Translations under genes and position numbers: made by a program | Shown: one piece after another, positions 1 to 51,332 of the stretch | Layout: every line of letters begins with the position of its first letter | Position numbering within the stretch: position 1 is the first letter of the stretch | Notes under the pieces: model-generated | Databases searched by the model: none | Told to the model about the DNA's origin: nothing | Seen by the model: the letters and a program-made list of their open reading frames with translations, nothing else | NCBI GenBank assembly: GCA_003251635.1 | Contig: QKEW01000012.1 | Coordinates: 1-51,332, forward strand | Direction of reading: 5' to 3' | Origin: a bacterium | Lineage (GTDB): Bacteria; Patescibacteriota; Minisyncoccia; Moranbacterales; GWC2-37-73 | DNA: 51,332 nt

Positions 1-2058
1 TGGTGGGGTAGTGAGAATGGTCCGGAAAAAACCAGCGATTCAAACGGTAACACGGTTTATCCAAAAATTGTGGGTCAAGCAGATTTTTCCGATTGGCGAG
101 AGAAGGAAGAATTTCATGACCCGGTAATTATTGTGCCGGGGATTTTGGGGTCTCAAAAGGTTGACGGAAAATGGCAGATGGATTTAATTTTTCACGTTTA
201 TGACAATCTTTATAAGGAATTTACCGCTAATGGATATACAGTTGAAGATGATTTATATAAATTTCCCTACGAATGGCGCGACAGCAATATTGATAACGCC
301 AAACTTTTGAAAGAAAAAATTGAAGAAATCAAAGAAGAAAAAAACTGGCCGAAAGTTGATATCGTAGCTCACTCAATGGGTGGGCTTTTGGCAAGAGAAT
401 ATATTGAATCGGATTATTATGGAGACGACGTTGATCAGCTTATAACTTTAGGCACCCCACACCTTGGAGCGCCTGAGTCTTATTTAAAGTGGGACGGCGA
501 TAAATGGTTTTGGTCTTTGGGGGATATTTATACAAAAAATATCATCAAACAAGAAGCTGAGGAGATGGGATATGATGACATTTTTGACTATGTTCATGAA
601 AGACCCGTTGAATCTCTGAAAGAGCTACTGCCGACCTATGAATATTTGCAAGAAGTTGATAATGATTACAAATACAAGATTTATCCTCAAGACTATCCGC
701 GTAATGAATTTTTGGAAAATCTCAACAGTCAAGAGAATATTAAAAAATTGGAAAACATTGAATTTGATAAAATAGTGGGCAAATTGAATAATGAAAATAT
801 TACAATAGCAGGTTTTAATGTTATTGACGCGGATATGGGGAAATATTGGGAGCACGGTTATCCTCTTGGACTAGAAATTCCAATTATTGGAAAATCATCA
901 ATGTTTTATAGTGATGGAGACAAAACAGTTCCAATATTTTCAGCCAAGAGTCAAGAAATTCCCGAGGATGACCTTGTTGAAGTTGTCTCCGATCATCGTT
1001 CACTGCCAACTGAGGCTCAAAAGGATGTGTTGGAACTTTTGACTGGAGTAAGGCCGGAAAATGAAAAAAGAGATTCTCTAATTAAAGATATGTTAATAAT
1101 CTCAGTTTTCTCTCCAATTGACATCAATCTTACTTACCAAGACCAATCCGGCCAAACTCAAACCATCGGAGCCAATCAACCCAATCCAACCGAAGACGGA
1201 GCTTTCTACGCCAAATATTATCTTCAAGACGAAAACAAGCAAAACCTTGGGCAAGAAATCGAATTCATAACTGTACCTAATCCAACTGAAAGTGATTACC
1301 AACTCCAAACTATTGGCACCAGCCAAGGAAATTACAAAATTGAAGTTGTCAGAATATTGGAAGACCAAGATGGTCAAACTCAAGAACAGACAATTGAATT
1401 TACTGGCACTACTGAACCCAATCAAACCCAAGATTTAAATTTTCAAATTCAAAACAATCAACTTATCAATCAACAAGACCAACAAGCTCCTCAGATTGAA
1501 ATTCAAAGTCCCCAAAATCAAACTTATCTCAACAGTGGGCAATTAAAATTCGAATTCCAAGCAAATGACAACATCTCTGAAATTCAAAACATCCAAATTC
1601 AAAAATATCTTGACGCAAAAGAAACTCAAGAAGAAGTAATCCTGGACCTCTCCCTTCAAAAACTTGGTAAGCATCAATTCAAAATCATAGCTCAAGATGA
1701 AGCTCAAAACCAGAGTGAAAAAACGGTTGAGTTTGAAATTGGCACTGATCTGCCAACTTTCACTTCAAATCTGGACCACTACGAAGATTTGAAACTCCTG
1801 CGTTCCCAAGAAACCAGATTTATCCAACAAATCTTGAAAAAGATCCAAAGGCTTCAAGCTATTAAAAAAATGATCCAAGATTCTTCCAAACTAAAAAAGA
1901 AAGACAAAGAACATTTAGAAAAACTGGTAGATAAATTAATTCAAAAGACTTTGGATGGTTTGGAAAAAAACATCCAAGCCAAAACCGAAAAGAAAATTTC
2001 TCCCAATGCCAAGGAACTTTTATTGGACCAGCTTGATTGGTTGGGGAAAAATCTCTAA
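1..2058 (+). CDS. Alpha/beta-hydrolase (PGAP1/LCAT-like lipase) with C-terminal Ig-like region; 5'-truncated by the window edge
   Basis: Frame is open from base 1 (WWGSENGP...). Shows PVIIVPGILGS oxyanion motif, FPYEWRDS, AHSMGG nucleophile elbow, LGTPHLG, GDKTVP (Asp) and DH (His). The C-terminal part is Gln-rich and beta-rich. Confidence 0.8.
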   Translation, partial: WWGSENGPEKTSDSNGNTVYPKIVGQADFSDWREKEEFHDPVIIVPGILGSQKVDGKWQMDLIFHVYDNLYKEFTANGYTVEDDLYKFPYEWRDSNIDNAKLLKEKIEEIKEEKNWPKVDIVAHSMGGLLAREYIESDYYGDDVDQLITLGTPHLGAPESYLKWDGDKWFWSLGDIYTKNIIKQEAEEMGYDDIFDYVHERPVESLKELLPTYEYLQEVDNDYKYKIYPQDYPRNEFLENLNSQENIKKLENIEFDKIVGKLNNENITIAGFNVIDADMGKYWEHGYPLGLEIPIIGKSSMFYSDGDKTVPIFSAKSQEIPEDDLVEVVSDHRSLPTEAQKDVLELLTGVRPENEKRDSLIKDMLIISVFSPIDINLTYQDQSGQTQTIGANQPNPTEDGAFYAKYYLQDENKQNLGQEIEFITVPNPTESDYQLQTIGTSQGNYKIEVVRILEDQDGQTQEQTIEFTGTTEPNQTQDLNFQIQNNQLINQQDQQAPQIEIQSPQNQTYLNSGQLKFEFQANDNISEIQNIQIQKYLDAKETQEEVILDLSLQKLGKHQFKIIAQDEAQNQSEKTVEFEIGTDLPTFTSNLDHYEDLKLLRSQETRFIQQILKKIQRLQAIKKMIQDSSKLKKKDKEHLEKLVDKLIQKTLDGLEKNIQAKTEKKISPNAKELLLDQLDWLGKNL

Positions 2059-2092
2059 AATTAAAACAAATAACAAACAAAAACAAATTTTG

Positions 2093-2548
2093 ATGAAAAT
2101 TGGCAAACTGGTTTCTTTTGAAAAAACAATTGGGGCGGTAATCTTTCGACGGGAAGTAGATCGAACTTTTTTTCTGTTGGTCTATTCTGGATATTGGGGT
2201 CTGCCTAAGGGTCATCCAGAAGAAGATGAGAATGAAAAGCAAACTCTCAAAAGGGAAGTTCAGGAAGAAACTGGGATTGATGATTTGAAAATCTTGGAGG
2301 GCTTTCGAGAGAGTTTTTGGTTCAGCTATAAGCCGGGAGCTCAAGAACGTCAAAAAAGAAACTTTCGTTGGATCGTGAAAAAGTTTGTGCACTATCTGGC
2401 TCAAACCCAAAGTGAAGAAGTTTTGCTGTCCGAAGAGCATTCGGATCATGTTTGGCTGGAATTTGATGAGGCTTTGAAAAAAATCACACATACCAGCGCC
2501 CGTCGAGTTTTGCAAAAAGCCGGAAAATTTTTGAAAGATTTTGACTAG
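2093..2548 (+). CDS. NUDIX hydrolase (Ap4A hydrolase-like)
   Basis: Nudix box WGLPKGHPEEDENEKQTLKREVQEETG and the LSEEH..HVW motif. Start moved to ATG 2093 to avoid overlap with the upstream gene. Confidence 0.85.
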   Translation: MKIGKLVSFEKTIGAVIFRREVDRTFFLLVYSGYWGLPKGHPEEDENEKQTLKREVQEETGIDDLKILEGFRESFWFSYKPGAQERQKRNFRWIVKKFVHYLAQTQSEEVLLSEEHSDHVWLEFDEALKKITHTSARRVLQKAGKFLKDFD

Positions 2549-2597
2549 AAGTTTTTATTATAAATGAAGGACTTTTTATAATTCAACTTTTAGACAA

Positions 2598-2924
2598 ATG
2601 AGAAAATATCATCAAATCGGCAAAAGGCCAGGCCGACCGGCCTATCGAACCGCCGCTTCTTTTCGTGAAAAGGTCTTGAGGATAGTTGGAAAAATTCCGG
2701 CCGGAAAAACGCTGACCTACAAACAGGTAGCTCGAAAGGCTGGCAGTCCGCAAGCCGCTCGGGCAGTCGGCAATGTTTTGCATACCAATCAGGACCCGCA
2801 GATTCCTTGTCATCGAGTGATTCGCTCTGACGGAAAAATTGGCGGATACAATCGCGGATCAGCGCGCAAGCGAATTTTGTTGAAAGAGGAGGGAATTGAT
2901 ATGACAAATTTTGGAAGAAAATAG
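2598..2924 (+). CDS. ogt: MGMT-family methylated-DNA-protein-cysteine methyltransferase (C-terminal domain only)
   Basis: IPAGKTLTYKQVA, ARAVG helix and the active-site PCHRV motif. Start uncertain. Confidence 0.85.
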   Translation: MRKYHQIGKRPGRPAYRTAASFREKVLRIVGKIPAGKTLTYKQVARKAGSPQAARAVGNVLHTNQDPQIPCHRVIRSDGKIGGYNRGSARKRILLKEEGIDMTNFGRK

Positions 2925-3029
2925 ATTTTCTAGGCTTCTAGTTTTTTTATTGGAATGGAATTTAGTCTTGCTTTGGTGGCTTTTTTGGGTTAAGATTCGA
3001 AAAGAACAACTTGCTTAATAAAATCAGAA

Positions 3030-4727
3030 ATGAAAGGAAATAAAAAAATTAGAAATAGGTTTTGGGCAATAATGCTCTTGTTTGTTGTAACGGTAGTTAT
3101 TGCTTTTCCCCGAACGGTGGGATTTTGGCCGGCTCTCAAAGAGCGATTGGAAAAATTCGAGATCAGTTTGGGTCTGGATTTGCAAGGCGGGATTCATTTG
3201 GAATATTTGGCCAATACCTCCGAGATTGAGGATTCAAAAAAGGCCGAAGCTTTGCAGGCAGTGCAAGATGTGGTTGAAAGGCGAGTGAATGCTTTTGGGG
3301 TGGGTGAGCCTTTGGTCCAAACTTCCAAAAGTGGCAATGAGGATCGTTTGATTGTCGAATTGCCTGGTGTGGCTGACGTTGAAGAGGCTAAAAGTCGGAT
3401 CAAAGACACGCCGATTTTGGAGTTTCGTCAGGAAGCCGGACCGGAAAGTGAGGGTCAAAAAACTATAGATAATTTGAATTCACAATCTCAAGCCAAAGCT
3501 CAGGAAGTTTTGGATCGGGCTAAGAGTGGTGAAAATTTTGAAGATCTAGCCAAAGAATTCAGTCAGGATCCGGGAAGCCGTGATGAAGGCGGGGATTTGG
3601 GTTTTGTGAAAAAAGGAACTTTCGTGGCTCCTTTTGATGAGGTTTTGTTTGGAAAAAACTTGGCGGACGGAGAAATTTATGGCGAATTGGTGGAGAGTGA
3701 TTATGGTTGGCACATCATTCAAAAAGTTGAGCAACGGGGCGAAGGAGATAATTTGGAAATTCATGCCCGGCATATTTTGTTTCAAAAATGGAATTTGGAC
3801 ATGATTCCGCAGCTAGCCTATGAAGCTACTGGGCTAACTGGAAAAAATTTGAAAAATGCTCAAGTAGTTTTTAGCGGACAGGGAGTCAGTGAACCTCAGG
3901 TAGCTATTAAGTTTGATGATGAAGGTACCAAGCTTTTTGCTGAAATTACTAAAAATAATCTGGGTAAAAGTCTGGCCATCTTTTTAGATGGACAATTGCA
4001 AAGTGCGCCGACTGTGCAAAGTGAAATCACTGACGGAGAAGCGGTGATTACTGGAAATTTCACAGTGGATGACGCTAAGGATTTGGTGCGTCGACTCAAT
4101 GAGGGAGCTTTGCCTGTTTCTTTGGAATTGATTTCTCAACAAAGCGTGGAGGCCTCTTTGGGCGCTCAGTCTTTGACTAAAAGTTTGAAAGCCGGAATGA
4201 TTGGCTTGGCGGCTATTGTGATTTTCATGATTGTCTATTACCGATTTTTGGGTTTGGTGGCTTCTTTGGGCTTGTTGATCTACACCACCTTGATGATTTG
4301 CATCTTCAAGCTTTCCGGTGTTTTGAGTCCGTGGCCAATCACCTTGTCGCTTTCGGGTATTGCCGGATTTATTTTGACCATGGGAATGGCGGTGGATGCC
4401 AATGTTTTGATTTTTGAAAGAATTAAGGAAGAGATTCGCGAAGGTAAAAGCATCAGAAGAGCCTTGGAAGAAGGTTTCAGACGAGCTTGGCCAAGTATTC
4501 GCGATGGTAATCTTTCTACCATCCTAACTTCAGTGATTTTGATTTGGTTTGGAACCAGTTTTGTGAAAGGTTTTGCTTTGATTTTGGTAATCGGAGTTCT
4601 GGTTTCAATGTTCACAGCCATTGTTTTGGTTCAAAACATTTTGCGATTTTTGATTGGCCAATGGGCTGAAAAAAGACCTTGGCTTTTGGTGCGAATAGGT
4701 AAGAATAAGAATTTAAACGAGCAATAA
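3030..4727 (+). CDS. secD: Protein translocase subunit SecD with inserted parvulin-type PPIase domain
   Basis: LGLDLQGG, RRVNAFGVGEP, LAIFLDG, GALP, GMAVDANVLIFERIKEE and GFALIL motifs. Residues ~151-252 are rotamase-like. Confidence 0.95.
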   Translation: MKGNKKIRNRFWAIMLLFVVTVVIAFPRTVGFWPALKERLEKFEISLGLDLQGGIHLEYLANTSEIEDSKKAEALQAVQDVVERRVNAFGVGEPLVQTSKSGNEDRLIVELPGVADVEEAKSRIKDTPILEFRQEAGPESEGQKTIDNLNSQSQAKAQEVLDRAKSGENFEDLAKEFSQDPGSRDEGGDLGFVKKGTFVAPFDEVLFGKNLADGEIYGELVESDYGWHIIQKVEQRGEGDNLEIHARHILFQKWNLDMIPQLAYEATGLTGKNLKNAQVVFSGQGVSEPQVAIKFDDEGTKLFAEITKNNLGKSLAIFLDGQLQSAPTVQSEITDGEAVITGNFTVDDAKDLVRRLNEGALPVSLELISQQSVEASLGAQSLTKSLKAGMIGLAAIVIFMIVYYRFLGLVASLGLLIYTTLMICIFKLSGVLSPWPITLSLSGIAGFILTMGMAVDANVLIFERIKEEIREGKSIRRALEEGFRRAWPSIRDGNLSTILTSVILIWFGTSFVKGFALILVIGVLVSMFTAIVLVQNILRFLIGQWAEKRPWLLVRIGKNKNLNEQ

Positions 4728-4729
4728 AA

Positions 4730-5641
4730 ATGTTTAATATTATTGGAAGAAGAAAATACGCCTATATTTTTTCCAGCTTTTTGGTGGCAGCTAGTTTGGT
4801 TTTTTTGGCAGCTTGGGGCCTGCGTCTGGGCATTGATTTTAAAGGCGGAACTTTGATGGAGATCAAGTTTTCAGCTGATAAAGAAATTTCCAAAGATCAA
4901 TTGCAAGAAGTTTTGGAGCCGGTGGTATTAGGCAGTTTGCAAATTCAGGCTAGTGAAAATGGAGCCTACATTTTGCGCTATGGAAATTCCGACGAGAATT
5001 CCAACAATGCGGCTTTTGAAAAAATCAAAGGCTTGGATGAAAATGTGGAGCAACTGCGGGTTGATTTCATCGGGGCTTCAATTTCTTCCCAGATTAAAAA
5101 AAGTGCCGGAGTGGCTTTATTTTTGGCAGTAGTTGGCATTGCGCTCTATGTGGCCTGGGCTTTTCGCAAAGTTTCCTATCCGGTTCCATCTTGGCAATAT
5201 GGCTTGGGAGCCATCATCGCTTTGGCTCATGACATCATCATAACCCTGGGAGTTTTTGCGGTCTTGGGACATTTTTGGCAAGTGGAAGTTGGAATTCCAT
5301 TTGTGGCGGCTCTGCTAACCATTTTGGGTTATTCAGTCAACGATACCATCGTGGTTTATGATCGTACTCGAGAAAATTTGCTCCGTTCTTCACGCAAAGA
5401 AGATTTTGAAAAGATCGTGAACAAATCAATCAATGAAACTTTAGCTCGCTCGATCAATTCTTCTTTGACGGTATTGGTAGTGTTGGTGGCAATAATTTTC
5501 TTTGGAGGTGAAACGTTGAAATATTTTTCTCTGGCACTTTTGGTGGGAATCGGATTCGGAACCTATTCGTCTGTCTATGTAGCCAGCGCTTTGTTGGTGA
5601 CCAGCTGGAAAAGAGGTTTGAAAAATAAGAGTAATAATTAA
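4730..5641 (+). CDS. secF: Protein translocase subunit SecF
   Basis: LGIDFKGGT, HD, GYSVNDTIVVYDRTRE and GTYSS motifs; directly follows secD. Confidence 0.96.
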   Translation: MFNIIGRRKYAYIFSSFLVAASLVFLAAWGLRLGIDFKGGTLMEIKFSADKEISKDQLQEVLEPVVLGSLQIQASENGAYILRYGNSDENSNNAAFEKIKGLDENVEQLRVDFIGASISSQIKKSAGVALFLAVVGIALYVAWAFRKVSYPVPSWQYGLGAIIALAHDIIITLGVFAVLGHFWQVEVGIPFVAALLTILGYSVNDTIVVYDRTRENLLRSSRKEDFEKIVNKSINETLARSINSSLTVLVVLVAIIFFGGETLKYFSLALLVGIGFGTYSSVYVASALLVTSWKRGLKNKSNN

Positions 5642-5650
5642 AATAAATCC

Positions 5651-5968
5651 ATGTTGAACATTTTTAAGAAAAAAACTAATAGTGTTTCCGATGACAATCA
5701 AAAAGCGCAACAAAAAAAGGCTGAGCAGGAAATGATGGAAAAAATTCCCGGAGCCGAAAACATGGGCATGCTGCAGAAAATGGCCATGAAAAAGGTGATG
5801 AAGATGAGCCCGGAGGAACGCAATAAATTGATGCAGAAAATGTTGGAGCCAAAAAATATCCAAAAGAATAAAAAGCAGATTTTGGAAATGCTGGAGCAGA
5901 TGGAAAAATCCGGTCAAATGAATAAGCACCAGGTTTTTGAGGCTAAAAAGAGACTGGGTCTTTTGTAG
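5651..5968 (+). CDS. Met/Lys/Gln-rich helical hypothetical protein
   Basis: 105 aa with 14 Met; starts 9 bp after secF. Confidence 0.7.
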   Translation: MLNIFKKKTNSVSDDNQKAQQKKAEQEMMEKIPGAENMGMLQKMAMKKVMKMSPEERNKLMQKMLEPKNIQKNKKQILEMLEQMEKSGQMNKHQVFEAKKRLGLL

Positions 5969-6031
5969 AATTTTATCTTGTTAAATTTTTGTTTGGCGAT
6001 TTATATTCGTCGACATTATAAATATAAAAAA

Positions 6032-7240
6032 ATGACAAAAGAATTGGAACAAAAAATTGATCAAATTTTGGAAAGAGGCGTGATTGCCGAAATTTTGCCA
6101 ACCAAAGAGCAGTTCAAGCAAAAATTGCTCAGTGGTGAAAAACTGCGTTTCTATATTGGCGCTGATCCGACTGCGCCGGCTTTGCATTTGGGTCACGCTC
6201 AAAATCTGATGCTTTTGGAAGATTTTCGAAAGCTTGGACACGAAGTGATTTTTCTAATCGGAGATTTCACGGCCATGATTGGTGATCCGACTGACAAATC
6301 AGCCGCCAGAATCAAGCAAAATAGCGAGCAAGTGGAGAAAAATTTTGCCAATTGGAAAAAACAGGTTCAAAATATTTTGGATTTCGAAGATTCAAAAAAT
6401 CCGGTGCAAATTAAATTTAACTCCGAATGGTTGGGTAAATTGGATTTTGGCCAGGTTTTGGAATTGGCCAGTAATTTCACGGTTCAGCAAATGTTGGAAC
6501 GGGATATGTTTGAAAAAAGAATGCAAGATGGCGCTCCAATTTTTTTGCATGAATTTTTCTATCCGCTGATGCAGGGTTATGATAGCGTGGTGATGGATGT
6601 GGATGTGGAGCTTTGTGGCACGGATCAGATTTTCAATGCTTTGGCTGGACGGACTTTGCAAAAGAAAATTAACAACAAAGAAAAATTTGTAGTGGCGGCC
6701 AAGTTGGTGGCGGATGAAAAAACCGGCGCTTTGATGTCCAAGTCGAATGGCACTGGCATATTTTTGGATTTGGACGCCCAAAACTTGTTTGGAGCAGTGA
6801 TGGCCCAGCCGGACGGAATGATTAAGCCACTTTTGATCGGTTGCACTCGAATTTCTTTGGCGGAGATTGAAAAGTTGCTACAATTGGAAAATCCGCGCGA
6901 CGCCAAATTGGAACTGGCCGCCGAAATCGTGAAGATTTATCACGGAGAAAAAGCCGCTGGGCAAGCGCGGGAAAATTTCATCCAGACTTTTTCCAAAAAA
7001 GAAACTCCCGAAGAAGTGATTGAAGTCGGAGTTGATCAAGATCAGATCAAATTGACGGAATTTTTGGTGCGAGCCGGTCAGGCCAAGAGCTTGGGAGAGG
7101 CCAGACGAAAGGTTGAGCAGGGAGGTGTTAGCGTGGAAGGGGAAAAAATTACCGATTGGCAAGCAATTTTGGATAAAACTTTTGAAGACAAAACTTTCAA
7201 AGTCGGCAAGTTTGGATTTGTGAAAATTAAGTTTAACTAG
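6032..7240 (+). CDS. tyrS: Tyrosine--tRNA ligase
   Basis: YIGADPTAPALHLGH, YPLMQGYD, GTDQ, LMSKS and a C-terminal S4 domain. Start set at ATG 6032. Confidence 0.97.
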   Translation: MTKELEQKIDQILERGVIAEILPTKEQFKQKLLSGEKLRFYIGADPTAPALHLGHAQNLMLLEDFRKLGHEVIFLIGDFTAMIGDPTDKSAARIKQNSEQVEKNFANWKKQVQNILDFEDSKNPVQIKFNSEWLGKLDFGQVLELASNFTVQQMLERDMFEKRMQDGAPIFLHEFFYPLMQGYDSVVMDVDVELCGTDQIFNALAGRTLQKKINNKEKFVVAAKLVADEKTGALMSKSNGTGIFLDLDAQNLFGAVMAQPDGMIKPLLIGCTRISLAEIEKLLQLENPRDAKLELAAEIVKIYHGEKAAGQARENFIQTFSKKETPEEVIEVGVDQDQIKLTEFLVRAGQAKSLGEARRKVEQGGVSVEGEKITDWQAILDKTFEDKTFKVGKFGFVKIKFN

Positions 7241-7266
7241 GACACCCACTTTTTATAAGAGAAAAT

Positions 7267-7296
7267 AAAAATCCGACCAAGTGGGTCGGTTTTTTT
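7267..7296 (+). terminator. Intrinsic terminator after tyrS (probably bidirectional)
   Basis: CCGACC-aagtg-GGTCGG followed by a T8 tract and preceded by an A tract. Confidence 0.7.
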
Positions 7297-7418
7297 GCCC
7301 AAGAAAAACCCGGCAGTTCGCAAGCGTGCGATGCCGGGTTTAATTTGTGAAACTTTTTTAGATTAATCATAACCGCAGATTGACCAGTGGAAGGATTTTG
7401 CGGTTAAGATAACTAAGG

Positions 7419-8321
7419 TTAAAGAAATAATTTACTGATTTCCCTGCCTAGCATGGCAGAATCTTTCCCCAAGGTTACGTTGTGTAACCCGGGAATTTTT
7501 ACGAATCTGAAGCTATCGAACCCTAGCCACTCGGTGAATATTTCCAGGTTTGATTTTTCCCAGGGCCAGTGAATTTGAGCCCAGTCCCAGCGACTCTGAA
7601 AAATAGTTATTCTTGGTAGATACTGAGCATCTTGCCTTAATATCTCTGGAATCAAAGCCTGGGAACTTCTGCGGACCTCCCAAAGAAGTTTTTGTAAATC
7701 GAAACTCCTTTTAGGGGCATGATAAAAATTTTTCAGGATATCCACCGGACTCTCTTGGAATAGGGAGCTGACCCTGGTCAATAACCCTGAAATTGAGAAA
7801 GCTAGTGCAACCCAAACTTGGAAAGATCTCCTGAGGCTCAGTGGGTTGACAAGTATCACTTCTTTTATCTTTACTTTGGATTTATTTCTGCTGGCTAATG
7901 ACGCCATTTCCAGTATATTGCTGGCAGCGTTGGAATGGCCGAAAAGAATTACTTCTCCTACTCCTCTTAGTTTTTCCAGGAGTTGAAGAGCGGCGCTGGC
8001 TCCATGCAAGGGTTTGTCTTTGAAAACATCCCATGGTAATTCATCGGATTTTCCGTAACCAAACGGTGAAATCACGATGGTTTTTCGACCATAGTAGATG
8101 GCCGGTTCAAAGCATGGCAGAAGATCTGTTCCGCCACCGGGAAAAATGAATATGGGGGTTTTATTTTCTGACCCTGATTCTTCTGGAACAACCAGATATT
8201 CCAGATTATACGTTTTACCGTCATCCAGTGTAATGTAGGTAGTTTCGGTTTCTTGCAATGACCCTGCTATTGCAAGAGTTCTCTTGGCCGCAGTAGAATC
8301 CATTGGTTTTTTAAAGAACAT
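7419..8321 (-). CDS. Divergent alpha/beta-fold hydrolase
   Basis: PIFIFPGGG, PFGYGKSD, GHSNA nucleophile elbow, LVNP and C-terminal PGLH. Strong SD AAGGAGG. Confidence 0.7.
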   Translation of the reverse strand: MFFKKPMDSTAAKRTLAIAGSLQETETTYITLDDGKTYNLEYLVVPEESGSENKTPIFIFPGGGTDLLPCFEPAIYYGRKTIVISPFGYGKSDELPWDVFKDKPLHGASAALQLLEKLRGVGEVILFGHSNAASNILEMASLASRNKSKVKIKEVILVNPLSLRRSFQVWVALAFSISGLLTRVSSLFQESPVDILKNFYHAPKRSFDLQKLLWEVRRSSQALIPEILRQDAQYLPRITIFQSRWDWAQIHWPWEKSNLEIFTEWLGFDSFRFVKIPGLHNVTLGKDSAMLGREISKLFL

Positions 8322-8388
8322 AGTTTGCCTCCTTTTGGATTTGGGAATTATTATCTGATTTACGGAAATATTTTTTAGGCAACGGTGG

Positions 8389-8417
8389 ATTATAACTGAA
8401 AATCAATGAAAAGTCAA
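8389..8417 (-). promoter_or_regulatory. Sigma70 promoter for the hydrolase
   Basis: TTGACT-17 bp-TATAAT on the minus strand. Confidence 0.75.
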
Positions 8418-8489
8418 GGTTTTTTAGATTTTTTTCCAAGACTTTCGAGTTTAGTACTTTTCTTTAGTGCTTATTATTACAATTTGATT

Positions 8490-8518
8490 TTGACTTTTTT
8501 GGTCTTTGTCTTTAAAAT
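8490..8518 (+). promoter_or_regulatory. Sigma70 promoter for pheST
   Basis: TTGACT-17 bp-TAAAAT. Confidence 0.65.
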
Positions 8519-8556
8519 AAACTTATTGGAAAAACTAATCTTTTGGCGGAAAAATC

Positions 8557-9585
8557 ATGGAAGAGAAAATTCGCAAAATCAAACAAGAAGCTTTCGAAGA
8601 AGTTGGAAAAGCCAAAAATTTGGACGAGCTTTCGCAGTTGAAAATCAAATACCTAGGACGCAAAAGCGCTTTTAATGAAATTCTCAAAAGTCTTAAGGAT
8701 CTTTCAAATGAAGAGAAGAAAATAATCGGGCCACTGGCCAATTCAGTCAAAAGTGAAATTGCTGGATTTTTGGAAGAAACCGAAAGACTTTTGGAGATCA
8801 AAAGTTTTGATTGGGCAGCTGAGAAAATTGATGTGACCATTCCGGGTCAGAAAATTCGGCGCGGTCATTTGCATCCGCTTTCGATGGTGCGCAATGAAAT
8901 CGAGGATATTTTCACAGCCATGGGTTTTGAAATCGCTGACGGTCCGGAAATTGAAACTGAGCACTATAATTTTGATGCTTTGAACATTCCTAAGGATCAT
9001 CCGGCTCGCGACAAGTGGGATACTTTCTGGGTGAAAAATGATTCCGGCAAAGAACGTACGCTACTACGCACGCACACTTCACCGGTTCAAGTGCGTTTTA
9101 TGGAAAAGAATAAACCACCGTTTAGAATCATTTCGCCTGGCAAGTGTTTTCGCAATGAAGCGACTGACGCTCGGCATGAGCATACTTTCTATCAGTTCGA
9201 AGCCTTGGTGGTGGGCGATGACATCAACGTGGGCCATTTCAAATTTATCGCTCAGCAATTTTTTTCCAGCTTTTTCAAGAAAGAAATTGATGTGAGAGTG
9301 CGACCAAGCTATTTTCCGTTTACGGAACCAAGTTTCGAATTTGATATTAGCTGCAGTGTTTGTCAGCAAAAAGGTTGCAGTGTTTGCTCCGGAACTGGTT
9401 GGTTGGAAGTGGGTGGAGCTGGAATGGTGAATCAAGAAGTTTTTGTAGCCAGCGGTTATCCGCGCGGTCGTTATCAGGGGTTTGCTTGGGGATTTGGCTT
9501 GGAAAGACTTTTGATTTTGCGTCATCGCATTGATGATATCCGTTTGTTTCATAGCGGCGATTTGCGTTTTATCAACCAATTTTAA
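8557..9585 (+). CDS. pheS: Phenylalanine--tRNA ligase alpha subunit
   Basis: GHLHP, NFDALNIPKDHPARD, LLRTHTSPVQ, YFPFTEPS and GFAWGFGLER motifs. Confidence 0.98.
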   Translation: MEEKIRKIKQEAFEEVGKAKNLDELSQLKIKYLGRKSAFNEILKSLKDLSNEEKKIIGPLANSVKSEIAGFLEETERLLEIKSFDWAAEKIDVTIPGQKIRRGHLHPLSMVRNEIEDIFTAMGFEIADGPEIETEHYNFDALNIPKDHPARDKWDTFWVKNDSGKERTLLRTHTSPVQVRFMEKNKPPFRIISPGKCFRNEATDARHEHTFYQFEALVVGDDINVGHFKFIAQQFFSSFFKKEIDVRVRPSYFPFTEPSFEFDISCSVCQQKGCSVCSGTGWLEVGGAGMVNQEVFVASGYPRGRYQGFAWGFGLERLLILRHRIDDIRLFHSGDLRFINQF

Positions 9586-9602
9586 TTTACGCCATAAAAA
9601 AT

Positions 9603-11996
9603 ATGAAATATAGTTACAGTTGGCTCAAGGAATTGTCCGGCTCAAAAAAAACAGTTGAAGAAATTGCCGAGCTTTTGACCTTTCATGCTTTTGAAATTGA
9701 AGGAATTGAAAAAAATGAAAAAATTTCCGATCAGGTAGTGGTTGGAGAAATTTTGGAAATCCAGCCGCATCCAAATGCGGACAAATTGCAGTTGACTCGG
9801 GTCAACGTTGGCAAAAAAGAACTCTCTATTGTTTGTGGGGCTCGCAATATTCAAGTTGGTAACAAAGTTCCGGTGGCTTTGGTTGGAGCGAAATTGCCGG
9901 GAAATTTTGAAATCAAAGAGGCTGAAATTCGGGGCGTTAAATCATTTGGCATGCTTTGCGCCGAAGACGAGCTGGGTCTGGGCGATGATCACGGTGGCAT
10001 TTTGATTTTGGATCAGGATTTGGAAGTCGGGACGTTTTTGTCCAAGGTTTTGGAATTGGATGACTCTGTGATTGAAATTGATGTTTTGGCCAATCGAGCT
10101 CATGACGCGCTTTCACACGTGGGCATGGCGCGAGAAATTGCCGCTTTGGAGGGCCGAGAAATTGACTATGACTATGATGGCTTAGTTTTGAATTGGAAAA
10201 AAACGCCCAAAATGAAAGTTTCGATCAAAGTTGAGGACGGCGAGATTTGTTCGCGCTACGGGACAGCTTATTTGGAAAAATTAGAAGTTGGTCCGTCGCC
10301 ACAGTGGCTACAAAATCGTTTGAAGACCTGCGGTTTGCGCCCGATTAATAACGTGGTGGACGCAACCAACTATGTGATGTTGGAATTGGGTCAGCCGCTG
10401 CACGCTTTTGATGCTGACAAAATTGATTCCAAGATTCAAATTCGTCGCGCCAAAAAAGGCGAGCAATTGAAAATTTTGGATGGCAGCGTTAAAAAACTTT
10501 CCAGCCAAGACATTGTGATTGCTGAGGCTGAAAAAGTGTTGGCTTTAGCTGGTGTGATGGGCGGATTCGACAGTGGGGTAAATGAAAAGACGAAAAATAT
10601 TATTTTGGAAGCCGCTAATTTTAATCCAGCCATGATTCGTCGGACTCGAACCGGTTTGGGAATTTCTTCTGATGCGGCGCTACGTTTTGAAAAAGGATTG
10701 GACCCAAATTTAACGGAAAAAGCTTTGGTGCGAGTTGTTGAAATTTTGGAGCATATTGCCGGGGCTGAACTCGTTGGAGCCGGGGATCAATATTCGCAAA
10801 AGCCTAAGAAAAAAATAGTTGAACTGAAACTGGATTATGTCGAGAGTCTTTTGGGCATAAAAATTAGTGAAAATGAAATAAGAAAAATTTTGGAAAATTT
10901 GGGCTTGGTGATTGAGAAAAAAGCTAAGAATTGGAAAGTTGAGGTTCCGACTTTTCGTTTGGATTTGGAAACCCAAGAAGATTTGATCGAGGAAATCGGA
11001 CGTGTCTATGGATATGAAAAAATTCCAGCCATTGCGCCAAGTGCACCGCTGCAAATACCAAAAATCAATCCTGAGCGTAATTTTGAACGGAAGCTAAAAA
11101 ATATTTTAGTAGCCGAAGGATTTAGCGAAGTCTATAATTATGCTTTTTATGAAGAGAAAGACACTGAGATTGCTCAAATTCATGGTCAAAAGCACGTTGA
11201 GCTGGCAAACTCGCTCAATAGTTGGCAAAACTTGATGAGAATCAGTTTGTTTCCGGGACTTTTGAAAAATGTCAGAGAAAATTTGAAAAATTTTAAGGAA
11301 TTTTCGATTTTTGAAATTGGACGAATCTATTGTTCAAGCGAGGATATCTTACCCTTGGAAAAGAAGCGATTGAGTGGAATTTTTGTTTTTGATTTTGGAA
11401 AAAAAGAGACCAAGAAGGGTGGAGAATTTTTTCAAGCCAAGGGTTATTTGGATAATGTTTTAAAAAATATCGGCTTGGAGTCGCATTATTATCACCAACT
11501 GGAAATTGAAGCGGATCAGAAATATCCAAATCTTTGGCATCCGGGCCGGACCAGTGAGATTAAGCTGGAAAATTCTGGTCAGAAAATTGGAGTTTTAGGT
11601 GAAATTAATCCAGCACTTCTTAAGAAGTTGGATATTGAGAAAAAAGTAATTGGATTTGATTTTGATTTGAAGGAATTGAGCCAGATTTCACAAGGTGAAA
11701 TGGAATATCAACCGCTGAGAAAATACCCAACTGTAATGAGGGATCTTTCTTTAGTTTCTCCGCAAGCAGTCAAAGTGGACGACATCTTGAGCTCCATTCA
11801 AGCTCTGGGTGGAAGTCTGGTTTTGGATGTGGATTTATTTGACATTTTTGATTTTGAAGATGGTTCGACCAGTTTTGGTTTTCATGTTGTTTTGGGAGCC
11901 GACGATCATACTTTGAAGGGTTCAGAAATTGAAGATATTTTGAAAAAAATAGTTGAGGGATTAGAAAAAGAATATCAAATGACAATTAGAAGTTAA
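9603..11996 (+). CDS. pheT: Phenylalanine--tRNA ligase beta subunit
   Basis: HPNADKL, VCGARN, GQPLHAFD, RFEKG, PTFRLDL..EDLIEE and C-terminal RDLS (FDX-ACB). Confidence 0.97.
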   Translation: MKYSYSWLKELSGSKKTVEEIAELLTFHAFEIEGIEKNEKISDQVVVGEILEIQPHPNADKLQLTRVNVGKKELSIVCGARNIQVGNKVPVALVGAKLPGNFEIKEAEIRGVKSFGMLCAEDELGLGDDHGGILILDQDLEVGTFLSKVLELDDSVIEIDVLANRAHDALSHVGMAREIAALEGREIDYDYDGLVLNWKKTPKMKVSIKVEDGEICSRYGTAYLEKLEVGPSPQWLQNRLKTCGLRPINNVVDATNYVMLELGQPLHAFDADKIDSKIQIRRAKKGEQLKILDGSVKKLSSQDIVIAEAEKVLALAGVMGGFDSGVNEKTKNIILEAANFNPAMIRRTRTGLGISSDAALRFEKGLDPNLTEKALVRVVEILEHIAGAELVGAGDQYSQKPKKKIVELKLDYVESLLGIKISENEIRKILENLGLVIEKKAKNWKVEVPTFRLDLETQEDLIEEIGRVYGYEKIPAIAPSAPLQIPKINPERNFERKLKNILVAEGFSEVYNYAFYEEKDTEIAQIHGQKHVELANSLNSWQNLMRISLFPGLLKNVRENLKNFKEFSIFEIGRIYCSSEDILPLEKKRLSGIFVFDFGKKETKKGGEFFQAKGYLDNVLKNIGLESHYYHQLEIEADQKYPNLWHPGRTSEIKLENSGQKIGVLGEINPALLKKLDIEKKVIGFDFDLKELSQISQGEMEYQPLRKYPTVMRDLSLVSPQAVKVDDILSSIQALGGSLVLDVDLFDIFDFEDGSTSFGFHVVLGADDHTLKGSEIEDILKKIVEGLEKEYQMTIRS

Positions 11997-12023
11997 AAAT
12001 TTCAGAAAAAGAAAATAGCCCCG

Positions 12024-12068
12024 AATTAAGATCGGAAAGACTAAAAAGATAGCTTTCCGATTTTAATT
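12024..12068 (+). terminator. Stem-loop after pheT
   Basis: AATTAAGATCGGAAAG / CTTTCCGATTTTAATT inverted repeat. Confidence 0.65.
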
Positions 12069-12079
12069 TATTGGAATCC

Positions 12080-12107
12080 TTGACAAAAAAAATATATGTG
12101 GTAGTAT
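12080..12107 (+). promoter_or_regulatory. Sigma70 promoter
   Basis: TTGACA-16 bp-TAGTAT with an extended TG. Confidence 0.55.
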
Positions 12108-12144
12108 AGTCAGAATACTTAATTTTGTTAAGCAAATATTTTTT

Positions 12145-13194
12145 ATGAAAAAGGAATTAGACAGCGCTCAAAAAGGTGATTCAAGCCTTTTTTTAGAGGC
12201 CCTAGAGACTATTATGGCCGATTTTTCGCCACGTTCTAGGGAAATTGTCTGGCAAAGATATGGGATCGGTAGCCAAAAAATAGCCACTTTGGAAGAAATT
12301 GGCGGCCGATTTGGAATTACTCGAGAACGAGTGCGTCAGATTATTCGAGAAATTTATCGAAAAGTTGAAAAAAACGCTAAAAGTGATTTGACTCAAAAAG
12401 TTTGGGAACAAATCATGTTGGCTTTGGAGGCTAATAGTGGTATAATGGGAGAGTCAGCACTAGTTGAATTGCTTGGCCAATCCACTTGGGACCACAAAGG
12501 CGCCATAAGATTTTTTCTGGATTCTTCCGGGAAGATAAATCGTTTTGAGATTAAGGATCTAACTGAAAAATCTTTTGCTATTAAGAGTTTTCGTTCGGAC
12601 AAGTGGAAAGAAATCAAAAAAGAAATAATTGATATTTTGAAAAATGAAGGGTTGCCAATTAGTGGGGAAAAACTTTTTAGTAAGTTTTCTCAAATAGGTA
12701 AATTCCCAGAGGTTAGCAAAAAGCAATTATTCGACTATTTGAAAGTTTCAACTGAAGTTCTTCAAAATGCTTTTGGAAAATGGGGCTTGTCCATTTGGAA
12801 AGAAGTTAATCCCAAGGGAACTCGTGATAAGGCTTTTTTGGTTCTTAAAGAAAGCGGGCAGCCGATGCATTTCCGTTTGATTGCCCAGGAAATTGATCAA
12901 AAAGGTTTAAGCAAAAAACCGACTCACCCACAGACTGTTCACAACGAATTGATTAAGGATAAGAAATTCGTTTTAGTTGGCCGAGGAATTTATGCTTTAG
13001 TAGAATGGGGCTATGAAAGAGGGACTGTCAAAGATGTTTTGACTGGAATTTTACAGAAGAATCAAAATGAAATGACCAAGGAAGACATCATCGACGAGGT
13101 TTTGAAAGTTCGACAGGTCAAGAAATCTACTATTGTGATAAATTTGAACAATCATTTCAAGAAAAACAAGCAAGGTAAATATAGCTGGCAATAA
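12145..13194 (+). CDS. Sigma70 region-4 HTH fused to winged-HTH (HARE-HTH / RNAP delta-like) domains
   Basis: N-terminal RYGI..TLEEIGGRFGITRERVRQI; later PMHFRLIA..TVHNELIKDKKFVLVGRGIYAL. No sigma region 2. Confidence 0.75.
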   Translation: MKKELDSAQKGDSSLFLEALETIMADFSPRSREIVWQRYGIGSQKIATLEEIGGRFGITRERVRQIIREIYRKVEKNAKSDLTQKVWEQIMLALEANSGIMGESALVELLGQSTWDHKGAIRFFLDSSGKINRFEIKDLTEKSFAIKSFRSDKWKEIKKEIIDILKNEGLPISGEKLFSKFSQIGKFPEVSKKQLFDYLKVSTEVLQNAFGKWGLSIWKEVNPKGTRDKAFLVLKESGQPMHFRLIAQEIDQKGLSKKPTHPQTVHNELIKDKKFVLVGRGIYALVEWGYERGTVKDVLTGILQKNQNEMTKEDIIDEVLKVRQVKKSTIVINLNNHFKKNKQGKYSWQ

Positions 13195-13283
13195 AAACTT
13201 AGCAGCATTGTTTTTGAATCTTGTGAGTGCAAAATATTGGATATTTGATTGAAAATTGAATATCAATTTATAATAAAAATAAA

Positions 13284-14558
13284 ATGGAGTTAATTTGGCA
13301 GACTTTTCAAGACGTATTTGTTTCGCTGAAAACAGCGGGACAAGTTTTTCAAAATACCTGGTATTGGATTTTACCAGGGCCTTTGTATGTTTTTTTTAAG
13401 CTTTTCTGGATGGATCATGTGCAAAATGCCTATGCGGCAGCACTTGATTGGGTTTTGTTGGAAATTATTCCACCCAAAGACATTGAAAAAAGTCCTAAAC
13501 TTATGGAAGCCTTGTATGCAGGTATGCAAGGAACCGAAAAAAGCTTTGATGTGTTGGAAGAACACCTTGATGGAATGTTTCCGGTCAGTTTTTCTTTGGA
13601 ATTGGTAAGTGATGGCGGCGAAGTTCATTTTTATATAAGATCTCAAAGAACATTCCGAAATTTGGTAGAATCTCATCTCTATGCCCAATACCCAGATTGT
13701 GTCATTAAGGAAGTGCCTGATTATGTGAATGATGTGCCTAAGGTTATTCCTAACGAAAAATGGAATTTGTGGGGAACTGATTTTGAATTTTTCAGACATG
13801 ATGCTTATCCCATCAGGGTGTATAGGGATTTCGAAGAAAGTATAACCGGAAAAATGATTGATCCACTTTCCGGTTTGATTGAAGTTATGGGAAAATTGCC
13901 ACCGGATCAGAAGATCTGGTATCAGATAATTGCTTCTCCTTTGGAGCCAAGTTGGGGAGCAAAAGAAGGAAAGAAATTAGTTGATAAATTAAAAGGTAAA
14001 GAGGAAAAACAGGAAAATATTTTTGATCGGGTTAAGCAGGATTTTGTTGACGTGGTCACCAATTTAGTTCCAGCCCTGACTCATCCGATTGAATTTGCCA
14101 AAAAAGAATCCAAGGATGAGCAGCCTTTGGAATTTCGTTTGACTCCGGGAGAAAAAGATGTGTTGAAAGCGGTGGAAGCGAATTTGGGGAAACTACACTT
14201 TAAAATTAAATTGCGTTTCGTTTTGGTTGGCCGTCGGGAGAATTTTAGTAAAGCCCATGTCTCATCTTTTACGGGTGCTATCAAGCAATTTAATGACAAC
14301 AATCTCAATAGTCTTAAACCTCAAAGCATTTCCAAAACAACTTCATTTCTTATTTTCAAAAAATCGCGTTTGCGCCATCGACAACGTAAAATTCTTAGAC
14401 GTTATCGCTCTCGCAGCAATGACGGGGTACGGGTCACAATGAGCAGTGAAGAATTGGCAACTATCTATCACTTGCCAGACATGTCAGTATTGTCTCCAAG
14501 TTTGACTAGAATTGATTCAAAGCGTGGTGGAGCACCTACGAATTTGCCAATTGAATAA
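13284..14558 (+). CDS. Membrane-anchored conserved protein, probable partner of the adjacent VirD4-like ATPase
   Basis: N-terminal TM segment, LLEIIPP..KSP, FSLEL, LYAQYPD, YPI, SEELATIYHLP and C-terminal APTNLPIE. Ends 24 bp before the ATPase. Confidence 0.65.
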   Translation: MELIWQTFQDVFVSLKTAGQVFQNTWYWILPGPLYVFFKLFWMDHVQNAYAAALDWVLLEIIPPKDIEKSPKLMEALYAGMQGTEKSFDVLEEHLDGMFPVSFSLELVSDGGEVHFYIRSQRTFRNLVESHLYAQYPDCVIKEVPDYVNDVPKVIPNEKWNLWGTDFEFFRHDAYPIRVYRDFEESITGKMIDPLSGLIEVMGKLPPDQKIWYQIIASPLEPSWGAKEGKKLVDKLKGKEEKQENIFDRVKQDFVDVVTNLVPALTHPIEFAKKESKDEQPLEFRLTPGEKDVLKAVEANLGKLHFKIKLRFVLVGRRENFSKAHVSSFTGAIKQFNDNNLNSLKPQSISKTTSFLIFKKSRLRHRQRKILRRYRSRSNDGVRVTMSSEELATIYHLPDMSVLSPSLTRIDSKRGGAPTNLPIE

Positions 14559-14582
14559 CAAAAATAAATTTTAGTTCTAACT

Positions 14583-16589
14583 ATGAATAATCAGGAAATA
14601 ACATTTTTCGCCAAAACTAACTTTCGAAATCAAGAAAGGGTTTTTGGTATTAAAAAAGATGACCGGCGTCGTCACATGTATATTATCGGAAAGACTGGTA
14701 TGGGAAAAACCAATCTTTTGGAAAATATGGCGGTCCAGGATATTCGCAATGGTCACGGGATTTGTTATATTGATCCGCATGGAGATACGGCGGAAAAATT
14801 GATCCAGGCTATTCCTAAGGAGCGAATTAAAGACGTGATCTATTTCAATCCGGCTGATTTGAATTTCCCGATTTCTTTTAATGTGATGGAAAAGGTTGAT
14901 TCGGAATATCGTCATTTGGTGGCTTCAGGTTTGGTGGGAGTTTTCAAAAAAATCTGGGCTGATTCCTGGGGACCACGTTTGGAATATATGCTTAGAAACG
15001 CAATTTTGGCCCTTTTGGAATATCCGGGCAGTACATTGTTGGGGGTTAATCGCATTTTAGTGGATAAAAAATATCGATTGCAGGTGGTAGAAAAGGTAAC
15101 TGATCCGGTGGTGAAAATGTTTTGGGTAGAGGAGTTTTCTAAATGGAATGAAAGGGTTTTACAGGAAGTGGTGTCGCCGATCCAAAACAAAGTTGGTCAG
15201 TTTCTTTCAACTTCTTTGATTCGCAACATTGTCGGACAACCGGAATCGACTTTTGATGTGCGTAAATTGATGGATGAGCGAAAGATTTTGATTTTGAATC
15301 TATCCAAAGGACGAATTGGAGAAGATGCCAGTGCACTATTGGGAGCTATGATGATTACTAAAATTCAATTGGCCGCCATGGCTCGGGTGGATATGCCTGA
15401 AGATGATCGAAATGATTTCTATTTGTATGTGGATGAGTTTCAAAACTTTGCCACTTTGTCATTTGCCAATATCTTGTCAGAAGCGCGTAAATATCATCTG
15501 AATTTGATTTTAGCCAATCAGTATGTCAATCAAATTGAAGAGGAGGTTCGCGACGCTATTTTTGGTAACGCTGGGACAATCATCTCTTTCAGGGTTGGGG
15601 CAACCGATGCTGAATTTTTAGAAAAAGAATTCGAACCGGTTTTCTTGCAAAACGATATTGTTAATCTGCCCAAATATAACATTTATCTGAAACTGATGAT
15701 TGATGGAATTGCCGGCGATGCTTTTTCAGCCACAACCTTACCGCCAATTTTCTTGGGCGAAACTGTAGAGAATCAAAATGAAGTCATTGAATATTCCCGG
15801 AAAAAGTATAGTCAGCCAAGAAATGAGGTGGAGGAACGGATAATGCTTTGGAGCGGCATGGCGGTTCCAAAAAAAGTTGAAGAACCGGTCATTGTTAATG
15901 AAGTTCGAAGCATGTCAGTGGCAGAGCAAAATATTCCTGCCAATGAAAAAAAGCAAACAGCAGCAGTTTCAAGTCCTTCCATTCAACCTCAACAATCACC
16001 CAGCACCAAGCCGGAACAAAAATCAGGGGAAAAAACGGAGAAGAGAGTTGTGTATAAGCAGATCCAAGCTGATGGCAGTGAAGTTGAGAAAGTTCTGTAT
16101 GACGCTAAGTGTGCTTCTTGCGGGGTTGATATTAAAATCCCATTCAAACCGGATGGAAAGCGACCAACTTTTTGCAAGGAATGTCTGAAAAATTATCAAA
16201 GATCTTTGGCGCGCAATCGAGAGATGGAAAAAGAGAAAGAGCTATTGCGTCAGGAGGAATTAAAAAGCAAAGAAAAAGAAAATTTAGCCAAAAGAGCTTT
16301 CACGATCAAGCCTTTTTCTCAAAAATCTCGCGAGCAATCAGATGTAAGTTTGGAAAACAGTTTCAAAACAGATAGGCCGGAACAGAAAATTTTTCAAGCG
16401 AAAAATCAAATAGGAGAAAAGCCGACCAAGACTATCAGTCCGAATGCCTATGTATCTCAGGATAAACCTCTGTCGCTTTCTCAGATGCAACACATTGCGC
16501 CCAAAAAATTTCGTTCCAAGCCCAATCGGTCGCAAGTTGATTTGAATGATTTGCGACAAGCTCTCGATAACGCTCAGGAAAAAAAGTAA
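14583..16589 (+). CDS. VirD4/TraD/HerA-like ATPase with C-terminal CxxC-x17-CxxC zinc module
   Basis: RRHMYIIGKTGMGKT (Walker A), IDPHGD, LYVDEFQN (Walker B), LSEARKY and CASC-x17-CKEC. Confidence 0.85.
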   Translation: MNNQEITFFAKTNFRNQERVFGIKKDDRRRHMYIIGKTGMGKTNLLENMAVQDIRNGHGICYIDPHGDTAEKLIQAIPKERIKDVIYFNPADLNFPISFNVMEKVDSEYRHLVASGLVGVFKKIWADSWGPRLEYMLRNAILALLEYPGSTLLGVNRILVDKKYRLQVVEKVTDPVVKMFWVEEFSKWNERVLQEVVSPIQNKVGQFLSTSLIRNIVGQPESTFDVRKLMDERKILILNLSKGRIGEDASALLGAMMITKIQLAAMARVDMPEDDRNDFYLYVDEFQNFATLSFANILSEARKYHLNLILANQYVNQIEEEVRDAIFGNAGTIISFRVGATDAEFLEKEFEPVFLQNDIVNLPKYNIYLKLMIDGIAGDAFSATTLPPIFLGETVENQNEVIEYSRKKYSQPRNEVEERIMLWSGMAVPKKVEEPVIVNEVRSMSVAEQNIPANEKKQTAAVSSPSIQPQQSPSTKPEQKSGEKTEKRVVYKQIQADGSEVEKVLYDAKCASCGVDIKIPFKPDGKRPTFCKECLKNYQRSLARNREMEKEKELLRQEELKSKEKENLAKRAFTIKPFSQKSREQSDVSLENSFKTDRPEQKIFQAKNQIGEKPTKTISPNAYVSQDKPLSLSQMQHIAPKKFRSKPNRSQVDLNDLRQALDNAQEKK

Positions 16590-16597
16590 TTTTAGCT

Positions 16598-17689
16598 ATG
16601 ACTGAAAAGAAAAGAAAAAAAAGAGTTATTTTGGGCATGTCCTCAGGAGTCGATTCCTCAGTGGCAGCTGCTCTTTTGCAAAAAGAAGGCTATGAAGTGA
16701 TTGGCCTTTTTATGCATTTTTGGAAGGAGCCGGATCCGAATGAAAAGATAGAAAATAAGTGTTGTTCACTGGAGTCCCATCAGGATGCTCGGCGGGTAGC
16801 GCAAAAATTGAAGATTCCTCTCTATACTTTGAACGCCGCTACAGATTTTAAGAAGTCGGTAGTAGACTTTTTTTTGAGTGAAACTTGCGCTGGCAGAACT
16901 CCTAATCCTTGTGTGGAATGTAATCGTCAAATCAAGTTTACTTTCATGTTTCAGAAAATGTTGGAAATGGAGGCCGATTTCGTTGCTAGCGGACACTATG
17001 CTGATATCAAGAAAATTGATGGAAAGTATCATCTTTTTACTTCCTATGACGACGAAAAAGATCAAACCTATTTTTTGTACAATTTTAAACAAGCAGATCT
17101 TGGAAAAATAATTTTTCCTTTGGCTGGCTACAAAAAAACCCAAGTGCGTCAGATGGCCAAGGAGATGGGTTTGCCGGTTTTTGACAAGGATGATTCTCAA
17201 GGACTGTGTTTTACTCGGGAAAAATATCCAACCAATTTTTTGAAACGAAATTTGAAGTTAAAATCAGGGAACATTGTGGACGGGCAGGGTCGGGTAATCG
17301 GTCAGCATGAAGGACTGGAACTCTATACAATCGGGCAGAGGCGGGGCATTAATATTGGAGGGACTGGACCTTATTATGTAGTGGCTCGGGATTTTGCCAA
17401 AAATGAATTGATAGTAACCAATCAAGAAGATGATCCTGGAATTTTTTATACCAAAATGAAAGTGGAGGACGTCAATTGGATTGCCGAAAAACCGAAATTT
17501 CCCTTGGAAACTAACGTGAAAATTCGCTATCGTCATCCATTGGTCCGTGCTATAATCAAGAAGGAAAACGAGGGAGTTTTGGAGGTTGAATTTTTCGAGC
17601 CCCAAAAAGTTGTGACCCCTGGTCAATCAGCTGTATTTTATTCAGATCAAGGAGAAGTCTTGGGCGGAGGGATAATTAATTTAAAATAA
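16598..17689 (+). CDS. mnmA: tRNA-specific 2-thiouridylase
   Basis: MSSGVDSS, GRTPNPCVECN, SGHY, KDQTYFL, DSQGLCF, TIGQRRG and TPGQ motifs. Confidence 0.97.
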   Translation: MTEKKRKKRVILGMSSGVDSSVAAALLQKEGYEVIGLFMHFWKEPDPNEKIENKCCSLESHQDARRVAQKLKIPLYTLNAATDFKKSVVDFFLSETCAGRTPNPCVECNRQIKFTFMFQKMLEMEADFVASGHYADIKKIDGKYHLFTSYDDEKDQTYFLYNFKQADLGKIIFPLAGYKKTQVRQMAKEMGLPVFDKDDSQGLCFTREKYPTNFLKRNLKLKSGNIVDGQGRVIGQHEGLELYTIGQRRGINIGGTGPYYVVARDFAKNELIVTNQEDDPGIFYTKMKVEDVNWIAEKPKFPLETNVKIRYRHPLVRAIIKKENEGVLEVEFFEPQKVVTPGQSAVFYSDQGEVLGGGIINLK

Positions 17690-17693
17690 AAAT

Positions 17694-17969
17694 ATGTCTG
17701 GTCAAGATGAAAGACAGGAATTGTTGACTCACAAACGTCGTTTGCAAATGGATATGGCAATTAAATCCAGCGAGTTGAAAAAATTTGATCAGGAAAAGAT
17801 TCAGCTGGAAATTGAGATTCGTCAAAATCAACGAAAAAGCGATTTATTGCAAATGCAGATAAATCAAGCTAGATTACAAGTTTCCAAGCTGGACAATTCC
17901 AAGGTTCTTTTGGAAAAGGAGATTAAAAAACTCAAAAGAGAAATTTCCGACACTAGAATTGAAAGTTAA
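17694..17969 (+). CDS. Coiled-coil hypothetical protein
   Basis: 91 aa, heptad-like pattern, operonic spacing after mnmA. Confidence 0.65.
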   Translation: MSGQDERQELLTHKRRLQMDMAIKSSELKKFDQEKIQLEIEIRQNQRKSDLLQMQINQARLQVSKLDNSKVLLEKEIKKLKREISDTRIES

Positions 17970-17986
17970 TCATTATTTTTAAAATT

Positions 17987-18220
17987 ATGTCTTTGGTCAA
18001 TTTGGAAAAAATCGTGAAAGATTATGTAAGCGCGAACAATAAAAAAGTGACTCTCAACAGTTTTATTGAAAATCGCATCCGGGCAATCCAGCGCAAAATC
18101 AACACCATGAGCGTGGAAGAAATTATTCAAGCCCTATCCTTAGAAACGGAATTTCGTCTGCATTTTGATAAATATGATTGGAAAAAATTGGAAGAAATTA
18201 TTAAAAGGTCGCATCGTTAG
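17987..18220 (+). CDS. Hypothetical protein
   Basis: 77-aa ORF filling the gap before alaS. Confidence 0.6.
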   Translation: MSLVNLEKIVKDYVSANNKKVTLNSFIENRIRAIQRKINTMSVEEIIQALSLETEFRLHFDKYDWKKLEEIIKRSHR

Positions 18221-18265
18221 GCAGTGTGGCTTTACTAATTGGCAATTTTTGCTAAGATGGCGCAT

Positions 18266-20128
18266 ATGGAAAAAATAACCGCAAACGAACTCAGACAAAA
18301 ATATTTGGATTTTTTTCAATCCAAAAAACACATCATTATTCCTTCGGCCCCCTTGGTTCCGGAGAATGATCCGACTGTGCTTTTCACGACCGCCGGGATG
18401 CATCCCTTGGTGCCTTTTTTGATGGGCGAAAAACATCCTCAAGGGGATATGTTGGCCAATAGCCAAAAATGTGTTCGAACCGGAGATATAGACGAAGTGG
18501 GGGATAATCGTCATCTGACTTTTTTTGAGATGTTGGGCAACTGGTCTTTGGGCAGTTATTTTAAAAAAGAGGCGATCGAATGGAGTTGGGAATTTCTGAC
18601 TGACGCAGAATGGTTGGGTCTCGATCCAAGTCGGCTTTTTGTTACCGTTTTTGCTGGAGATGAAAATGCGCCACGGGATGATGAATCAATCAAGATTTGG
18701 CAACAACAATTTGAAAAAGTTGGAATTGAGTCCGGAATTTGTGAAAGTGGCTGCGAAGCTCAAGAGGATTCTCGGATATTTTTATTGGGAGCGGAGGATA
18801 ATTGGTGGGGACCAGCTGGAGAGACCGGGCCTTGTGGTCCTTGCACGGAAATGTTTTGGGATACGCGTCCGGAAGAAGGAAAGCTTTCAGGCAGTCATGA
18901 AAAAATGGTGGAAAGTTTTCGCTTGATGGAAATTTGGAACGATGTATTCATGGAGTTTGAAAAAAAATCGGACGGAAGTTTTGAAAAGATGTCTCATCAC
19001 AATGTGGATACTGGCATGGGGCTGGAAAGAACTTTGACCGTTTTATCTGGCAAGGCTAATGTTTTTGAAACCGAACTTTTTGAACCGATCATTGCAAAAA
19101 TTGAAGAAATTTCCGGAGTTAAATATGAGGATCAAAAAAATTCGATGCGAATTGTGGCCGATCATTTGAAAGCGTCCGTTTTCTTGTTGGCCGACGGAAT
19201 CGAGCCGTCCAACACTGAACGGGGCTATGTTTTGCGTCGTTTGATTCGTCGCGCCATTCGCCAAGGTCATCTTTTGGGAATTGATCAGAATTTTATAGCT
19301 GAAGTGGCCAAGATTGTGCAAGAAATGTATGGAGGAATTTATCCGGAAGTTTTAGATCCGAAAATTTCAATCAATTTGACTCAGGAAGAGGAGAAATTTA
19401 GGAAGACACTTGAAAGAGGATTAAAAAGAATGGAAGCTATATTTTTTCAAGATTCTAATGAAGTAAAAAGCTCTCAGGATTCATCAAGACTTCTTGATTA
19501 TTCTCATGCTTTTGATTTGTATCAAAATTATGGATTTCCATTAGAAATGTTTTTGGAAGAACTAAAAAAGACAGGATTAGAATATTCCGAGAAAGATTTG
19601 ATTAGAGAATTCAACGAAGAATTAAAAAAACACCAGGACCTCTCTCGCACAGCTTCGGCCGGCATGTTCAAGGGTGGATTGGCCGACAACAAGGAAGAAA
19701 CTACTCAATTGCATACTGTGGCTCATTTGATGTTGGCAGGGCTCAGAAAAACTTTAGGTGGAGATGTCCACCAAAAAGGTTCCAACATCAATGGTGAAAG
19801 ACTGCGTTTCGATTTTTCTTATGGTGAAAAAATGACCGAGCAACAAAAAAAGGCAGTTGAGGATTTTGTTAATCAGGCGATCAGTGCTAAAGTCCCAGTT
19901 GAAATGAATGAGATGACTTTGGAGGAGGCCAGGGAAAGTGGAGCAGAAGGAGTTTTTGACAATAAATATGGCGAAAAGGTCAAAGTCTATGAAATTCCCG
20001 GATTTTCCAAGGAAATCTGCGGGGGTCCGCACGTGAAAAATACCGGCGAAATTGCAAAGGTCTTCAAAATCAAGAAAGAAGAGTCTTCTGGGGCTGGGGT
20101 GCGAAGAATCAAGGCTGTTTTGGAATAA
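18266..20128 (+). CDS. alaS: Alanine--tRNA ligase (short form, no C-Ala domain)
   Basis: DPTVLFTTAGM, HLTFFEMLGNWS, GPCGPC, DTGMGLER, editing-domain HTVAH and CGGPH; ends GVRRIKAVLE. Confidence 0.97.
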   Translation: MEKITANELRQKYLDFFQSKKHIIIPSAPLVPENDPTVLFTTAGMHPLVPFLMGEKHPQGDMLANSQKCVRTGDIDEVGDNRHLTFFEMLGNWSLGSYFKKEAIEWSWEFLTDAEWLGLDPSRLFVTVFAGDENAPRDDESIKIWQQQFEKVGIESGICESGCEAQEDSRIFLLGAEDNWWGPAGETGPCGPCTEMFWDTRPEEGKLSGSHEKMVESFRLMEIWNDVFMEFEKKSDGSFEKMSHHNVDTGMGLERTLTVLSGKANVFETELFEPIIAKIEEISGVKYEDQKNSMRIVADHLKASVFLLADGIEPSNTERGYVLRRLIRRAIRQGHLLGIDQNFIAEVAKIVQEMYGGIYPEVLDPKISINLTQEEEKFRKTLERGLKRMEAIFFQDSNEVKSSQDSSRLLDYSHAFDLYQNYGFPLEMFLEELKKTGLEYSEKDLIREFNEELKKHQDLSRTASAGMFKGGLADNKEETTQLHTVAHLMLAGLRKTLGGDVHQKGSNINGERLRFDFSYGEKMTEQQKKAVEDFVNQAISAKVPVEMNEMTLEEARESGAEGVFDNKYGEKVKVYEIPGFSKEICGGPHVKNTGEIAKVFKIKKEESSGAGVRRIKAVLE

Positions 20129-20142
20129 AATCAGTTCATGGA

Positions 20143-20171
20143 TTGACAAAGTCGGGCCTTTTGGGTATATT
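20143..20171 (+). promoter_or_regulatory. Sigma70 promoter for rplU
   Basis: TTGACA-17 bp-TATATT. Confidence 0.7.
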
Positions 20172-20209
20172 GGACAAGTGAATAAATTATTAGCTTTAAG
20201 ATAAAAATC

Positions 20210-20518
20210 ATGTTAGCGATTATTAAAACCGGCGGCAAGCAATACAAGGTCAGCGAAGGGGATAAGATAAAAATTGAAAAGATTGAGGGTGAAAAAGGCA
20301 CCAAGGTGACTTTTGATGAAGTGCTGTTTGTTGGAGATGAAAAAGAGGTAAAAATTGGCGAACCGCTTCTTAAGGGTGCTAAAGTTGAAGCAACTATTGT
20401 GGAACAAGGACGTCACAAAAAAGTTTGGGGAATTAAGCACAAAGCTAAGAAGCGCTACAAAGTTAAATTTGGTCACAAACAACTTTTCACTCAAGTGGAA
20501 ATCAATAAAATTGCCTAA
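20210..20518 (+). CDS. rplU: 50S ribosomal protein L21
   Basis: MLAIIKTGGKQYKV...GHKQLFTQVEI. Confidence 0.97.
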   Translation: MLAIIKTGGKQYKVSEGDKIKIEKIEGEKGTKVTFDEVLFVGDEKEVKIGEPLLKGAKVEATIVEQGRHKKVWGIKHKAKKRYKVKFGHKQLFTQVEINKIA

Positions 20519-20537
20519 GTTAAAAAATACTTTTGAT

Positions 20538-20574
20538 AAATAAAAATACCAGCCTCGAGCTGGTATTTTTATTT
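20538..20574. terminator. Bidirectional intrinsic terminator
   Basis: Perfect AAATAAAAATACCAGC / GCTGGTATTTTTATTT repeat between convergent genes. Confidence 0.85.
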
Positions 20575-20591
20575 CTTTCAGGAAGTGTTGG

Positions 20592-20900
20592 CTAATTTGA
20601 TTCTTTCCGTTTTCTTATTATTTCTAGAGCAATTTCCAGAATTGTAGCTGTATCATAATCATCACATAAAGGCTTTAATTGTTCTTCGCTAACATTAGTA
20701 ATATCTATCTCTGGGTGTTTGTCTACAATTTCTCTTGCAACATCAACCATGGGAGCATCCTCAACTATTTTCTTGGCTTGTTCTTTGGCGATAGCTCTTC
20801 TTTCTGGAAAAGAAAGATTTTTTTCTGGAAAAGCTTGATTTTCAATGGCATCTTTTCTTGCAAAATTTCCACTTATAAACTCATTTCTACCTTTGTACAT
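20592..20900 (-). CDS. Hypothetical protein
   Basis: 102-aa ORF downstream of recR on the same strand. Confidence 0.6.
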   Translation of the reverse strand: MYKGRNEFISGNFARKDAIENQAFPEKNLSFPERRAIAKEQAKKIVEDAPMVDVAREIVDKHPEIDITNVSEEQLKPLCDDYDTATILEIALEIIRKRKESN

Positions 20901-20929
20901 ATTTATATTAATAAATGATTATATTTCAA

Positions 20930-21517
20930 TTATACCAACTCTTTGCGATTTGTTAAAGCTTCGCTAAGAGTCAATTCGTCAGCGTATTCCAAATCGGCGC
21001 CAGTAGAAAGACCGCGACCAAGGCGAGTTATTTTCACGCCTAGCGGATGTATCTTTCTTTTGAGATAGAGGGCAGTCATGTCGCCTTCGGTAGTTGGATT
21101 GGTGGCTAAGATGACCTCAGTAATTTTTTCTTCGCCGATTCTTTTTAATAAATCTGGAATTTTAAGGGTCGCATCTTTTTCGCTAGCCGTGATTACTCCA
21201 CCCAAAACATGATAGAGTCCCTGATAGACATGGGTTCTTTCGATGGAAATAATGTCCAGTGGATCCTCAACTACGCAGATGGTTTTGTGATCACGGCGGG
21301 AATTGGCACAAATTTGGCACAATTCATTTTCAGCAATGTTGTGACATTGGCGGCAAAAGCGCAAATTTTTAATGGCCAGCAAATTATCAGCAAATTCTTG
21401 AATTTCATCCAAGTTTTTTTTAAACAAAAATAAAACTAATCGTTCGGCGTGCTTGGGGCCAATAGAAGGGAGATCGGAAAAATTTTTGATCAGCTTTTGA
21501 AAAGATTTTGGATACAT
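20930..21517 (-). CDS. recR: Recombination mediator RecR
   Basis: LPSIGPKHAERL, C4 zinc finger, ICVVE, YHVLGG, ATNPTTEGD and LEYAD motifs. Confidence 0.97.
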   Translation of the reverse strand: MYPKSFQKLIKNFSDLPSIGPKHAERLVLFLFKKNLDEIQEFADNLLAIKNLRFCRQCHNIAENELCQICANSRRDHKTICVVEDPLDIISIERTHVYQGLYHVLGGVITASEKDATLKIPDLLKRIGEEKITEVILATNPTTEGDMTALYLKRKIHPLGVKITRLGRGLSTGADLEYADELTLSEALTNRKELV

Positions 21518-21531
21518 GAAGTTTTTTTAAT

Positions 21532-22947
21532 TTATTCAATTTCGGTGTGAATTTTCTCCAAATTGCGAAAACTGGCGCTGGCTTGATCGAAAAAGCAGCT
21601 GACTTCACCGACTGGACCGTTACGGTGCTTGGCCACGATGACTTTGACGATTCCTTTATTAGGAGTGTCGGGCTTTTCCCGATCTTCTCGATAGAGGAAA
21701 AGAACCACGTCAGCGTCCTGCTCGATCGAACCGGATTCACGTAAGTCGGAAAGTTTTGGAATTTGGGGTGAACGTGATTCAACGGCACGAGAAAGCTGGG
21801 AGAGGGCGATTACCGGAACATCAAGTTCGCGAGCCAGTTGCTTGAGGGCACGGGAAATTTCGGAAATTTCCTGAACACGGTTGTCACCGCCGCGACCTTC
21901 CATCAACTGCAAGTAGTCGATGATGATTAAGCCGATTTTGTGTTCGGCTTGCAATCTTCGAGCCATGGTGCGCATTTCCATGATGTTGGCTGAAGCGGTG
22001 TCGTCGATGAAAATCGGGGCTTCGCTCATGATACCCATGGCATCGCCGATTTTTTGAAAATCGTTGTCGTCCCCGTCGCTTTTGAGCCGTCCGGTTCTAA
22101 GTCTCCACAAATCAACCTTGGCTTCAGCGGCCAGCATACGATCCACCAACTGATCGGAGGACATTTCCAGGGAAAACATGGCTACGGCGACTTTCTCGCG
22201 AACAGCGGCGTGACGGGCGATGTCCAAGGCAAAAGAGGTCTTACCGACCGAAGGCCGAGCAGCCAAAATTACCAGGTCAGATTTTTGGAGGCCCGCCAAG
22301 ATTCCATCCAAATCATAGAAACCGGTTGGGATTCCTCGAAATTTATCGCCGTTTTTGTGAAGTTCGTCAATTCGATTGAAAGCGGCTTCCAAAATTGAGC
22401 GGATCGGAACAAAATCCTGTTTGATATATTTTTGGGAAACTTGAAAGATTTTCTGTTCGGCTTCGTCCAAGATTTTTTCAATATCTTCACCTTCTTGGAA
22501 GCCCAATTCCAAAACTTCCGAAGCGGCATTGATCAGACGGCGGAGCAGGGCTTTTTTCTGAACGACTTTGGCATAGTGAACCACATGGGAGGCAGAGGGG
22601 ACACTGCTAACAATCGAAGCCAAATAACTGGAGCCGCCAATTGAATCAAGCAAGTTTTTTTCCTCCAATCTGTTGGAGATGCTCAAAACATCCAAAGGCT
22701 CACGGTCTTCATAGAGTCCCAAGATCGCTTCATAAATTTCATTGTGAGCGTCTTTGTAGAAATCGCCGACTTTCAAAAGGTCGGCTACTTTGATGATGGC
22801 ATCTTTGTCGAGCATCAAAGAACCCAAAACTGATTGCTCGGCTTCCAAATTGTGGGGTGGCACGCGCAGATCGGTCGAAGTCGGTTTGGGTTCCTCGGTC
22901 TTTTTTTCGGTTTTGAAATTTTTATTTTTCTTGGAAAAAGTTGCCAT
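21532..22947 (-). CDS. dnaB: Replicative DNA helicase
   Basis: PPHNLEAEQSVLG, AARPSVGKT, FSLEM, IDYLQLM, LSQLSR, DLRESGSIEQDAD and KHRNG motifs. Confidence 0.98.
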   Translation of the reverse strand: MATFSKKNKNFKTEKKTEEPKPTSTDLRVPPHNLEAEQSVLGSLMLDKDAIIKVADLLKVGDFYKDAHNEIYEAILGLYEDREPLDVLSISNRLEEKNLLDSIGGSSYLASIVSSVPSASHVVHYAKVVQKKALLRRLINAASEVLELGFQEGEDIEKILDEAEQKIFQVSQKYIKQDFVPIRSILEAAFNRIDELHKNGDKFRGIPTGFYDLDGILAGLQKSDLVILAARPSVGKTSFALDIARHAAVREKVAVAMFSLEMSSDQLVDRMLAAEAKVDLWRLRTGRLKSDGDDNDFQKIGDAMGIMSEAPIFIDDTASANIMEMRTMARRLQAEHKIGLIIIDYLQLMEGRGGDNRVQEISEISRALKQLARELDVPVIALSQLSRAVESRSPQIPKLSDLRESGSIEQDADVVLFLYREDREKPDTPNKGIVKVIVAKHRNGPVGEVSCFFDQASASFRNLEKIHTEIE

Positions 22948-23093
22948 AAATCTGAAAAAATGAGAATGTTTTTAAAGTCTGGTTAATTATAGCAATATCT
23001 TAAGGTCCAATCAACTGCCAGTTTTGCACCGATTTTTAACAAATTATCCAAGGAATCGAAAATTTCGAGGCTCATTCGAGCCATTTTTCGACC

Positions 23094-23122
23094 TTGACAA
23101 ATTTTTTATTTTAGGCTAAAAT
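23094..23122 (+). promoter_or_regulatory. Sigma70 promoter of the LPxTG-sortase operon
   Basis: TTGACA-17 bp-TAAAAT. Confidence 0.75.
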
Positions 23123-23159
23123 ATGGAGTCAATTTTTAATTAATTATTTTTTCAATTTT

Positions 23160-23855
23160 ATGAAAAAAAGAGATGTAATTTATGTGGCTATGGCCTTGGT
23201 GATGGTCTTCTGGACTGTTTCCGGAGTGCGATCAGCCAAGAAGGTTTTGGCGGATGTTAGTGTTGATATTGACGTGGAAAATGAAAACACAAACGTTAAT
23301 ACAAACACTAATGTAAATAAAGTTTCTGCTACAGCAGATGCAAGTGCTACTGCTAAAGCAGACGCTGAAGCTGAAGCTGAGGCTAATCCAGGAACTGCAA
23401 AAGCCAGTACTGGAACTGAGACTGGAACAACCGCTGGAACTTCAACTAGTGTTTCTTCTAGTTCAACTTCTAATGGAGAGAAATCAAGTGTTTCTATCTC
23501 ACAAACTGATTTTGAAAGTGAATATAGTTCAGACAGTGATAGCTCTTCCAGTGAATCTGATTCTAGTTCAAGTTCCGAATCTTCATCTTCTTCTAGTTCT
23601 AGTTCAGAATCAACCTCATCTTCTTCCAGCTCATCTAGTTCTTCTAGTGAGGTAAGTGTTGAAGTGGATGTTGACGAAGACGATGAAGACGACGATGATG
23701 ACGATGACGACGACGATGATCACCACCACAAAGATAAAAAAGACAAAAAAGAAACCAAGAAATTGCCAGCGACTGGTAGCGGAGCTGCAGCTATGGCAGG
23801 TTTCTCAATCTTTTCTTCAATTGCTGCCTATTTCGGAACCAAGCGTTATTTCTAA
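23160..23855 (+). CDS. Secreted low-complexity (Ser-rich, poly-Asp) protein with LPxTG sorting signal
   Basis: N-terminal signal peptide; C-terminal LPATG, hydrophobic stretch and KRYF tail. Confidence 0.85.
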   Translation: MKKRDVIYVAMALVMVFWTVSGVRSAKKVLADVSVDIDVENENTNVNTNTNVNKVSATADASATAKADAEAEAEANPGTAKASTGTETGTTAGTSTSVSSSSTSNGEKSSVSISQTDFESEYSSDSDSSSSESDSSSSSESSSSSSSSSESTSSSSSSSSSSSEVSVEVDVDEDDEDDDDDDDDDDDHHHKDKKDKKETKKLPATGSGAAAMAGFSIFSSIAAYFGTKRYF

Positions 23856-23901
23856 CAGCGCGGGGCAGTTAGAGAAAACTAAGATTTTATAAACAATCAA
23901 A

Positions 23902-24759
23902 ATGGAAATCTTATTGAAAAATAAAAATAAAGCAAAAAAGGCCGCAGTTTTCTTCGGCCTTTTTTTGGCAACCCTGGGAGCAATCTTTTTGTTAGTTAAT
24001 TGGAATTTGGACTATGATCAAAAAGAGACTACTCAGGAAAGCATCTTGGAAAGTCTCAATAGTCAGGAAAAAATTTGGGATAATTTGAGTCTAACCCAAG
24101 AGCAAATTGATGATTTTTCCAAATGGGCCGAAGGCTATGAATTGACGGAAAAAACTGAGACTGCTTTGAAAAATGGAGACGTTGATCAGGACGGACTTTC
24201 CAACTATTTGGAATTTGTCCACCTGACTAATCCTCGAAATCCTGATACGGATGGAGATGGCTATAGTGATCAGCAGGAGATTATCAATGGCTATGATCCG
24301 GATGCGCCAGGAGACACCAAACCTCAAGTCGAAATTGAGATTGCCAAAATCGCTGTGACAGCCCCGATGGTTTGGTCGCAAAGTACCGAAGAAAAAGCCA
24401 TGTTGGCGGATCTGGAGAATGGCCTGAGTCACTATCCAAAAACCGCTTCACCCGGCCAAATCGGTAATGCGGTAATTTCCGGACATTCCAGTAACTATAT
24501 TTGGGCCAAGGGGGAGTATAATCACATCTTCAGTCGCTTGAATGATTTGGCAGTTGGCGATGAAATCAAGGTAAAATTCACCCAAAACAACGGCCGAGTT
24601 TTCAGCTATAAATTTCAAGTTAGCGAAAAGTTTGTTTCCACGGCGGATGACGAGCGGATTTTTGCCGAAACTGACAGTCCAACCTTGACTCTGACGACTT
24701 GTTGGCCAATCGGAACGAATTTGAAAAGAGCTATCATAAAAGCCCAATTGGTGAAATAG
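23902..24759 (+). CDS. Sortase with DxDxDG Ca-binding repeats
   Basis: N-terminal TM; DVDQDG and DTDGDG repeats; GNAVISGH (His), TLTTC (Cys) and NLKR (Arg) catalytic triad. Confidence 0.9.
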   Translation: MEILLKNKNKAKKAAVFFGLFLATLGAIFLLVNWNLDYDQKETTQESILESLNSQEKIWDNLSLTQEQIDDFSKWAEGYELTEKTETALKNGDVDQDGLSNYLEFVHLTNPRNPDTDGDGYSDQQEIINGYDPDAPGDTKPQVEIEIAKIAVTAPMVWSQSTEEKAMLADLENGLSHYPKTASPGQIGNAVISGHSSNYIWAKGEYNHIFSRLNDLAVGDEIKVKFTQNNGRVFSYKFQVSEKFVSTADDERIFAETDSPTLTLTTCWPIGTNLKRAIIKAQLVK

Positions 24760-24780
24760 CGCCTTTTTTAGGCGCTATTT
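24754..24780. terminator. Stem-loop after the sortase gene
   Basis: Perfect AAATAGCGCCT / AGGCGCTATTT repeat. Confidence 0.75.
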
Positions 24781-24809
24781 TAGCCAAAAATGGACACACG
24801 TCAAAAGCC

Positions 24810-24838
24810 TTGACAAAATGTTTATTTTATGCTAAGAT
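24810..24838 (+). promoter_or_regulatory. Sigma70 promoter with extended -10
   Basis: TTGACA-17 bp-TAAGAT preceded by TGn. Confidence 0.8.
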
Positions 24839-24841
24839 GTT

Positions 24842-24968
24842 AAGTTATTTGAGATAAGCTATGTTCGAGTCGAAGCTTTTCCCTCAAAAGAAAAACTTCG
24901 TTAAAATATAGGTTTCAAATTCTTTGAAAAACAATCTCGTTTGAAAAACTTGTTTTTCGTACGCGATT
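24842..24968 (+). promoter_or_regulatory. Structured leader: hairpin, boxA-like TTCTTTGAAAA (24920-24930), then CUUG-loop hairpin
   Basis: Stem 24848-24919 (TTTGAGAT/GTTTCAAA, CTATGTT/AATATAG, CGAAG/CTTCG). The boxA resembles the Bacillus rrn boxA GTTCTTTGAAAA. Confidence 0.6.
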
Positions 24969-25026
24969 TATATATAAAACGTCTTTATTATCCAATAACA
25001 CAAAACAGGACGAAGGGAGATCAATC

Positions 25027-26394
25027 ATGAAAAAGTTTCTAGTTTATCTGTTGGTTGTTGTGTTAGTTCTGCCCAGCTTTGCTTGGGCGGGGAACGTAGA
25101 AGTTGAAGGCGATGGAAACGCCCTTGGCGTTAACATTGCCAGCGATAATAACAACCGTAACGAAAACAACCTAACGGGAATCAACACCCTTACGGGTACT
25201 GCTACGGGTACGGGTACTGCTACTGCTGGCTCCGATGCCCAAGCGGCTTCAGCCTCAGGTGCCAGTTCAACCTTAGTGAACGAAAACTTGCGCCCCTTTA
25301 CAGAGCTTCAGTATGGGACAAATTTTGTTAACCAAGGCAAGGTAACCAAACATGAAAATCTCTGGGAAATTTATATTCCAGAGCTGTATCGCCAGGGGAT
25401 TTCTTTCGAGGAAGCAAGGAATATGCGGAGCAGATTTAAGTTCTGGCATATATTTACTCCCTGGAAGTGGTTTGAGACTAAGGTCAATATAACCAAGCAT
25501 ATGGATGATGGGTTCGATAGAGAAGTTAGCGCGGCCTATCCAATGACTTATGATCCTGAAAAACATGCTATGCGTGGGGATAAAACAATTATTTCTGGGT
25601 TTGTTCCTGGAAAAGAAAAGTGGCATAACGACAGTTTCTTTGGGGAAGTTTCCTATCAGTGCATGAAAAAAGGTTCTCAGCGGTTCGTTGTCTTAAAAGA
25701 GGAAAGGGAGAACACTATTTCGGATGGTTTTTCTATTAGTCCTGGTGGTTCATCTAGCGCTGTCAATAGCGCTGGGGACAGGGCAGTGGCAGTTGCTGCT
25801 GGTGGTCAAGTTGGAAAAATAGTTACCAGCAGCGAAGAATATACGAATATGAAGTTTCGTTGCATGAACGACGGACCTTTGAATTATTCCGAGCAGGTAG
25901 TGGTCCGGCAGAAAGCCACTCCTCCGGTTGTTCAGCAACCCGAGGCGAAATGTGGTACCGAAAAGGACCTGGCTGATTTAGCTAAGGTCCAAGCTAAGAT
26001 AGACACGTGTTATCCTTATTGTGAAAACAATATGGAAAAACGCTTGGAGGCAGGGAAACTTGCTCTTCAAATCTCTCTCTGCACCGGTAACCTGGCCTAT
26101 TTGGAAGATGCAATTCAGCACTTTCAGATGGCGGAATTGAATTATCACCATGGTGTCAACACCAGAAGTGATAAATCTATCGCCCTCATCGGCGAGGTTG
26201 AATATTGGTTGGCTAGTGCCTTTTTCGAAAGGGACAAGTCAATCTCGGCGTTTTGGATCGCTCCGGAAAAGGTGAGACATGAGAACAAAAAAACCAAGGC
26301 GCATGAGTGGACAAAGACCACTCTGGAGGAGCGCAATGCCATAGAGCAGATGCGCCTAAAACTGGAAAAGTATTCCCAAAGTCTGAAGCCTTAG
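25027..26394 (+). CDS. Secreted hypothetical protein (Asn/Thr/Gly/Ala-rich N-terminus, Cys-containing helical C-terminus)
   Basis: Signal peptide ending AWA; SD AAGGGAG; 455 aa. Confidence 0.8.
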   Translation: MKKFLVYLLVVVLVLPSFAWAGNVEVEGDGNALGVNIASDNNNRNENNLTGINTLTGTATGTGTATAGSDAQAASASGASSTLVNENLRPFTELQYGTNFVNQGKVTKHENLWEIYIPELYRQGISFEEARNMRSRFKFWHIFTPWKWFETKVNITKHMDDGFDREVSAAYPMTYDPEKHAMRGDKTIISGFVPGKEKWHNDSFFGEVSYQCMKKGSQRFVVLKEERENTISDGFSISPGGSSSAVNSAGDRAVAVAAGGQVGKIVTSSEEYTNMKFRCMNDGPLNYSEQVVVRQKATPPVVQQPEAKCGTEKDLADLAKVQAKIDTCYPYCENNMEKRLEAGKLALQISLCTGNLAYLEDAIQHFQMAELNYHHGVNTRSDKSIALIGEVEYWLASAFFERDKSISAFWIAPEKVRHENKKTKAHEWTKTTLEERNAIEQMRLKLEKYSQSLKP

Positions 26395-26406
26395 GAGGTT
26401 TACATC

Positions 26407-27252
26407 ATGAAAAAAATATTACTTTTAACGGCAATTTTTTTTCTTGGGCTAAGCGTGGAAGTATTGGCGCTTAGCTCGGAAGAGGATGTGACGCTTCATG
26501 GCAATGGATCCGATGAAGCTATCATTGCGCAAGCCCAAAGTCGTCAGGTTACCATTGACAATTTTGACGAAGCAATAAGGCGGTCGACCGAGCGATCTTT
26601 GCAGATTGCTCAGGAGGCTGTCAGTGCTTCAAAAAAAGCTGCTGCTGCTGCCAATATGGCAAACAAAGCAGCTAACAAAAATGCAGCACTGGTAACTGAG
26701 TACAGGACCGACAGAGGAAAATTGGTGACAAACATTGAAGCCAATACCAATGCTATGGATGGCCTCAAAACCTCCATCAGCACCCTGGAAACCTCCATCG
26801 GTGGTCTCGAAAACTCCACTTTTCGGTGGGGTATCGGCATCGTTTGCGTTCTTGCTTTTATTTCTGCCGGATTGGCTTTTCTTTACCGAAAAGCCAATCA
26901 CATTGAGGCGAAAATCGATGCGATGCCAGGCGAAATAATCACTGACGTTGCTGCCATAATGGGAACGAACTCTGTTCCTATTAAAGTTGGCAATTTAGGT
27001 GTTTTTGATTATTATTTTGAAAGAAGGGAAGAGGGTGATGGTGACATTTTCGTCACCCTAAAGGTGGATGAAAAAAATCCTTCACAAGGGGTTTACCTGA
27101 CCAGGGATATGAAAACCTTGATCAGGGATGCCAAAACCGTACTACGGCGCCATTTCCTTAGCCATCAATACGATGGCGAGGGAGAATTCAATGCCGCTCA
27201 GCGAGCGGTTATCGAGGGAGCCATTTCAAATGGTACTCTCAAAGAAAGATGA
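26407..27252 (+). CDS. Single-pass membrane protein with extracellular coiled coil
   Basis: Signal peptide, Ala-rich coiled coil, TM WGIGIVCVLAFISAGLAFLY and cytoplasmic domain; SD AGGAGGT. Confidence 0.8.
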   Translation: MKKILLLTAIFFLGLSVEVLALSSEEDVTLHGNGSDEAIIAQAQSRQVTIDNFDEAIRRSTERSLQIAQEAVSASKKAAAAANMANKAANKNAALVTEYRTDRGKLVTNIEANTNAMDGLKTSISTLETSIGGLENSTFRWGIGIVCVLAFISAGLAFLYRKANHIEAKIDAMPGEIITDVAAIMGTNSVPIKVGNLGVFDYYFERREEGDGDIFVTLKVDEKNPSQGVYLTRDMKTLIRDAKTVLRRHFLSHQYDGEGEFNAAQRAVIEGAISNGTLKER

Positions 27253-27267
27253 TGCTAACCTTTTTCC

Positions 27268-27564
27268 TGGGAGCCCGTATTCTAAAGGGTGCGGGCTCCC
27301 ACCCAGTAGCTCGAAACAGAGATTATCTGAGTGAGATCTCTGGGCTCAACCACTTTGCTGTTTGCGGGTGGTGATGATTTTCCTGATTGGGAATCATCAA
27401 TTGCGATATATCTTATTCATGAATTGGTAAGATATATCCGAGTGTAGTACTCAAGGCGTTTTATCCGAATTTGAAAAAAAGCTTCCAGGCTTGAGAGTCT
27501 CAATTGACACTCGCCGGAAGTGAACCTATATAAAAGACCTGATCCAAATGGAGAGGGTCTTTTA
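27268..27564 (+). ncRNA. Candidate structured RNA (serial hairpins ending in a terminator-like stem)
   Basis: About eight abutting stems whose wobble pairs work as G-U only on the + strand; no credible ORF. Confidence 0.55.
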
Positions 27565-27611
27565 AAATTGTTTGAAAATTGAACTTTTAATCTTATTTTA
27601 TTCAATTTTAT

Positions 27612-27648
27612 CCTCACCTTAGCCCTTTCCCTGCTAGGGAGAGGGGGA
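27612..27648 (+). repeat. BoxC-like pyrimidine tract plus hairpin element
   Basis: CCTCACCTTAGCCCTTTCCCTGCTAGGGAGAGGGGG resembles the CCCTCACCCTAACCCTCTCCC...GGGAGAGGG dispersed repeat; single copy in this window. Confidence 0.5.
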
Positions 27649-27718
27649 ATCAGAATTTTTTTGCAAATCCATCGTACTAAAAAACTAAAAACCTATGAGC
27701 TAAAACCTGCCAGACTGC

Positions 27719-27747
27719 TTGACAACTGGCTGATTTTTTGCTACAAT
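27719..27747 (+). promoter_or_regulatory. Sigma70 promoter of the polysaccharide locus
   Basis: TTGACA-17 bp-TACAAT with an extended TG; implies the real start of the next gene lies downstream. Confidence 0.8.
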
Positions 27748-27792
27748 AGAATGTTAAAAAACATTGATTCTAAGCGTTATTTCTTGAATTTA

Positions 27793-28986
27793 ATGAGCGA
27801 AAAAAATCGAAAAAAATTACTCAATTTTCAAAGCCGTTTGCAAAAGCGGATTTTGGTGGTGGGTATAATTTTTACTTTGACTGCCGGCTTTATTTTCCGT
27901 GATGCTTTTAATGAATATGAAGCTCGCATTCAAATGGTAGCTGCCAGCAAGAATGCAGAACTTTCGGATCAGATGGAAGCAGTGTCTGAAAATTTGATTG
28001 AATTTCCCAAGACCTTGGCTTTCTATGAAAGGCTTTTGAAAAATAACCCAAACATTCAAGATGGTTTTGAAGATTTGAGTGCGCGTGAACGCAAAAAACT
28101 TTGGAACGATCAAATTGAAACTTCTGGACGGATTGTTAACAATCGAGCCTGGCTTAGCTTGTCAGTTTTCAGTCGGAAAGCTGCTAACGCCGATGCTTTG
28201 TCTGAAAAAGTGGCTGATAGCTTGATTGAAGTGATGGGAAATTTTTATGACACTGATAAAGATTTGGCTTTGGCGGTTGTAGAAGGCCCGATTGTTTATT
28301 CAGTAAATCGTCATTGGATCAAAGTCGGTTTGCTTTCAATTTTGATCGGATTTTTAGCCTCATTGATTTTGAATTTAATTTTAGAGGGTTGGGAAAAACA
28401 AAATAGAGAATCAAAAAGTTTTTTTCAAAAATCACTTTTGAATTTGCAAGAAAAAATCATTGCCAAAAATTCTTTATCTCAAAATATGGTAGCAACAACC
28501 GACGTACCCTATAGTTTTGATGATCGACAAAAAGCTGAAGAAAAAAACATCCAAACGGATGAGAATTATTTTGCTGACAAAAAAATTGCCGATCAAGGTA
28601 AAAGTGCTGCAGCTCCGGATAATCTGCCAATTTTTGAAGAGATTCCTGGTTTGACCTTTCAAACTGAGCCGATTGTTGAGAAACAAGAAAATATTGAAAT
28701 TGAAAAAGAGGAAAATATCACACCGATCAAAGAAGAATCGGAAATTGAAAAATTGGAAACAAAAGAAGATGTGATGGAGATGCCTAATTTCCAATCCGAA
28801 GAAACTTTTGGTTTGCCGGACAATTTGCCAACGGCACCGGACAGCTTGCTGGGAAATTTGCCGGTGGCAGAGGTCGAAGAAAAAGAGGAGAAGGAACCTG
28901 ATTTTATTGAAATGAAAGACAATGAACCGACAGCTCAGGAAATGAAAGATCGATTGAACAAACTTTTGCGAGGAGATCTGCCCTAG
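27793..28986 (+). CDS. Wzz/CpsC-like polysaccharide co-polymerase with long acidic tail
   Basis: Two TM segments flanking an ~135-aa external domain; Glu-rich tail with PDNLP repeats; first gene of the sugar locus. Confidence 0.55.
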   Translation: MSEKNRKKLLNFQSRLQKRILVVGIIFTLTAGFIFRDAFNEYEARIQMVAASKNAELSDQMEAVSENLIEFPKTLAFYERLLKNNPNIQDGFEDLSARERKKLWNDQIETSGRIVNNRAWLSLSVFSRKAANADALSEKVADSLIEVMGNFYDTDKDLALAVVEGPIVYSVNRHWIKVGLLSILIGFLASLILNLILEGWEKQNRESKSFFQKSLLNLQEKIIAKNSLSQNMVATTDVPYSFDDRQKAEEKNIQTDENYFADKKIADQGKSAAAPDNLPIFEEIPGLTFQTEPIVEKQENIEIEKEENITPIKEESEIEKLETKEDVMEMPNFQSEETFGLPDNLPTAPDSLLGNLPVAEVEEKEEKEPDFIEMKDNEPTAQEMKDRLNKLLRGDLP

Positions 28987-29019
28987 GGATTAGTATTTTT
29001 AATTTTTCTGTTAAAACAG

Positions 29020-30381
29020 ATGGCAAAGAAATATAGTAAAAAATTCTGGTTTATTTTTTGGACCCTTTCAATAATTTTCTTGATTAGTTGGCATTTTTTT
29101 TGGCAATTTCAAAGTCGTGGAATTGGGGCATTGGCTCCAGCTTTGGATTTCGTACCTTTTCTAGGTGAGGAAGGGGAAAAATATCAACAAGCTGCCAAGA
29201 TCGCTGATTATTTTTTGCAAAAAGATGATCAGGAGCGAAATTATTTAATTCTTTTTGAAAACAATCTTGAATTGAGACCAGGCGGTGGTTTTTTGGGCGC
29301 GTTTGCTTTGGTGAAAATAAAAAATGGTCAAATTGTTTCTTTGCAAGTTTTGGACAGTGGCAATTTTGATTGTCAAATTCCAGAAGGAATCGATCCGCCT
29401 TACCCGATGATCAGCAAATTAGGAATTGATTCTTGGAATTTTTCCAATTCCAATTATTCGCCTGACTTTGCTGTTGATGCTCAAAAGGCTATAGAATTTT
29501 ATCACCTAGGCGGTGGCCAAGAAAATTTCGATGGAGTGATTGGAATAACAGCTGATGTTTTGAAATCAGTCCTGAAAATTACCGGGCCGATTCAGTTGGA
29601 AGATTACCCGGGAATTTATGATAGCGAGAATGCGGTGATTACCTTGGAATATCAAGTGGAGCAAGCTTTTGAAAATCAGGGAATTGAACGGAGTGACCGC
29701 AAATCAGTGATTGGGGAATTGGCTAAGGAGTTAAGAGGGGAAGTGGCCAATCTTTCTTTGAGCGGAAAAATGAAATTGGCCAAGATATTGTTGGAAGATT
29801 TGGAGGAAAAAAATATTCAACTTTATTTTTCTCAGGACGAAATGCAAGAAGTGGTGGTTGAGTCAGCTTGGGGTGGTCAAGTCGATCAGAATTGGCAAAA
29901 TGATTTCTTGATGATGGTAGATGCCAATCTGGGGTCTTTCAAAAGCGATTACTACATTGATCGCCAAGGTGAATATTTTGTTGATTTTTCCGGAGAGACT
30001 CCGAAGGCTCGCTTGTTGATTCGCTATCGTCACAATGCTAAGCAAAAAGATTGGATGACTCGGGATTATTATTCTTATTTGCGAGTCTATGTGCCTGAAG
30101 GTGCTTGGCTGGAAAAGTGGTATAATCTAGAAAACATTCGCTTTGGTCAAGAACTGGGCAAAAAATTTTTTGCCGGTGACGTGAATGTGCCAATTGGAGA
30201 AGAAAAGGTTGTCTTGTTGGAATATTCTTTGCCGGAAAACATTTCGGCTGAGAATTACGTTTTAAAGATCCAAAAACAACTGGGAATTTCTCAGCTGCCA
30301 ATTTTGATTCATATCATTGATCAAGATGGCAGTCAGTCAGATGAGGAGGTTTGGGTTAAGGGCGATAGGGTCGTTGAATAG
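29020..30381 (+). CDS. DUF4012-family membrane-anchored protein
   Basis: YLILFENNLELRPGGGFLG, NSNYSPDF, DGVIGI, DANLGSFKSD and YLRVYVPEGA motifs. Confidence 0.8.
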   Translation: MAKKYSKKFWFIFWTLSIIFLISWHFFWQFQSRGIGALAPALDFVPFLGEEGEKYQQAAKIADYFLQKDDQERNYLILFENNLELRPGGGFLGAFALVKIKNGQIVSLQVLDSGNFDCQIPEGIDPPYPMISKLGIDSWNFSNSNYSPDFAVDAQKAIEFYHLGGGQENFDGVIGITADVLKSVLKITGPIQLEDYPGIYDSENAVITLEYQVEQAFENQGIERSDRKSVIGELAKELRGEVANLSLSGKMKLAKILLEDLEEKNIQLYFSQDEMQEVVVESAWGGQVDQNWQNDFLMMVDANLGSFKSDYYIDRQGEYFVDFSGETPKARLLIRYRHNAKQKDWMTRDYYSYLRVYVPEGAWLEKWYNLENIRFGQELGKKFFAGDVNVPIGEEKVVLLEYSLPENISAENYVLKIQKQLGISQLPILIHIIDQDGSQSDEEVWVKGDRVVE

Positions 30382-30426
30382 TTTTTTTGTAAACTCATAA
30401 CTTTAGCGGGAGGAGAGGGTAGGACC

Positions 30427-30726
30427 ATGAACAATACCCTAAAAGTCATATTTTATTTTGATAGCCTAAAGCCATCTCTGGCCAAGGATCTGAGAATTTC
30501 CTTGGGTGCCAAAATCTTTAAAGAAGGTATTTTAAACAGAGACGAGACTTTATTTAGAGCAACATGTGTTCATGTTGATCCTCCTAGTGCTTTCATTGAT
30601 GGGGCTGGTGAAGCACGCAATCTTGCAAAGATGAAGCTGTTGAATGACTTTGTCTTTGGAGATGAACTTGGGTGTGAAATAACCAAAATATTCGATGAGA
30701 AGGGTGTTCTACTAATAGTTGAGTGA
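30427..30726 (+). CDS. Hypothetical protein (ORFan insert)
   Basis: 99 aa; strong SD GGAGG; has its own terminator. Confidence 0.65.
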   Translation: MNNTLKVIFYFDSLKPSLAKDLRISLGAKIFKEGILNRDETLFRATCVHVDPPSAFIDGAGEARNLAKMKLLNDFVFGDELGCEITKIFDEKGVLLIVE

Positions 30727-30740
30727 GCGCCAATTTCTTT

Positions 30741-30776
30741 AAACCGCCGTATTGCAGTTGCAGTGCGGCGGTTTTT
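30741..30776 (+). terminator. Intrinsic terminator
   Basis: AAACCGCCGTATTGC / GCAGTGCGGCGGTTT followed by a T tract. Confidence 0.8.
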
Positions 30777-30832
30777 GCTTTTTATAGGGGCCTGTAGTAA
30801 AATTAAGTACGATTTATTATCAACTCACAAGT

Positions 30833-31378
30833 ATGGAATTTCAAAAAACTACACTGAAAGATGCTTTTTTAGTTAAGTCACAAGTTTTTCAGGATGAGCG
30901 AGGATTTTTTCTGGAAAACTATTCCAAACAAAAATTTCAAGCAGCCGGAATCGAGGTGGATTTTGTGCAAGACAATCATTCTTTGTCGGTCAAAAAAGGA
31001 GTTCTCCGTGGATTGCATTTTCAAAAAGGCAGCGATGCTCAAGCTAAATTGGTACGCGTGACCAAAGGTGCAGTCTATGATGTGATTGTTGATTTACGCA
31101 AGGATTCCCCAACTTTTGGAAAATGGGAAGGGTTCACTTTGACAGCTGAGAATTTTTTGATGCTTTTTGTGCCGCGCGGCTTTGCTCATGGCTTTTGCAC
31201 CCTGGAAGAAAACAGTGAATTTCAATATAAGTGTGATAATTTTTATGTGCCGCAAAGTGAAGGCGGAGTCATTTGGAATGATCCGACTCTAAAAATCGAT
31301 TGGCCAGTTGAAAACCCGATTTTATCAGAAAAAGATCAAAAAAATCCGACCTGGAAAGAATTTGTGCAAAACGTATAG
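30833..31378 (+). CDS. rmlC: dTDP-4-dehydrorhamnose 3,5-epimerase
   Basis: DERGFF, VQDNHSLS, GVLRGLHFQ, DLRKDSPTFG and GFAHGF motifs. Confidence 0.97.
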   Translation: MEFQKTTLKDAFLVKSQVFQDERGFFLENYSKQKFQAAGIEVDFVQDNHSLSVKKGVLRGLHFQKGSDAQAKLVRVTKGAVYDVIVDLRKDSPTFGKWEGFTLTAENFLMLFVPRGFAHGFCTLEENSEFQYKCDNFYVPQSEGGVIWNDPTLKIDWPVENPILSEKDQKNPTWKEFVQNV

Positions 31379-31520
31379 CGCATAACCCATAGCGTAAAAC
31401 GCATAGCGCGTAGCTTATAATGTGGAATATGGAGCGTTTCGTGCTAAATGTCTAGTGCTTTATGATTTATAATCTAACTAAAAGTTGACAACCTAAATAA
31501 TCTAACAACTAAGAGCTACT
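31373..31520. repeat. Degenerate heptamer tandem repeats with an inverted arm
   Basis: GTATAGC GCATAAC CCATAGC GTAAAAC GCATAGC GCGTAGC..., then GCTAAAT/GCTTTAT units and CTAAC/CTAAA units. Confidence 0.6.
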
Positions 31521-31523
31521 TCT

Positions 31524-32528
31524 ATGAAATTATTAGTCACTGGTGGAGCCGGTTTTATTGGTTCCAATTTTATCCACTACATTTTGAAAAAGCATGAAAA
31601 TTGGGAGGTGATCAATTTGGACGCATTAACTTATGCTGGAAATTTGGAGAACCTGAAAAGCTTGGAAAATGATTCACGCCATCAATTTATTAGAGGCGAC
31701 ATTTGTGACGCTAAGCTTGTTAATGGGCTGGTAAAAGAGTGCGATGCCATTGTTCATTTTGCAGCCGAATCGCACGTTGATCGCTCCATTTTGGATCCAG
31801 CTGCTTTCATCAAAACCAATATTGTCGGAACCTACACCTTACTGGAGGCGGCTCGTCAAAATGGTGGAAAAAGATTTCATCATATTTCAACCGATGAAGT
31901 TTTTGGATCTTTGAATTCGGATGAGCCGGCTTTCAGTGAAGAAACAGCTTATGACCCACAAAGTCCTTATAGTGCCGCCAAGGCCTCTTCAGATCATTTG
32001 GTGCGAGCCTATTTTCACACTTTCAATTTGCCGATCACTATTTCTAATTGCTCTAATAATTACGGACCTTTTCATTTTCCGGAAAAATTAATACCTTTGG
32101 CCATTACCAATTTAATGGAGGATAAAAAAATTCCGGTTTATGGTGATGGACTACAGATTCGCGATTGGCTTTTTGTGGAAGATCATTGTGAGGCAATTGA
32201 TTTGATTTTGGAAAAAGGTGAACTGGGTGAAACCTATTGTATTGGAGGCAATTCGGAAAAAACCAACCTTGAGGTTGTTAAGGAGATTCTAGCTATTTTG
32301 AAAAAAGACGAAGATTTGATTGAGTTTGTTAAAGATCGAGCAGGTCATGATCGCCGTTACGCTATTGATGCAACCAAAATCAAAAAGCAGTTGGGTTGGC
32401 AACCCCGAGTTTCTTTTGAGGAAGGTTTGGCGCAAACAATTAAGTGGTTTGAGCAAAACCAAAACTGGTGGCAGAAAATAAAAAGTGGTGAATATCAAAA
32501 ATATTACGAAAAACAGTATAAAAATTAA
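31524..32528 (+). CDS. rmlB: dTDP-glucose 4,6-dehydratase
   Basis: GGAGFIG, HFAAESHVDRSI, STDEVFG, YSAAK and GHDRRY motifs. Confidence 0.97.
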   Translation: MKLLVTGGAGFIGSNFIHYILKKHENWEVINLDALTYAGNLENLKSLENDSRHQFIRGDICDAKLVNGLVKECDAIVHFAAESHVDRSILDPAAFIKTNIVGTYTLLEAARQNGGKRFHHISTDEVFGSLNSDEPAFSEETAYDPQSPYSAAKASSDHLVRAYFHTFNLPITISNCSNNYGPFHFPEKLIPLAITNLMEDKKIPVYGDGLQIRDWLFVEDHCEAIDLILEKGELGETYCIGGNSEKTNLEVVKEILAILKKDEDLIEFVKDRAGHDRRYAIDATKIKKQLGWQPRVSFEEGLAQTIKWFEQNQNWWQKIKSGEYQKYYEKQYKN

Positions 32529-32650
32529 GCCAATTAAAGCAAATTGGGGAGCTAATTTTGGATGAATGGCTTATTGAGGTGATTTTGGCAAAAAATTGGT
32601 TACATGTTAATATCGGAGTGACTGATTAAAATAATTTTTTACTTAAATTA

Positions 32651-33604
32651 ATGAAAGAAAAAGTCTTGATTATTGGATCAAAGGGTATGTTGGGGCAGGA
32701 ACTGGTAAAAACTTTGGAAAAAGATGGCAAGTATATTGTGACAGCTTGGGATCAAGAAGATATTGATGTAACTGATTTTAAAAAATTTAATCAAAAAGTT
32801 CGAGAGTTAAGCCCGGAAATTATTTTCAATGCAGCCGCCTACAATGCAGTTGATCTTTGCGAGGAGGATCCTAAAGAATATGAAAAAGCTCAAATTTTGA
32901 ATTCTGAGACGCCGGGTAATTTAGCCAAAATTGCCAAGGAAATTGGCGCTGTTTTGATTCATTACTCATCGGACTATGTTTTTTCCGGAATGCCGGAAAT
33001 TGTTGAGCCCAGTGGTTGTACTGGAATGTGCGCCTCTTGTACCTTGCATCAGGGCTTGGAATCCCAAATTGGTTTTCGGGAAGATGATCAACCTGACCCG
33101 GTTCAAAAATATGGTCAGACAAAATTGGAGGGAGAAAAAAATGTTCAAAAATTTGGAGAAAAATTTTACATCATCCGATTGTCTAAACTTTTCGGTCAAC
33201 CAGCTCAAAGCAGCAAAGCTAAAAAGAGTTTTTTTCAGACTATGTTGGAGATCGGACAAAAAGCTCAAAAGGATGGAACGCCTGTTAGGGCAGTGGATGA
33301 AGAAGCATCTTGCTTTACTTATGCGCCGGATTTAGCTCAAAAAAGCTTGGAGATCCTACAAAAACAAAAACCATTTGGAATTTATCATGTGACCAATAGT
33401 GATTATTGCACTTGGTATGAAGCCGTATTAGAATTGTATAAACAGGCTGGATTAGAAAAAGTTGAAGTTATCCCGGTTTCCGGCATTGAATTTTCTCGTT
33501 CGGCGGCTCGTCCCTACATTTCAATCTTGATTAATACCAAACTGGAGCCCTTGCGAAGTTTCAAAGAAGCTTTGAAAGATTTTTTAAACGAAATAGAAAA
33601 ATGA
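32651..33604 (+). CDS. rmlD: dTDP-4-dehydrorhamnose reductase with Cys/His insert
   Basis: GSKGMLG, NAAAYNAVD, SSDYVFSG, YGQTK and AARP motifs. Confidence 0.92.
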   Translation: MKEKVLIIGSKGMLGQELVKTLEKDGKYIVTAWDQEDIDVTDFKKFNQKVRELSPEIIFNAAAYNAVDLCEEDPKEYEKAQILNSETPGNLAKIAKEIGAVLIHYSSDYVFSGMPEIVEPSGCTGMCASCTLHQGLESQIGFREDDQPDPVQKYGQTKLEGEKNVQKFGEKFYIIRLSKLFGQPAQSSKAKKSFFQTMLEIGQKAQKDGTPVRAVDEEASCFTYAPDLAQKSLEILQKQKPFGIYHVTNSDYCTWYEAVLELYKQAGLEKVEVIPVSGIEFSRSAARPYISILINTKLEPLRSFKEALKDFLNEIEK

Positions 33605-33691
33605 TATAACAAGAAAAAATGAATTTTGAAAAATTGTGATAAATTCTAAGCCCATATTTGTCAATGTCATTTTATCTATTAATTTAAAAAT

Positions 33692-34972
33692 ATGATTTTA
33701 AATAACTTAAAGAAACAAGACCCTAAGATCTACCGAGCGGTTATTGGTGAAATTAGAAGGCAGCAAGAAGAACTTGTTTTGATTGCTTCGGAAAATTATT
33801 CCTCCCAAAATTCTTTAGAAGTCATGGGAACGCCTTTAAGTAATAAATATTCTGAAGGATATCCAGGTAAGAGATATTATGCTGGCAATAAATTTATTGA
33901 TCAAGTCGAGCAGGAAGCCATTGATCGAGCTAAAAAATTGTTTGGAGCTGAGCATGCAAACGTTCAGCCGCACAGCGGATCACAAGCTAACCAGGCGGTT
34001 TATTTAGCCTTGCTAAAACCGGGCGATAAAGTTTTGGGCCTCGATTTGGGCAGTGGCGGTCATTTAACGCATGGATCCAAAGTGAATGCTTCTGGCAAGA
34101 TATACGAATTTCATTCTTACGGGGTTGATCCTAAAACTGAAAAATTAGATTACGATCAAATTGAAAAAATTGCGCTGGAGATTAAGCCTAAATTAATTGT
34201 TTGCGGTGCGACTGCCTATCCATTCAAAATTAATTTTAAGAAATTTCGTCAAATTGCCGATAAAGCCGGATCTTACTTGATGGCTGACATTGCACATATT
34301 GCCGGATTAGTGGTGGCTGGATTGCATCCGCATCCTTTTCCTCATGCTGATGTGGTAACAACCACAACCCACAAAACTTTACGTGGTCCACGCAGCGGTC
34401 TGATTTTATGCAAAAAAAATGATCGTTTTGACTTGGAAGGCAGGGCTGATTTGGCAACGAAAATAGACAGAGCGGTTTTTCCTGGTTTGCAAGGAGGACC
34501 TTTAGATCATGTTATTGCCGCTAAAGCCATCATTTTTAAAGAAGCTATGCGAGCAGATTTTCGCAAATACCAACAGCGGATTTTGAAAAACACCCAAGCT
34601 ATGGTAAATGAATTTAAAAAAGAAAATGTTCGTTTGGTTGGAGGGGGCAGTGAAAATCATTTAATTTTGATGGATTTGTCAGATTTGCAAGTTGGTTCAA
34701 CTAAAATTCAAAATGCCTTGGAAGAAGCCGGGATTCATCTTAATAGAAATTCAATTCCTTTTGACAAGAGGTCGCCTTTTGATCCATCCGGATTGCGCTT
34801 GGGAACTGCGGCCATTACAACTCGTGGGTTTCGGGAAAAAGAAAGCGCTTTGGTGGCTCAAATGATAATAGAGGCAATAAAAAACTGGGAAAATAAGAGC
34901 AAACTTTTGGAAATTAAAAAAAGGGTTAAAGAACTTTGTAAAAAATTTCCAATTTATTCGAATTTAAAATAA
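33692..34972 (+). CDS. glyA: Serine hydroxymethyltransferase
   Basis: LIASEN, NKYSEGYPGKRYY, GGHLTHG, TTTTHKTLRGPR and SGLRLGT motifs. Confidence 0.98.
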   Translation: MILNNLKKQDPKIYRAVIGEIRRQQEELVLIASENYSSQNSLEVMGTPLSNKYSEGYPGKRYYAGNKFIDQVEQEAIDRAKKLFGAEHANVQPHSGSQANQAVYLALLKPGDKVLGLDLGSGGHLTHGSKVNASGKIYEFHSYGVDPKTEKLDYDQIEKIALEIKPKLIVCGATAYPFKINFKKFRQIADKAGSYLMADIAHIAGLVVAGLHPHPFPHADVVTTTTHKTLRGPRSGLILCKKNDRFDLEGRADLATKIDRAVFPGLQGGPLDHVIAAKAIIFKEAMRADFRKYQQRILKNTQAMVNEFKKENVRLVGGGSENHLILMDLSDLQVGSTKIQNALEEAGIHLNRNSIPFDKRSPFDPSGLRLGTAAITTRGFREKESALVAQMIIEAIKNWENKSKLLEIKKRVKELCKKFPIYSNLK

Positions 34973-34977
34973 CAACT

Positions 34978-35838
34978 ATGTCAAAAATTACAGAGAGAAA
35001 AATGAAAGGAATTATTCTAGCTGGAGGTTCTGCCAGTCGCTTGCTTCCTTTAACCATCACTACTTCCAAACAACTTTTGCCGGTATATGATTATCAGATG
35101 ATTTTTTACCCGTTGAACACTTTGATAAAAGCCGGGATAAAGGACATATTCATAATAGTGGCGCCTAACCATAGTGGGCAATTTTTGAATTTGCTGGGCT
35201 CAATTTTTAAGGAATTTGGCATAAATATTTATTTTGAAGTTCAAAAGGTTCCACGGGGATTGGCCGACGCATTTGTTATGGCTGAGACTTTTCTGGGTGA
35301 TGACAATGCTACCTTGATTTTGGGGGATAATATATTTGAAGATGAATTTTCGGAACAAATAAAAAACTTCAAGTCTGGTGGGCACGTTTTTGCAAAAAAG
35401 GTTTCTGATCCGGAAAGATTTGGCGTTGTAAAATTTGACGAAAACGGTAAGGCTGTGGAGGTTTTGGAAAAACCCACAGAATGGATAAGTGATTTTGCTT
35501 TGACTGGTTTATATGTTTTTGATAAGAATGTTTCAAAGATGGCAAATAATTTGAAACCCTCGAGCAGAGGGGAAATTGAGATAATAGATATTATTAAACG
35601 CTATCTAGAAAATGGAGAATTGTCGGTATCCGTATTGGAGGGAGCCTGGTTGGACGCGGGAACTTTTGATTCTTTATTGGATGCCAGCAACGTGGTGAAG
35701 GAGAGGGGAATTTCAAGAAAATTTCATCCAATAGTAAAAGAAGCCGTGGAGATGTTTAATAAGGAATTAAAGTATAGATTAAAAAAGGATTTGGAAGCAC
35801 ATAATCTATATTTGCGTGGAGAATTAAATGAGGATTAA
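34978..35838 (+). CDS. rmlA: Glucose-1-phosphate thymidylyltransferase
   Basis: GIILAGG..RL, SKQLLPVYD, LGDNIF, EKP, RGEIEI and WLDAGT motifs. Start may be at 35002. Confidence 0.9.
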   Translation: MSKITERKMKGIILAGGSASRLLPLTITTSKQLLPVYDYQMIFYPLNTLIKAGIKDIFIIVAPNHSGQFLNLLGSIFKEFGINIYFEVQKVPRGLADAFVMAETFLGDDNATLILGDNIFEDEFSEQIKNFKSGGHVFAKKVSDPERFGVVKFDENGKAVEVLEKPTEWISDFALTGLYVFDKNVSKMANNLKPSSRGEIEIIDIIKRYLENGELSVSVLEGAWLDAGTFDSLLDASNVVKERGISRKFHPIVKEAVEMFNKELKYRLKKDLEAHNLYLRGELNED

Positions 35839-35894
35839 TAAAAATTGTTTTTTTGTTTTATAATTTTAACAAAGCAAAATCTTTCTAGTGCGAT

Positions 35895-36722
35895 ATGGAA
35901 AAAAAACTAACTATTGCCATTCTAGATTACAAAAAGGCTAATCGAGTGATTGAAAATGTAAGTTTTTTATTAAATCAAAAAACAAGTTTTGGTTTTGATG
36001 TTATTGTAGTGGATAATTCTTGCGATGAAAAAAATGCCCAAATTTTGAAAAACAATATTGATAGAAATAAAATTAAACTAGTAATAAATTCAAAAAATAC
36101 CGGCTATACAAAAGCTTATAATGATATTGCCGAAAAAATATCCGGGGATTATTTTCTTATTCTTAATCCCGATATTTTATTAAAGCAATCTGATGCTTTG
36201 CAGAAAATGGTTGAGTATATGGATGCCAATGCGGATGTGGGGGTTTTGGGTCCAAAACAGGAGAACGATTCCGGTGAATTAGCTATGACTGTCAGAGCTT
36301 TTCCAAGATTTTACGTGCAAGTTGCCAGAAGAACGTTCTTGCGTCATTTGTTCTGGTTTAAGGAAAAAGTGGCCTACGACGAAATGCATCATTTCAATTA
36401 CAATAAAATTCAAGAAGTTGACTGGTTGCAGTCTTCCTGTTTCATAACTAGAACCAGTTTGTGGAATTTATTGGGAGGTTTCAATGAGGATTATTTTCTT
36501 TTCATGGCTGATGCCGAATTTTGTTTGGAATCTTGGAAAAAAGGTTTTAAAGTTGTTTATTATCCCGAGGTATCCGTACTGGCTGACGGAAGAAGATTAA
36601 GCGCGGGAGGTCTTAAAACTTTCTTTCAAAGTTGGATTCTCCGACAGCATGTAAAGGATTCTTTGCGATATAGTTGGAATCACTTGGGAAAAGTTAATCC
36701 CAGAAAAAATCTCGGAAACTAG
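35895..36722 (+). CDS. GT2 glycosyltransferase (rhamnosyltransferase-like)
   Basis: VVDN, LNPD and GGFNEDYFLF motifs. Confidence 0.88.
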   Translation: MEKKLTIAILDYKKANRVIENVSFLLNQKTSFGFDVIVVDNSCDEKNAQILKNNIDRNKIKLVINSKNTGYTKAYNDIAEKISGDYFLILNPDILLKQSDALQKMVEYMDANADVGVLGPKQENDSGELAMTVRAFPRFYVQVARRTFLRHLFWFKEKVAYDEMHHFNYNKIQEVDWLQSSCFITRTSLWNLLGGFNEDYFLFMADAEFCLESWKKGFKVVYYPEVSVLADGRRLSAGGLKTFFQSWILRQHVKDSLRYSWNHLGKVNPRKNLGN

Positions 36723-36756
36723 GAGCTTTTAGAAAAAATTTAATTTAAGAAAATTG

Positions 36757-37935
36757 ATGAAGTCTTTGTTGGTTAAAATAGAAAAAACCAAGCTTCTTTG
36801 GAAAAGAAGCGGTTTTTTTGGAGGGATAAAAATTCTTTTTTCATATGGGCTAACTTTTCTTAAGGCTTTTTTTGTTTCCTCGGGTGATGTGCTTTTTATT
36901 TCTGGCGGAGTTGGAGACAGTGCCTTTTATCGTGCATATAATCCAGCCGAGGAGTTAAGAATGCATGGATTTAAAACTTCTACAACCATCTCAGATAATC
37001 CCTTTCTGCATAAGTTAGCAAATAAATTTAGCGTATTTGTTTTTCACAGAGTTTCCTATAACGGAAAAATAGAAAAAATGATAGCTGAGATAAAAAGACA
37101 GGGTAAAGAGATTATTTTTGATGCGGATGATTTAATCCATGATCCGACTTATCTTGTGCACATGGATTATTTTCAAAAAATGAATAGGACCCAGCAGGAA
37201 CAGTACAAAAATGGCATTGGCGCGGAAATTATCAATGATCCCTATGTGAAAACCTGCACAACGACAGTTTCTTATCTCGCCAATAAATTGAAGGAAAAAA
37301 ATAAAAAGGTAATAATAGTTCCAAATAAGTTTTCAGAAAAAGAATTTGAATTGACAAATAGTTTATTGCAGACACAAAAGAAAGATGATGGAAAAATAAG
37401 GATAATTTATTGCAGTGGAACTCTTTCTCATAATAAAGATTTTGCAACTATAAAAGAGGCTTTATTGAAAATATTAGACAAGTACGGTCAGACTAGGCTC
37501 GTGCTTATGGGACCGCTGGATGTTTCTGAAGATTTGTTACACAAAAAGGAGCAAATAGAAATTACCCCAAGAGCTTCTCGAAACAAATTTTTTGTTGGTT
37601 TATATGGCGCTGATATAAATCTCGCTCCTCTTGAGTTGAATAATCCATTTTGCGAATCTAAATCAGCTTTGAAGTTTACTGAAGCGGGCGCTCTAAAAAT
37701 TCCCACGGTGGCTGTAAGAAATCAGACATTTTCAGAGGCTATAGACGACGGAGAGGATGGATTTTTGGCGGACAATGCCAAAGAGTGGGTTGAGAAAATA
37801 GAAAAACTGATAAATAGCAAAGAATTAAGGGAAAAAATGGGAGAAAAAGCCAGGCAGAAAGTTGAAAAAAAATATACCAACAAAAATAGTGATAATATCG
37901 AGTATTACGAATACATTAGGAGTAGAATAAATTAA
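36757..37935 (+). CDS. GT4 (GT-B) glycosyltransferase
   Basis: FDADDL, LAPLE.NPFCESKS.LKFTEAG and DGEDGFL motifs. Confidence 0.85.
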   Translation: MKSLLVKIEKTKLLWKRSGFFGGIKILFSYGLTFLKAFFVSSGDVLFISGGVGDSAFYRAYNPAEELRMHGFKTSTTISDNPFLHKLANKFSVFVFHRVSYNGKIEKMIAEIKRQGKEIIFDADDLIHDPTYLVHMDYFQKMNRTQQEQYKNGIGAEIINDPYVKTCTTTVSYLANKLKEKNKKVIIVPNKFSEKEFELTNSLLQTQKKDDGKIRIIYCSGTLSHNKDFATIKEALLKILDKYGQTRLVLMGPLDVSEDLLHKKEQIEITPRASRNKFFVGLYGADINLAPLELNNPFCESKSALKFTEAGALKIPTVAVRNQTFSEAIDDGEDGFLADNAKEWVEKIEKLINSKELREKMGEKARQKVEKKYTNKNSDNIEYYEYIRSRIN

Positions 37936-37937
37936 AA

Positions 37938-38732
37938 ATGAGTAGTAAAAAATTATCCGTCTTAATTGTGACTTATGGGGGTGTGGTATGTTTAAAAAAA
38001 TGTACCGATTCGCTCTATGAAAAATTCAAAGACTTATTCGAATGGGAAATTGTCATAATTAATAATGACGAAAATCAAAATATTTCCAGACTTTCTTTGA
38101 ATTTTTCCAAAATAAATGTTTTGAATAATGGAAAAAATGTTGGCTTTGGAGCTGGAATGAATCTTGGGGCCAAGCAGGCAGTGGGAGAGTATCTTTTGAT
38201 TTTGAATCCAGATACTGAAATTTTAACCGATAATGTTCAGGAAGTTTTTTCCGAATTTGAAAAAAACGAAAATATCGGAGTTATTGGCGCGGGAATTTTT
38301 GAAAATAACCAACAAAAACAACCCTGGAGTGCCGGTTTTGAAATGTCTCTTTATAATCTTTTGAGAAACAATCTGGGTTGGAGCCGGAGTCGCCGGATTT
38401 GGGAAAGCGAAAGAGAAATTAAATGTGATTGGGTAGCCGGTACCGGCATGTTTGTTAAAAGAAATTTTTTCAAAAAAATTGGAGGATTTGATGAGAACTT
38501 TTTCATGTATTTTGAAGATATGGATTTTTGCAAAAGAACAAGAAATGACGGCAAGGAGGTTGTTTTTTTTCCTGATTTTCAAGTAAGTCATAGTGGTGGC
38601 AAGAGCTATAATAATAACAAGAAGCTGCAAAAAAAACATTATTACGATTCATTGGAGCTTTATTTTAAAAAAAACAGGAATTATTTTGAATACCACGCAA
38701 TAAAGATAGCCAGAAGGCTTTTTCATGGCTAA
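37938..38732 (+). CDS. GT2 glycosyltransferase
   Basis: NVGFGAGMN, LNPD and GGFDENFFMYFEDMD motifs. Confidence 0.9.
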   Translation: MSSKKLSVLIVTYGGVVCLKKCTDSLYEKFKDLFEWEIVIINNDENQNISRLSLNFSKINVLNNGKNVGFGAGMNLGAKQAVGEYLLILNPDTEILTDNVQEVFSEFEKNENIGVIGAGIFENNQQKQPWSAGFEMSLYNLLRNNLGWSRSRRIWESEREIKCDWVAGTGMFVKRNFFKKIGGFDENFFMYFEDMDFCKRTRNDGKEVVFFPDFQVSHSGGKSYNNNKKLQKKHYYDSLELYFKKNRNYFEYHAIKIARRLFHG

Positions 38733-38813
38733 TTCCTTGTTTGTTTATTCGTTTATTGGGTGTTATAATTATAAAGTTGGTTTTAATAATAATTTTAATT
38801 TTTGACAAGAAAA

Positions 38814-39680
38814 ATGAAAAAGATCAAGAAGGCTGTGATTGCGGTTGCCGGGTCTGGAACTAGATTATTGCCAGCTACAAAAGCCATGCCCAAGGAAATG
38901 CTTCCGATTGTTGATAAACCGATTATCCAGTTGGTAGTGGAAGAATTGGTGGAGGCCGGGATTGAAGATATTATTTTCGTAACTCGTTGGGATAAAAAAC
39001 CGTTGGAGGACCATTTTGACAGATCTTCTGCTCTGGAGGCTGATTTGCGAAAAAATGGAAAGGATAAATATGCCGATGAAATTGTTAGAATTTCGGAAAT
39101 GGCCAATTTTGTTTATGTTCGTCAAAAAGGCCCATATGGTAATGGAACTCCAGTTCTTTCAGCAGCCAGTTTGGTGGATGATGAACCGTTCGTTTTTGTC
39201 TATGGAGATGATCTGGTAAAATCAAAAGTTTCTTTCACTAAGCAGATGGTGGAGGATTACAATAAAAATGGCCACCCGATTTTCGCTGTACAGGAGGTTC
39301 CGCGTGAGGTTGTCAATCGTTATGGAGTGGTAAAACTTAAGGAAGGCACAGATATTTTGGAGGATGTTGTGGAAAAACCATCAATTGAAGAAGCTCCTTC
39401 TTGTCTGGCTTCTTTCGGAAGAATGATTCTGAATCAAGAAATCATCAATATTCTCAAAAAGACCCCGCTAGGAAAGGGCAATGAATTGTGGATGGTAGAT
39501 GCAATCAGAACCTATGTGAAAAATGGTGGGATAGTAAAGATTAAAGAGCCGAAGGACGGTTATTGGCTGACAACCGGAGACCCCTTGAATTATATGAAAT
39601 CAATTTTAGCCTACGCACTGGAAAGGGAAGATATTAAAGATGAAATAAAAGAGTATATCAATCAACTCTATTGTCAATAA
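38814..39680 (+). CDS. galU: UTP--glucose-1-phosphate uridylyltransferase
   Basis: KAVIAVAGSGTRLLPATKAMPKEMLPIVDKP and VEKP motifs. Confidence 0.92.
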   Translation: MKKIKKAVIAVAGSGTRLLPATKAMPKEMLPIVDKPIIQLVVEELVEAGIEDIIFVTRWDKKPLEDHFDRSSALEADLRKNGKDKYADEIVRISEMANFVYVRQKGPYGNGTPVLSAASLVDDEPFVFVYGDDLVKSKVSFTKQMVEDYNKNGHPIFAVQEVPREVVNRYGVVKLKEGTDILEDVVEKPSIEEAPSCLASFGRMILNQEIINILKKTPLGKGNELWMVDAIRTYVKNGGIVKIKEPKDGYWLTTGDPLNYMKSILAYALEREDIKDEIKEYINQLYCQ

Positions 39681-39710
39681 CTAATATTTAAGGTATAAAA
39701 ATAAAACAAA

Positions 39711-40088
39711 ATGATTCCGGAAAAATTAACTTTAGGTCAAAAAGCGGCCGATTGGATCGCTAGTATTGTGGGAAGTTGGAAATTCGTCATATTTCAATCA
39801 ATAATTCTGATTATTTGGATTATATTGAATGTAATAGCCTTTGTTCAACACTGGGATCCCTATCCGTTCATTTTGTTAAACTTAACCCTAAGCTTTCAGG
39901 CTGCCTATACTGCTCCGATAATTTTGATGAGTCAAAACCGAACCGCCGAAAAAGATCGTCGCAAAGCCAGCGCTGATCTTTATACTGATAAAAAGGCTGA
40001 ACAAGGAATCGAAGAAATTCAATTGCAGATCAAGCACCTCAGTTCTATGCTGGGAGAAATTGCCAGGAATAATAATCAAAAAAAATAG
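39711..40088 (+). CDS. DUF1003-family membrane protein
   Basis: GSWKF and WDPYPFILLNL.LS.QAAY.APIILMSQNR motifs. Confidence 0.9.
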   Translation: MIPEKLTLGQKAADWIASIVGSWKFVIFQSIILIIWIILNVIAFVQHWDPYPFILLNLTLSFQAAYTAPIILMSQNRTAEKDRRKASADLYTDKKAEQGIEEIQLQIKHLSSMLGEIARNNNQKK

Positions 40089-40154
40089 ATATTGCCCATA
40101 GGGTGAAAACTAATAAAAACAAAATAGCTAGTTATTTGATTAAAGAGAGGATGT

Positions 40155-40844
40155 ATGTACTGGATTTATTTAGTTATATTTGTTTTCTTAGTCTTTGTCC
40201 CGGAGATCATCCGGGGTAATTTGGGCGTTTTTGGAGAAGAAACAGTTGAAGAAATCGTTCTTTTGTTTTTAGGAGGAACGATTTTTATTTTTTATTTGAT
40301 AAGAGATAGTCAAATTCAGAAAATTCAAAAAGAACTGGATGAAAAAAGACGTGAAAACAATCGAATGCTCAAAGATTTAACTCAATCCTATTCTTTTATT
40401 GGCGAGATAAATCGTAAATTGGAAATTGCCAAAAATATATTTTTGGGTTTGCCGGAGTGGTCTAAAAAGGGGAGCGGTAACAAGAAAGAATCTTTTGAAT
40501 ATATCATGGCCTCCATAAAAGCCCTTACAAAATCGCAGGACCATTGCTTATTATTTGTCTTTGAAAATCATTTTGAAAAAATCTGGGAACTGAAAAGCAA
40601 TAAGGATTTTGCTTGTAACCCTTTTGAAAAAAAATTATTTGATAAGAATAGACGCTATTATGAAGATGATCAATTTATGACGGTAATCTCGCCGGAAAAT
40701 ATTGAAGGAATCGTTTCTATTATAAAAATTCGCAAAAAAACCCCTCATCAAACATTGGAAGATCCGGATATTCTGAAAGCCTTAGCGACACAGGCCTTAT
40801 TTTTGTTTGTTTTTCTCCAAAAAAACAAAAGATTGAAAAAATAA
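40155..40844 (+). CDS. Membrane protein with two N-terminal TMs, coiled coil and possible GAF-like domain
   Basis: Hydrophobic N-terminus; C-terminal ILKALATQA helix is reminiscent of GAF domain ends. Confidence 0.65.
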   Translation: MYWIYLVIFVFLVFVPEIIRGNLGVFGEETVEEIVLLFLGGTIFIFYLIRDSQIQKIQKELDEKRRENNRMLKDLTQSYSFIGEINRKLEIAKNIFLGLPEWSKKGSGNKKESFEYIMASIKALTKSQDHCLLFVFENHFEKIWELKSNKDFACNPFEKKLFDKNRRYYEDDQFMTVISPENIEGIVSIIKIRKKTPHQTLEDPDILKALATQALFLFVFLQKNKRLKK

Positions 40845-40887
40845 TTAAATATATATATAATCTAAGAGATAATTAATTGCCAACACT

Positions 40888-41322
40888 ATGAAAATTATTT
40901 TATTGCAAGATGTGAAGAAAATTGGGAAAAAGGGGGAAGTGAAAGAGGTTGCCGACGGATATGCGCGAAATTTTCTTTTAGCCAAGAATTTGGCTCAAGT
41001 GGCAACTTCTAGTGCGGTGACTAAGGTTCAAAAGGATCAGCAAAAGAGAACAGATAAAATGAACAAGGAGAAAGCCTTGTATCAAGAAATTGCCGATCAA
41101 TTGCAAGATAAAAGTTTTTTCATTAAGACTAAGTCCAGAAACGGAAAACTTTTTGGATCGGTCACATCCAAAGAGGTTTTAAAGGTTTTAAATGAAAAAG
41201 GTGTAAAAATTAATCAAAATCAAATCCAATTTGATTCAGTCAAGCAATTGGGAAAGAAAAAAGCCAAGGCTATTTTTCCCTTTGGAGTTCAATCTGATTT
41301 TTGGATTGAAATTGGGGAATAG
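40888..41322 (+). CDS. rplI: 50S ribosomal protein L9
   Basis: [27 protein letters not shown] and GKLFGSVT motifs. Confidence 0.97.
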
Positions 41323-41406
41323 AAAACGGGATTTTCAATGTAAATAAATTTAATATAAAAATACCGAATTTTCAAAACATTTTAGTTGGAATTTGGTGAA
41401 AAAACT

Positions 41407-43047
41407 ATGGATAACCGGAAATACATTTTTGTCATGGGAGGAGTGATGAGCGGAGTTGGCAAGGGAATTACAACTTCTTCAATCGGTGCGATCTTGAAGG
41501 CTCGTGGCTATAATGTCACCGCTCTAAAGATTGATCCCTATATCAATGTTGATGCCGGTACCATGAATCCAACTGAACATGGAGAAGTTTTTGTTCTGGA
41601 TGATGGCTATGAATGTGATCAGGATATGGGAAATTATGAACGTTTCATGGAAATCAGTCTGCCTAGTCTTAACTATATGACGACCGGCAGTGTTTATCAG
41701 TCGGTTATCAATAAGGAGCGTAATTTGAAATATAAAGGTAAATGCGTAGAAGTAGTTCCTCACATCCCCTTGGAGGTAATCGAAAGAATAAAAAAAGCCA
41801 GTGAAAAAGCCAAATCAGACATTACTTTGATTGAAATTGGCGGTACAGTCGGTGAATATCAAAACATTCTATTTTTAGAAGCTGCCAGAATGCTAAAGAT
41901 AAAAAATCCGGAAGATGTTTTGTCTGTTTTGGTTAGTTATTTGCCGATTCCGAGCAAGGTTGGGGAAATGAAAACTAAGCCAACCCAATATGCTGTCAGG
42001 ACGCTCAATGGCGCCGGAATTCAGCCGGATTTTATTATCGCTCGCAGCGAAACTTTCCTAGACCAAAAACGCAAAGAAAAACTTTCCATGTTTTGTAACA
42101 TTCCGGAAGAATATGTAATTTCCGCGCCAGATATTGATAGCGTCTATCAAGTGCCGATTAACTATGAACGAGACGATTTGAGTAAGTTGATTTTAAAAAA
42201 ACTGGGATTAAAACAGAAAAAATCCAACCTAAAGCCTTGGCAAGATTTGGTCGATAAGATTAAAAGTGTTAAGGAAAAAATTCGAATCGGAGTGGTTGGA
42301 AAATATTTTGGAACCGGCGATTTTGTTTTGAGTGATGCTTACATTAGTGTTATTGAAGCAATCAAGCATGCTGGGTTCAAGAACGATGTAAAAGTGCAAA
42401 TCGATTGGATCAATAGTGAGCTTTTTGAAAAAGAACCTCATAAAATTGAAATATTGAAAGATTGCGATGGAATTTTGGTGCCAGGCGGATTTGGTGAGCG
42501 GGGAATTGAAGGGAAAATCAAAGCCATTCAATATTGTCGCGAGAATCGGATTCCTTTTTTCGGCCTTTGTTACGGAATGCAATTGGCAGTTATCGAATAT
42601 GCGCGCAACGTCTTAGGCTTGGAAAAAGCCAACACGACCGAAATTGACAAAAAAACTCCTCACCCGGTCATCGACATCATGCCGGAACAAAAAAAGAATT
42701 TGGAGGATAGCAATTTTGGTGCCACCATGCGATTGGGAAGCTACGAAGCCGTTTTGAAAAAAGGTAGCTTGGCTCAGCGTGCTTATGGAAAAGAAAGAAT
42801 TGATGAGCGCCATCGGCATCGTTGGGAGGTTAATCCGCAATATATCAAAGATATTGAAAAAGCGGGATTGGTTTTTTCCGGCAAATCGCCCAATAAAAAA
42901 TTAATGGAAATTATCGAATTGCCAAGTGAAAAACATCCATTTTTCTTGGCAACTCAGTTTCATCCCGAATTTAAATCCGCTCCACTCAAAGCTCATCCGC
43001 TTTTTGTGGAATTCATCAAAGCGGCTAAAGGGAGGCGTAAAGAATAA
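41407..43047 (+). CDS. pyrG: CTP synthase
   Basis: GGVMSGVGKG, DPYINVDAGTM, KTKPTQ, GLCYGMQ, RHRHRWE and QFHPE motifs. Confidence 0.98.
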   Translation: MDNRKYIFVMGGVMSGVGKGITTSSIGAILKARGYNVTALKIDPYINVDAGTMNPTEHGEVFVLDDGYECDQDMGNYERFMEISLPSLNYMTTGSVYQSVINKERNLKYKGKCVEVVPHIPLEVIERIKKASEKAKSDITLIEIGGTVGEYQNILFLEAARMLKIKNPEDVLSVLVSYLPIPSKVGEMKTKPTQYAVRTLNGAGIQPDFIIARSETFLDQKRKEKLSMFCNIPEEYVISAPDIDSVYQVPINYERDDLSKLILKKLGLKQKKSNLKPWQDLVDKIKSVKEKIRIGVVGKYFGTGDFVLSDAYISVIEAIKHAGFKNDVKVQIDWINSELFEKEPHKIEILKDCDGILVPGGFGERGIEGKIKAIQYCRENRIPFFGLCYGMQLAVIEYARNVLGLEKANTTEIDKKTPHPVIDIMPEQKKNLEDSNFGATMRLGSYEAVLKKGSLAQRAYGKERIDERHRHRWEVNPQYIKDIEKAGLVFSGKSPNKKLMEIIELPSEKHPFFLATQFHPEFKSAPLKAHPLFVEFIKAAKGRRKE

Positions 43048-43069
43048 TTAAAAAAACTGCCCTGTAAAA

Positions 43070-43101
43070 CAAAAAGCGATCTATGATTTGATCGCTTTTT
43101 G
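43070..43101. terminator. Bidirectional terminator between pyrG and rpmA
   Basis: CAAAAAGCGATC / GATCGCTTTTTG repeat. Confidence 0.8.
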
Positions 43102-43125
43102 AAATAGTCTTTGTGAAGTTTGGAA

Positions 43126-43509
43126 TTATTTTTTCTTGGTAGTTTTCTTGGTGGCTACAGGTTTTGATTTGCTAGCAACTTTTTTTGTTGCAGTTTTCGT
43201 AACGGTTTTAATAGCAGAGCTTTTCTTGATGATCCCAGCAGTTATATCAACAAATCGACGCTTGACCAGTTTGCCGGTAAAATCTCGTACCATTTTTTTG
43301 GAAAACTGCACGTAACCGTCTGCCAAAGCGAAAAGAGTGTCATCACCGCCACGAGCTACATTTTTTCCAGGGTGGAATTTTGTGCCGCGTTGACGTATAA
43401 TGATATTGCCTTTCTGAACTTTTTGATTGCCGAAAATTTTTACTCCGAGACGTTTGGAGATGGAATCGCGTCCCAGTTGGGTAGATCCGCCGGCTTTACG
43501 ATGGGCCAT
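43126..43509 (-). CDS. rpmA: 50S ribosomal protein L27 with Lys/Thr/Ala-rich C-terminal extension
   Basis: [25 protein letters not shown] and DDTLFAL motifs. Confidence 0.96.
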
Positions 43510-43679
43510 ATTTTTCAAATAAAAACGCCAAACTGAGAAACAGTTTTTCGTTTGTTTGCTAATTTATTTATAATTTCAAAGCCTTTAAATTTTCGGGTTA
43601 AATCGCGTCCATAACCGCAAGATAACCTTGGCTTAAGCGAAAATTCAACGACTTAGAGATTATAACAAATAATCGGTTT

Positions 43680-44111
43680 ATGTCAACCAAGTTTCGCCAA
43701 TTTTGGCAAAAAAATGAGACAAAAATTGTACTTTTGATTGGCTTTTCGTTGATTTCAGTCATATCCTTTGAATTCGGGGTACTGAAAGGCTCAAAATGGC
43801 AGTCTAAGCCCCTGGTTATTGAAAGCCTGGCTTCGGAGGCTGCGCAAGCCAAAACTGCTTCTAGTGAGCCCTCTAAGATTCCAGGAGTCAATTCGGCCAC
43901 TCCAAACTTGCCTACGGAAGTAAAAAATGTTAAAAATAACGATTCAAGGCCGAATTCGAATCAATGTCCCTATGTTGGCAGTAAAAATTCAACCAAATTT
44001 TATCTGGCCAATTGTTCTTGGGCTAAACAAATTAAATCGGAAAATTTAGTTTGTTTTCAAACCGCCGAAGAAGCCTTGGCTCAGGGCCGAACCGAAAGTA
44101 AATGTAACTAA
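43680..44111 (+). CDS. Membrane-anchored protein with C-terminal Ada metal-binding-like domain
   Basis: TM segment, Pro/Ser linker, then YVGSKNSTKFY...C...F.T.EEA.AQG. Confidence 0.7.
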   Translation: MSTKFRQFWQKNETKIVLLIGFSLISVISFEFGVLKGSKWQSKPLVIESLASEAAQAKTASSEPSKIPGVNSATPNLPTEVKNVKNNDSRPNSNQCPYVGSKNSTKFYLANCSWAKQIKSENLVCFQTAEEALAQGRTESKCN

Positions 44112-44125
44112 CTTTAAAAGCAACC

Positions 44126-44572
44126 ATGAAGAATAAATTTGTAATAGCTGCTAAGGCCATTATCAAAAAAGAAAATAAATTTTTGATTTTACATCGTAGC
44201 GAAACACATGAATATAAGCCGGGCGAAGCTGATTTTCCAGGCGGAAAATTGGAATTTGGAGAAACTATGGAAATCGGACTACTGCGCGAAATCAAGGAAG
44301 AATCCAATCTGGAAGTTAAAATTATCCGACCAGTGCGTTCCTGGAGTTTTTTGCTGGACGAATTTACTCAAATTGTCGGCATAACCTATCTGACTCACTA
44401 TCACTCCGGTCAAATTGAGCTTAGCTATGAACATAACCAGTTTAAATGGCTGACCTTGGAAGAAATTCTGGATGCTCAAGATTTTCCTGAATGGATTAGG
44501 AAAGATTTTCAAGCTATGAATAGCGGGGTTTGCCTCAACCAAAGTCCAGTGTTAGATTTAAGAAGGTATTAA
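44126..44572 (+). CDS. NUDIX hydrolase (MutT-like)
   Basis: FPGGKLEFGETMEIGLLREIKEESNL Nudix box and LSYEH. Confidence 0.88.
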   Translation: MKNKFVIAAKAIIKKENKFLILHRSETHEYKPGEADFPGGKLEFGETMEIGLLREIKEESNLEVKIIRPVRSWSFLLDEFTQIVGITYLTHYHSGQIELSYEHNQFKWLTLEEILDAQDFPEWIRKDFQAMNSGVCLNQSPVLDLRRY

Positions 44573-44590
44573 AAAATTAAAATTAGAAAA

Positions 44591-45286
44591 ATGGGAAAAG
44601 AAAAAATTTTTGTGATTTCTTTGGGCGGTTCCTTGATTGTGCCTGAAGAAGTCGATTGTGAATTTATGCGTCGATTTAAAAAATTAATTGAAAAGCAAAT
44701 CGAACAAGGAAAGAGATTTATTATTGTGACGGGCGGAGGGAAGTTGGCACGCAAATACATTGAAGCTGGGAGCAAAATTGACGATATGAACAACGATGAC
44801 AAAGATTGGCTGGGTATCCATGCAACTCGGATGAACGCTCATTTTGTTCGCACAATCTTTCGAAAACACGCCTATCCTATTATCAACAAAAACCCCTATG
44901 ACTTGGAAGGTTTTTTGAAGGCTAAAGAATCAATCTTGGTAGCTTCCGGCTATCGACCGGGCAATTCAACTGACTATATCGCTGTCTTGATTGGAAAACA
45001 GTTCGGAGCCAAAAAAGTAGTCAATCTTTCCAATATTGATTATGTTTGTGACAGCGATCCGCGCCAAAATCCCGAAGCTAAAAAAATCGAGCATATTTCT
45101 TGGAAAGATTTTCGAAAAATGATCGGGGACCATTGGGATCCGGGTGCTAATGTGCCATTTGATCCGGTAGCTTCCAAGTTGGCCGAGCAGGAAAAAATGG
45201 AAGTGGCCATCATGAATGGTCAAAAATTAGAAAATTTGGAAAAATATTTGGAAGGTAAAGAATTTCAGGGAACTACTATTAACTAA
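44591..45286 (+). CDS. pyrH: Uridylate kinase (archaeal-type)
   Basis: SLGGS, GGGKLARKY, GIHATRMNA, PGNSTDY and PFDPVA motifs. Confidence 0.92.
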   Translation: MGKEKIFVISLGGSLIVPEEVDCEFMRRFKKLIEKQIEQGKRFIIVTGGGKLARKYIEAGSKIDDMNNDDKDWLGIHATRMNAHFVRTIFRKHAYPIINKNPYDLEGFLKAKESILVASGYRPGNSTDYIAVLIGKQFGAKKVVNLSNIDYVCDSDPRQNPEAKKIEHISWKDFRKMIGDHWDPGANVPFDPVASKLAEQEKMEVAIMNGQKLENLEKYLEGKEFQGTTIN

Positions 45287-45309
45287 GTTTTGGAAAAAAT
45301 TGGACAAAG

Positions 45310-45350
45310 AAAAAACAGCGCCAAGTCGTTAACCCGAACGCTGTTTTTTT
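45310..45350. terminator. Bidirectional terminator
   Basis: AAAAAACAGCG / CGCTGTTTTTT repeat. Confidence 0.7.
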
Positions 45351-45499
45351 ACGTTGACTAGCATGAAAAAATTGCTAGCTAGCCAAATGAAGGCCAAAGC
45401 CCGGAACCAGTTGCTGAGTACATCTATTCCCAACAGCTGATGGCCAAAATAAAGAATAATTATCATGGTCAGCATTATAAAATACAGAAAAGTTTTCAT
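45329..45499 (-). CDS. Small two-TM membrane protein (56 aa; absent from the ORF track)
   Basis: Hand translation gives MKTFLYFIMLTMIIILYFGHQLLGIDVLSNWFRALAFIWLASNFFMLVNVKKQRSG. SD AAGGA/AGGA; starts 11 bp after the upstream ORF. Confidence 0.6.
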   Translation of the reverse strand: MKTFLYFIMLTMIIILYFGHQLLGIDVLSNWFRALAFIWLASNFFMLVNVKKQRSG

Positions 45500-45510
45500 C
45501 CTGCTATCCT

Positions 45511-45720
45511 TTAGCCATTTTTTATTTTTTTCAACATTTCTCCCAAAATTAAAACCAAAGTCGGAATTGCTAAAAATAAAAATATTATAGATCCTATTCC
45601 CATATGTGCACTCCCGCTAGTAGATAAAAATGGCAAAAGACCCAATGTGCCAGCCAGAATAACTAGCATAATAGGTTCTATGTTATTATACTCAAAAGTT
45701 TTATCTTCAATTTCTTTCAT
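45511..45720 (-). CDS. Small two-TM membrane protein
   Basis: 69 aa with two hydrophobic segments and a basic tail; SD GAGAGGT. Confidence 0.65.
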   Translation of the reverse strand: MKEIEDKTFEYNNIEPIMLVILAGTLGLLPFLSTSGSAHMGIGSIIFLFLAIPTLVLILGEMLKKIKNG

Positions 45721-45760
45721 AAAACCTCTCTTTCTGGCTTTTCGCCAATTAATTTATGAG

Positions 45761-45838
45761 TTGTTAAAGAAAAATGTCACCCCAAACGCAATAGAGAATT
45801 TCAAAGTTCCATATTCCGCTTGAGATAACAAATAACTT
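45761..45838 (-). promoter_or_regulatory. Structured leader: 14-bp hairpin followed by boxA-like TTCTTTAACAA
   Basis: Minus-strand TGTTATCTCAAGCG / CGTTTGGGGTGACA pairs fully with four G-U. The boxA (45761-45771) resembles E. coli rrn GCTCTTTAACAA. Confidence 0.65.
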
Positions 45839-45841
45839 GCT

Positions 45842-45870
45842 AGTATAACCTATTTTTTCTTAACTGTCAA
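45842..45870 (-). promoter_or_regulatory. Sigma70 promoter overlapping the 3' end of the nuclease gene
   Basis: TTGACA-17 bp-TATACT. Confidence 0.75.
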
Positions 45871-46962
45871 GGTCTCAGACTCTTTGTCCAAAACCCGGGC
45901 ATTTTCCACATCTTTGCGCGCAGCTGGCGAAAGGGAAGCAGAAACTTTCTTTAGGGCCATGGCATCAATTTTCAAAATTTCTTGCCATTTATCTAAGGGC
46001 TCCAAAATATCCCTGATTTGTTGCTGGTCATATTTATAGGTCTTTCGCAATGTTCTGGCGATGATACCTTTTTCGCCAAAAACTCTCTCCACGCCTTCTT
46101 GCTGCATATATTGTTGAATTTTTTCTTGCAGTTTGGCCATTTTCAGTTTCTCTCCGGAAATTTGATTTTTGGTTTCAATGTATTCATCAATAGCCTGGTT
46201 AATTTCCTGACTGTCAATTTTGCGCTCCTGCCGAAATTTGTGACGCCAAGCCGGACAGATTTTCTGGTAGCCGCACCAATCGCAAAGGGGATTAACATTG
46301 GGTGGGAAATTGCCTTTTTCAATTTCAGCGATCACTTCCAAAAAGAGGCTGCGTACTTTTTCCAATTGCTCTTGAGTGCGAGTGGAACTTAATTTCACTC
46401 CGTGTTTTAGATAATATAAACTAACTTTTATCTTATCGATATTTTCAATTTCTTTCGGATAACGCTTCAAAAAAGCTTGGAGATAAACTGAAAGCTGCAA
46501 ATCGTTGTCGACTTTTTCCTGTGAAGGCATTTTTTTGGTAGTTTTGTAGTCGATGATTTCATACCCATCTTCGGTTTTGTCGATCCGATCGATGATACCG
46601 GAAATTACGTGGTCACCAATTTCAATTTGAAAAGGACTTTCCAAGTCAACAATGATGAAATCAGCCGGATTGTTTTTTTGATAATATTTTTGAACCATGG
46701 AAACGCCCAATGAAAAGGCGGCGCGCTCTTCCAATTCGTCCTCAAAAATTTCACTATTCCAATTTTTAGAAAAATAATCCAAGGCTTGTTCGAGATTAGG
46801 CGCCACCAAAGCTGGGGTGTGAATAAAATTCAAAGTTGAGTGCAACAAAGTTCCAAAAATAGCCTCTTTGCTTTTAGGTTCTTTAACTTTATCAATATTT
46901 GAATATTTATATTTTAGCGGACAATTTTCAAAAGTCTGCAATGCTGAATAGGAAATTCTCAT
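45850..46962 (-). CDS. PD-(D/E)XK nuclease (RecB/AddB/Cas4-like, 4-Cys Fe-S) with C-terminal helical extension
   Basis: SYS...CPLKY, GTLLH, GIIDRID, IIDYKT, QLSVY and CDWCGYQKICP motifs. Confidence 0.88.
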   Translation of the reverse strand: MRISYSALQTFENCPLKYKYSNIDKVKEPKSKEAIFGTLLHSTLNFIHTPALVAPNLEQALDYFSKNWNSEIFEDELEERAAFSLGVSMVQKYYQKNNPADFIIVDLESPFQIEIGDHVISGIIDRIDKTEDGYEIIDYKTTKKMPSQEKVDNDLQLSVYLQAFLKRYPKEIENIDKIKVSLYYLKHGVKLSSTRTQEQLEKVRSLFLEVIAEIEKGNFPPNVNPLCDWCGYQKICPAWRHKFRQERKIDSQEINQAIDEYIETKNQISGEKLKMAKLQEKIQQYMQQEGVERVFGEKGIIARTLRKTYKYDQQQIRDILEPLDKWQEILKIDAMALKKVSASLSPAARKDVENARVLDKESETLTVKKK

Positions 46963-47037
46963 CTTATTTTATCGAATTGAAAAATTAAGCCTTTTTATTA
47001 TTTTAAATAATTTTGCACAAAAAGCCAAGTTTGGCTC

Positions 47038-47066
47038 TTGACTTGTTTGAATGGAAAAGTTAGAAT
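47038..47066 (+). promoter_or_regulatory. Sigma70 promoter of the isc operon
   Basis: TTGACT-17 bp-TAGAAT. Confidence 0.75.
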
Positions 47067-47068
47067 TA

Positions 47069-47092
47069 ATTCAGACTAATTTAGTAGGATTT
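47069..47092 (+). promoter_or_regulatory. Rrf2/IscR-type operator
   Basis: TCAGACTAA-T-TTAGTAGGA imperfect palindrome over the predicted start site, similar to the IscR type-1 core GACT..AGTC. Confidence 0.65.
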
Positions 47093-47100
47093 AGATTTTT

Positions 47101-47520
47101 ATGAAATTTTCCACCAAAGCAGGGTATGGTCTAAAAGCCATGATGAATTTGGCTGCTGATTTTCCCACCAAAAAAAATATTAAGGAAATTTCTCAAGAAG
47201 AACATATTTCCTCTAAATATTTAGAAAAATTAATGGGTATTTTAAAAAAGAATCAGTTGGTTCGCAGTGTTCAAGGACAGGGAGGCGGCTATTTTTTAGC
47301 CAAAAAGCCTGGACAAATAACCGCTGGGGAAATAGTGGAAATTCTAGATGGACCAATTGCGCCAATGAAATGCTCCAGTGCTAAATGCAAAATGGCTGAG
47401 CATTGCAGTGCAAGCTCTGTTTGGAGTGAATTAGAAAAAGAGATGAAAAAATTTCTCTATAAACAAACTTTGGAAAAACTAATTAAAAACAATCAAACAA
47501 AAAAATATGTCAGAAAATAA
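47101..47520 (+). CDS. Rrf2-family regulator (IscR-like)
   Basis: STKAGYGL, YLEKLM, SVQGQGGGY and three C-terminal Cys; heads iscS-iscU. Confidence 0.9.
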   Translation: MKFSTKAGYGLKAMMNLAADFPTKKNIKEISQEEHISSKYLEKLMGILKKNQLVRSVQGQGGGYFLAKKPGQITAGEIVEILDGPIAPMKCSSAKCKMAEHCSASSVWSELEKEMKKFLYKQTLEKLIKNNQTKKYVRK

Positions 47521-48733
47521 GAAAATATATTTAGATAATGCCGCTACTACCGCGACAGACCAAGAAGTTTTGCAAGAAATGCTACCTTATTTCAACGAGA
47601 AATTTGGAAATCCTATGTCAGTTCATAGTTTTGGTCAAGAAGCCATGGCCGCTGTCGATGAAGCGCGTGAAAAAGTGGCCAATTTTTTCCAGTGTTCACC
47701 TTTGGAGATCATTTTTACTTCTGGTGCCAGTGAGTCAAACAATTTATCCATCAAGGGTAGCGTCAGATCTTTTCAACTTAGTCACAAAGATAAGGATCAA
47801 AAACCTCATGTCATCACCAGTTCAATTGAGCATCACTGTGTTTTGGATACTTGCAAATCGTTGGAAAAAGATGATTTAGCTGAAGTTACTTTTTTGCCAG
47901 TCACTGAAAAAGGATTTATTAACTTGGGAAAACTAAAAGAAGCTATCCAGCCCAATACGATATTAATTTCAATTATGTATGTCAACAACGAAGTTGGCAC
48001 CATTCAGCCTATTGTTGAAATTGGAGAATTTTTGCAAAAACTTAATCAAGAAAGATTAGAGCAAAAACTACCAAAAATATTTTTTCACACTGATGCTACT
48101 CAAGCCCTTAATCATTTAGATTGCAACATTGATAAATTAGGAGTTGATCTTTTGTCTTTTTCTGGACACAAAATTTATGGACCAAAGGGAATTGGGGGAC
48201 TCTTTATTAGAAAAGGAACAGCTATTCGACGTATTCAAAGTGGTGGCGATCAAGAATTTAAATTGCGTGGAGGCACTCACAATGTTCCTGGAATTGTTGG
48301 GGTGGGCGCAGCTATTGAAAAGCTCTCGCAAGATCAAAATAAATCTGAAAAAATAATTGATTTGCAAAATTATTTAATCGAAAGGGTTTTAAAAGAAATT
48401 CCAAAAAGTAACCTAAATGGCTCCAGGGAAAATTTAGCCCCACACATTGTGAACTTTCGTTTTGATGGCGTGGAAGGCGAAAGTCTTCTGCTAGCTTTAG
48501 ACTTGGAAGGTATTGCAGTTTCAACTGGTTCAGCTTGTGCGGCCGGTGCCTTGGATCCATCTCATGTTTTATTGGCTATGGGACTTAAGCATGAACAGGC
48601 TCACAGCAGTCTCAGAGTTTCTTTGGGGAAAAATAATACTAAAGAAGAATTAGACGTGTTTGTCGAAAAACTTAAAAAAATCATCGAGAGACTTCGCCGG
48701 ATTTCTGGTGATGTTTTGAAGGATTTCCAATAA
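47507..48733 (+). CDS. iscS: Cysteine desulfurase
   Basis: YLDNAATT, FTSGASESNN, HTDATQ, SGHKIYGPKG and STGSAC motifs. Confidence 0.95.
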   Translation: MSENKKIYLDNAATTATDQEVLQEMLPYFNEKFGNPMSVHSFGQEAMAAVDEAREKVANFFQCSPLEIIFTSGASESNNLSIKGSVRSFQLSHKDKDQKPHVITSSIEHHCVLDTCKSLEKDDLAEVTFLPVTEKGFINLGKLKEAIQPNTILISIMYVNNEVGTIQPIVEIGEFLQKLNQERLEQKLPKIFFHTDATQALNHLDCNIDKLGVDLLSFSGHKIYGPKGIGGLFIRKGTAIRRIQSGGDQEFKLRGGTHNVPGIVGVGAAIEKLSQDQNKSEKIIDLQNYLIERVLKEIPKSNLNGSRENLAPHIVNFRFDGVEGESLLLALDLEGIAVSTGSACAAGALDPSHVLLAMGLKHEQAHSSLRVSLGKNNTKEELDVFVEKLKKIIERLRRISGDVLKDFQ

Positions 48734-48751
48734 ATATTTATCCAAAGTTTT

Positions 48752-49141
48752 ATGAAATATTCTAAAAAAGTTATTGAGCATTTCACTCGGCCGCACAATC
48801 AAGGCGCAATCGAGCAGGCTGATGGAATCGGCACGGTTGGCAATCCAAAATGTGGTGATATAATGAGAATATATTTAAAAATTAATCAAAATTCAAAAGG
48901 GCAGGAGGTGATTGAAGATATCAAGTTTGAAACTCTGGGGTGCGGCGCAGCTATTTCAACTTCATCAATGATGACTGACTTAGCCAAGGGCAAGACCCTG
49001 GAGGAAGCTTTGAAAATTACCAATGAAAAAGTGGCGGAAGAACTGGGAGGACTTCCAACACTGAAAATGCACTGTTCCAACCTCGCCGCCGATGCGCTCA
49101 AAAAGGCGATCGAAGATTACCAATTGAAAAATAAAAAATAG
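48752..49141 (+). CDS. iscU: Fe-S cluster scaffold
   Basis: GNPKCGD, GCGAAI and KMHCS motifs. Confidence 0.95.
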   Translation: MKYSKKVIEHFTRPHNQGAIEQADGIGTVGNPKCGDIMRIYLKINQNSKGQEVIEDIKFETLGCGAAISTSSMMTDLAKGKTLEEALKITNEKVAEELGGLPTLKMHCSNLAADALKKAIEDYQLKNKK

Positions 49142-49335
49142 TTTTTTTCAGTTCCTTTTTAAATAAAACAAGAGGGGATATTTTTTGCAAACATTAAACA
49201 TTAAACATTTTACAAAGGGGATTCATATTTTGAAGATAACCATATCCAATCATCGTGTTTGGTGGAAGTTTTTCAGAATCCATCCAATAACTGTCAATAA
49301 AGAATTGTCATCTTTAATTGATTATGTTTGCAATA

Positions 49336-49654
49336 ATCCTAGGTGTCCTAGGATAAAGCATCATTGGGTTATTAGCGCTAGTAGTGATCCCAGAAGAAAA
49401 TGCAAGCTATTGTTCAGAAGCAGGTAAGCAAAAAAGAAAATAAGCCGGATAACCTAAAGAGGTGCCGGCTTATTTCTATTAACAGGAATGTGGTTTTGGT
49501 ATATTTGCAACGTCGCACAATATATCTTTTGCGAACCAAAAAGGTTTGATTTCTAATGAATGAAAATAAACATCCCGTAGGAACCATGTTCCTACGGGAT
49601 TTAGAAAACATAAAGGAAGATTTTTATTTGTGTAGAACCTGAAATATTCTACAC
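49336..49654. other. Cluster of inverted repeats (candidate structured RNA/DNA)
   Basis: Stems at 49336-49354, 49438-49475, 49513-49534, 49572-49600 and 49630-49654. Confidence 0.55.
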
Positions 49655-49722
49655 CGTTGAAACTTTATTAAATCCATTACTACTTCTCCTTTAAAGGATT
49701 CTGAATCAAAAATGTTAGCCAT
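49624..49722 (-). CDS. Possible 32-aa peptide MANIFDSESFKGEVVMDLIKFQRCRIFQVLHK
   Basis: SD AGGAAGG; second in-frame ATG with AAGGAG; upstream TTGACT-17-TACAAA. May be the 5' end of a decayed gene. Confidence 0.35.
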   Translation of the reverse strand: MANIFDSESFKGEVVMDLIKFQRCRIFQVLHK

Positions 49723-49969
49723 AAAAAACCTTCCTTCCTTTTTGTATGGTTTTAAAATTGCTAATTTACTAACAAAATATAACTAAAAAGTAACTTTAAT
49801 TTGTAACATTTAACCATAAAAAAGTCAACCTTTAGGCAGGTATTATTTAATATTTATCCCTTATTTAAGCCAAAAAACAAGGCTAAAAATTGCGTTCTAA
49901 GCGATTTGAAATCTCTTTTGATACACCTATACCACTGAGATTTGGCAAAATTACTTTTCTAGAGAAAAC

Positions 49970-50007
49970 TAAAATTCCGCCCGACAATTTTGTCAGGCGG
50001 AATTTTA
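49970..50007 (-). terminator. Intrinsic terminator
   Basis: TAAAATTCCGCC..GACAA / TTGTC..GGCGGAATTTTA repeat. Confidence 0.8.
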
Positions 50008-50015
50008 TTAAACAG

Positions 50016-50852
50016 CTATGTTTTTTTGTTTTTTTTTAACCACTTCTGTATTTCGGTGCAGAGCGTTGCTAAACCCACTAGTAACATTAATTGTTGGCTT
50101 GGACTATCAACATTGTCAGAATTAAATTCCCAGAAGTTACGTGTGGGATCTTGAATATCCGAATCCAGAAATGATGGTGCCACTCCAACCGAACAGCCAG
50201 ATTGGCTGTATATTGAAAATCTTCTATCCAAATTGACTCTAATGTCAAAAGGAAATTTTCTCCCAAAAACACAACTCTGCACATACATCATTGATTTAAT
50301 TGTTTTTTGTCTAATTTCTGACTTTTTTCTACTTAAGCTTTTATCTTTATTATCTTCATTTAAAAAATGTAGGAATTGGACAAAAGGAGAAAAACAAAAA
50401 CCAGAAACACCAAATCCCTTGAGTCCGTTTTCAATTAAAGTATTAAAGGTCAGTATTTGACAATCTTTATTTTTATTTAGGACTTCATTGTCGCTAGAAA
50501 GCATTAAATAAAAGAACTTATCAAAAAGTACATGAAAAGTAGCTGAAATCGCAAAAATCTTACCCAAATCAACTTGACTGGGAATTTCAATTTCATATTC
50601 CCAATAAAGTTTTGTCTCTTTTGTTAAAATAAAAACTCCGTTGAATCCCAACTCCTTTTCTCCAAAACTGCCTTGAAAAAATTCAAATTCGTATTCCCTC
50701 ATTAGATAACTACATAAATCATCATAGTCAATTTTAAAAAGCAGAACATTTTTTCTGATTTTTAGTTTTAGATATTTATTCCTAGAGTTCCAGGTTAATA
50801 GATAAAACCAAGAAGTCAATCCTGTTTCCAAAAATTGATAGCGCTCTGCCAT
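50016..50852 (-). CDS. Hypothetical protein (Phe-rich ORFan)
   Basis: 278 aa; SD AAAGGTGA; has its own terminator. Confidence 0.7.
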   Translation of the reverse strand: MAERYQFLETGLTSWFYLLTWNSRNKYLKLKIRKNVLLFKIDYDDLCSYLMREYEFEFFQGSFGEKELGFNGVFILTKETKLYWEYEIEIPSQVDLGKIFAISATFHVLFDKFFYLMLSSDNEVLNKNKDCQILTFNTLIENGLKGFGVSGFCFSPFVQFLHFLNEDNKDKSLSRKKSEIRQKTIKSMMYVQSCVFGRKFPFDIRVNLDRRFSIYSQSGCSVGVAPSFLDSDIQDPTRNFWEFNSDNVDSPSQQLMLLVGLATLCTEIQKWLKKNKKT

Positions 50853-50972
50853 GTGTCGTCACCTTTCTTCTCTTATAGAAAATTTTTTGTTAAATAACTA
50901 GGGTACTAATTTATTTCACTTCCCTTTATGAAAGTAAAGAATTTTTGTGTCGCACAATCTAGTAATGCTCAC

Positions 50973-51332
50973 TTAATTATAGTCATTGTCCAATCTTTTG
51001 GCAAATAGCCTTGTTGCAATATTTTTGTCATAATAGTCACCTTGAATAGCTTTTTGCTTAAATCCAGCTTTTTCATACAATCTGAAACTTTCTTCAAGCT
51101 CAGATTGTCTTCCAGTCCAGAGTGTAATCCAGACAAGTCCCTGTTTTTTAGCTATTTGAATGATTTCTGAGATTAATTTTGAAGCTATACCGCTTCTTCT
51201 AAATTTTTTATTTACGTAAACATAGTCAATAATTATATTTCTAGGTTTACTATTTAAAGTCGAGGCATCCCTAGGAAAACTATACTTCAAATAACCAATC
51301 TGTTTTTTGTCCAGATGAGCAAGAATTTTCTT
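50973..51332 (-). CDS. GNAT-family acetyltransferase, 5'-truncated by the window edge
   Basis: VYVNKKFRRSGIASKLI (motif A) and LYEKAGF; the frame stays open to the window end. Confidence 0.88.
   Translation of the reverse strand, partial: KKILAHLDKKQIGYLKYSFPRDASTLNSKPRNIIIDYVYVNKKFRRSGIASKLISEIIQIAKKQGLVWITLWTGRQSELEESFRLYEKAGFKQKAIQGDYYDKNIATRLFAKRLDNDYN

Follow-up and report, generated by a model that had tools for sequence, protein, structure and literature searches.

In lambda nut sites, boxA is followed by a boxB hairpin, and the site is bound by N together with Nus factors. The rrn operons of B. subtilis open with a 5' hairpin that leads straight into boxA, and their complex hinders intrinsic termination as well (PMC13753749); the same source mentions a boxA upstream of CRISPR arrays that carries polymerase through long untranslated RNA, protecting it from Rho. 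In mRNA leaders, boxA is established for gamma-proteobacteria (suhB, rpsJ, prsA and ParE-like toxin genes; consensus GYTCTTTAANA; PMC5725501), where it works alongside Rho and SuhB and is a repressor of translation.

The window analysed here (the whole stretch of DNA, 51,332 nucleotides) belongs to a tiny genome of the CPR order Moranbacterales, hereafter G000. The earlier note had described a promoter-hairpin-boxA layout shared by two of its leaders, and both were read directly from the DNA, by which the observation of a recurring leader layout is partly confirmed. The features are listed below; boxA-like words were scored against the consensus published for gamma-proteobacteria, here with R at position 8 (GYTCTTTRANA).

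24810..24838, + strand: leader 1 promoter, TTGACA (24810-24815), 17 nt, TAAGAT (24833-24838), extended -10 (TGC-TAAGAT)
24842..24854, + strand: leader 1 start-site element AAGTTATTTGAGA, containing GTTATTTGAGA, 10/11 against GYTCTTTRANA
24859..24911, + strand: leader 1 conserved hairpin, long and imperfect, 5' arm CTATGTTCGAGTCGAAGC, 3' arm CTTCGTTAAAATATAG
24919..24936, + strand: leader 1 boxA-like word ATTCTTTGAAAAACAATC, unpaired, directly 3' of the hairpin, 10/11 against the published consensus
24933..24968, + strand: leader 1 second hairpin, weak, A-U-rich, without a T-run, not kept in relatives
25012..26394, + strand: Shine-Dalgarno sequence GAAGGGAG (25012-25019) and ORF of a 455-aa protein with a signal peptide
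45842..45870, - strand: leader 2 promoter, TTGACA (45870-45865), 17 nt, TATACT (45847-45842)
45826..45838, - strand: leader 2 start-site element AAGTTATTTGTTA, containing GTTATTTGTTA, 9/11 to the consensus
45775..45830, - strand: leader 2 hairpin, G-U-rich, outer stem of 13-14 bp, apical loop GAACTTTGAAA (45809-45799)
45759..45772, - strand: leader 2 boxA-like word TTTCTTTAACAACT, 10/11, doubling as U-rich hairpin tail
45511..45748, - strand: small hairpin (45748-45734), Shine-Dalgarno sequence and membrane-like ORF of 69 aa (45720-45511)
49787..49828, - strand: leader 3, TTGACT, 17 nt, TACAAA, 3 nt, AAGTTACTTT; only the start-site context in common
50888..51004, - strand: fourth leader, TTGCCA, 17 nt, TATAAT, about 75 nt, then GTTATTTAACA

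Leader 1 resembles the rrn leader antitermination site in the order promoter, hairpin, unpaired boxA, in the register and 3' extension of the boxA and in the presence of genes for the Nus factors, but it precedes a protein-coding gene, its hairpin is gene-specific and longer than 50 nt, positions 2-3 of the word differ, Rho and a SuhB-type protein are missing, and it is a predicted element. With the gamma-proteobacterial mRNA boxA it shares a transcribed-strand word that follows the promoter and precedes the start codon in ordinary genes, at a few copies per genome; unlike there, many copies in this order stand right where the transcript begins (19 at 5 nt past the -10), Rho and SuhB are missing, and one family has a co-varying hairpin before the word. 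No boxA was seen in the nusB upstream region, the scope within which Nus-factor genes were considered. A nut site likewise places boxA and a hairpin in a promoter-proximal leader, whereas the hairpin comes first here and the element, which is chromosomal, is conserved along with a gene of the cell. The boxA of CRISPR arrays is similar in lying outside rRNA and differs in that the present order has no Rho and the leaders of the window precede translated genes.

Leader 1 spans 24810-25026 (+), the start codon ATG being read from the sequence at 25027. A sortase gene lies upstream (23902-24759), and an ORF of 281 aa (26407-27252) lies 3' of the 455-aa ORF. The 455-aa protein matched no Pfam or NCBIfam family, and Rfam gave 0 matches at gathering score across the whole window. 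Homologues of this protein were found in 16 of the 32 family genomes, and in G003 a sortase-like gene is likewise located upstream of the homologue. Eighteen leaders were taken upstream of the homologues (17 homologue loci plus G003), all with a common layout, and 17 of them were aligned (G001 was left out). Every orthologous leader is preceded by a TGCTAnnnT promoter, and columns 1-8 of the alignments (A1 and A2) read nAGTTCTn at the start-site element, where G000 has AAGTTATTTG at 24842-24851, 3 nt past the -10. RNAalifold returned 14 pairs for the aligned leaders, 9 of them with compensatory changes. The covariance model, R1, found one copy apiece in 18 of the 150 genomes of the order (11/20 in family f1, 4/20 in f9 and 2/5 in f10). 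In alignment A2 (26 sequences), which was fitted to the model and is hence biased toward its structure, 91.1% of the cells of the 14 pairs are paired, 10 of the 14 pairs changed on both sides, and 41 cells show two-sided changes, against 12.7 +/- 3.0 in shuffles (0 of 500 reach this value) and at most 9 in slid controls. Leader 1 is therefore a single-copy, conserved, structured cis-leader RNA of the order (family R1). In G000 itself the fold lengthens the hairpin by outer pairs to 24847-24921, and the leader has a folding z of -1.89 (9 of 200 shuffles as stable). The G000 16S leader is among the five best R1 matches in its own genome, weakly (E 6.7).

Compensatory changes and a fixed genomic context, the marks of R1 membership, were found for leader 1 only. 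Leader 2 spans 45870-45721 (-), with ATG at 45720; its -35 lies within the last codons (Leu-Thr) of a PD-(D/E)XK nuclease gene, and AAGTTATTTG recurs at 45838-45829 (-), again 3 nt past the -10. Its folding z is -4.77 (0 of 200 shuffles as stable). R1 did not find it at E up to 10, no homologous leader was found, and the 69-aa protein has no homologue in the 32 family genomes; of the two supposedly unrelated ORFan operons, only this one has kept that description, the 455-aa protein having relatives. Leader 2 appears to be a lineage-specific version of the leader 1 layout, and it stays a candidate because it is without relatives. The proposed third leader shares the promoter and start-site context, but it has no structure (z +1.30) and no boxA-like word above 8/11. 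The weaker words that had been listed add nothing: GTTATTTAACA in the fourth leader (50898-50888, -, 36 nt before the ATG at 50852) is a 10/11 match of a class common in G000 leaders, and GTTCTTTAAAAA at 8321 was rejected as a leader boxA, being the start codon and first codons of an ORF.

The words that follow the two hairpins are TTCTTTGAAAA at 24920-24930 (+) and TTCTTTAACAA at 45771-45761 (-). Both lie on the transcribed strand 3' of strong promoters and are unpaired in centroid folds. Scored against the consensus, the G000 words ATTCTTTGAAA, TTTCTTTAACA and GTTATTTGAGA match at 10/11 and GTTATTTGTTA at 9/11, none being exact. Throughout the genome TTCTTTRAMAA occurs in 33 copies, of which 5 are intergenic and 4 in sense leaders, two of these four being the window's, and the G000 leaders (74 kb) hold 40 sense and 25 antisense words of at least 10/11 to the published consensus. 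By these counts the boxA-like word in G000 alone seems hardly above chance, and support for it comes from the relatives. The leader 1 word is the orthologue of the family element YTTGAMAA-nn-GAAT, whose TT and AA are invariant in 26/26 leaders, with GAAT two bases further on. In the relatives, the register and 3' extension of the word (G-n-n-Y-Y-T-T-R-A-M-A-A-n-n-GAAT) equal those of the order's 16S-leader boxA, which is itself preceded by a conserved hairpin, as are the words of leaders 1 and 2 and of the leader 1 family. A profile of 21 nt, for which 15 relatives supplied their 16S leaders and nothing else was used, ranked the orthologous post-hairpin site best in 23 of the 25 non-G000 leaders; 7 of the 25 exceeded the 99th percentile and 10 the 95th, the reference being the top scores in 206 leaders of G000. 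The G000 words scored -9.1 (leader 1) and -5.4 (leader 2), and both are without the G that is invariant in 16 rrn boxA sites. The rrn boxA words of G000 itself are AGAAACTTGAAAACAGAAC (16S leader) and CACTTGAAAATTAAATAG (23S leader), and positions 2-3 read AA in the order's rrn boxA versus TT in the promoter-proximal words. Agreement of the word with the rrn-leader boxA was thus found in the orthologous leaders of the relatives and not in the G000 copies, which are degenerate.

These results bear on a rather unlikely alternative, in which function resides in the hairpin (as a stabiliser of the 5' end, an RNase III processing site or the binding site of an unknown protein) and the word is its single-stranded flank or an attenuator tail that resembles boxA by chance, merely from both being U- and A-rich. 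The covariation indeed sits in the hairpin, the G000 words fail the rrn profile, the stem of leader 2 is followed by ATTTTTCTTT, which satisfies the T-tail rule of the terminator scan, and an unrelated G000 terminator (C10:3427) is followed by TTCTTTAAAAA by chance. Such a tail would however not account for a word whose conservation, including the GAAT, exceeds a U-run and which fits an independently derived rrn profile; moreover, in the relatives the linkers between stem and word vary and can even include an extra hairpin, the 3' arm is followed by A-rich sequence with no T-run, and neither leader hairpin was flagged as a terminator by the simple scan. The earlier suggestion of a hairpin followed by a boxA-like word is, on the evidence of the leader 1 family and of the match of the relatives to the rrn profile, borne out as a real conserved design in the lineage. 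The note had also named findings that would count against its reading: in G000 the absence of word enrichment and the differing rrn boxA come close to that outcome, and the covariation that it had called for was found in the leader 1 family.

For leader 2, the likeness to leader 1 could be a coincidence of strong promoters, the usual start context, chance hairpins and a chance A/T-rich word, which we regard as unlikely. This is in keeping with the lack of a homologue and of an R1 match, with the density of 10/11 words (0.054 per 100 nt of leader, two G000 leaders holding two), with the mere four sense-leader copies of TTCTTTRAMAA genome-wide, and with AAGTTA being common at 3 nt in the order. 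It is countered by the ten identical bases at equal distance from the -10 in 2 of 107 strong promoters, for which a rough hand estimate gives a chance of about 0.01, by the word adjoining the stem base in both leaders, and by G011, in which the same site behind the nuclease gene has a promoter, 5 nt and then ATTCTTTAAAAAC.

The start-site context extends over the whole order. AAGTTA after promoters matched 161 times and the reversed pattern 17 times, with a spacing of exactly 3 nt from the -10 in 58/163. Where boxA-like words stand at transcript starts, their G falls in register with AAGTTA, AAGTTATTTG itself being boxA-like (10/11 in leader 1, 9/11 in leader 2). AAGTTA had been taken as a separate part of the leader; judged by these counts it is an order-wide start-site context and not a signal of its own. 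The combination of a sigma-70 promoter, 3-33 nt and GYTCTTTRANA was found in 126 cases in 84 of 151 genomes, compared with 9 for the reversed pattern and 9 cases in 8 genomes for the reverse complement behind the same promoter, which confirms a strand-specific promoter link of boxA words across the order. In 19 promoter-linked cases, counted by eye, the word starts exactly 5 nt past the -10; in G000 no exact consensus word was found at 33 nt or less from a promoter. The downstream genes include enzymes, membrane proteins and RNase P RNA, and leader 1 belongs to a conserved neighbour of the sortase gene, so the proposed device for special accessory ORFan cassettes does not hold. One word is located 12 nt upstream of an Rfam-confirmed RNase P RNA, and it is therefore not a translation signal. 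That the word is instead a DNA signal, serving either a second promoter as its -35 or, at or past the start site, a transcription factor found throughout the lineage as its operator, is improbable: its core (TTGACA, TTGAAA) does resemble a -35 hexamer, with TTGACA within the family consensus, the scan calls TTGAAA-16-TATTTT-type sites, and GTGACA-18-TAAATT in leader 2, promoter-like, G003 has TATATA 17 nt past the word, and the fixed 5 nt would fit a promoter-anchored element, but no consistent -10 was seen by eye at 16-18 nt in 17 aligned leaders or 16 rrn leaders, TTAACA, TTAAAA or TTTCCA stands in many of the copies, GTTCTTT and GAAT, conserved on the 5' and 3' sides, fall outside a -35, the word is found from 5 to more than 300 nt from the promoter, and the orientation bias is strong (126 versus 9).

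The factors expected of a Nus-type system are partly present. NusA, NusB, NusG and S10 (NusE) are encoded in G000, all above curated cut-offs, but Rho is absent and no protein of the SuhB type was found: G000 lacks Rho_RNA_bind, the best TIGR00767 (Rho) score there is 43 bits, at the level of ATP synthases, against a cut-off of 509, and a search of G000 with Inositol_P (SuhB family) gave no match. Across the order, a single genome out of 81 yielded Rho, and that genome has 5% contamination. Protection from Rho and SuhB as a component, both features of the rrn-type complex, are thus lacking here; the classical anti-Rho reading cannot apply, and the textbook function would be without its target. 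With NusA, NusB, NusG and S10 present and Rho and SuhB missing, the leaders appear to carry an element of the Nus type in an organism that has no Rho, and the rrn-style antitermination reading of the window's leaders appears partly supported.

The chances seem to us evenly balanced that leader 1 is a conserved leader RNA of a Rho-less CPR order with a predicted hairpin-then-boxA element for NusB-S10, that leader 2 follows the same grammar, and that AAGTTA is context. The parts of leader 1, located between the sortase gene and the secreted-protein gene (about 450 aa), are a sigma-70 promoter whose -10 is extended, a transcript start in the conserved, boxA-like (A)GTT(C/A), the long hairpin with its co-varying stem, the unpaired boxA directly 3' of it and the ribosome-binding site, the hairpin preceding boxA as in rrn leaders. 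In this model the boxA RNA would load NusB-S10, with NusA and NusG, onto the elongating polymerase. Since Rho is missing, the complex so modified would act on hairpin-dependent pausing or intrinsic termination, RNA folding, or ribosome access to the start site, a gating that may be likened to that of E. coli suhB.

It is possible, if doubtful, that the boxA/Nus module has been generalised from rRNA to a common 5'-end tag in an order without Rho and SuhB. Such a tag would mark the first transcribed base, or a position close to it, in many mRNAs and stable RNAs, among them the precursor of RNase P RNA and an unknown structured RNA, and in some genes a co-varying hairpin particular to the gene would accompany it. 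In that case NusB-S10 would be a general device for elongation, folding or the gating of translation, and not an rRNA specialist.

The layout that the earlier note had ascribed to two leaders, and for which it had proposed Nus-type antitermination of accessory operons, concerns the following features of the window:

23902–24759: sortase gene, upstream of leader 1, with a terminator between the two
24810–25026, + strand: leader 1
downstream of leader 1: gene for a protein of 455 aa that has a signal peptide but no family assignment
after the 455-aa gene: gene for a 281-aa protein without family assignment
in the same locus: gene for a 231-aa protein weakly similar to sortase-dependent surface proteins
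45870–45721, − strand: leader 2, with a PD-(D/E)XK nuclease gene on its 5′ side and a 69-aa membrane-like ORF on its 3′ side
49828–49722, − strand: leader 3
50888–51004, − strand: a fourth leader, before the ORF at 50852

The common layout of leaders 1 and 2 was confirmed base for base by reading the sequence. Both run TTGACA, 17 nt, −10, 3 nt, AAGTTATTTG and a long hairpin; TTCTTTGAAAA or TTCTTTAACAA stands at the stem base, and another hairpin comes before a strong SD. The leader-2 hairpin is much more stable than shuffled sequences (z −4.77, 0/200) and contains numerous G-U pairs, compatible with the − strand only; leader 1 is weaker by folding energy alone (z −1.89). Leader 3 shares the promoter and AAGTTAC, but has neither a fold (z +1.30) nor a boxA-like word. 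As for the weaker words, GTTATTTAACA, 5′ of the 50852 ORF and within the fourth leader, matches 10 of the 11 positions of the gamma-proteobacterial boxA consensus, GYTCTTTAANA (PMC5725501), while GTTCTTTAAAAA at 8321 turned out to be the start codon and first codons of a hydrolase gene. An exact GYTCTTTAANA lies at 8309–8321 (−), over this alpha/beta-hydrolase start codon (ATG TTC TTT AAA A); it is one of only two in the whole genome and may be due to chance or be a translation-level site. No Rfam family matched at gathering score in the entire window. The surroundings of leader 1 are a cell-surface locus. The 281-aa ORF is followed by a 466-nt ORF-free stretch (27253–27718, +; fold z −7.11, 0/100 shuffles) with a series of hairpins that are rich in G+C and include two resembling terminators; it contains TTTGAAAATTGAAC, similar to the rrn boxA of the order, and gave no Rfam match when the window was searched.

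The genome (G000) measures 0.91 Mb in 18 contigs, with about 38% G+C and a marker-based completeness of 99.9%; the window makes up the first 51 kb of its contig C5. On both its strands together, TTCTTTRAMAA occurs 33 times, of which 28 are coding and 4 in leaders in the sense direction; near-consensus words in leaders show only a mild excess (40 sense vs 25 antisense). Judged on this genome alone, the word comes close to the lack of enrichment that the earlier note had named as a refutation, and the layout is absent from its other leaders, including the word-bearing ones at C11:9502, C13:42050 and C16:170318.

The 16S (C18:51543–53075) and 23S (C9:32732–35800) genes are unlinked, on different contigs, with a separate promoter and a separate boxA-like word for each (AGAAACTTGAAAACAGAAC in the 16S leader, CACTTGAAAATTAAATAG in the 23S leader). 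Sixteen 16S leaders, that of G000 and those of 15 relatives, served to derive the rrn boxA, and a 21-nt scoring profile was built from the 15 relatives. One word is kept in all 16 leaders, about 170–400 nt 5′ of the gene and 3′ of a conserved hairpin, with a consensus of roughly AGAAC(T)TTGAAAA-n-TGAATA in which the G is invariant. The post-hairpin words of leaders 1 and 2 score −9.1 and −5.4 on this profile and are not among its matches across G000; they therefore have only the core CTTTRAMAA in common with the rrn boxA. The earlier note had asked for a comparison with the rrn boxA and for nusB: nusB is present, and the words differ beyond that core. The 16S leaders (C18 ~53290–53420 (−) in G000; L014–L028 in relatives) also carry a conserved terminator-like hairpin, ACATCC...GGATGT with a T-run, some 40–60 nt 5′ of boxA, which in several leaders is preceded by a second conserved word, TTGAAAATTCGGGTG. 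The top match of the profile in G000 (C10:3263, 21.1 bits), antisense within a coding region, was taken as chance. Two of the best matches outside rRNA are TGAACTTTAACAACATAAGGA at C16:74899 (+; 17.9 bits), which adjoins the SD of a small ORF, and AGTAAATTAACAACTGAATAT at C9:58559 (+; 16.2 bits), located in a leader directly 3′ of TATAAT.

Leader 1 could be followed in relatives through its gene, since 16 of the 32 family genomes encode homologues of the 455-aa protein. The homologue in the relative G003 was found via its promoter and, like the G000 gene, is preceded by a sortase-like gene. All upstream regions of the homologues contain TGCTAnnnT, then (A)GTTCT-type starts, then a hairpin with a conserved base (5′ TATnTTTnAATCGG, 3′ CCGTTAAAATATAG) and a variable apex, after which a YTTGAMAA-nn-GAATAGG word follows. 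RNAalifold on a MAFFT alignment of the family gave 14 pairs, 9 of them with compensatory changes. A covariance model of the leader-1 RNA (R1), run on 150 genomes, found a single copy in each of 18 and reached two further families, 9 of the sequences found lying outside its building set. In the resulting 26-sequence alignment, which was fitted to R1 and is hence biased toward the structure, 91.1% of cells are paired and 10 of the 14 pairs changed on both sides, and the MAFFT alignment agrees. Cells changed on both sides number 41, vs 12.7 ± 3.0 in shuffles (0/500) and at most 9 with the partners slid. The rrn profile, which is independent of R1, places its best site at the post-hairpin word in 23 of the 25 leaders outside G000; 7 of the 25 score at least 12.1 and 10 at least 8.3. 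Among 206 G000 leaders, these two values mark the 99th and the 95th percentile of the best score per leader. On sequence, the word of the relatives thus resembles their rrn boxA, with the same register and 3′ extension (nn-GAAT) and with TT vs AA at positions 2–3. In the G000 copy CTTTGAAAA is kept, but the G is gone, along with part of the extension. That the leader-1 RNA represents a new structured RNA family without Rfam match is well supported.

The covariation expected by the earlier note therefore holds for leader 1; for leader 2 there were no relatives to compare, since none of the 32 family genomes encodes a homologue of the 69-aa protein. The DNA of leader 2 found no match past the last codons of the nuclease in 40 relatives, a BLAST-type DNA search of both leaders against these relatives returned promoter or coding fragments only, and the R1 search did not match it. 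The TTGACA of leader 2 is formed by conserved Leu-Thr codons within the conserved 3′ end of the nuclease gene (45850–45894, −), an end also found in loci L007, L008 and L010 of relatives. In G011, which has the same nuclease gene, a −10 lies at the right spacing, with ATTCTTTAAAAAC 5 nt further on, before a different small ORF. The same −35 is thus used in G000 and G011 with different small ORFs downstream, and the nuclease end seems to serve as a fixed site of expression that can be reused for varying cargo. In leader 2 the word doubles as the U-rich tail of the hairpin, and for this reason the leader could instead be an attenuator; a simple terminator scan flagged neither this hairpin nor that of leader 1. 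In the apical loop of leader 2 (45799–45809, −) stands GAACTTTGAAA, which is the core of the rrn boxA in this order.

Across the order, the gamma-proteobacterial consensus was searched with R allowed at position 8. A promoter followed after 3–33 nt by the consensus was found 126 times, spread over 84 of the 151 genomes, vs 9 for the reversed pattern, and a promoter with the reverse-complemented word gave 9 matches in 8 genomes; post-promoter words are about 14 times more frequent in sense than in antisense. G000 itself has no such match. In the 30 loci kept, the genes downstream encode enzymes, regulators and proteins that are secreted or in the membrane, as well as non-coding RNAs. In G002 (L097 1137–1511, −), a promoter-proximal GTTCTTTGAGA ends 12 nt 5′ of an RNase P RNA, as an Rfam match confirmed (RF00010, 122.5 bits), and therefore the precursor of a stable RNA carries the word. 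Among loci of eight relatives searched against Rfam, this was the one of three suspected RNase P RNAs to be confirmed, the other structured RNAs remaining unnamed; two further loci have 5′ sequence in common with it, below the Rfam score. Loci L079, L086 and L094, from three families of the order, carry the same structured RNA after a promoter and boxA word (…TTTGCCATGGCAGAAAGG … CTGCTGTGGCAAA…). L075 and L076 hold another structured RNA, distinct from the first, and both RNAs are below Rfam gathering score. Given the diverse loci and the strand bias, the boxA word is an element of the order in general, close to promoters and specific to the strand, and not the mark of accessory cassettes that had been proposed. 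A role as a translation signal was rejected, as the word also precedes diverse loci including RNase P RNA.

For AAGTTA, the 6-mer enrichment in G000 leaders (54 sense, 32 antisense, 28.5 expected) is too weak a basis for an argument, and position-specific composition 3′ of 107 G000 promoters gave no clear signal. Across the order, TTGAC-spacer-TANNNT-3 nt-AAGTTA has 161 matches in 79 of 151 genomes and the reversed pattern 17 (both totals being our own sums over genomes). When the distance from the −10 was allowed to vary between 0 and 9 nt, 163 matches were found in 51 genomes, 58 of them at exactly 3 nt (a count taken from the fixed-distance search of the same genomes), roughly a fivefold excess over the mean at the other distances. 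Genes downstream are varied, frequently for small membrane proteins. The 3-nt spacing puts a G six bases 3′ of the −10, where the G of GTTCTTT also lies in 19 promoter-boxA rows (counted by eye), and many rows with longer gaps have GTT or GTC there too. Position and spacing therefore identify AAGTTA as the start-site context of promoters in this lineage, and not as a signal of its own. At the start sites themselves, GTTATTTGAGA (leader 1) and GTTATTTGTTA (leader 2) match the boxA consensus at 10/11 and 9/11 positions.

Almost all understanding of boxA and the Nus complex comes, to our knowledge, from E. coli, in which the function stated for them is to keep Rho off rRNA. G000 encodes NusA, NusB, NusG and S10. 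No Rho_RNA_bind domain was found in it, the Rho model hit only ATP-synthase subunits (43 bits vs a cut-off of 509), and no SuhB-type protein (inositol-monophosphatase family) was found. The Rho RNA-binding domain is present in one of 81 genomes of the order, and this genome (5% contamination, 250 contigs) is probably contaminated. The boxA-like word would load NusB-S10 and alter the behaviour of the polymerase. We put the chances of this at about even for the leader-1 family, lower for its degenerate G000 copy, and consider it less likely than not for leader 2. The complex could have Rho-free roles, since two papers describe the rrn complex as counteracting intrinsic termination as well (PMC13753749) and translational repression at the suhB BoxA via the whole Nus complex (PMC5725501). 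BoxA in mRNA leaders is already known (PMC5725501), as is the hairpin-then-boxA order in the rrn operons of B. subtilis (PMC13753749). A full-text literature search, covering journals outside subscription, brought up no account of boxA in CPR bacteria or Patescibacteria, the matches listed being unrelated water-microbiome papers to judge by their titles, and nothing relevant on Patescibacteria promoters and antitermination. What is new is the lineage, the setting without Rho and SuhB, how often the words occur and that they lie at the 5′ end, that stable RNAs also have them upstream, and a hairpin-boxA leader that is specific to one gene, co-varies and has no Rfam match.

This order of ultra-small bacteria has Rho in one of 81 genomes, yet has kept NusB, and one of its words stands 3′ of a co-varying hairpin and 5′ of a cell-surface gene. 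If the words bind NusB-S10, the lineage would be a natural test case of the complex without Rho, for which intrinsic termination, pausing, RNA folding and translation control would be candidate roles, and the words would offer a way to spot highly or specially expressed genes in unculturable organisms.

Follow-up and report, generated by a model that had tools for sequence, protein, structure and literature searches.

A conserved hairpin array downstream of a fast-evolving membrane-protein gene is a candidate structured 3' untranslated region

Stem-loops that stabilise mRNA from the 3' side include the REP/BIME elements of malE-malF and the intercistronic hairpins of the puf and pap operons. 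Sponge RNAs of the CsrB/RsmZ type are independent genes, with promoters of their own and GGA loops. Short loops can also be read by a protein domain, as in the case of the Rnt1p dsRBD, which recognises AGNN tetraloops atop an A-form stem. In the CcsR RNAs of Rhodobacter sphaeroides the loops are conserved and the stems vary, the conserved loop being a C/U-rich anti-Shine-Dalgarno sequence. According to passages of PMC8034643, these 'cuckoo' RNAs, CcsR1-4, are tandem hairpin RNAs that lie in the 3' UTR of a protein gene, ccaF1, and CcaF1 both takes part in their maturation and binds them directly.

The locus described here consists of a gene, designated ORF2, and a tail of mostly abutting hairpins behind it. 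Its nearest described system is ccaF1-CcsR1-4, where a protein gene is likewise followed by tandem hairpins in its 3' UTR. The differences are considerable, however. ORF2 encodes a 281-aa signal-peptide and transmembrane protein without a Pfam family, whereas ccaF1 encodes a 71-aa DUF1127 protein; the loops of the ORF2 tail are mostly 3-5 nt long and differ between genera, whereas the CcsR loop is conserved; and the ORF2 array, unlike that of ccaF1, is preceded by a clamp hairpin, P1. Identity with a ccaF-CcsR (cuckoo) RNA was rejected, as DUF1127 is absent and Pfam has no family in either ORF2 or the alignment of its C-terminal domain.

Similar mixtures of likeness and difference are found in the other comparisons. 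Like the REP/BIME, puf and pap stabilisers, P1 is a stable hairpin without a U tract just past a stop codon, and hairpins in this position could keep off 3' exonucleases and fix how strongly neighbouring genes are expressed relative to one another. REP elements exist in hundreds of dispersed copies, whereas the ORF2 tail occupies a single locus, and the stabilisers comprise one or two hairpins, whereas the ORF2 tail is a whole ordered array with conserved, genome-typical loops. With CsrB/RsmZ the array shares many hairpins, variable stems and a recurring short loop motif, but it has no promoter of its own, its loops are not GGA (an AGGA loop in one relative, G019, excepted), and the motif changes between genomes; a sponge RNA of this kind was therefore rejected, there being no strong promoter within the gap and GGA in that one listed loop alone. 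The ORF2 tail is undescribed as an element and kin to structured 3' UTRs and hairpin-array RNAs, and at least ten genera have kept both its place and its architecture. Almost nothing is known of RNA-level regulation in the Candidate Phyla Radiation (CPR), and Rfam is without this element.

The window, by which is meant the whole stretch of DNA analysed (51,332 nucleotides, contig C5:1-51332), belongs to a genome of 906,704 bases on 18 contigs with 38% G+C. From this size, the gene content and passages of PMC6744442 on these families, the organism is likely to be a member of the CPR/Patescibacteria. Two genes on the + strand precede the gap that holds the array. The first (25027-26394) encodes a 455-aa protein with a signal-peptide-like N-terminal start and no Pfam family, and the second, ORF2 (26407-27252), encodes a signal peptide, approximately 110 residues outside the cell, a transmembrane helix (residues 138-164) and a cytoplasmic C-domain (26899-27249). 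The pairing of a secreted with a membrane protein that the sequence-only reading had proposed is therefore upheld, as is the co-orientation of the gap with both genes. This two-gene unit has a promoter of its own, by consensus match only, in the promoter-like TTGACA-17-TAAGAT, with TG, at 24810-24838 on the + strand (10 of 12 consensus matches). A strong promoter, TTGACA-17-TACAAT, again with TG, lies beyond the gap on the + strand at 27719-27747 (11 of 12 matches), ahead of a gene for a 397-aa protein (27793-28986), and a TTGACA-17-TAnnnT sequence is found at the same position in relatives. Because the promoter at 24810 precedes the unit and the near-consensus promoter at 27719 follows the gap, the gap is likely to form the 3' end of the two-gene unit. 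A promoter scan found no promoter within the gap, and, by its position, the gap would be transcribed with the operon unless P1, which lacks a U tract, terminates.

The presumed 5' UTR of the unit (24845-25026, + strand) contains two boxA-like words 17 nt apart within 24920-24949, TTCTTTGAAAAAC at 24920 and its near copy TCGTTTGAAAAAC at 24937, and we take both to resemble boxA of the Gram-positive type. In this genome TTCTTTGAAAAAC is a low-complexity word, with 2 exact copies and several hundred sites within 2 mismatches, and the 16S leader of the same genome carries merely the looser ACTTGAAAACAG. The 455-aa protein is matched in 15 of 41 genomes, at up to 46% identity over residues 292-453. 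Its C-terminal portion of about 160 residues is best conserved (46% in G004 over residues 292-453, 42% in G015 over residues 300-453), and longer matches starting near residue 50 have 29-33% identity in G022, G005 and G016. A sortase and a DUF4012 protein are encoded near the locus, and in G033, from one other family, a sortase gene is again found directly upstream. Passages of PMC13278184 on the Pam pilus operon held nothing that links that operon to the locus.

The minimum free energy (MFE) fold of 27253-27580 on the + strand contains all eight stems that had been read from the sequence of the gap. P1 (27268-27301) has 15 bp, of which 3 are G-U, with a UAAA loop, and is followed by CCCACCCAG. 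The left part of the array continues with four middle hairpins, H2 (27302-27344, loop GAUUA), H3 (27349-27372, loop UGUUU), H4 (27373-27398, loop CUGAUU) and H5 (27405-27438, loop UGAAU), none of which, like P1, has a U tract. The right part consists of H6 (27440-27452, GAGUG-UAG-UACUC), a weak stem at 27459-27476 and H7 (27481-27521), all on the + strand as are the others. A terminal hairpin with an interrupted U tract (27531-27575, + strand) closes the array and is the presumed intrinsic terminator of the unit; its stem (27531-27564) is followed by CUUUUAAAAUUGUUU, and a transcript would read UUUU AAAA UUGUUU from there. This stem was missed by a simple terminator scan because it is followed by just 4 consecutive U, although it is positionally equivalent to the canonical GGTCTTTTTGTTTG terminators of relatives.

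Such a degree of folding is well beyond chance. Compared with 100 dinucleotide shuffles, none of which folded as well, the + strand MFE of 27253-27580 is -123.7 kcal/mol versus -83.7 +/- 5.2 (z = -7.65), and it lies about 3.8 standard deviations beyond random 328-nt windows of the same genome (n = 491, mean -67.5, sd 14.6). In a genome-wide scan for local hairpins on both strands, the gap ranked first of 60,064 windows, at the end of a continuous tail (top score -119.6, then -118.1 and -115.6), the other top-ranked windows being coding sequence, rRNA-like windows of high G+C, or single terminators. Downstream of the array, a 10-bp hairpin, CCCUUUCCCU-GCU-AGGGAGAGGG, with a T7 run after it (27623-27668, + strand, -17.2 kcal/mol, CCTCACC upstream), is a possible back-up terminator of the unit. 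The stretch 27612-27649 is matched by 3-4 other contigs of low depth, likely from the source metagenome, with 3-7 differences and dissimilar flanks, and in G004 the array terminator is followed by a word very similar to the 27612-27668 hairpin, in inverted orientation. The only mechanical ORFs that extend into the gap are two, at 27128-27334 (+) and 27417-27617 (-).

Known families do not account for the array. A covariance-model search of Rfam 15 (4227 families), which counted as a match any score that reached the curated gathering threshold, found none in the whole window or in 18 homologous loci, and a permissive search of 27100-27800 (E up to 10) returned three matches at chance level, with 17, 14.7 and 10.8 bits versus gathering thresholds of 50, 48.5 and 120. 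The array is single-copy in the genome of the window, G000. Outside the arrays of G016 and G033, the GAUA hairpin word of these two relatives was met in coding sequence or in -10 boxes alone, and since the word is undispersed there, the array hairpins are not REP-like repeats; with one copy in G000 and no spread in G016 or G033, identity with a dispersed repeat of the REP/BIME type is out. A ToxI-like RNA of a type III toxin-antitoxin system was likewise rejected, as a direct-repeat search of 27200-27700 yielded merely short families of 2 copies; no Pfam toxin family was found among the proteins neighbouring the gap. The core motif of an integron attC site is GTTRRRY. No such core was seen at the P1 end in the window sequence, and no integrase among the 8 neighbouring proteins scanned.

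Relatives of the array were reached through the genes around it. With the 281-aa ORF2 product as query, only the protein itself was recovered among 5.8 billion proteins and in 41 genomes, and DNA searches of 41 and of 33 related genomes returned short chance or promoter matches alone. Both genes flanking ORF2 and the gap have homologues in the family, however, and the locus is syntenic, with a 455-like gene, ORF2, the gap and a 397-like gene in that order. The ORF2 position is occupied by a fast-evolving family of weakly related proteins, to which the window protein aligns, with a signal peptide, about 110 residues and one transmembrane helix; long-form members have in addition a cytoplasmic C-domain of 110-175 residues. 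A profile of this C-domain matched 17 of 33 genomes of the family and, in a sample of 201 genomes of the order, 20, and outside the family the domain is almost confined to one further family.

The DNA after the ORF2 stop codon was inspected in all 21 genomes with a C-domain, and the tail proved to be kept at the same locus, 19 of the 21 sharing an architecture of P1 without a U tract, 3-8 small hairpins (6-13 bp, mostly abutting) and a terminator. Canonical + strand terminators, for instance GGTCTTTTTGTTTG or GCTGTTTTTTCG, close the arrays. The exceptions are G001, with a terminator alone, and G187, where P1 is followed by a T run. The structured tail measures 230-415 nt and is found at one locus in at least ten genera of two or three families; against shuffles, the homologous arrays have z-scores of -2.6 to -9.4 (n = 17), 16 of which are -4.6 or lower. 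In contrast, none of the four short-form loci (G022, G017, G002 and G032), in which ORF2 ends at the membrane helix, has an array, the gene being followed by a plain terminator alone; this count leaves out 11 genomes of the family without a C-domain match. This co-occurrence of C-domain and array could go back to a single deletion or a few, and the genomes share ancestry. No relative was confirmed by a metagenome scan in which the 397-aa protein was the query, and a metagenome scan with the P1 pattern gave at least 120 matches, among which 80 loci were examined and none encoded a C-domain; six low-G+C loci from these matches had no array.

Evidence for selection on RNA structure comes from P1. 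This hairpin is homologous across genera, in the window and 10 other genomes, with the consensus GGGRGYCYGRA...UYCRGRCYCCC-AC, and it is positioned 6-28 nt past the stop codon. In relatives it has 11-21 bp and no U tract, and is usually followed by AC or an A-rich sequence; the CCCACCCAG that follows it is common to the window and G016. Changes on both sides of a pair are seen in 6 of 13 pairs of a six-sequence alignment. The corresponding number for eleven sequences is 10 of 13, with 90.8% of cells paired, counts that lean toward structure because 5 of the 11 sequences were found with a model built on that structure. The covariation was reached by none of 500 shuffles, and slid controls scored 0.03-0.15 versus 0.47. 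The P1 model has one strong match per genome (E < 1e-4), always at the syntenic place, and it scores higher on the sense than on the antisense strand in 9 of 9 loci, including all 4 non-seed loci. It is for P1 alone that selection at the RNA level is firmly established.

For the remaining hairpins the position is different. BLAST between genera finds little in common beyond the P1 arms, the terminators and the promoters, and the middle hairpins cannot be aligned between genera. In the G019/G006 pair, changes outside P1 number 14 that keep the structure versus 19 that break it, with similar values in slid controls, and RNAalifold finds 2 double changes in 102 pairs, a count biased to pairs that fit both sequences. 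Because the small hairpins show no clear excess over slid controls, formal covariation support is limited to P1; covariation among homologues thus supports P1 and does not extend to the middle of the array.

A tail whose sequence turns over freely while its hairpins persist is what would be expected if the structure served simply to protect and insulate the 3' end of the message, slowing 3' exonucleases, keeping Rho and nucleases off the tail and separating two strongly promoted units, with no factor that reads the loops. Stem-loop stabilisers at mRNA 3' ends, such as REP in malE-malF, are established biology, and the position of P1 just past the stop codon, its lack of a U tract, the terminator that closes the array, the strong promoter after it and the heterogeneous loops of the window all fit such a role. 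We nevertheless regard protection alone as a rather unlikely account of the tail. It offers no explanation for the plain terminator behind short-form ORF2 genes, and four to eight extra hairpins exceed the known need of protection. Neither does it explain the behaviour of the loops. Were it to be correct, the tail would still stand as a clear example, in a minimal genome, of selection that maintains structure and not sequence.

The loops of the small hairpins are short, most of them 3-5 nt, and they are alike within a genome while differing between genomes. Pairs of identical loops make up 13 of 189 within genomes versus 26 of 3196 between genera, a difference reached by none of 2000 label shuffles, and it is this likeness that 3'-end protection leaves unaccounted for. 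GAUA or AUA loops, for instance, are found in G016, G044, G005, G033 and G041, C-UAU-G loops in G021 (four hairpins) and G065, CC-AGA-GG loops in G003 (three), CCU or CCCU loops in G046 and G004, and AAWY loops in G045 and G008. Like loops sit on differing stems. In the case of G021 and G065, UAU loops are carried by quite different stems and the C-domains are 32% identical, and the retention of loops on unrelated stems at this level of protein identity is again unexplained by protection. In the window, by comparison, the middle loops UGUUU, CUGAUU, UGAAU and UCAAUU include no identical pair, and with GAUUA they are just loosely alike. Within-genome likeness could also arise from local duplication.

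A 9-nt loop, UAAAACACU, recurs in G019, where it is present three times, once in the terminator. In this genome (locus L053, array at 280-410) the three hairpins, terminator included, have identical UAAAACACU loops on different stems; G006 is without the full UAAAACACU, one site being partly deleted and the terminator loop being UAAAACUUU. A role of UAAAACACU as an antisense seed was rejected, as its complement is absent from the 4.8-kb locus of G019.

A loop of this length would suffice for target pairing, and it bears on the proposal that the tail is cleaved, for example by RNase III within P1 or else between the hairpins, to yield one or several stable hairpin RNAs that act in trans like CcsR1-4. 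The ccaF1-CcsR layout, of which passages of PMC8034643 give an account, is similar in that tandem hairpins follow a protein gene and share a single terminator. The genome of the window encodes, in the region C7:37664-37858, one dsrm-domain protein, presumably RNase III, which could cut P1. A source of small RNAs seems distinctly improbable all the same, since most loops are too short for antisense pairing, the loops are not conserved between genera as known seed regions are, UAAAACACU finds no complement in its own locus, and no internal promoter was found.

The reading that we favour, tentatively, is that the gap is a structured 3' UTR module, specific to this lineage and carried in cis by the long form of ORF2, a gene for a bitopic membrane protein, and that in this module P1 acts as a clamp and the small hairpins as a docking platform. 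RNA polymerase would start near 24810, transcribe the 455-aa gene and ORF2, continue past P1, a hairpin without a U tract, and past the small hairpins, and stop at 27531-27575. P1 might then hold off 3' exonucleases as a clamp, or serve as a site of double-strand processing, and the short loops of the abutting hairpins would offer docking sites to a factor that the same cassette encodes. The module would act in cis on the stability, the processing or the membrane tethering of the ORF2 mRNA.

The most economical candidate for the docking factor would be the cytoplasmic C-domain of ORF2 itself. The domain has no family in Pfam, the ESM Atlas returned nothing for it, and a profile search extended to longer proteins gave 3 matches, all unannotated. 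A confident AlphaFold model (AF2, from a 13-sequence alignment; pLDDT 82.7) runs through five strands and two helices to a final strand. Foldseek against the PDB returned nothing better than E 0.45, and the best match of VIA-align, the dsRBD of plant HYL1, has a Z of 3.5, which by the guidance of the tool falls below the level that unrelated folds attain. About 12 of the top 50 VIA-align rows are dsRBDs, with Z of 3.5 or lower, over model residues of approximately 28-92. An hhalign comparison of the C-domain with the dsrm domain (RNase III dsRBD) of the same genome gave a probability of 0.3%. Unlike hairpin recognition by the Rnt1p dsRBD, therefore, a comparable role of the C-domain has structural matches that all stay at Z of 3.5 or lower and no similarity in sequence or profile, and the dsRBD likeness of the model may be taken as a lead only.

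In a more specific version, which we consider unlikely, ORF2 and the left array part would be a cognate protein-RNA cassette. The C-domain would bind the loops of its own 3' UTR and so tether the message to the membrane or auto-regulate it there, and cassettes of different loop type (GAUA, UAU, AGA, CCU, AAWY and others) would have been swapped between genera of ultra-small bacteria. Loop type correlates with C-domain relatedness by one metric, apical 4-mers, which was the second used (r = 0.205, reached in 40 of 5000 permutations, significant), and not significantly by exact loops (r = 0.078, 1005 of 5000). Shared descent of the cassette would explain such a correlation without any functional link. 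A literature search for a membrane-anchored RNA-binding protein with a self-encoded hairpin array yielded the CcaF1-CcsR case alone, in which the protein is soluble. To our knowledge, such a pairing of membrane protein and hairpin array is undescribed in bacteria. Docking of the protein on its own hairpins would represent a new coupling of a membrane protein to its own message, and would provide a natural set of orthogonal hairpin-protein pairs.

Comparison of the arrays reveals a mosaic. The left part, made up of P1 with the middle hairpins, tracks ORF2 type across genera, as evidenced by 74% identity between G045 and G008 (different genera), 72% between G016 and G033 (different families), and a group formed by G046, G047 and G004; the best matches of the C-domains agree with this grouping. 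The right part, comprising the last hairpins and the terminator, tracks the host genus, with 84-86% between G045 and G016/G046, 85% between G008 and G015, and G033 resembling G072 and G065. ORF2 types do not follow genus boundaries. Contigs of a related strain from another study (run X4) differ from the window by a single substitution and one inserted T over 27452-27572, and in one place over 27604-27895, at a low depth of 3-4; left of 27452 this strain is unlike the window, with a break near 27441-27452. Because the left part follows ORF2 type and the right part the genus, the left half of the array is likely to form, together with ORF2, an exchangeable cassette or an old polymorphism. In the window, the left part (27302-27438) is probably linked to the ORF2 cassette, the division being drawn from the array comparisons and run X4. 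The tail thus travels with a hypervariable envelope-protein cassette that crosses genus boundaries, its sequence turning over while the covarying clamp and the genome-typical loops persist.

The strand on which the structure acts is less evident from folding. The sequence-only reading had held that wobble pairs work on the + strand alone, and had taken this as a sign of selection at the RNA level, proposing an undescribed non-coding RNA or a processed array of small RNAs. In the window the G-U count does favour the + strand (14 versus 4), as does the MFE (-123.7 versus -104.2), but across 12 homologous arrays the G-U counts are 83 versus 73, and 3 of the 12 fold better on the - strand. The z-score of the - strand in the window (-7.05) is also far beyond chance and close to that of the + strand. 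Because the - strand folds nearly as well and G-U pairs are balanced over the 12 arrays, an RNA-level role is unproven by structure alone. An undescribed element is supported by the lack of an Rfam family and by conservation at the locus, whereas strand specificity by wobble pairs is not general.

The folding of both strands, with no overall G-U asymmetry, invites the explanation that the palindromes have no function in RNA, and arose from or serve recombination at the edge of an ORF2 cassette that can be swapped, or act as cruciforms or single-strand hairpins for a recombinase. The mosaic breakpoints inside the arrays and the crossing of genus boundaries by ORF2 types would be in keeping with it. 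Yet the loops are asymmetric, and in the arrays of the GAUA class they always have one orientation, GAUA and never UAUC; the P1 flanks score higher on the sense strand in all 9 loci; there are no dispersed copies, and no recombinase family was found among the 8 neighbouring proteins scanned; and the breakpoints lie in the conserved right part, as plain homologous recombination predicts. A purely DNA-level feature is, on this evidence, very improbable.

Other structures occur in the vicinity of the arrays and elsewhere on the contig. In six loci (L043, L044, L048, L078, L079 and L094) a near-perfect hairpin of 10-25 bp is positioned between the array terminator and the next promoter, its 3' arm abutting the -35 box TTGACA of the downstream gene, for instance GCCTGCCCGC..GCGGGCAGG-TTGACA in G016. 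The 5' UTRs of the downstream genes hold words that are highly conserved across genera (L046 gap 256-290 with L054 gap 501-535; L048 with L049; L049 with L050). One such word, a 35-mer made up of repeats of the ATTCGTA type, has 97% identity in a comparison of two genera, and others are TTTGTAAAAAGGTTGTAGTAT and ACCCTGTTAAATAAT...GCAAAATTAAGATT; these words may be leader elements. Outside the window, at C5:97100-97620 of G000, two - strand ORFs are separated by approximately 520 nt that reach, on the - strand, a folding energy of -151.5 kcal/mol over 451 nt and close with a clean terminator; this stretch may represent a further candidate structured RNA or, alternatively, a small gene rich in cysteine codons.
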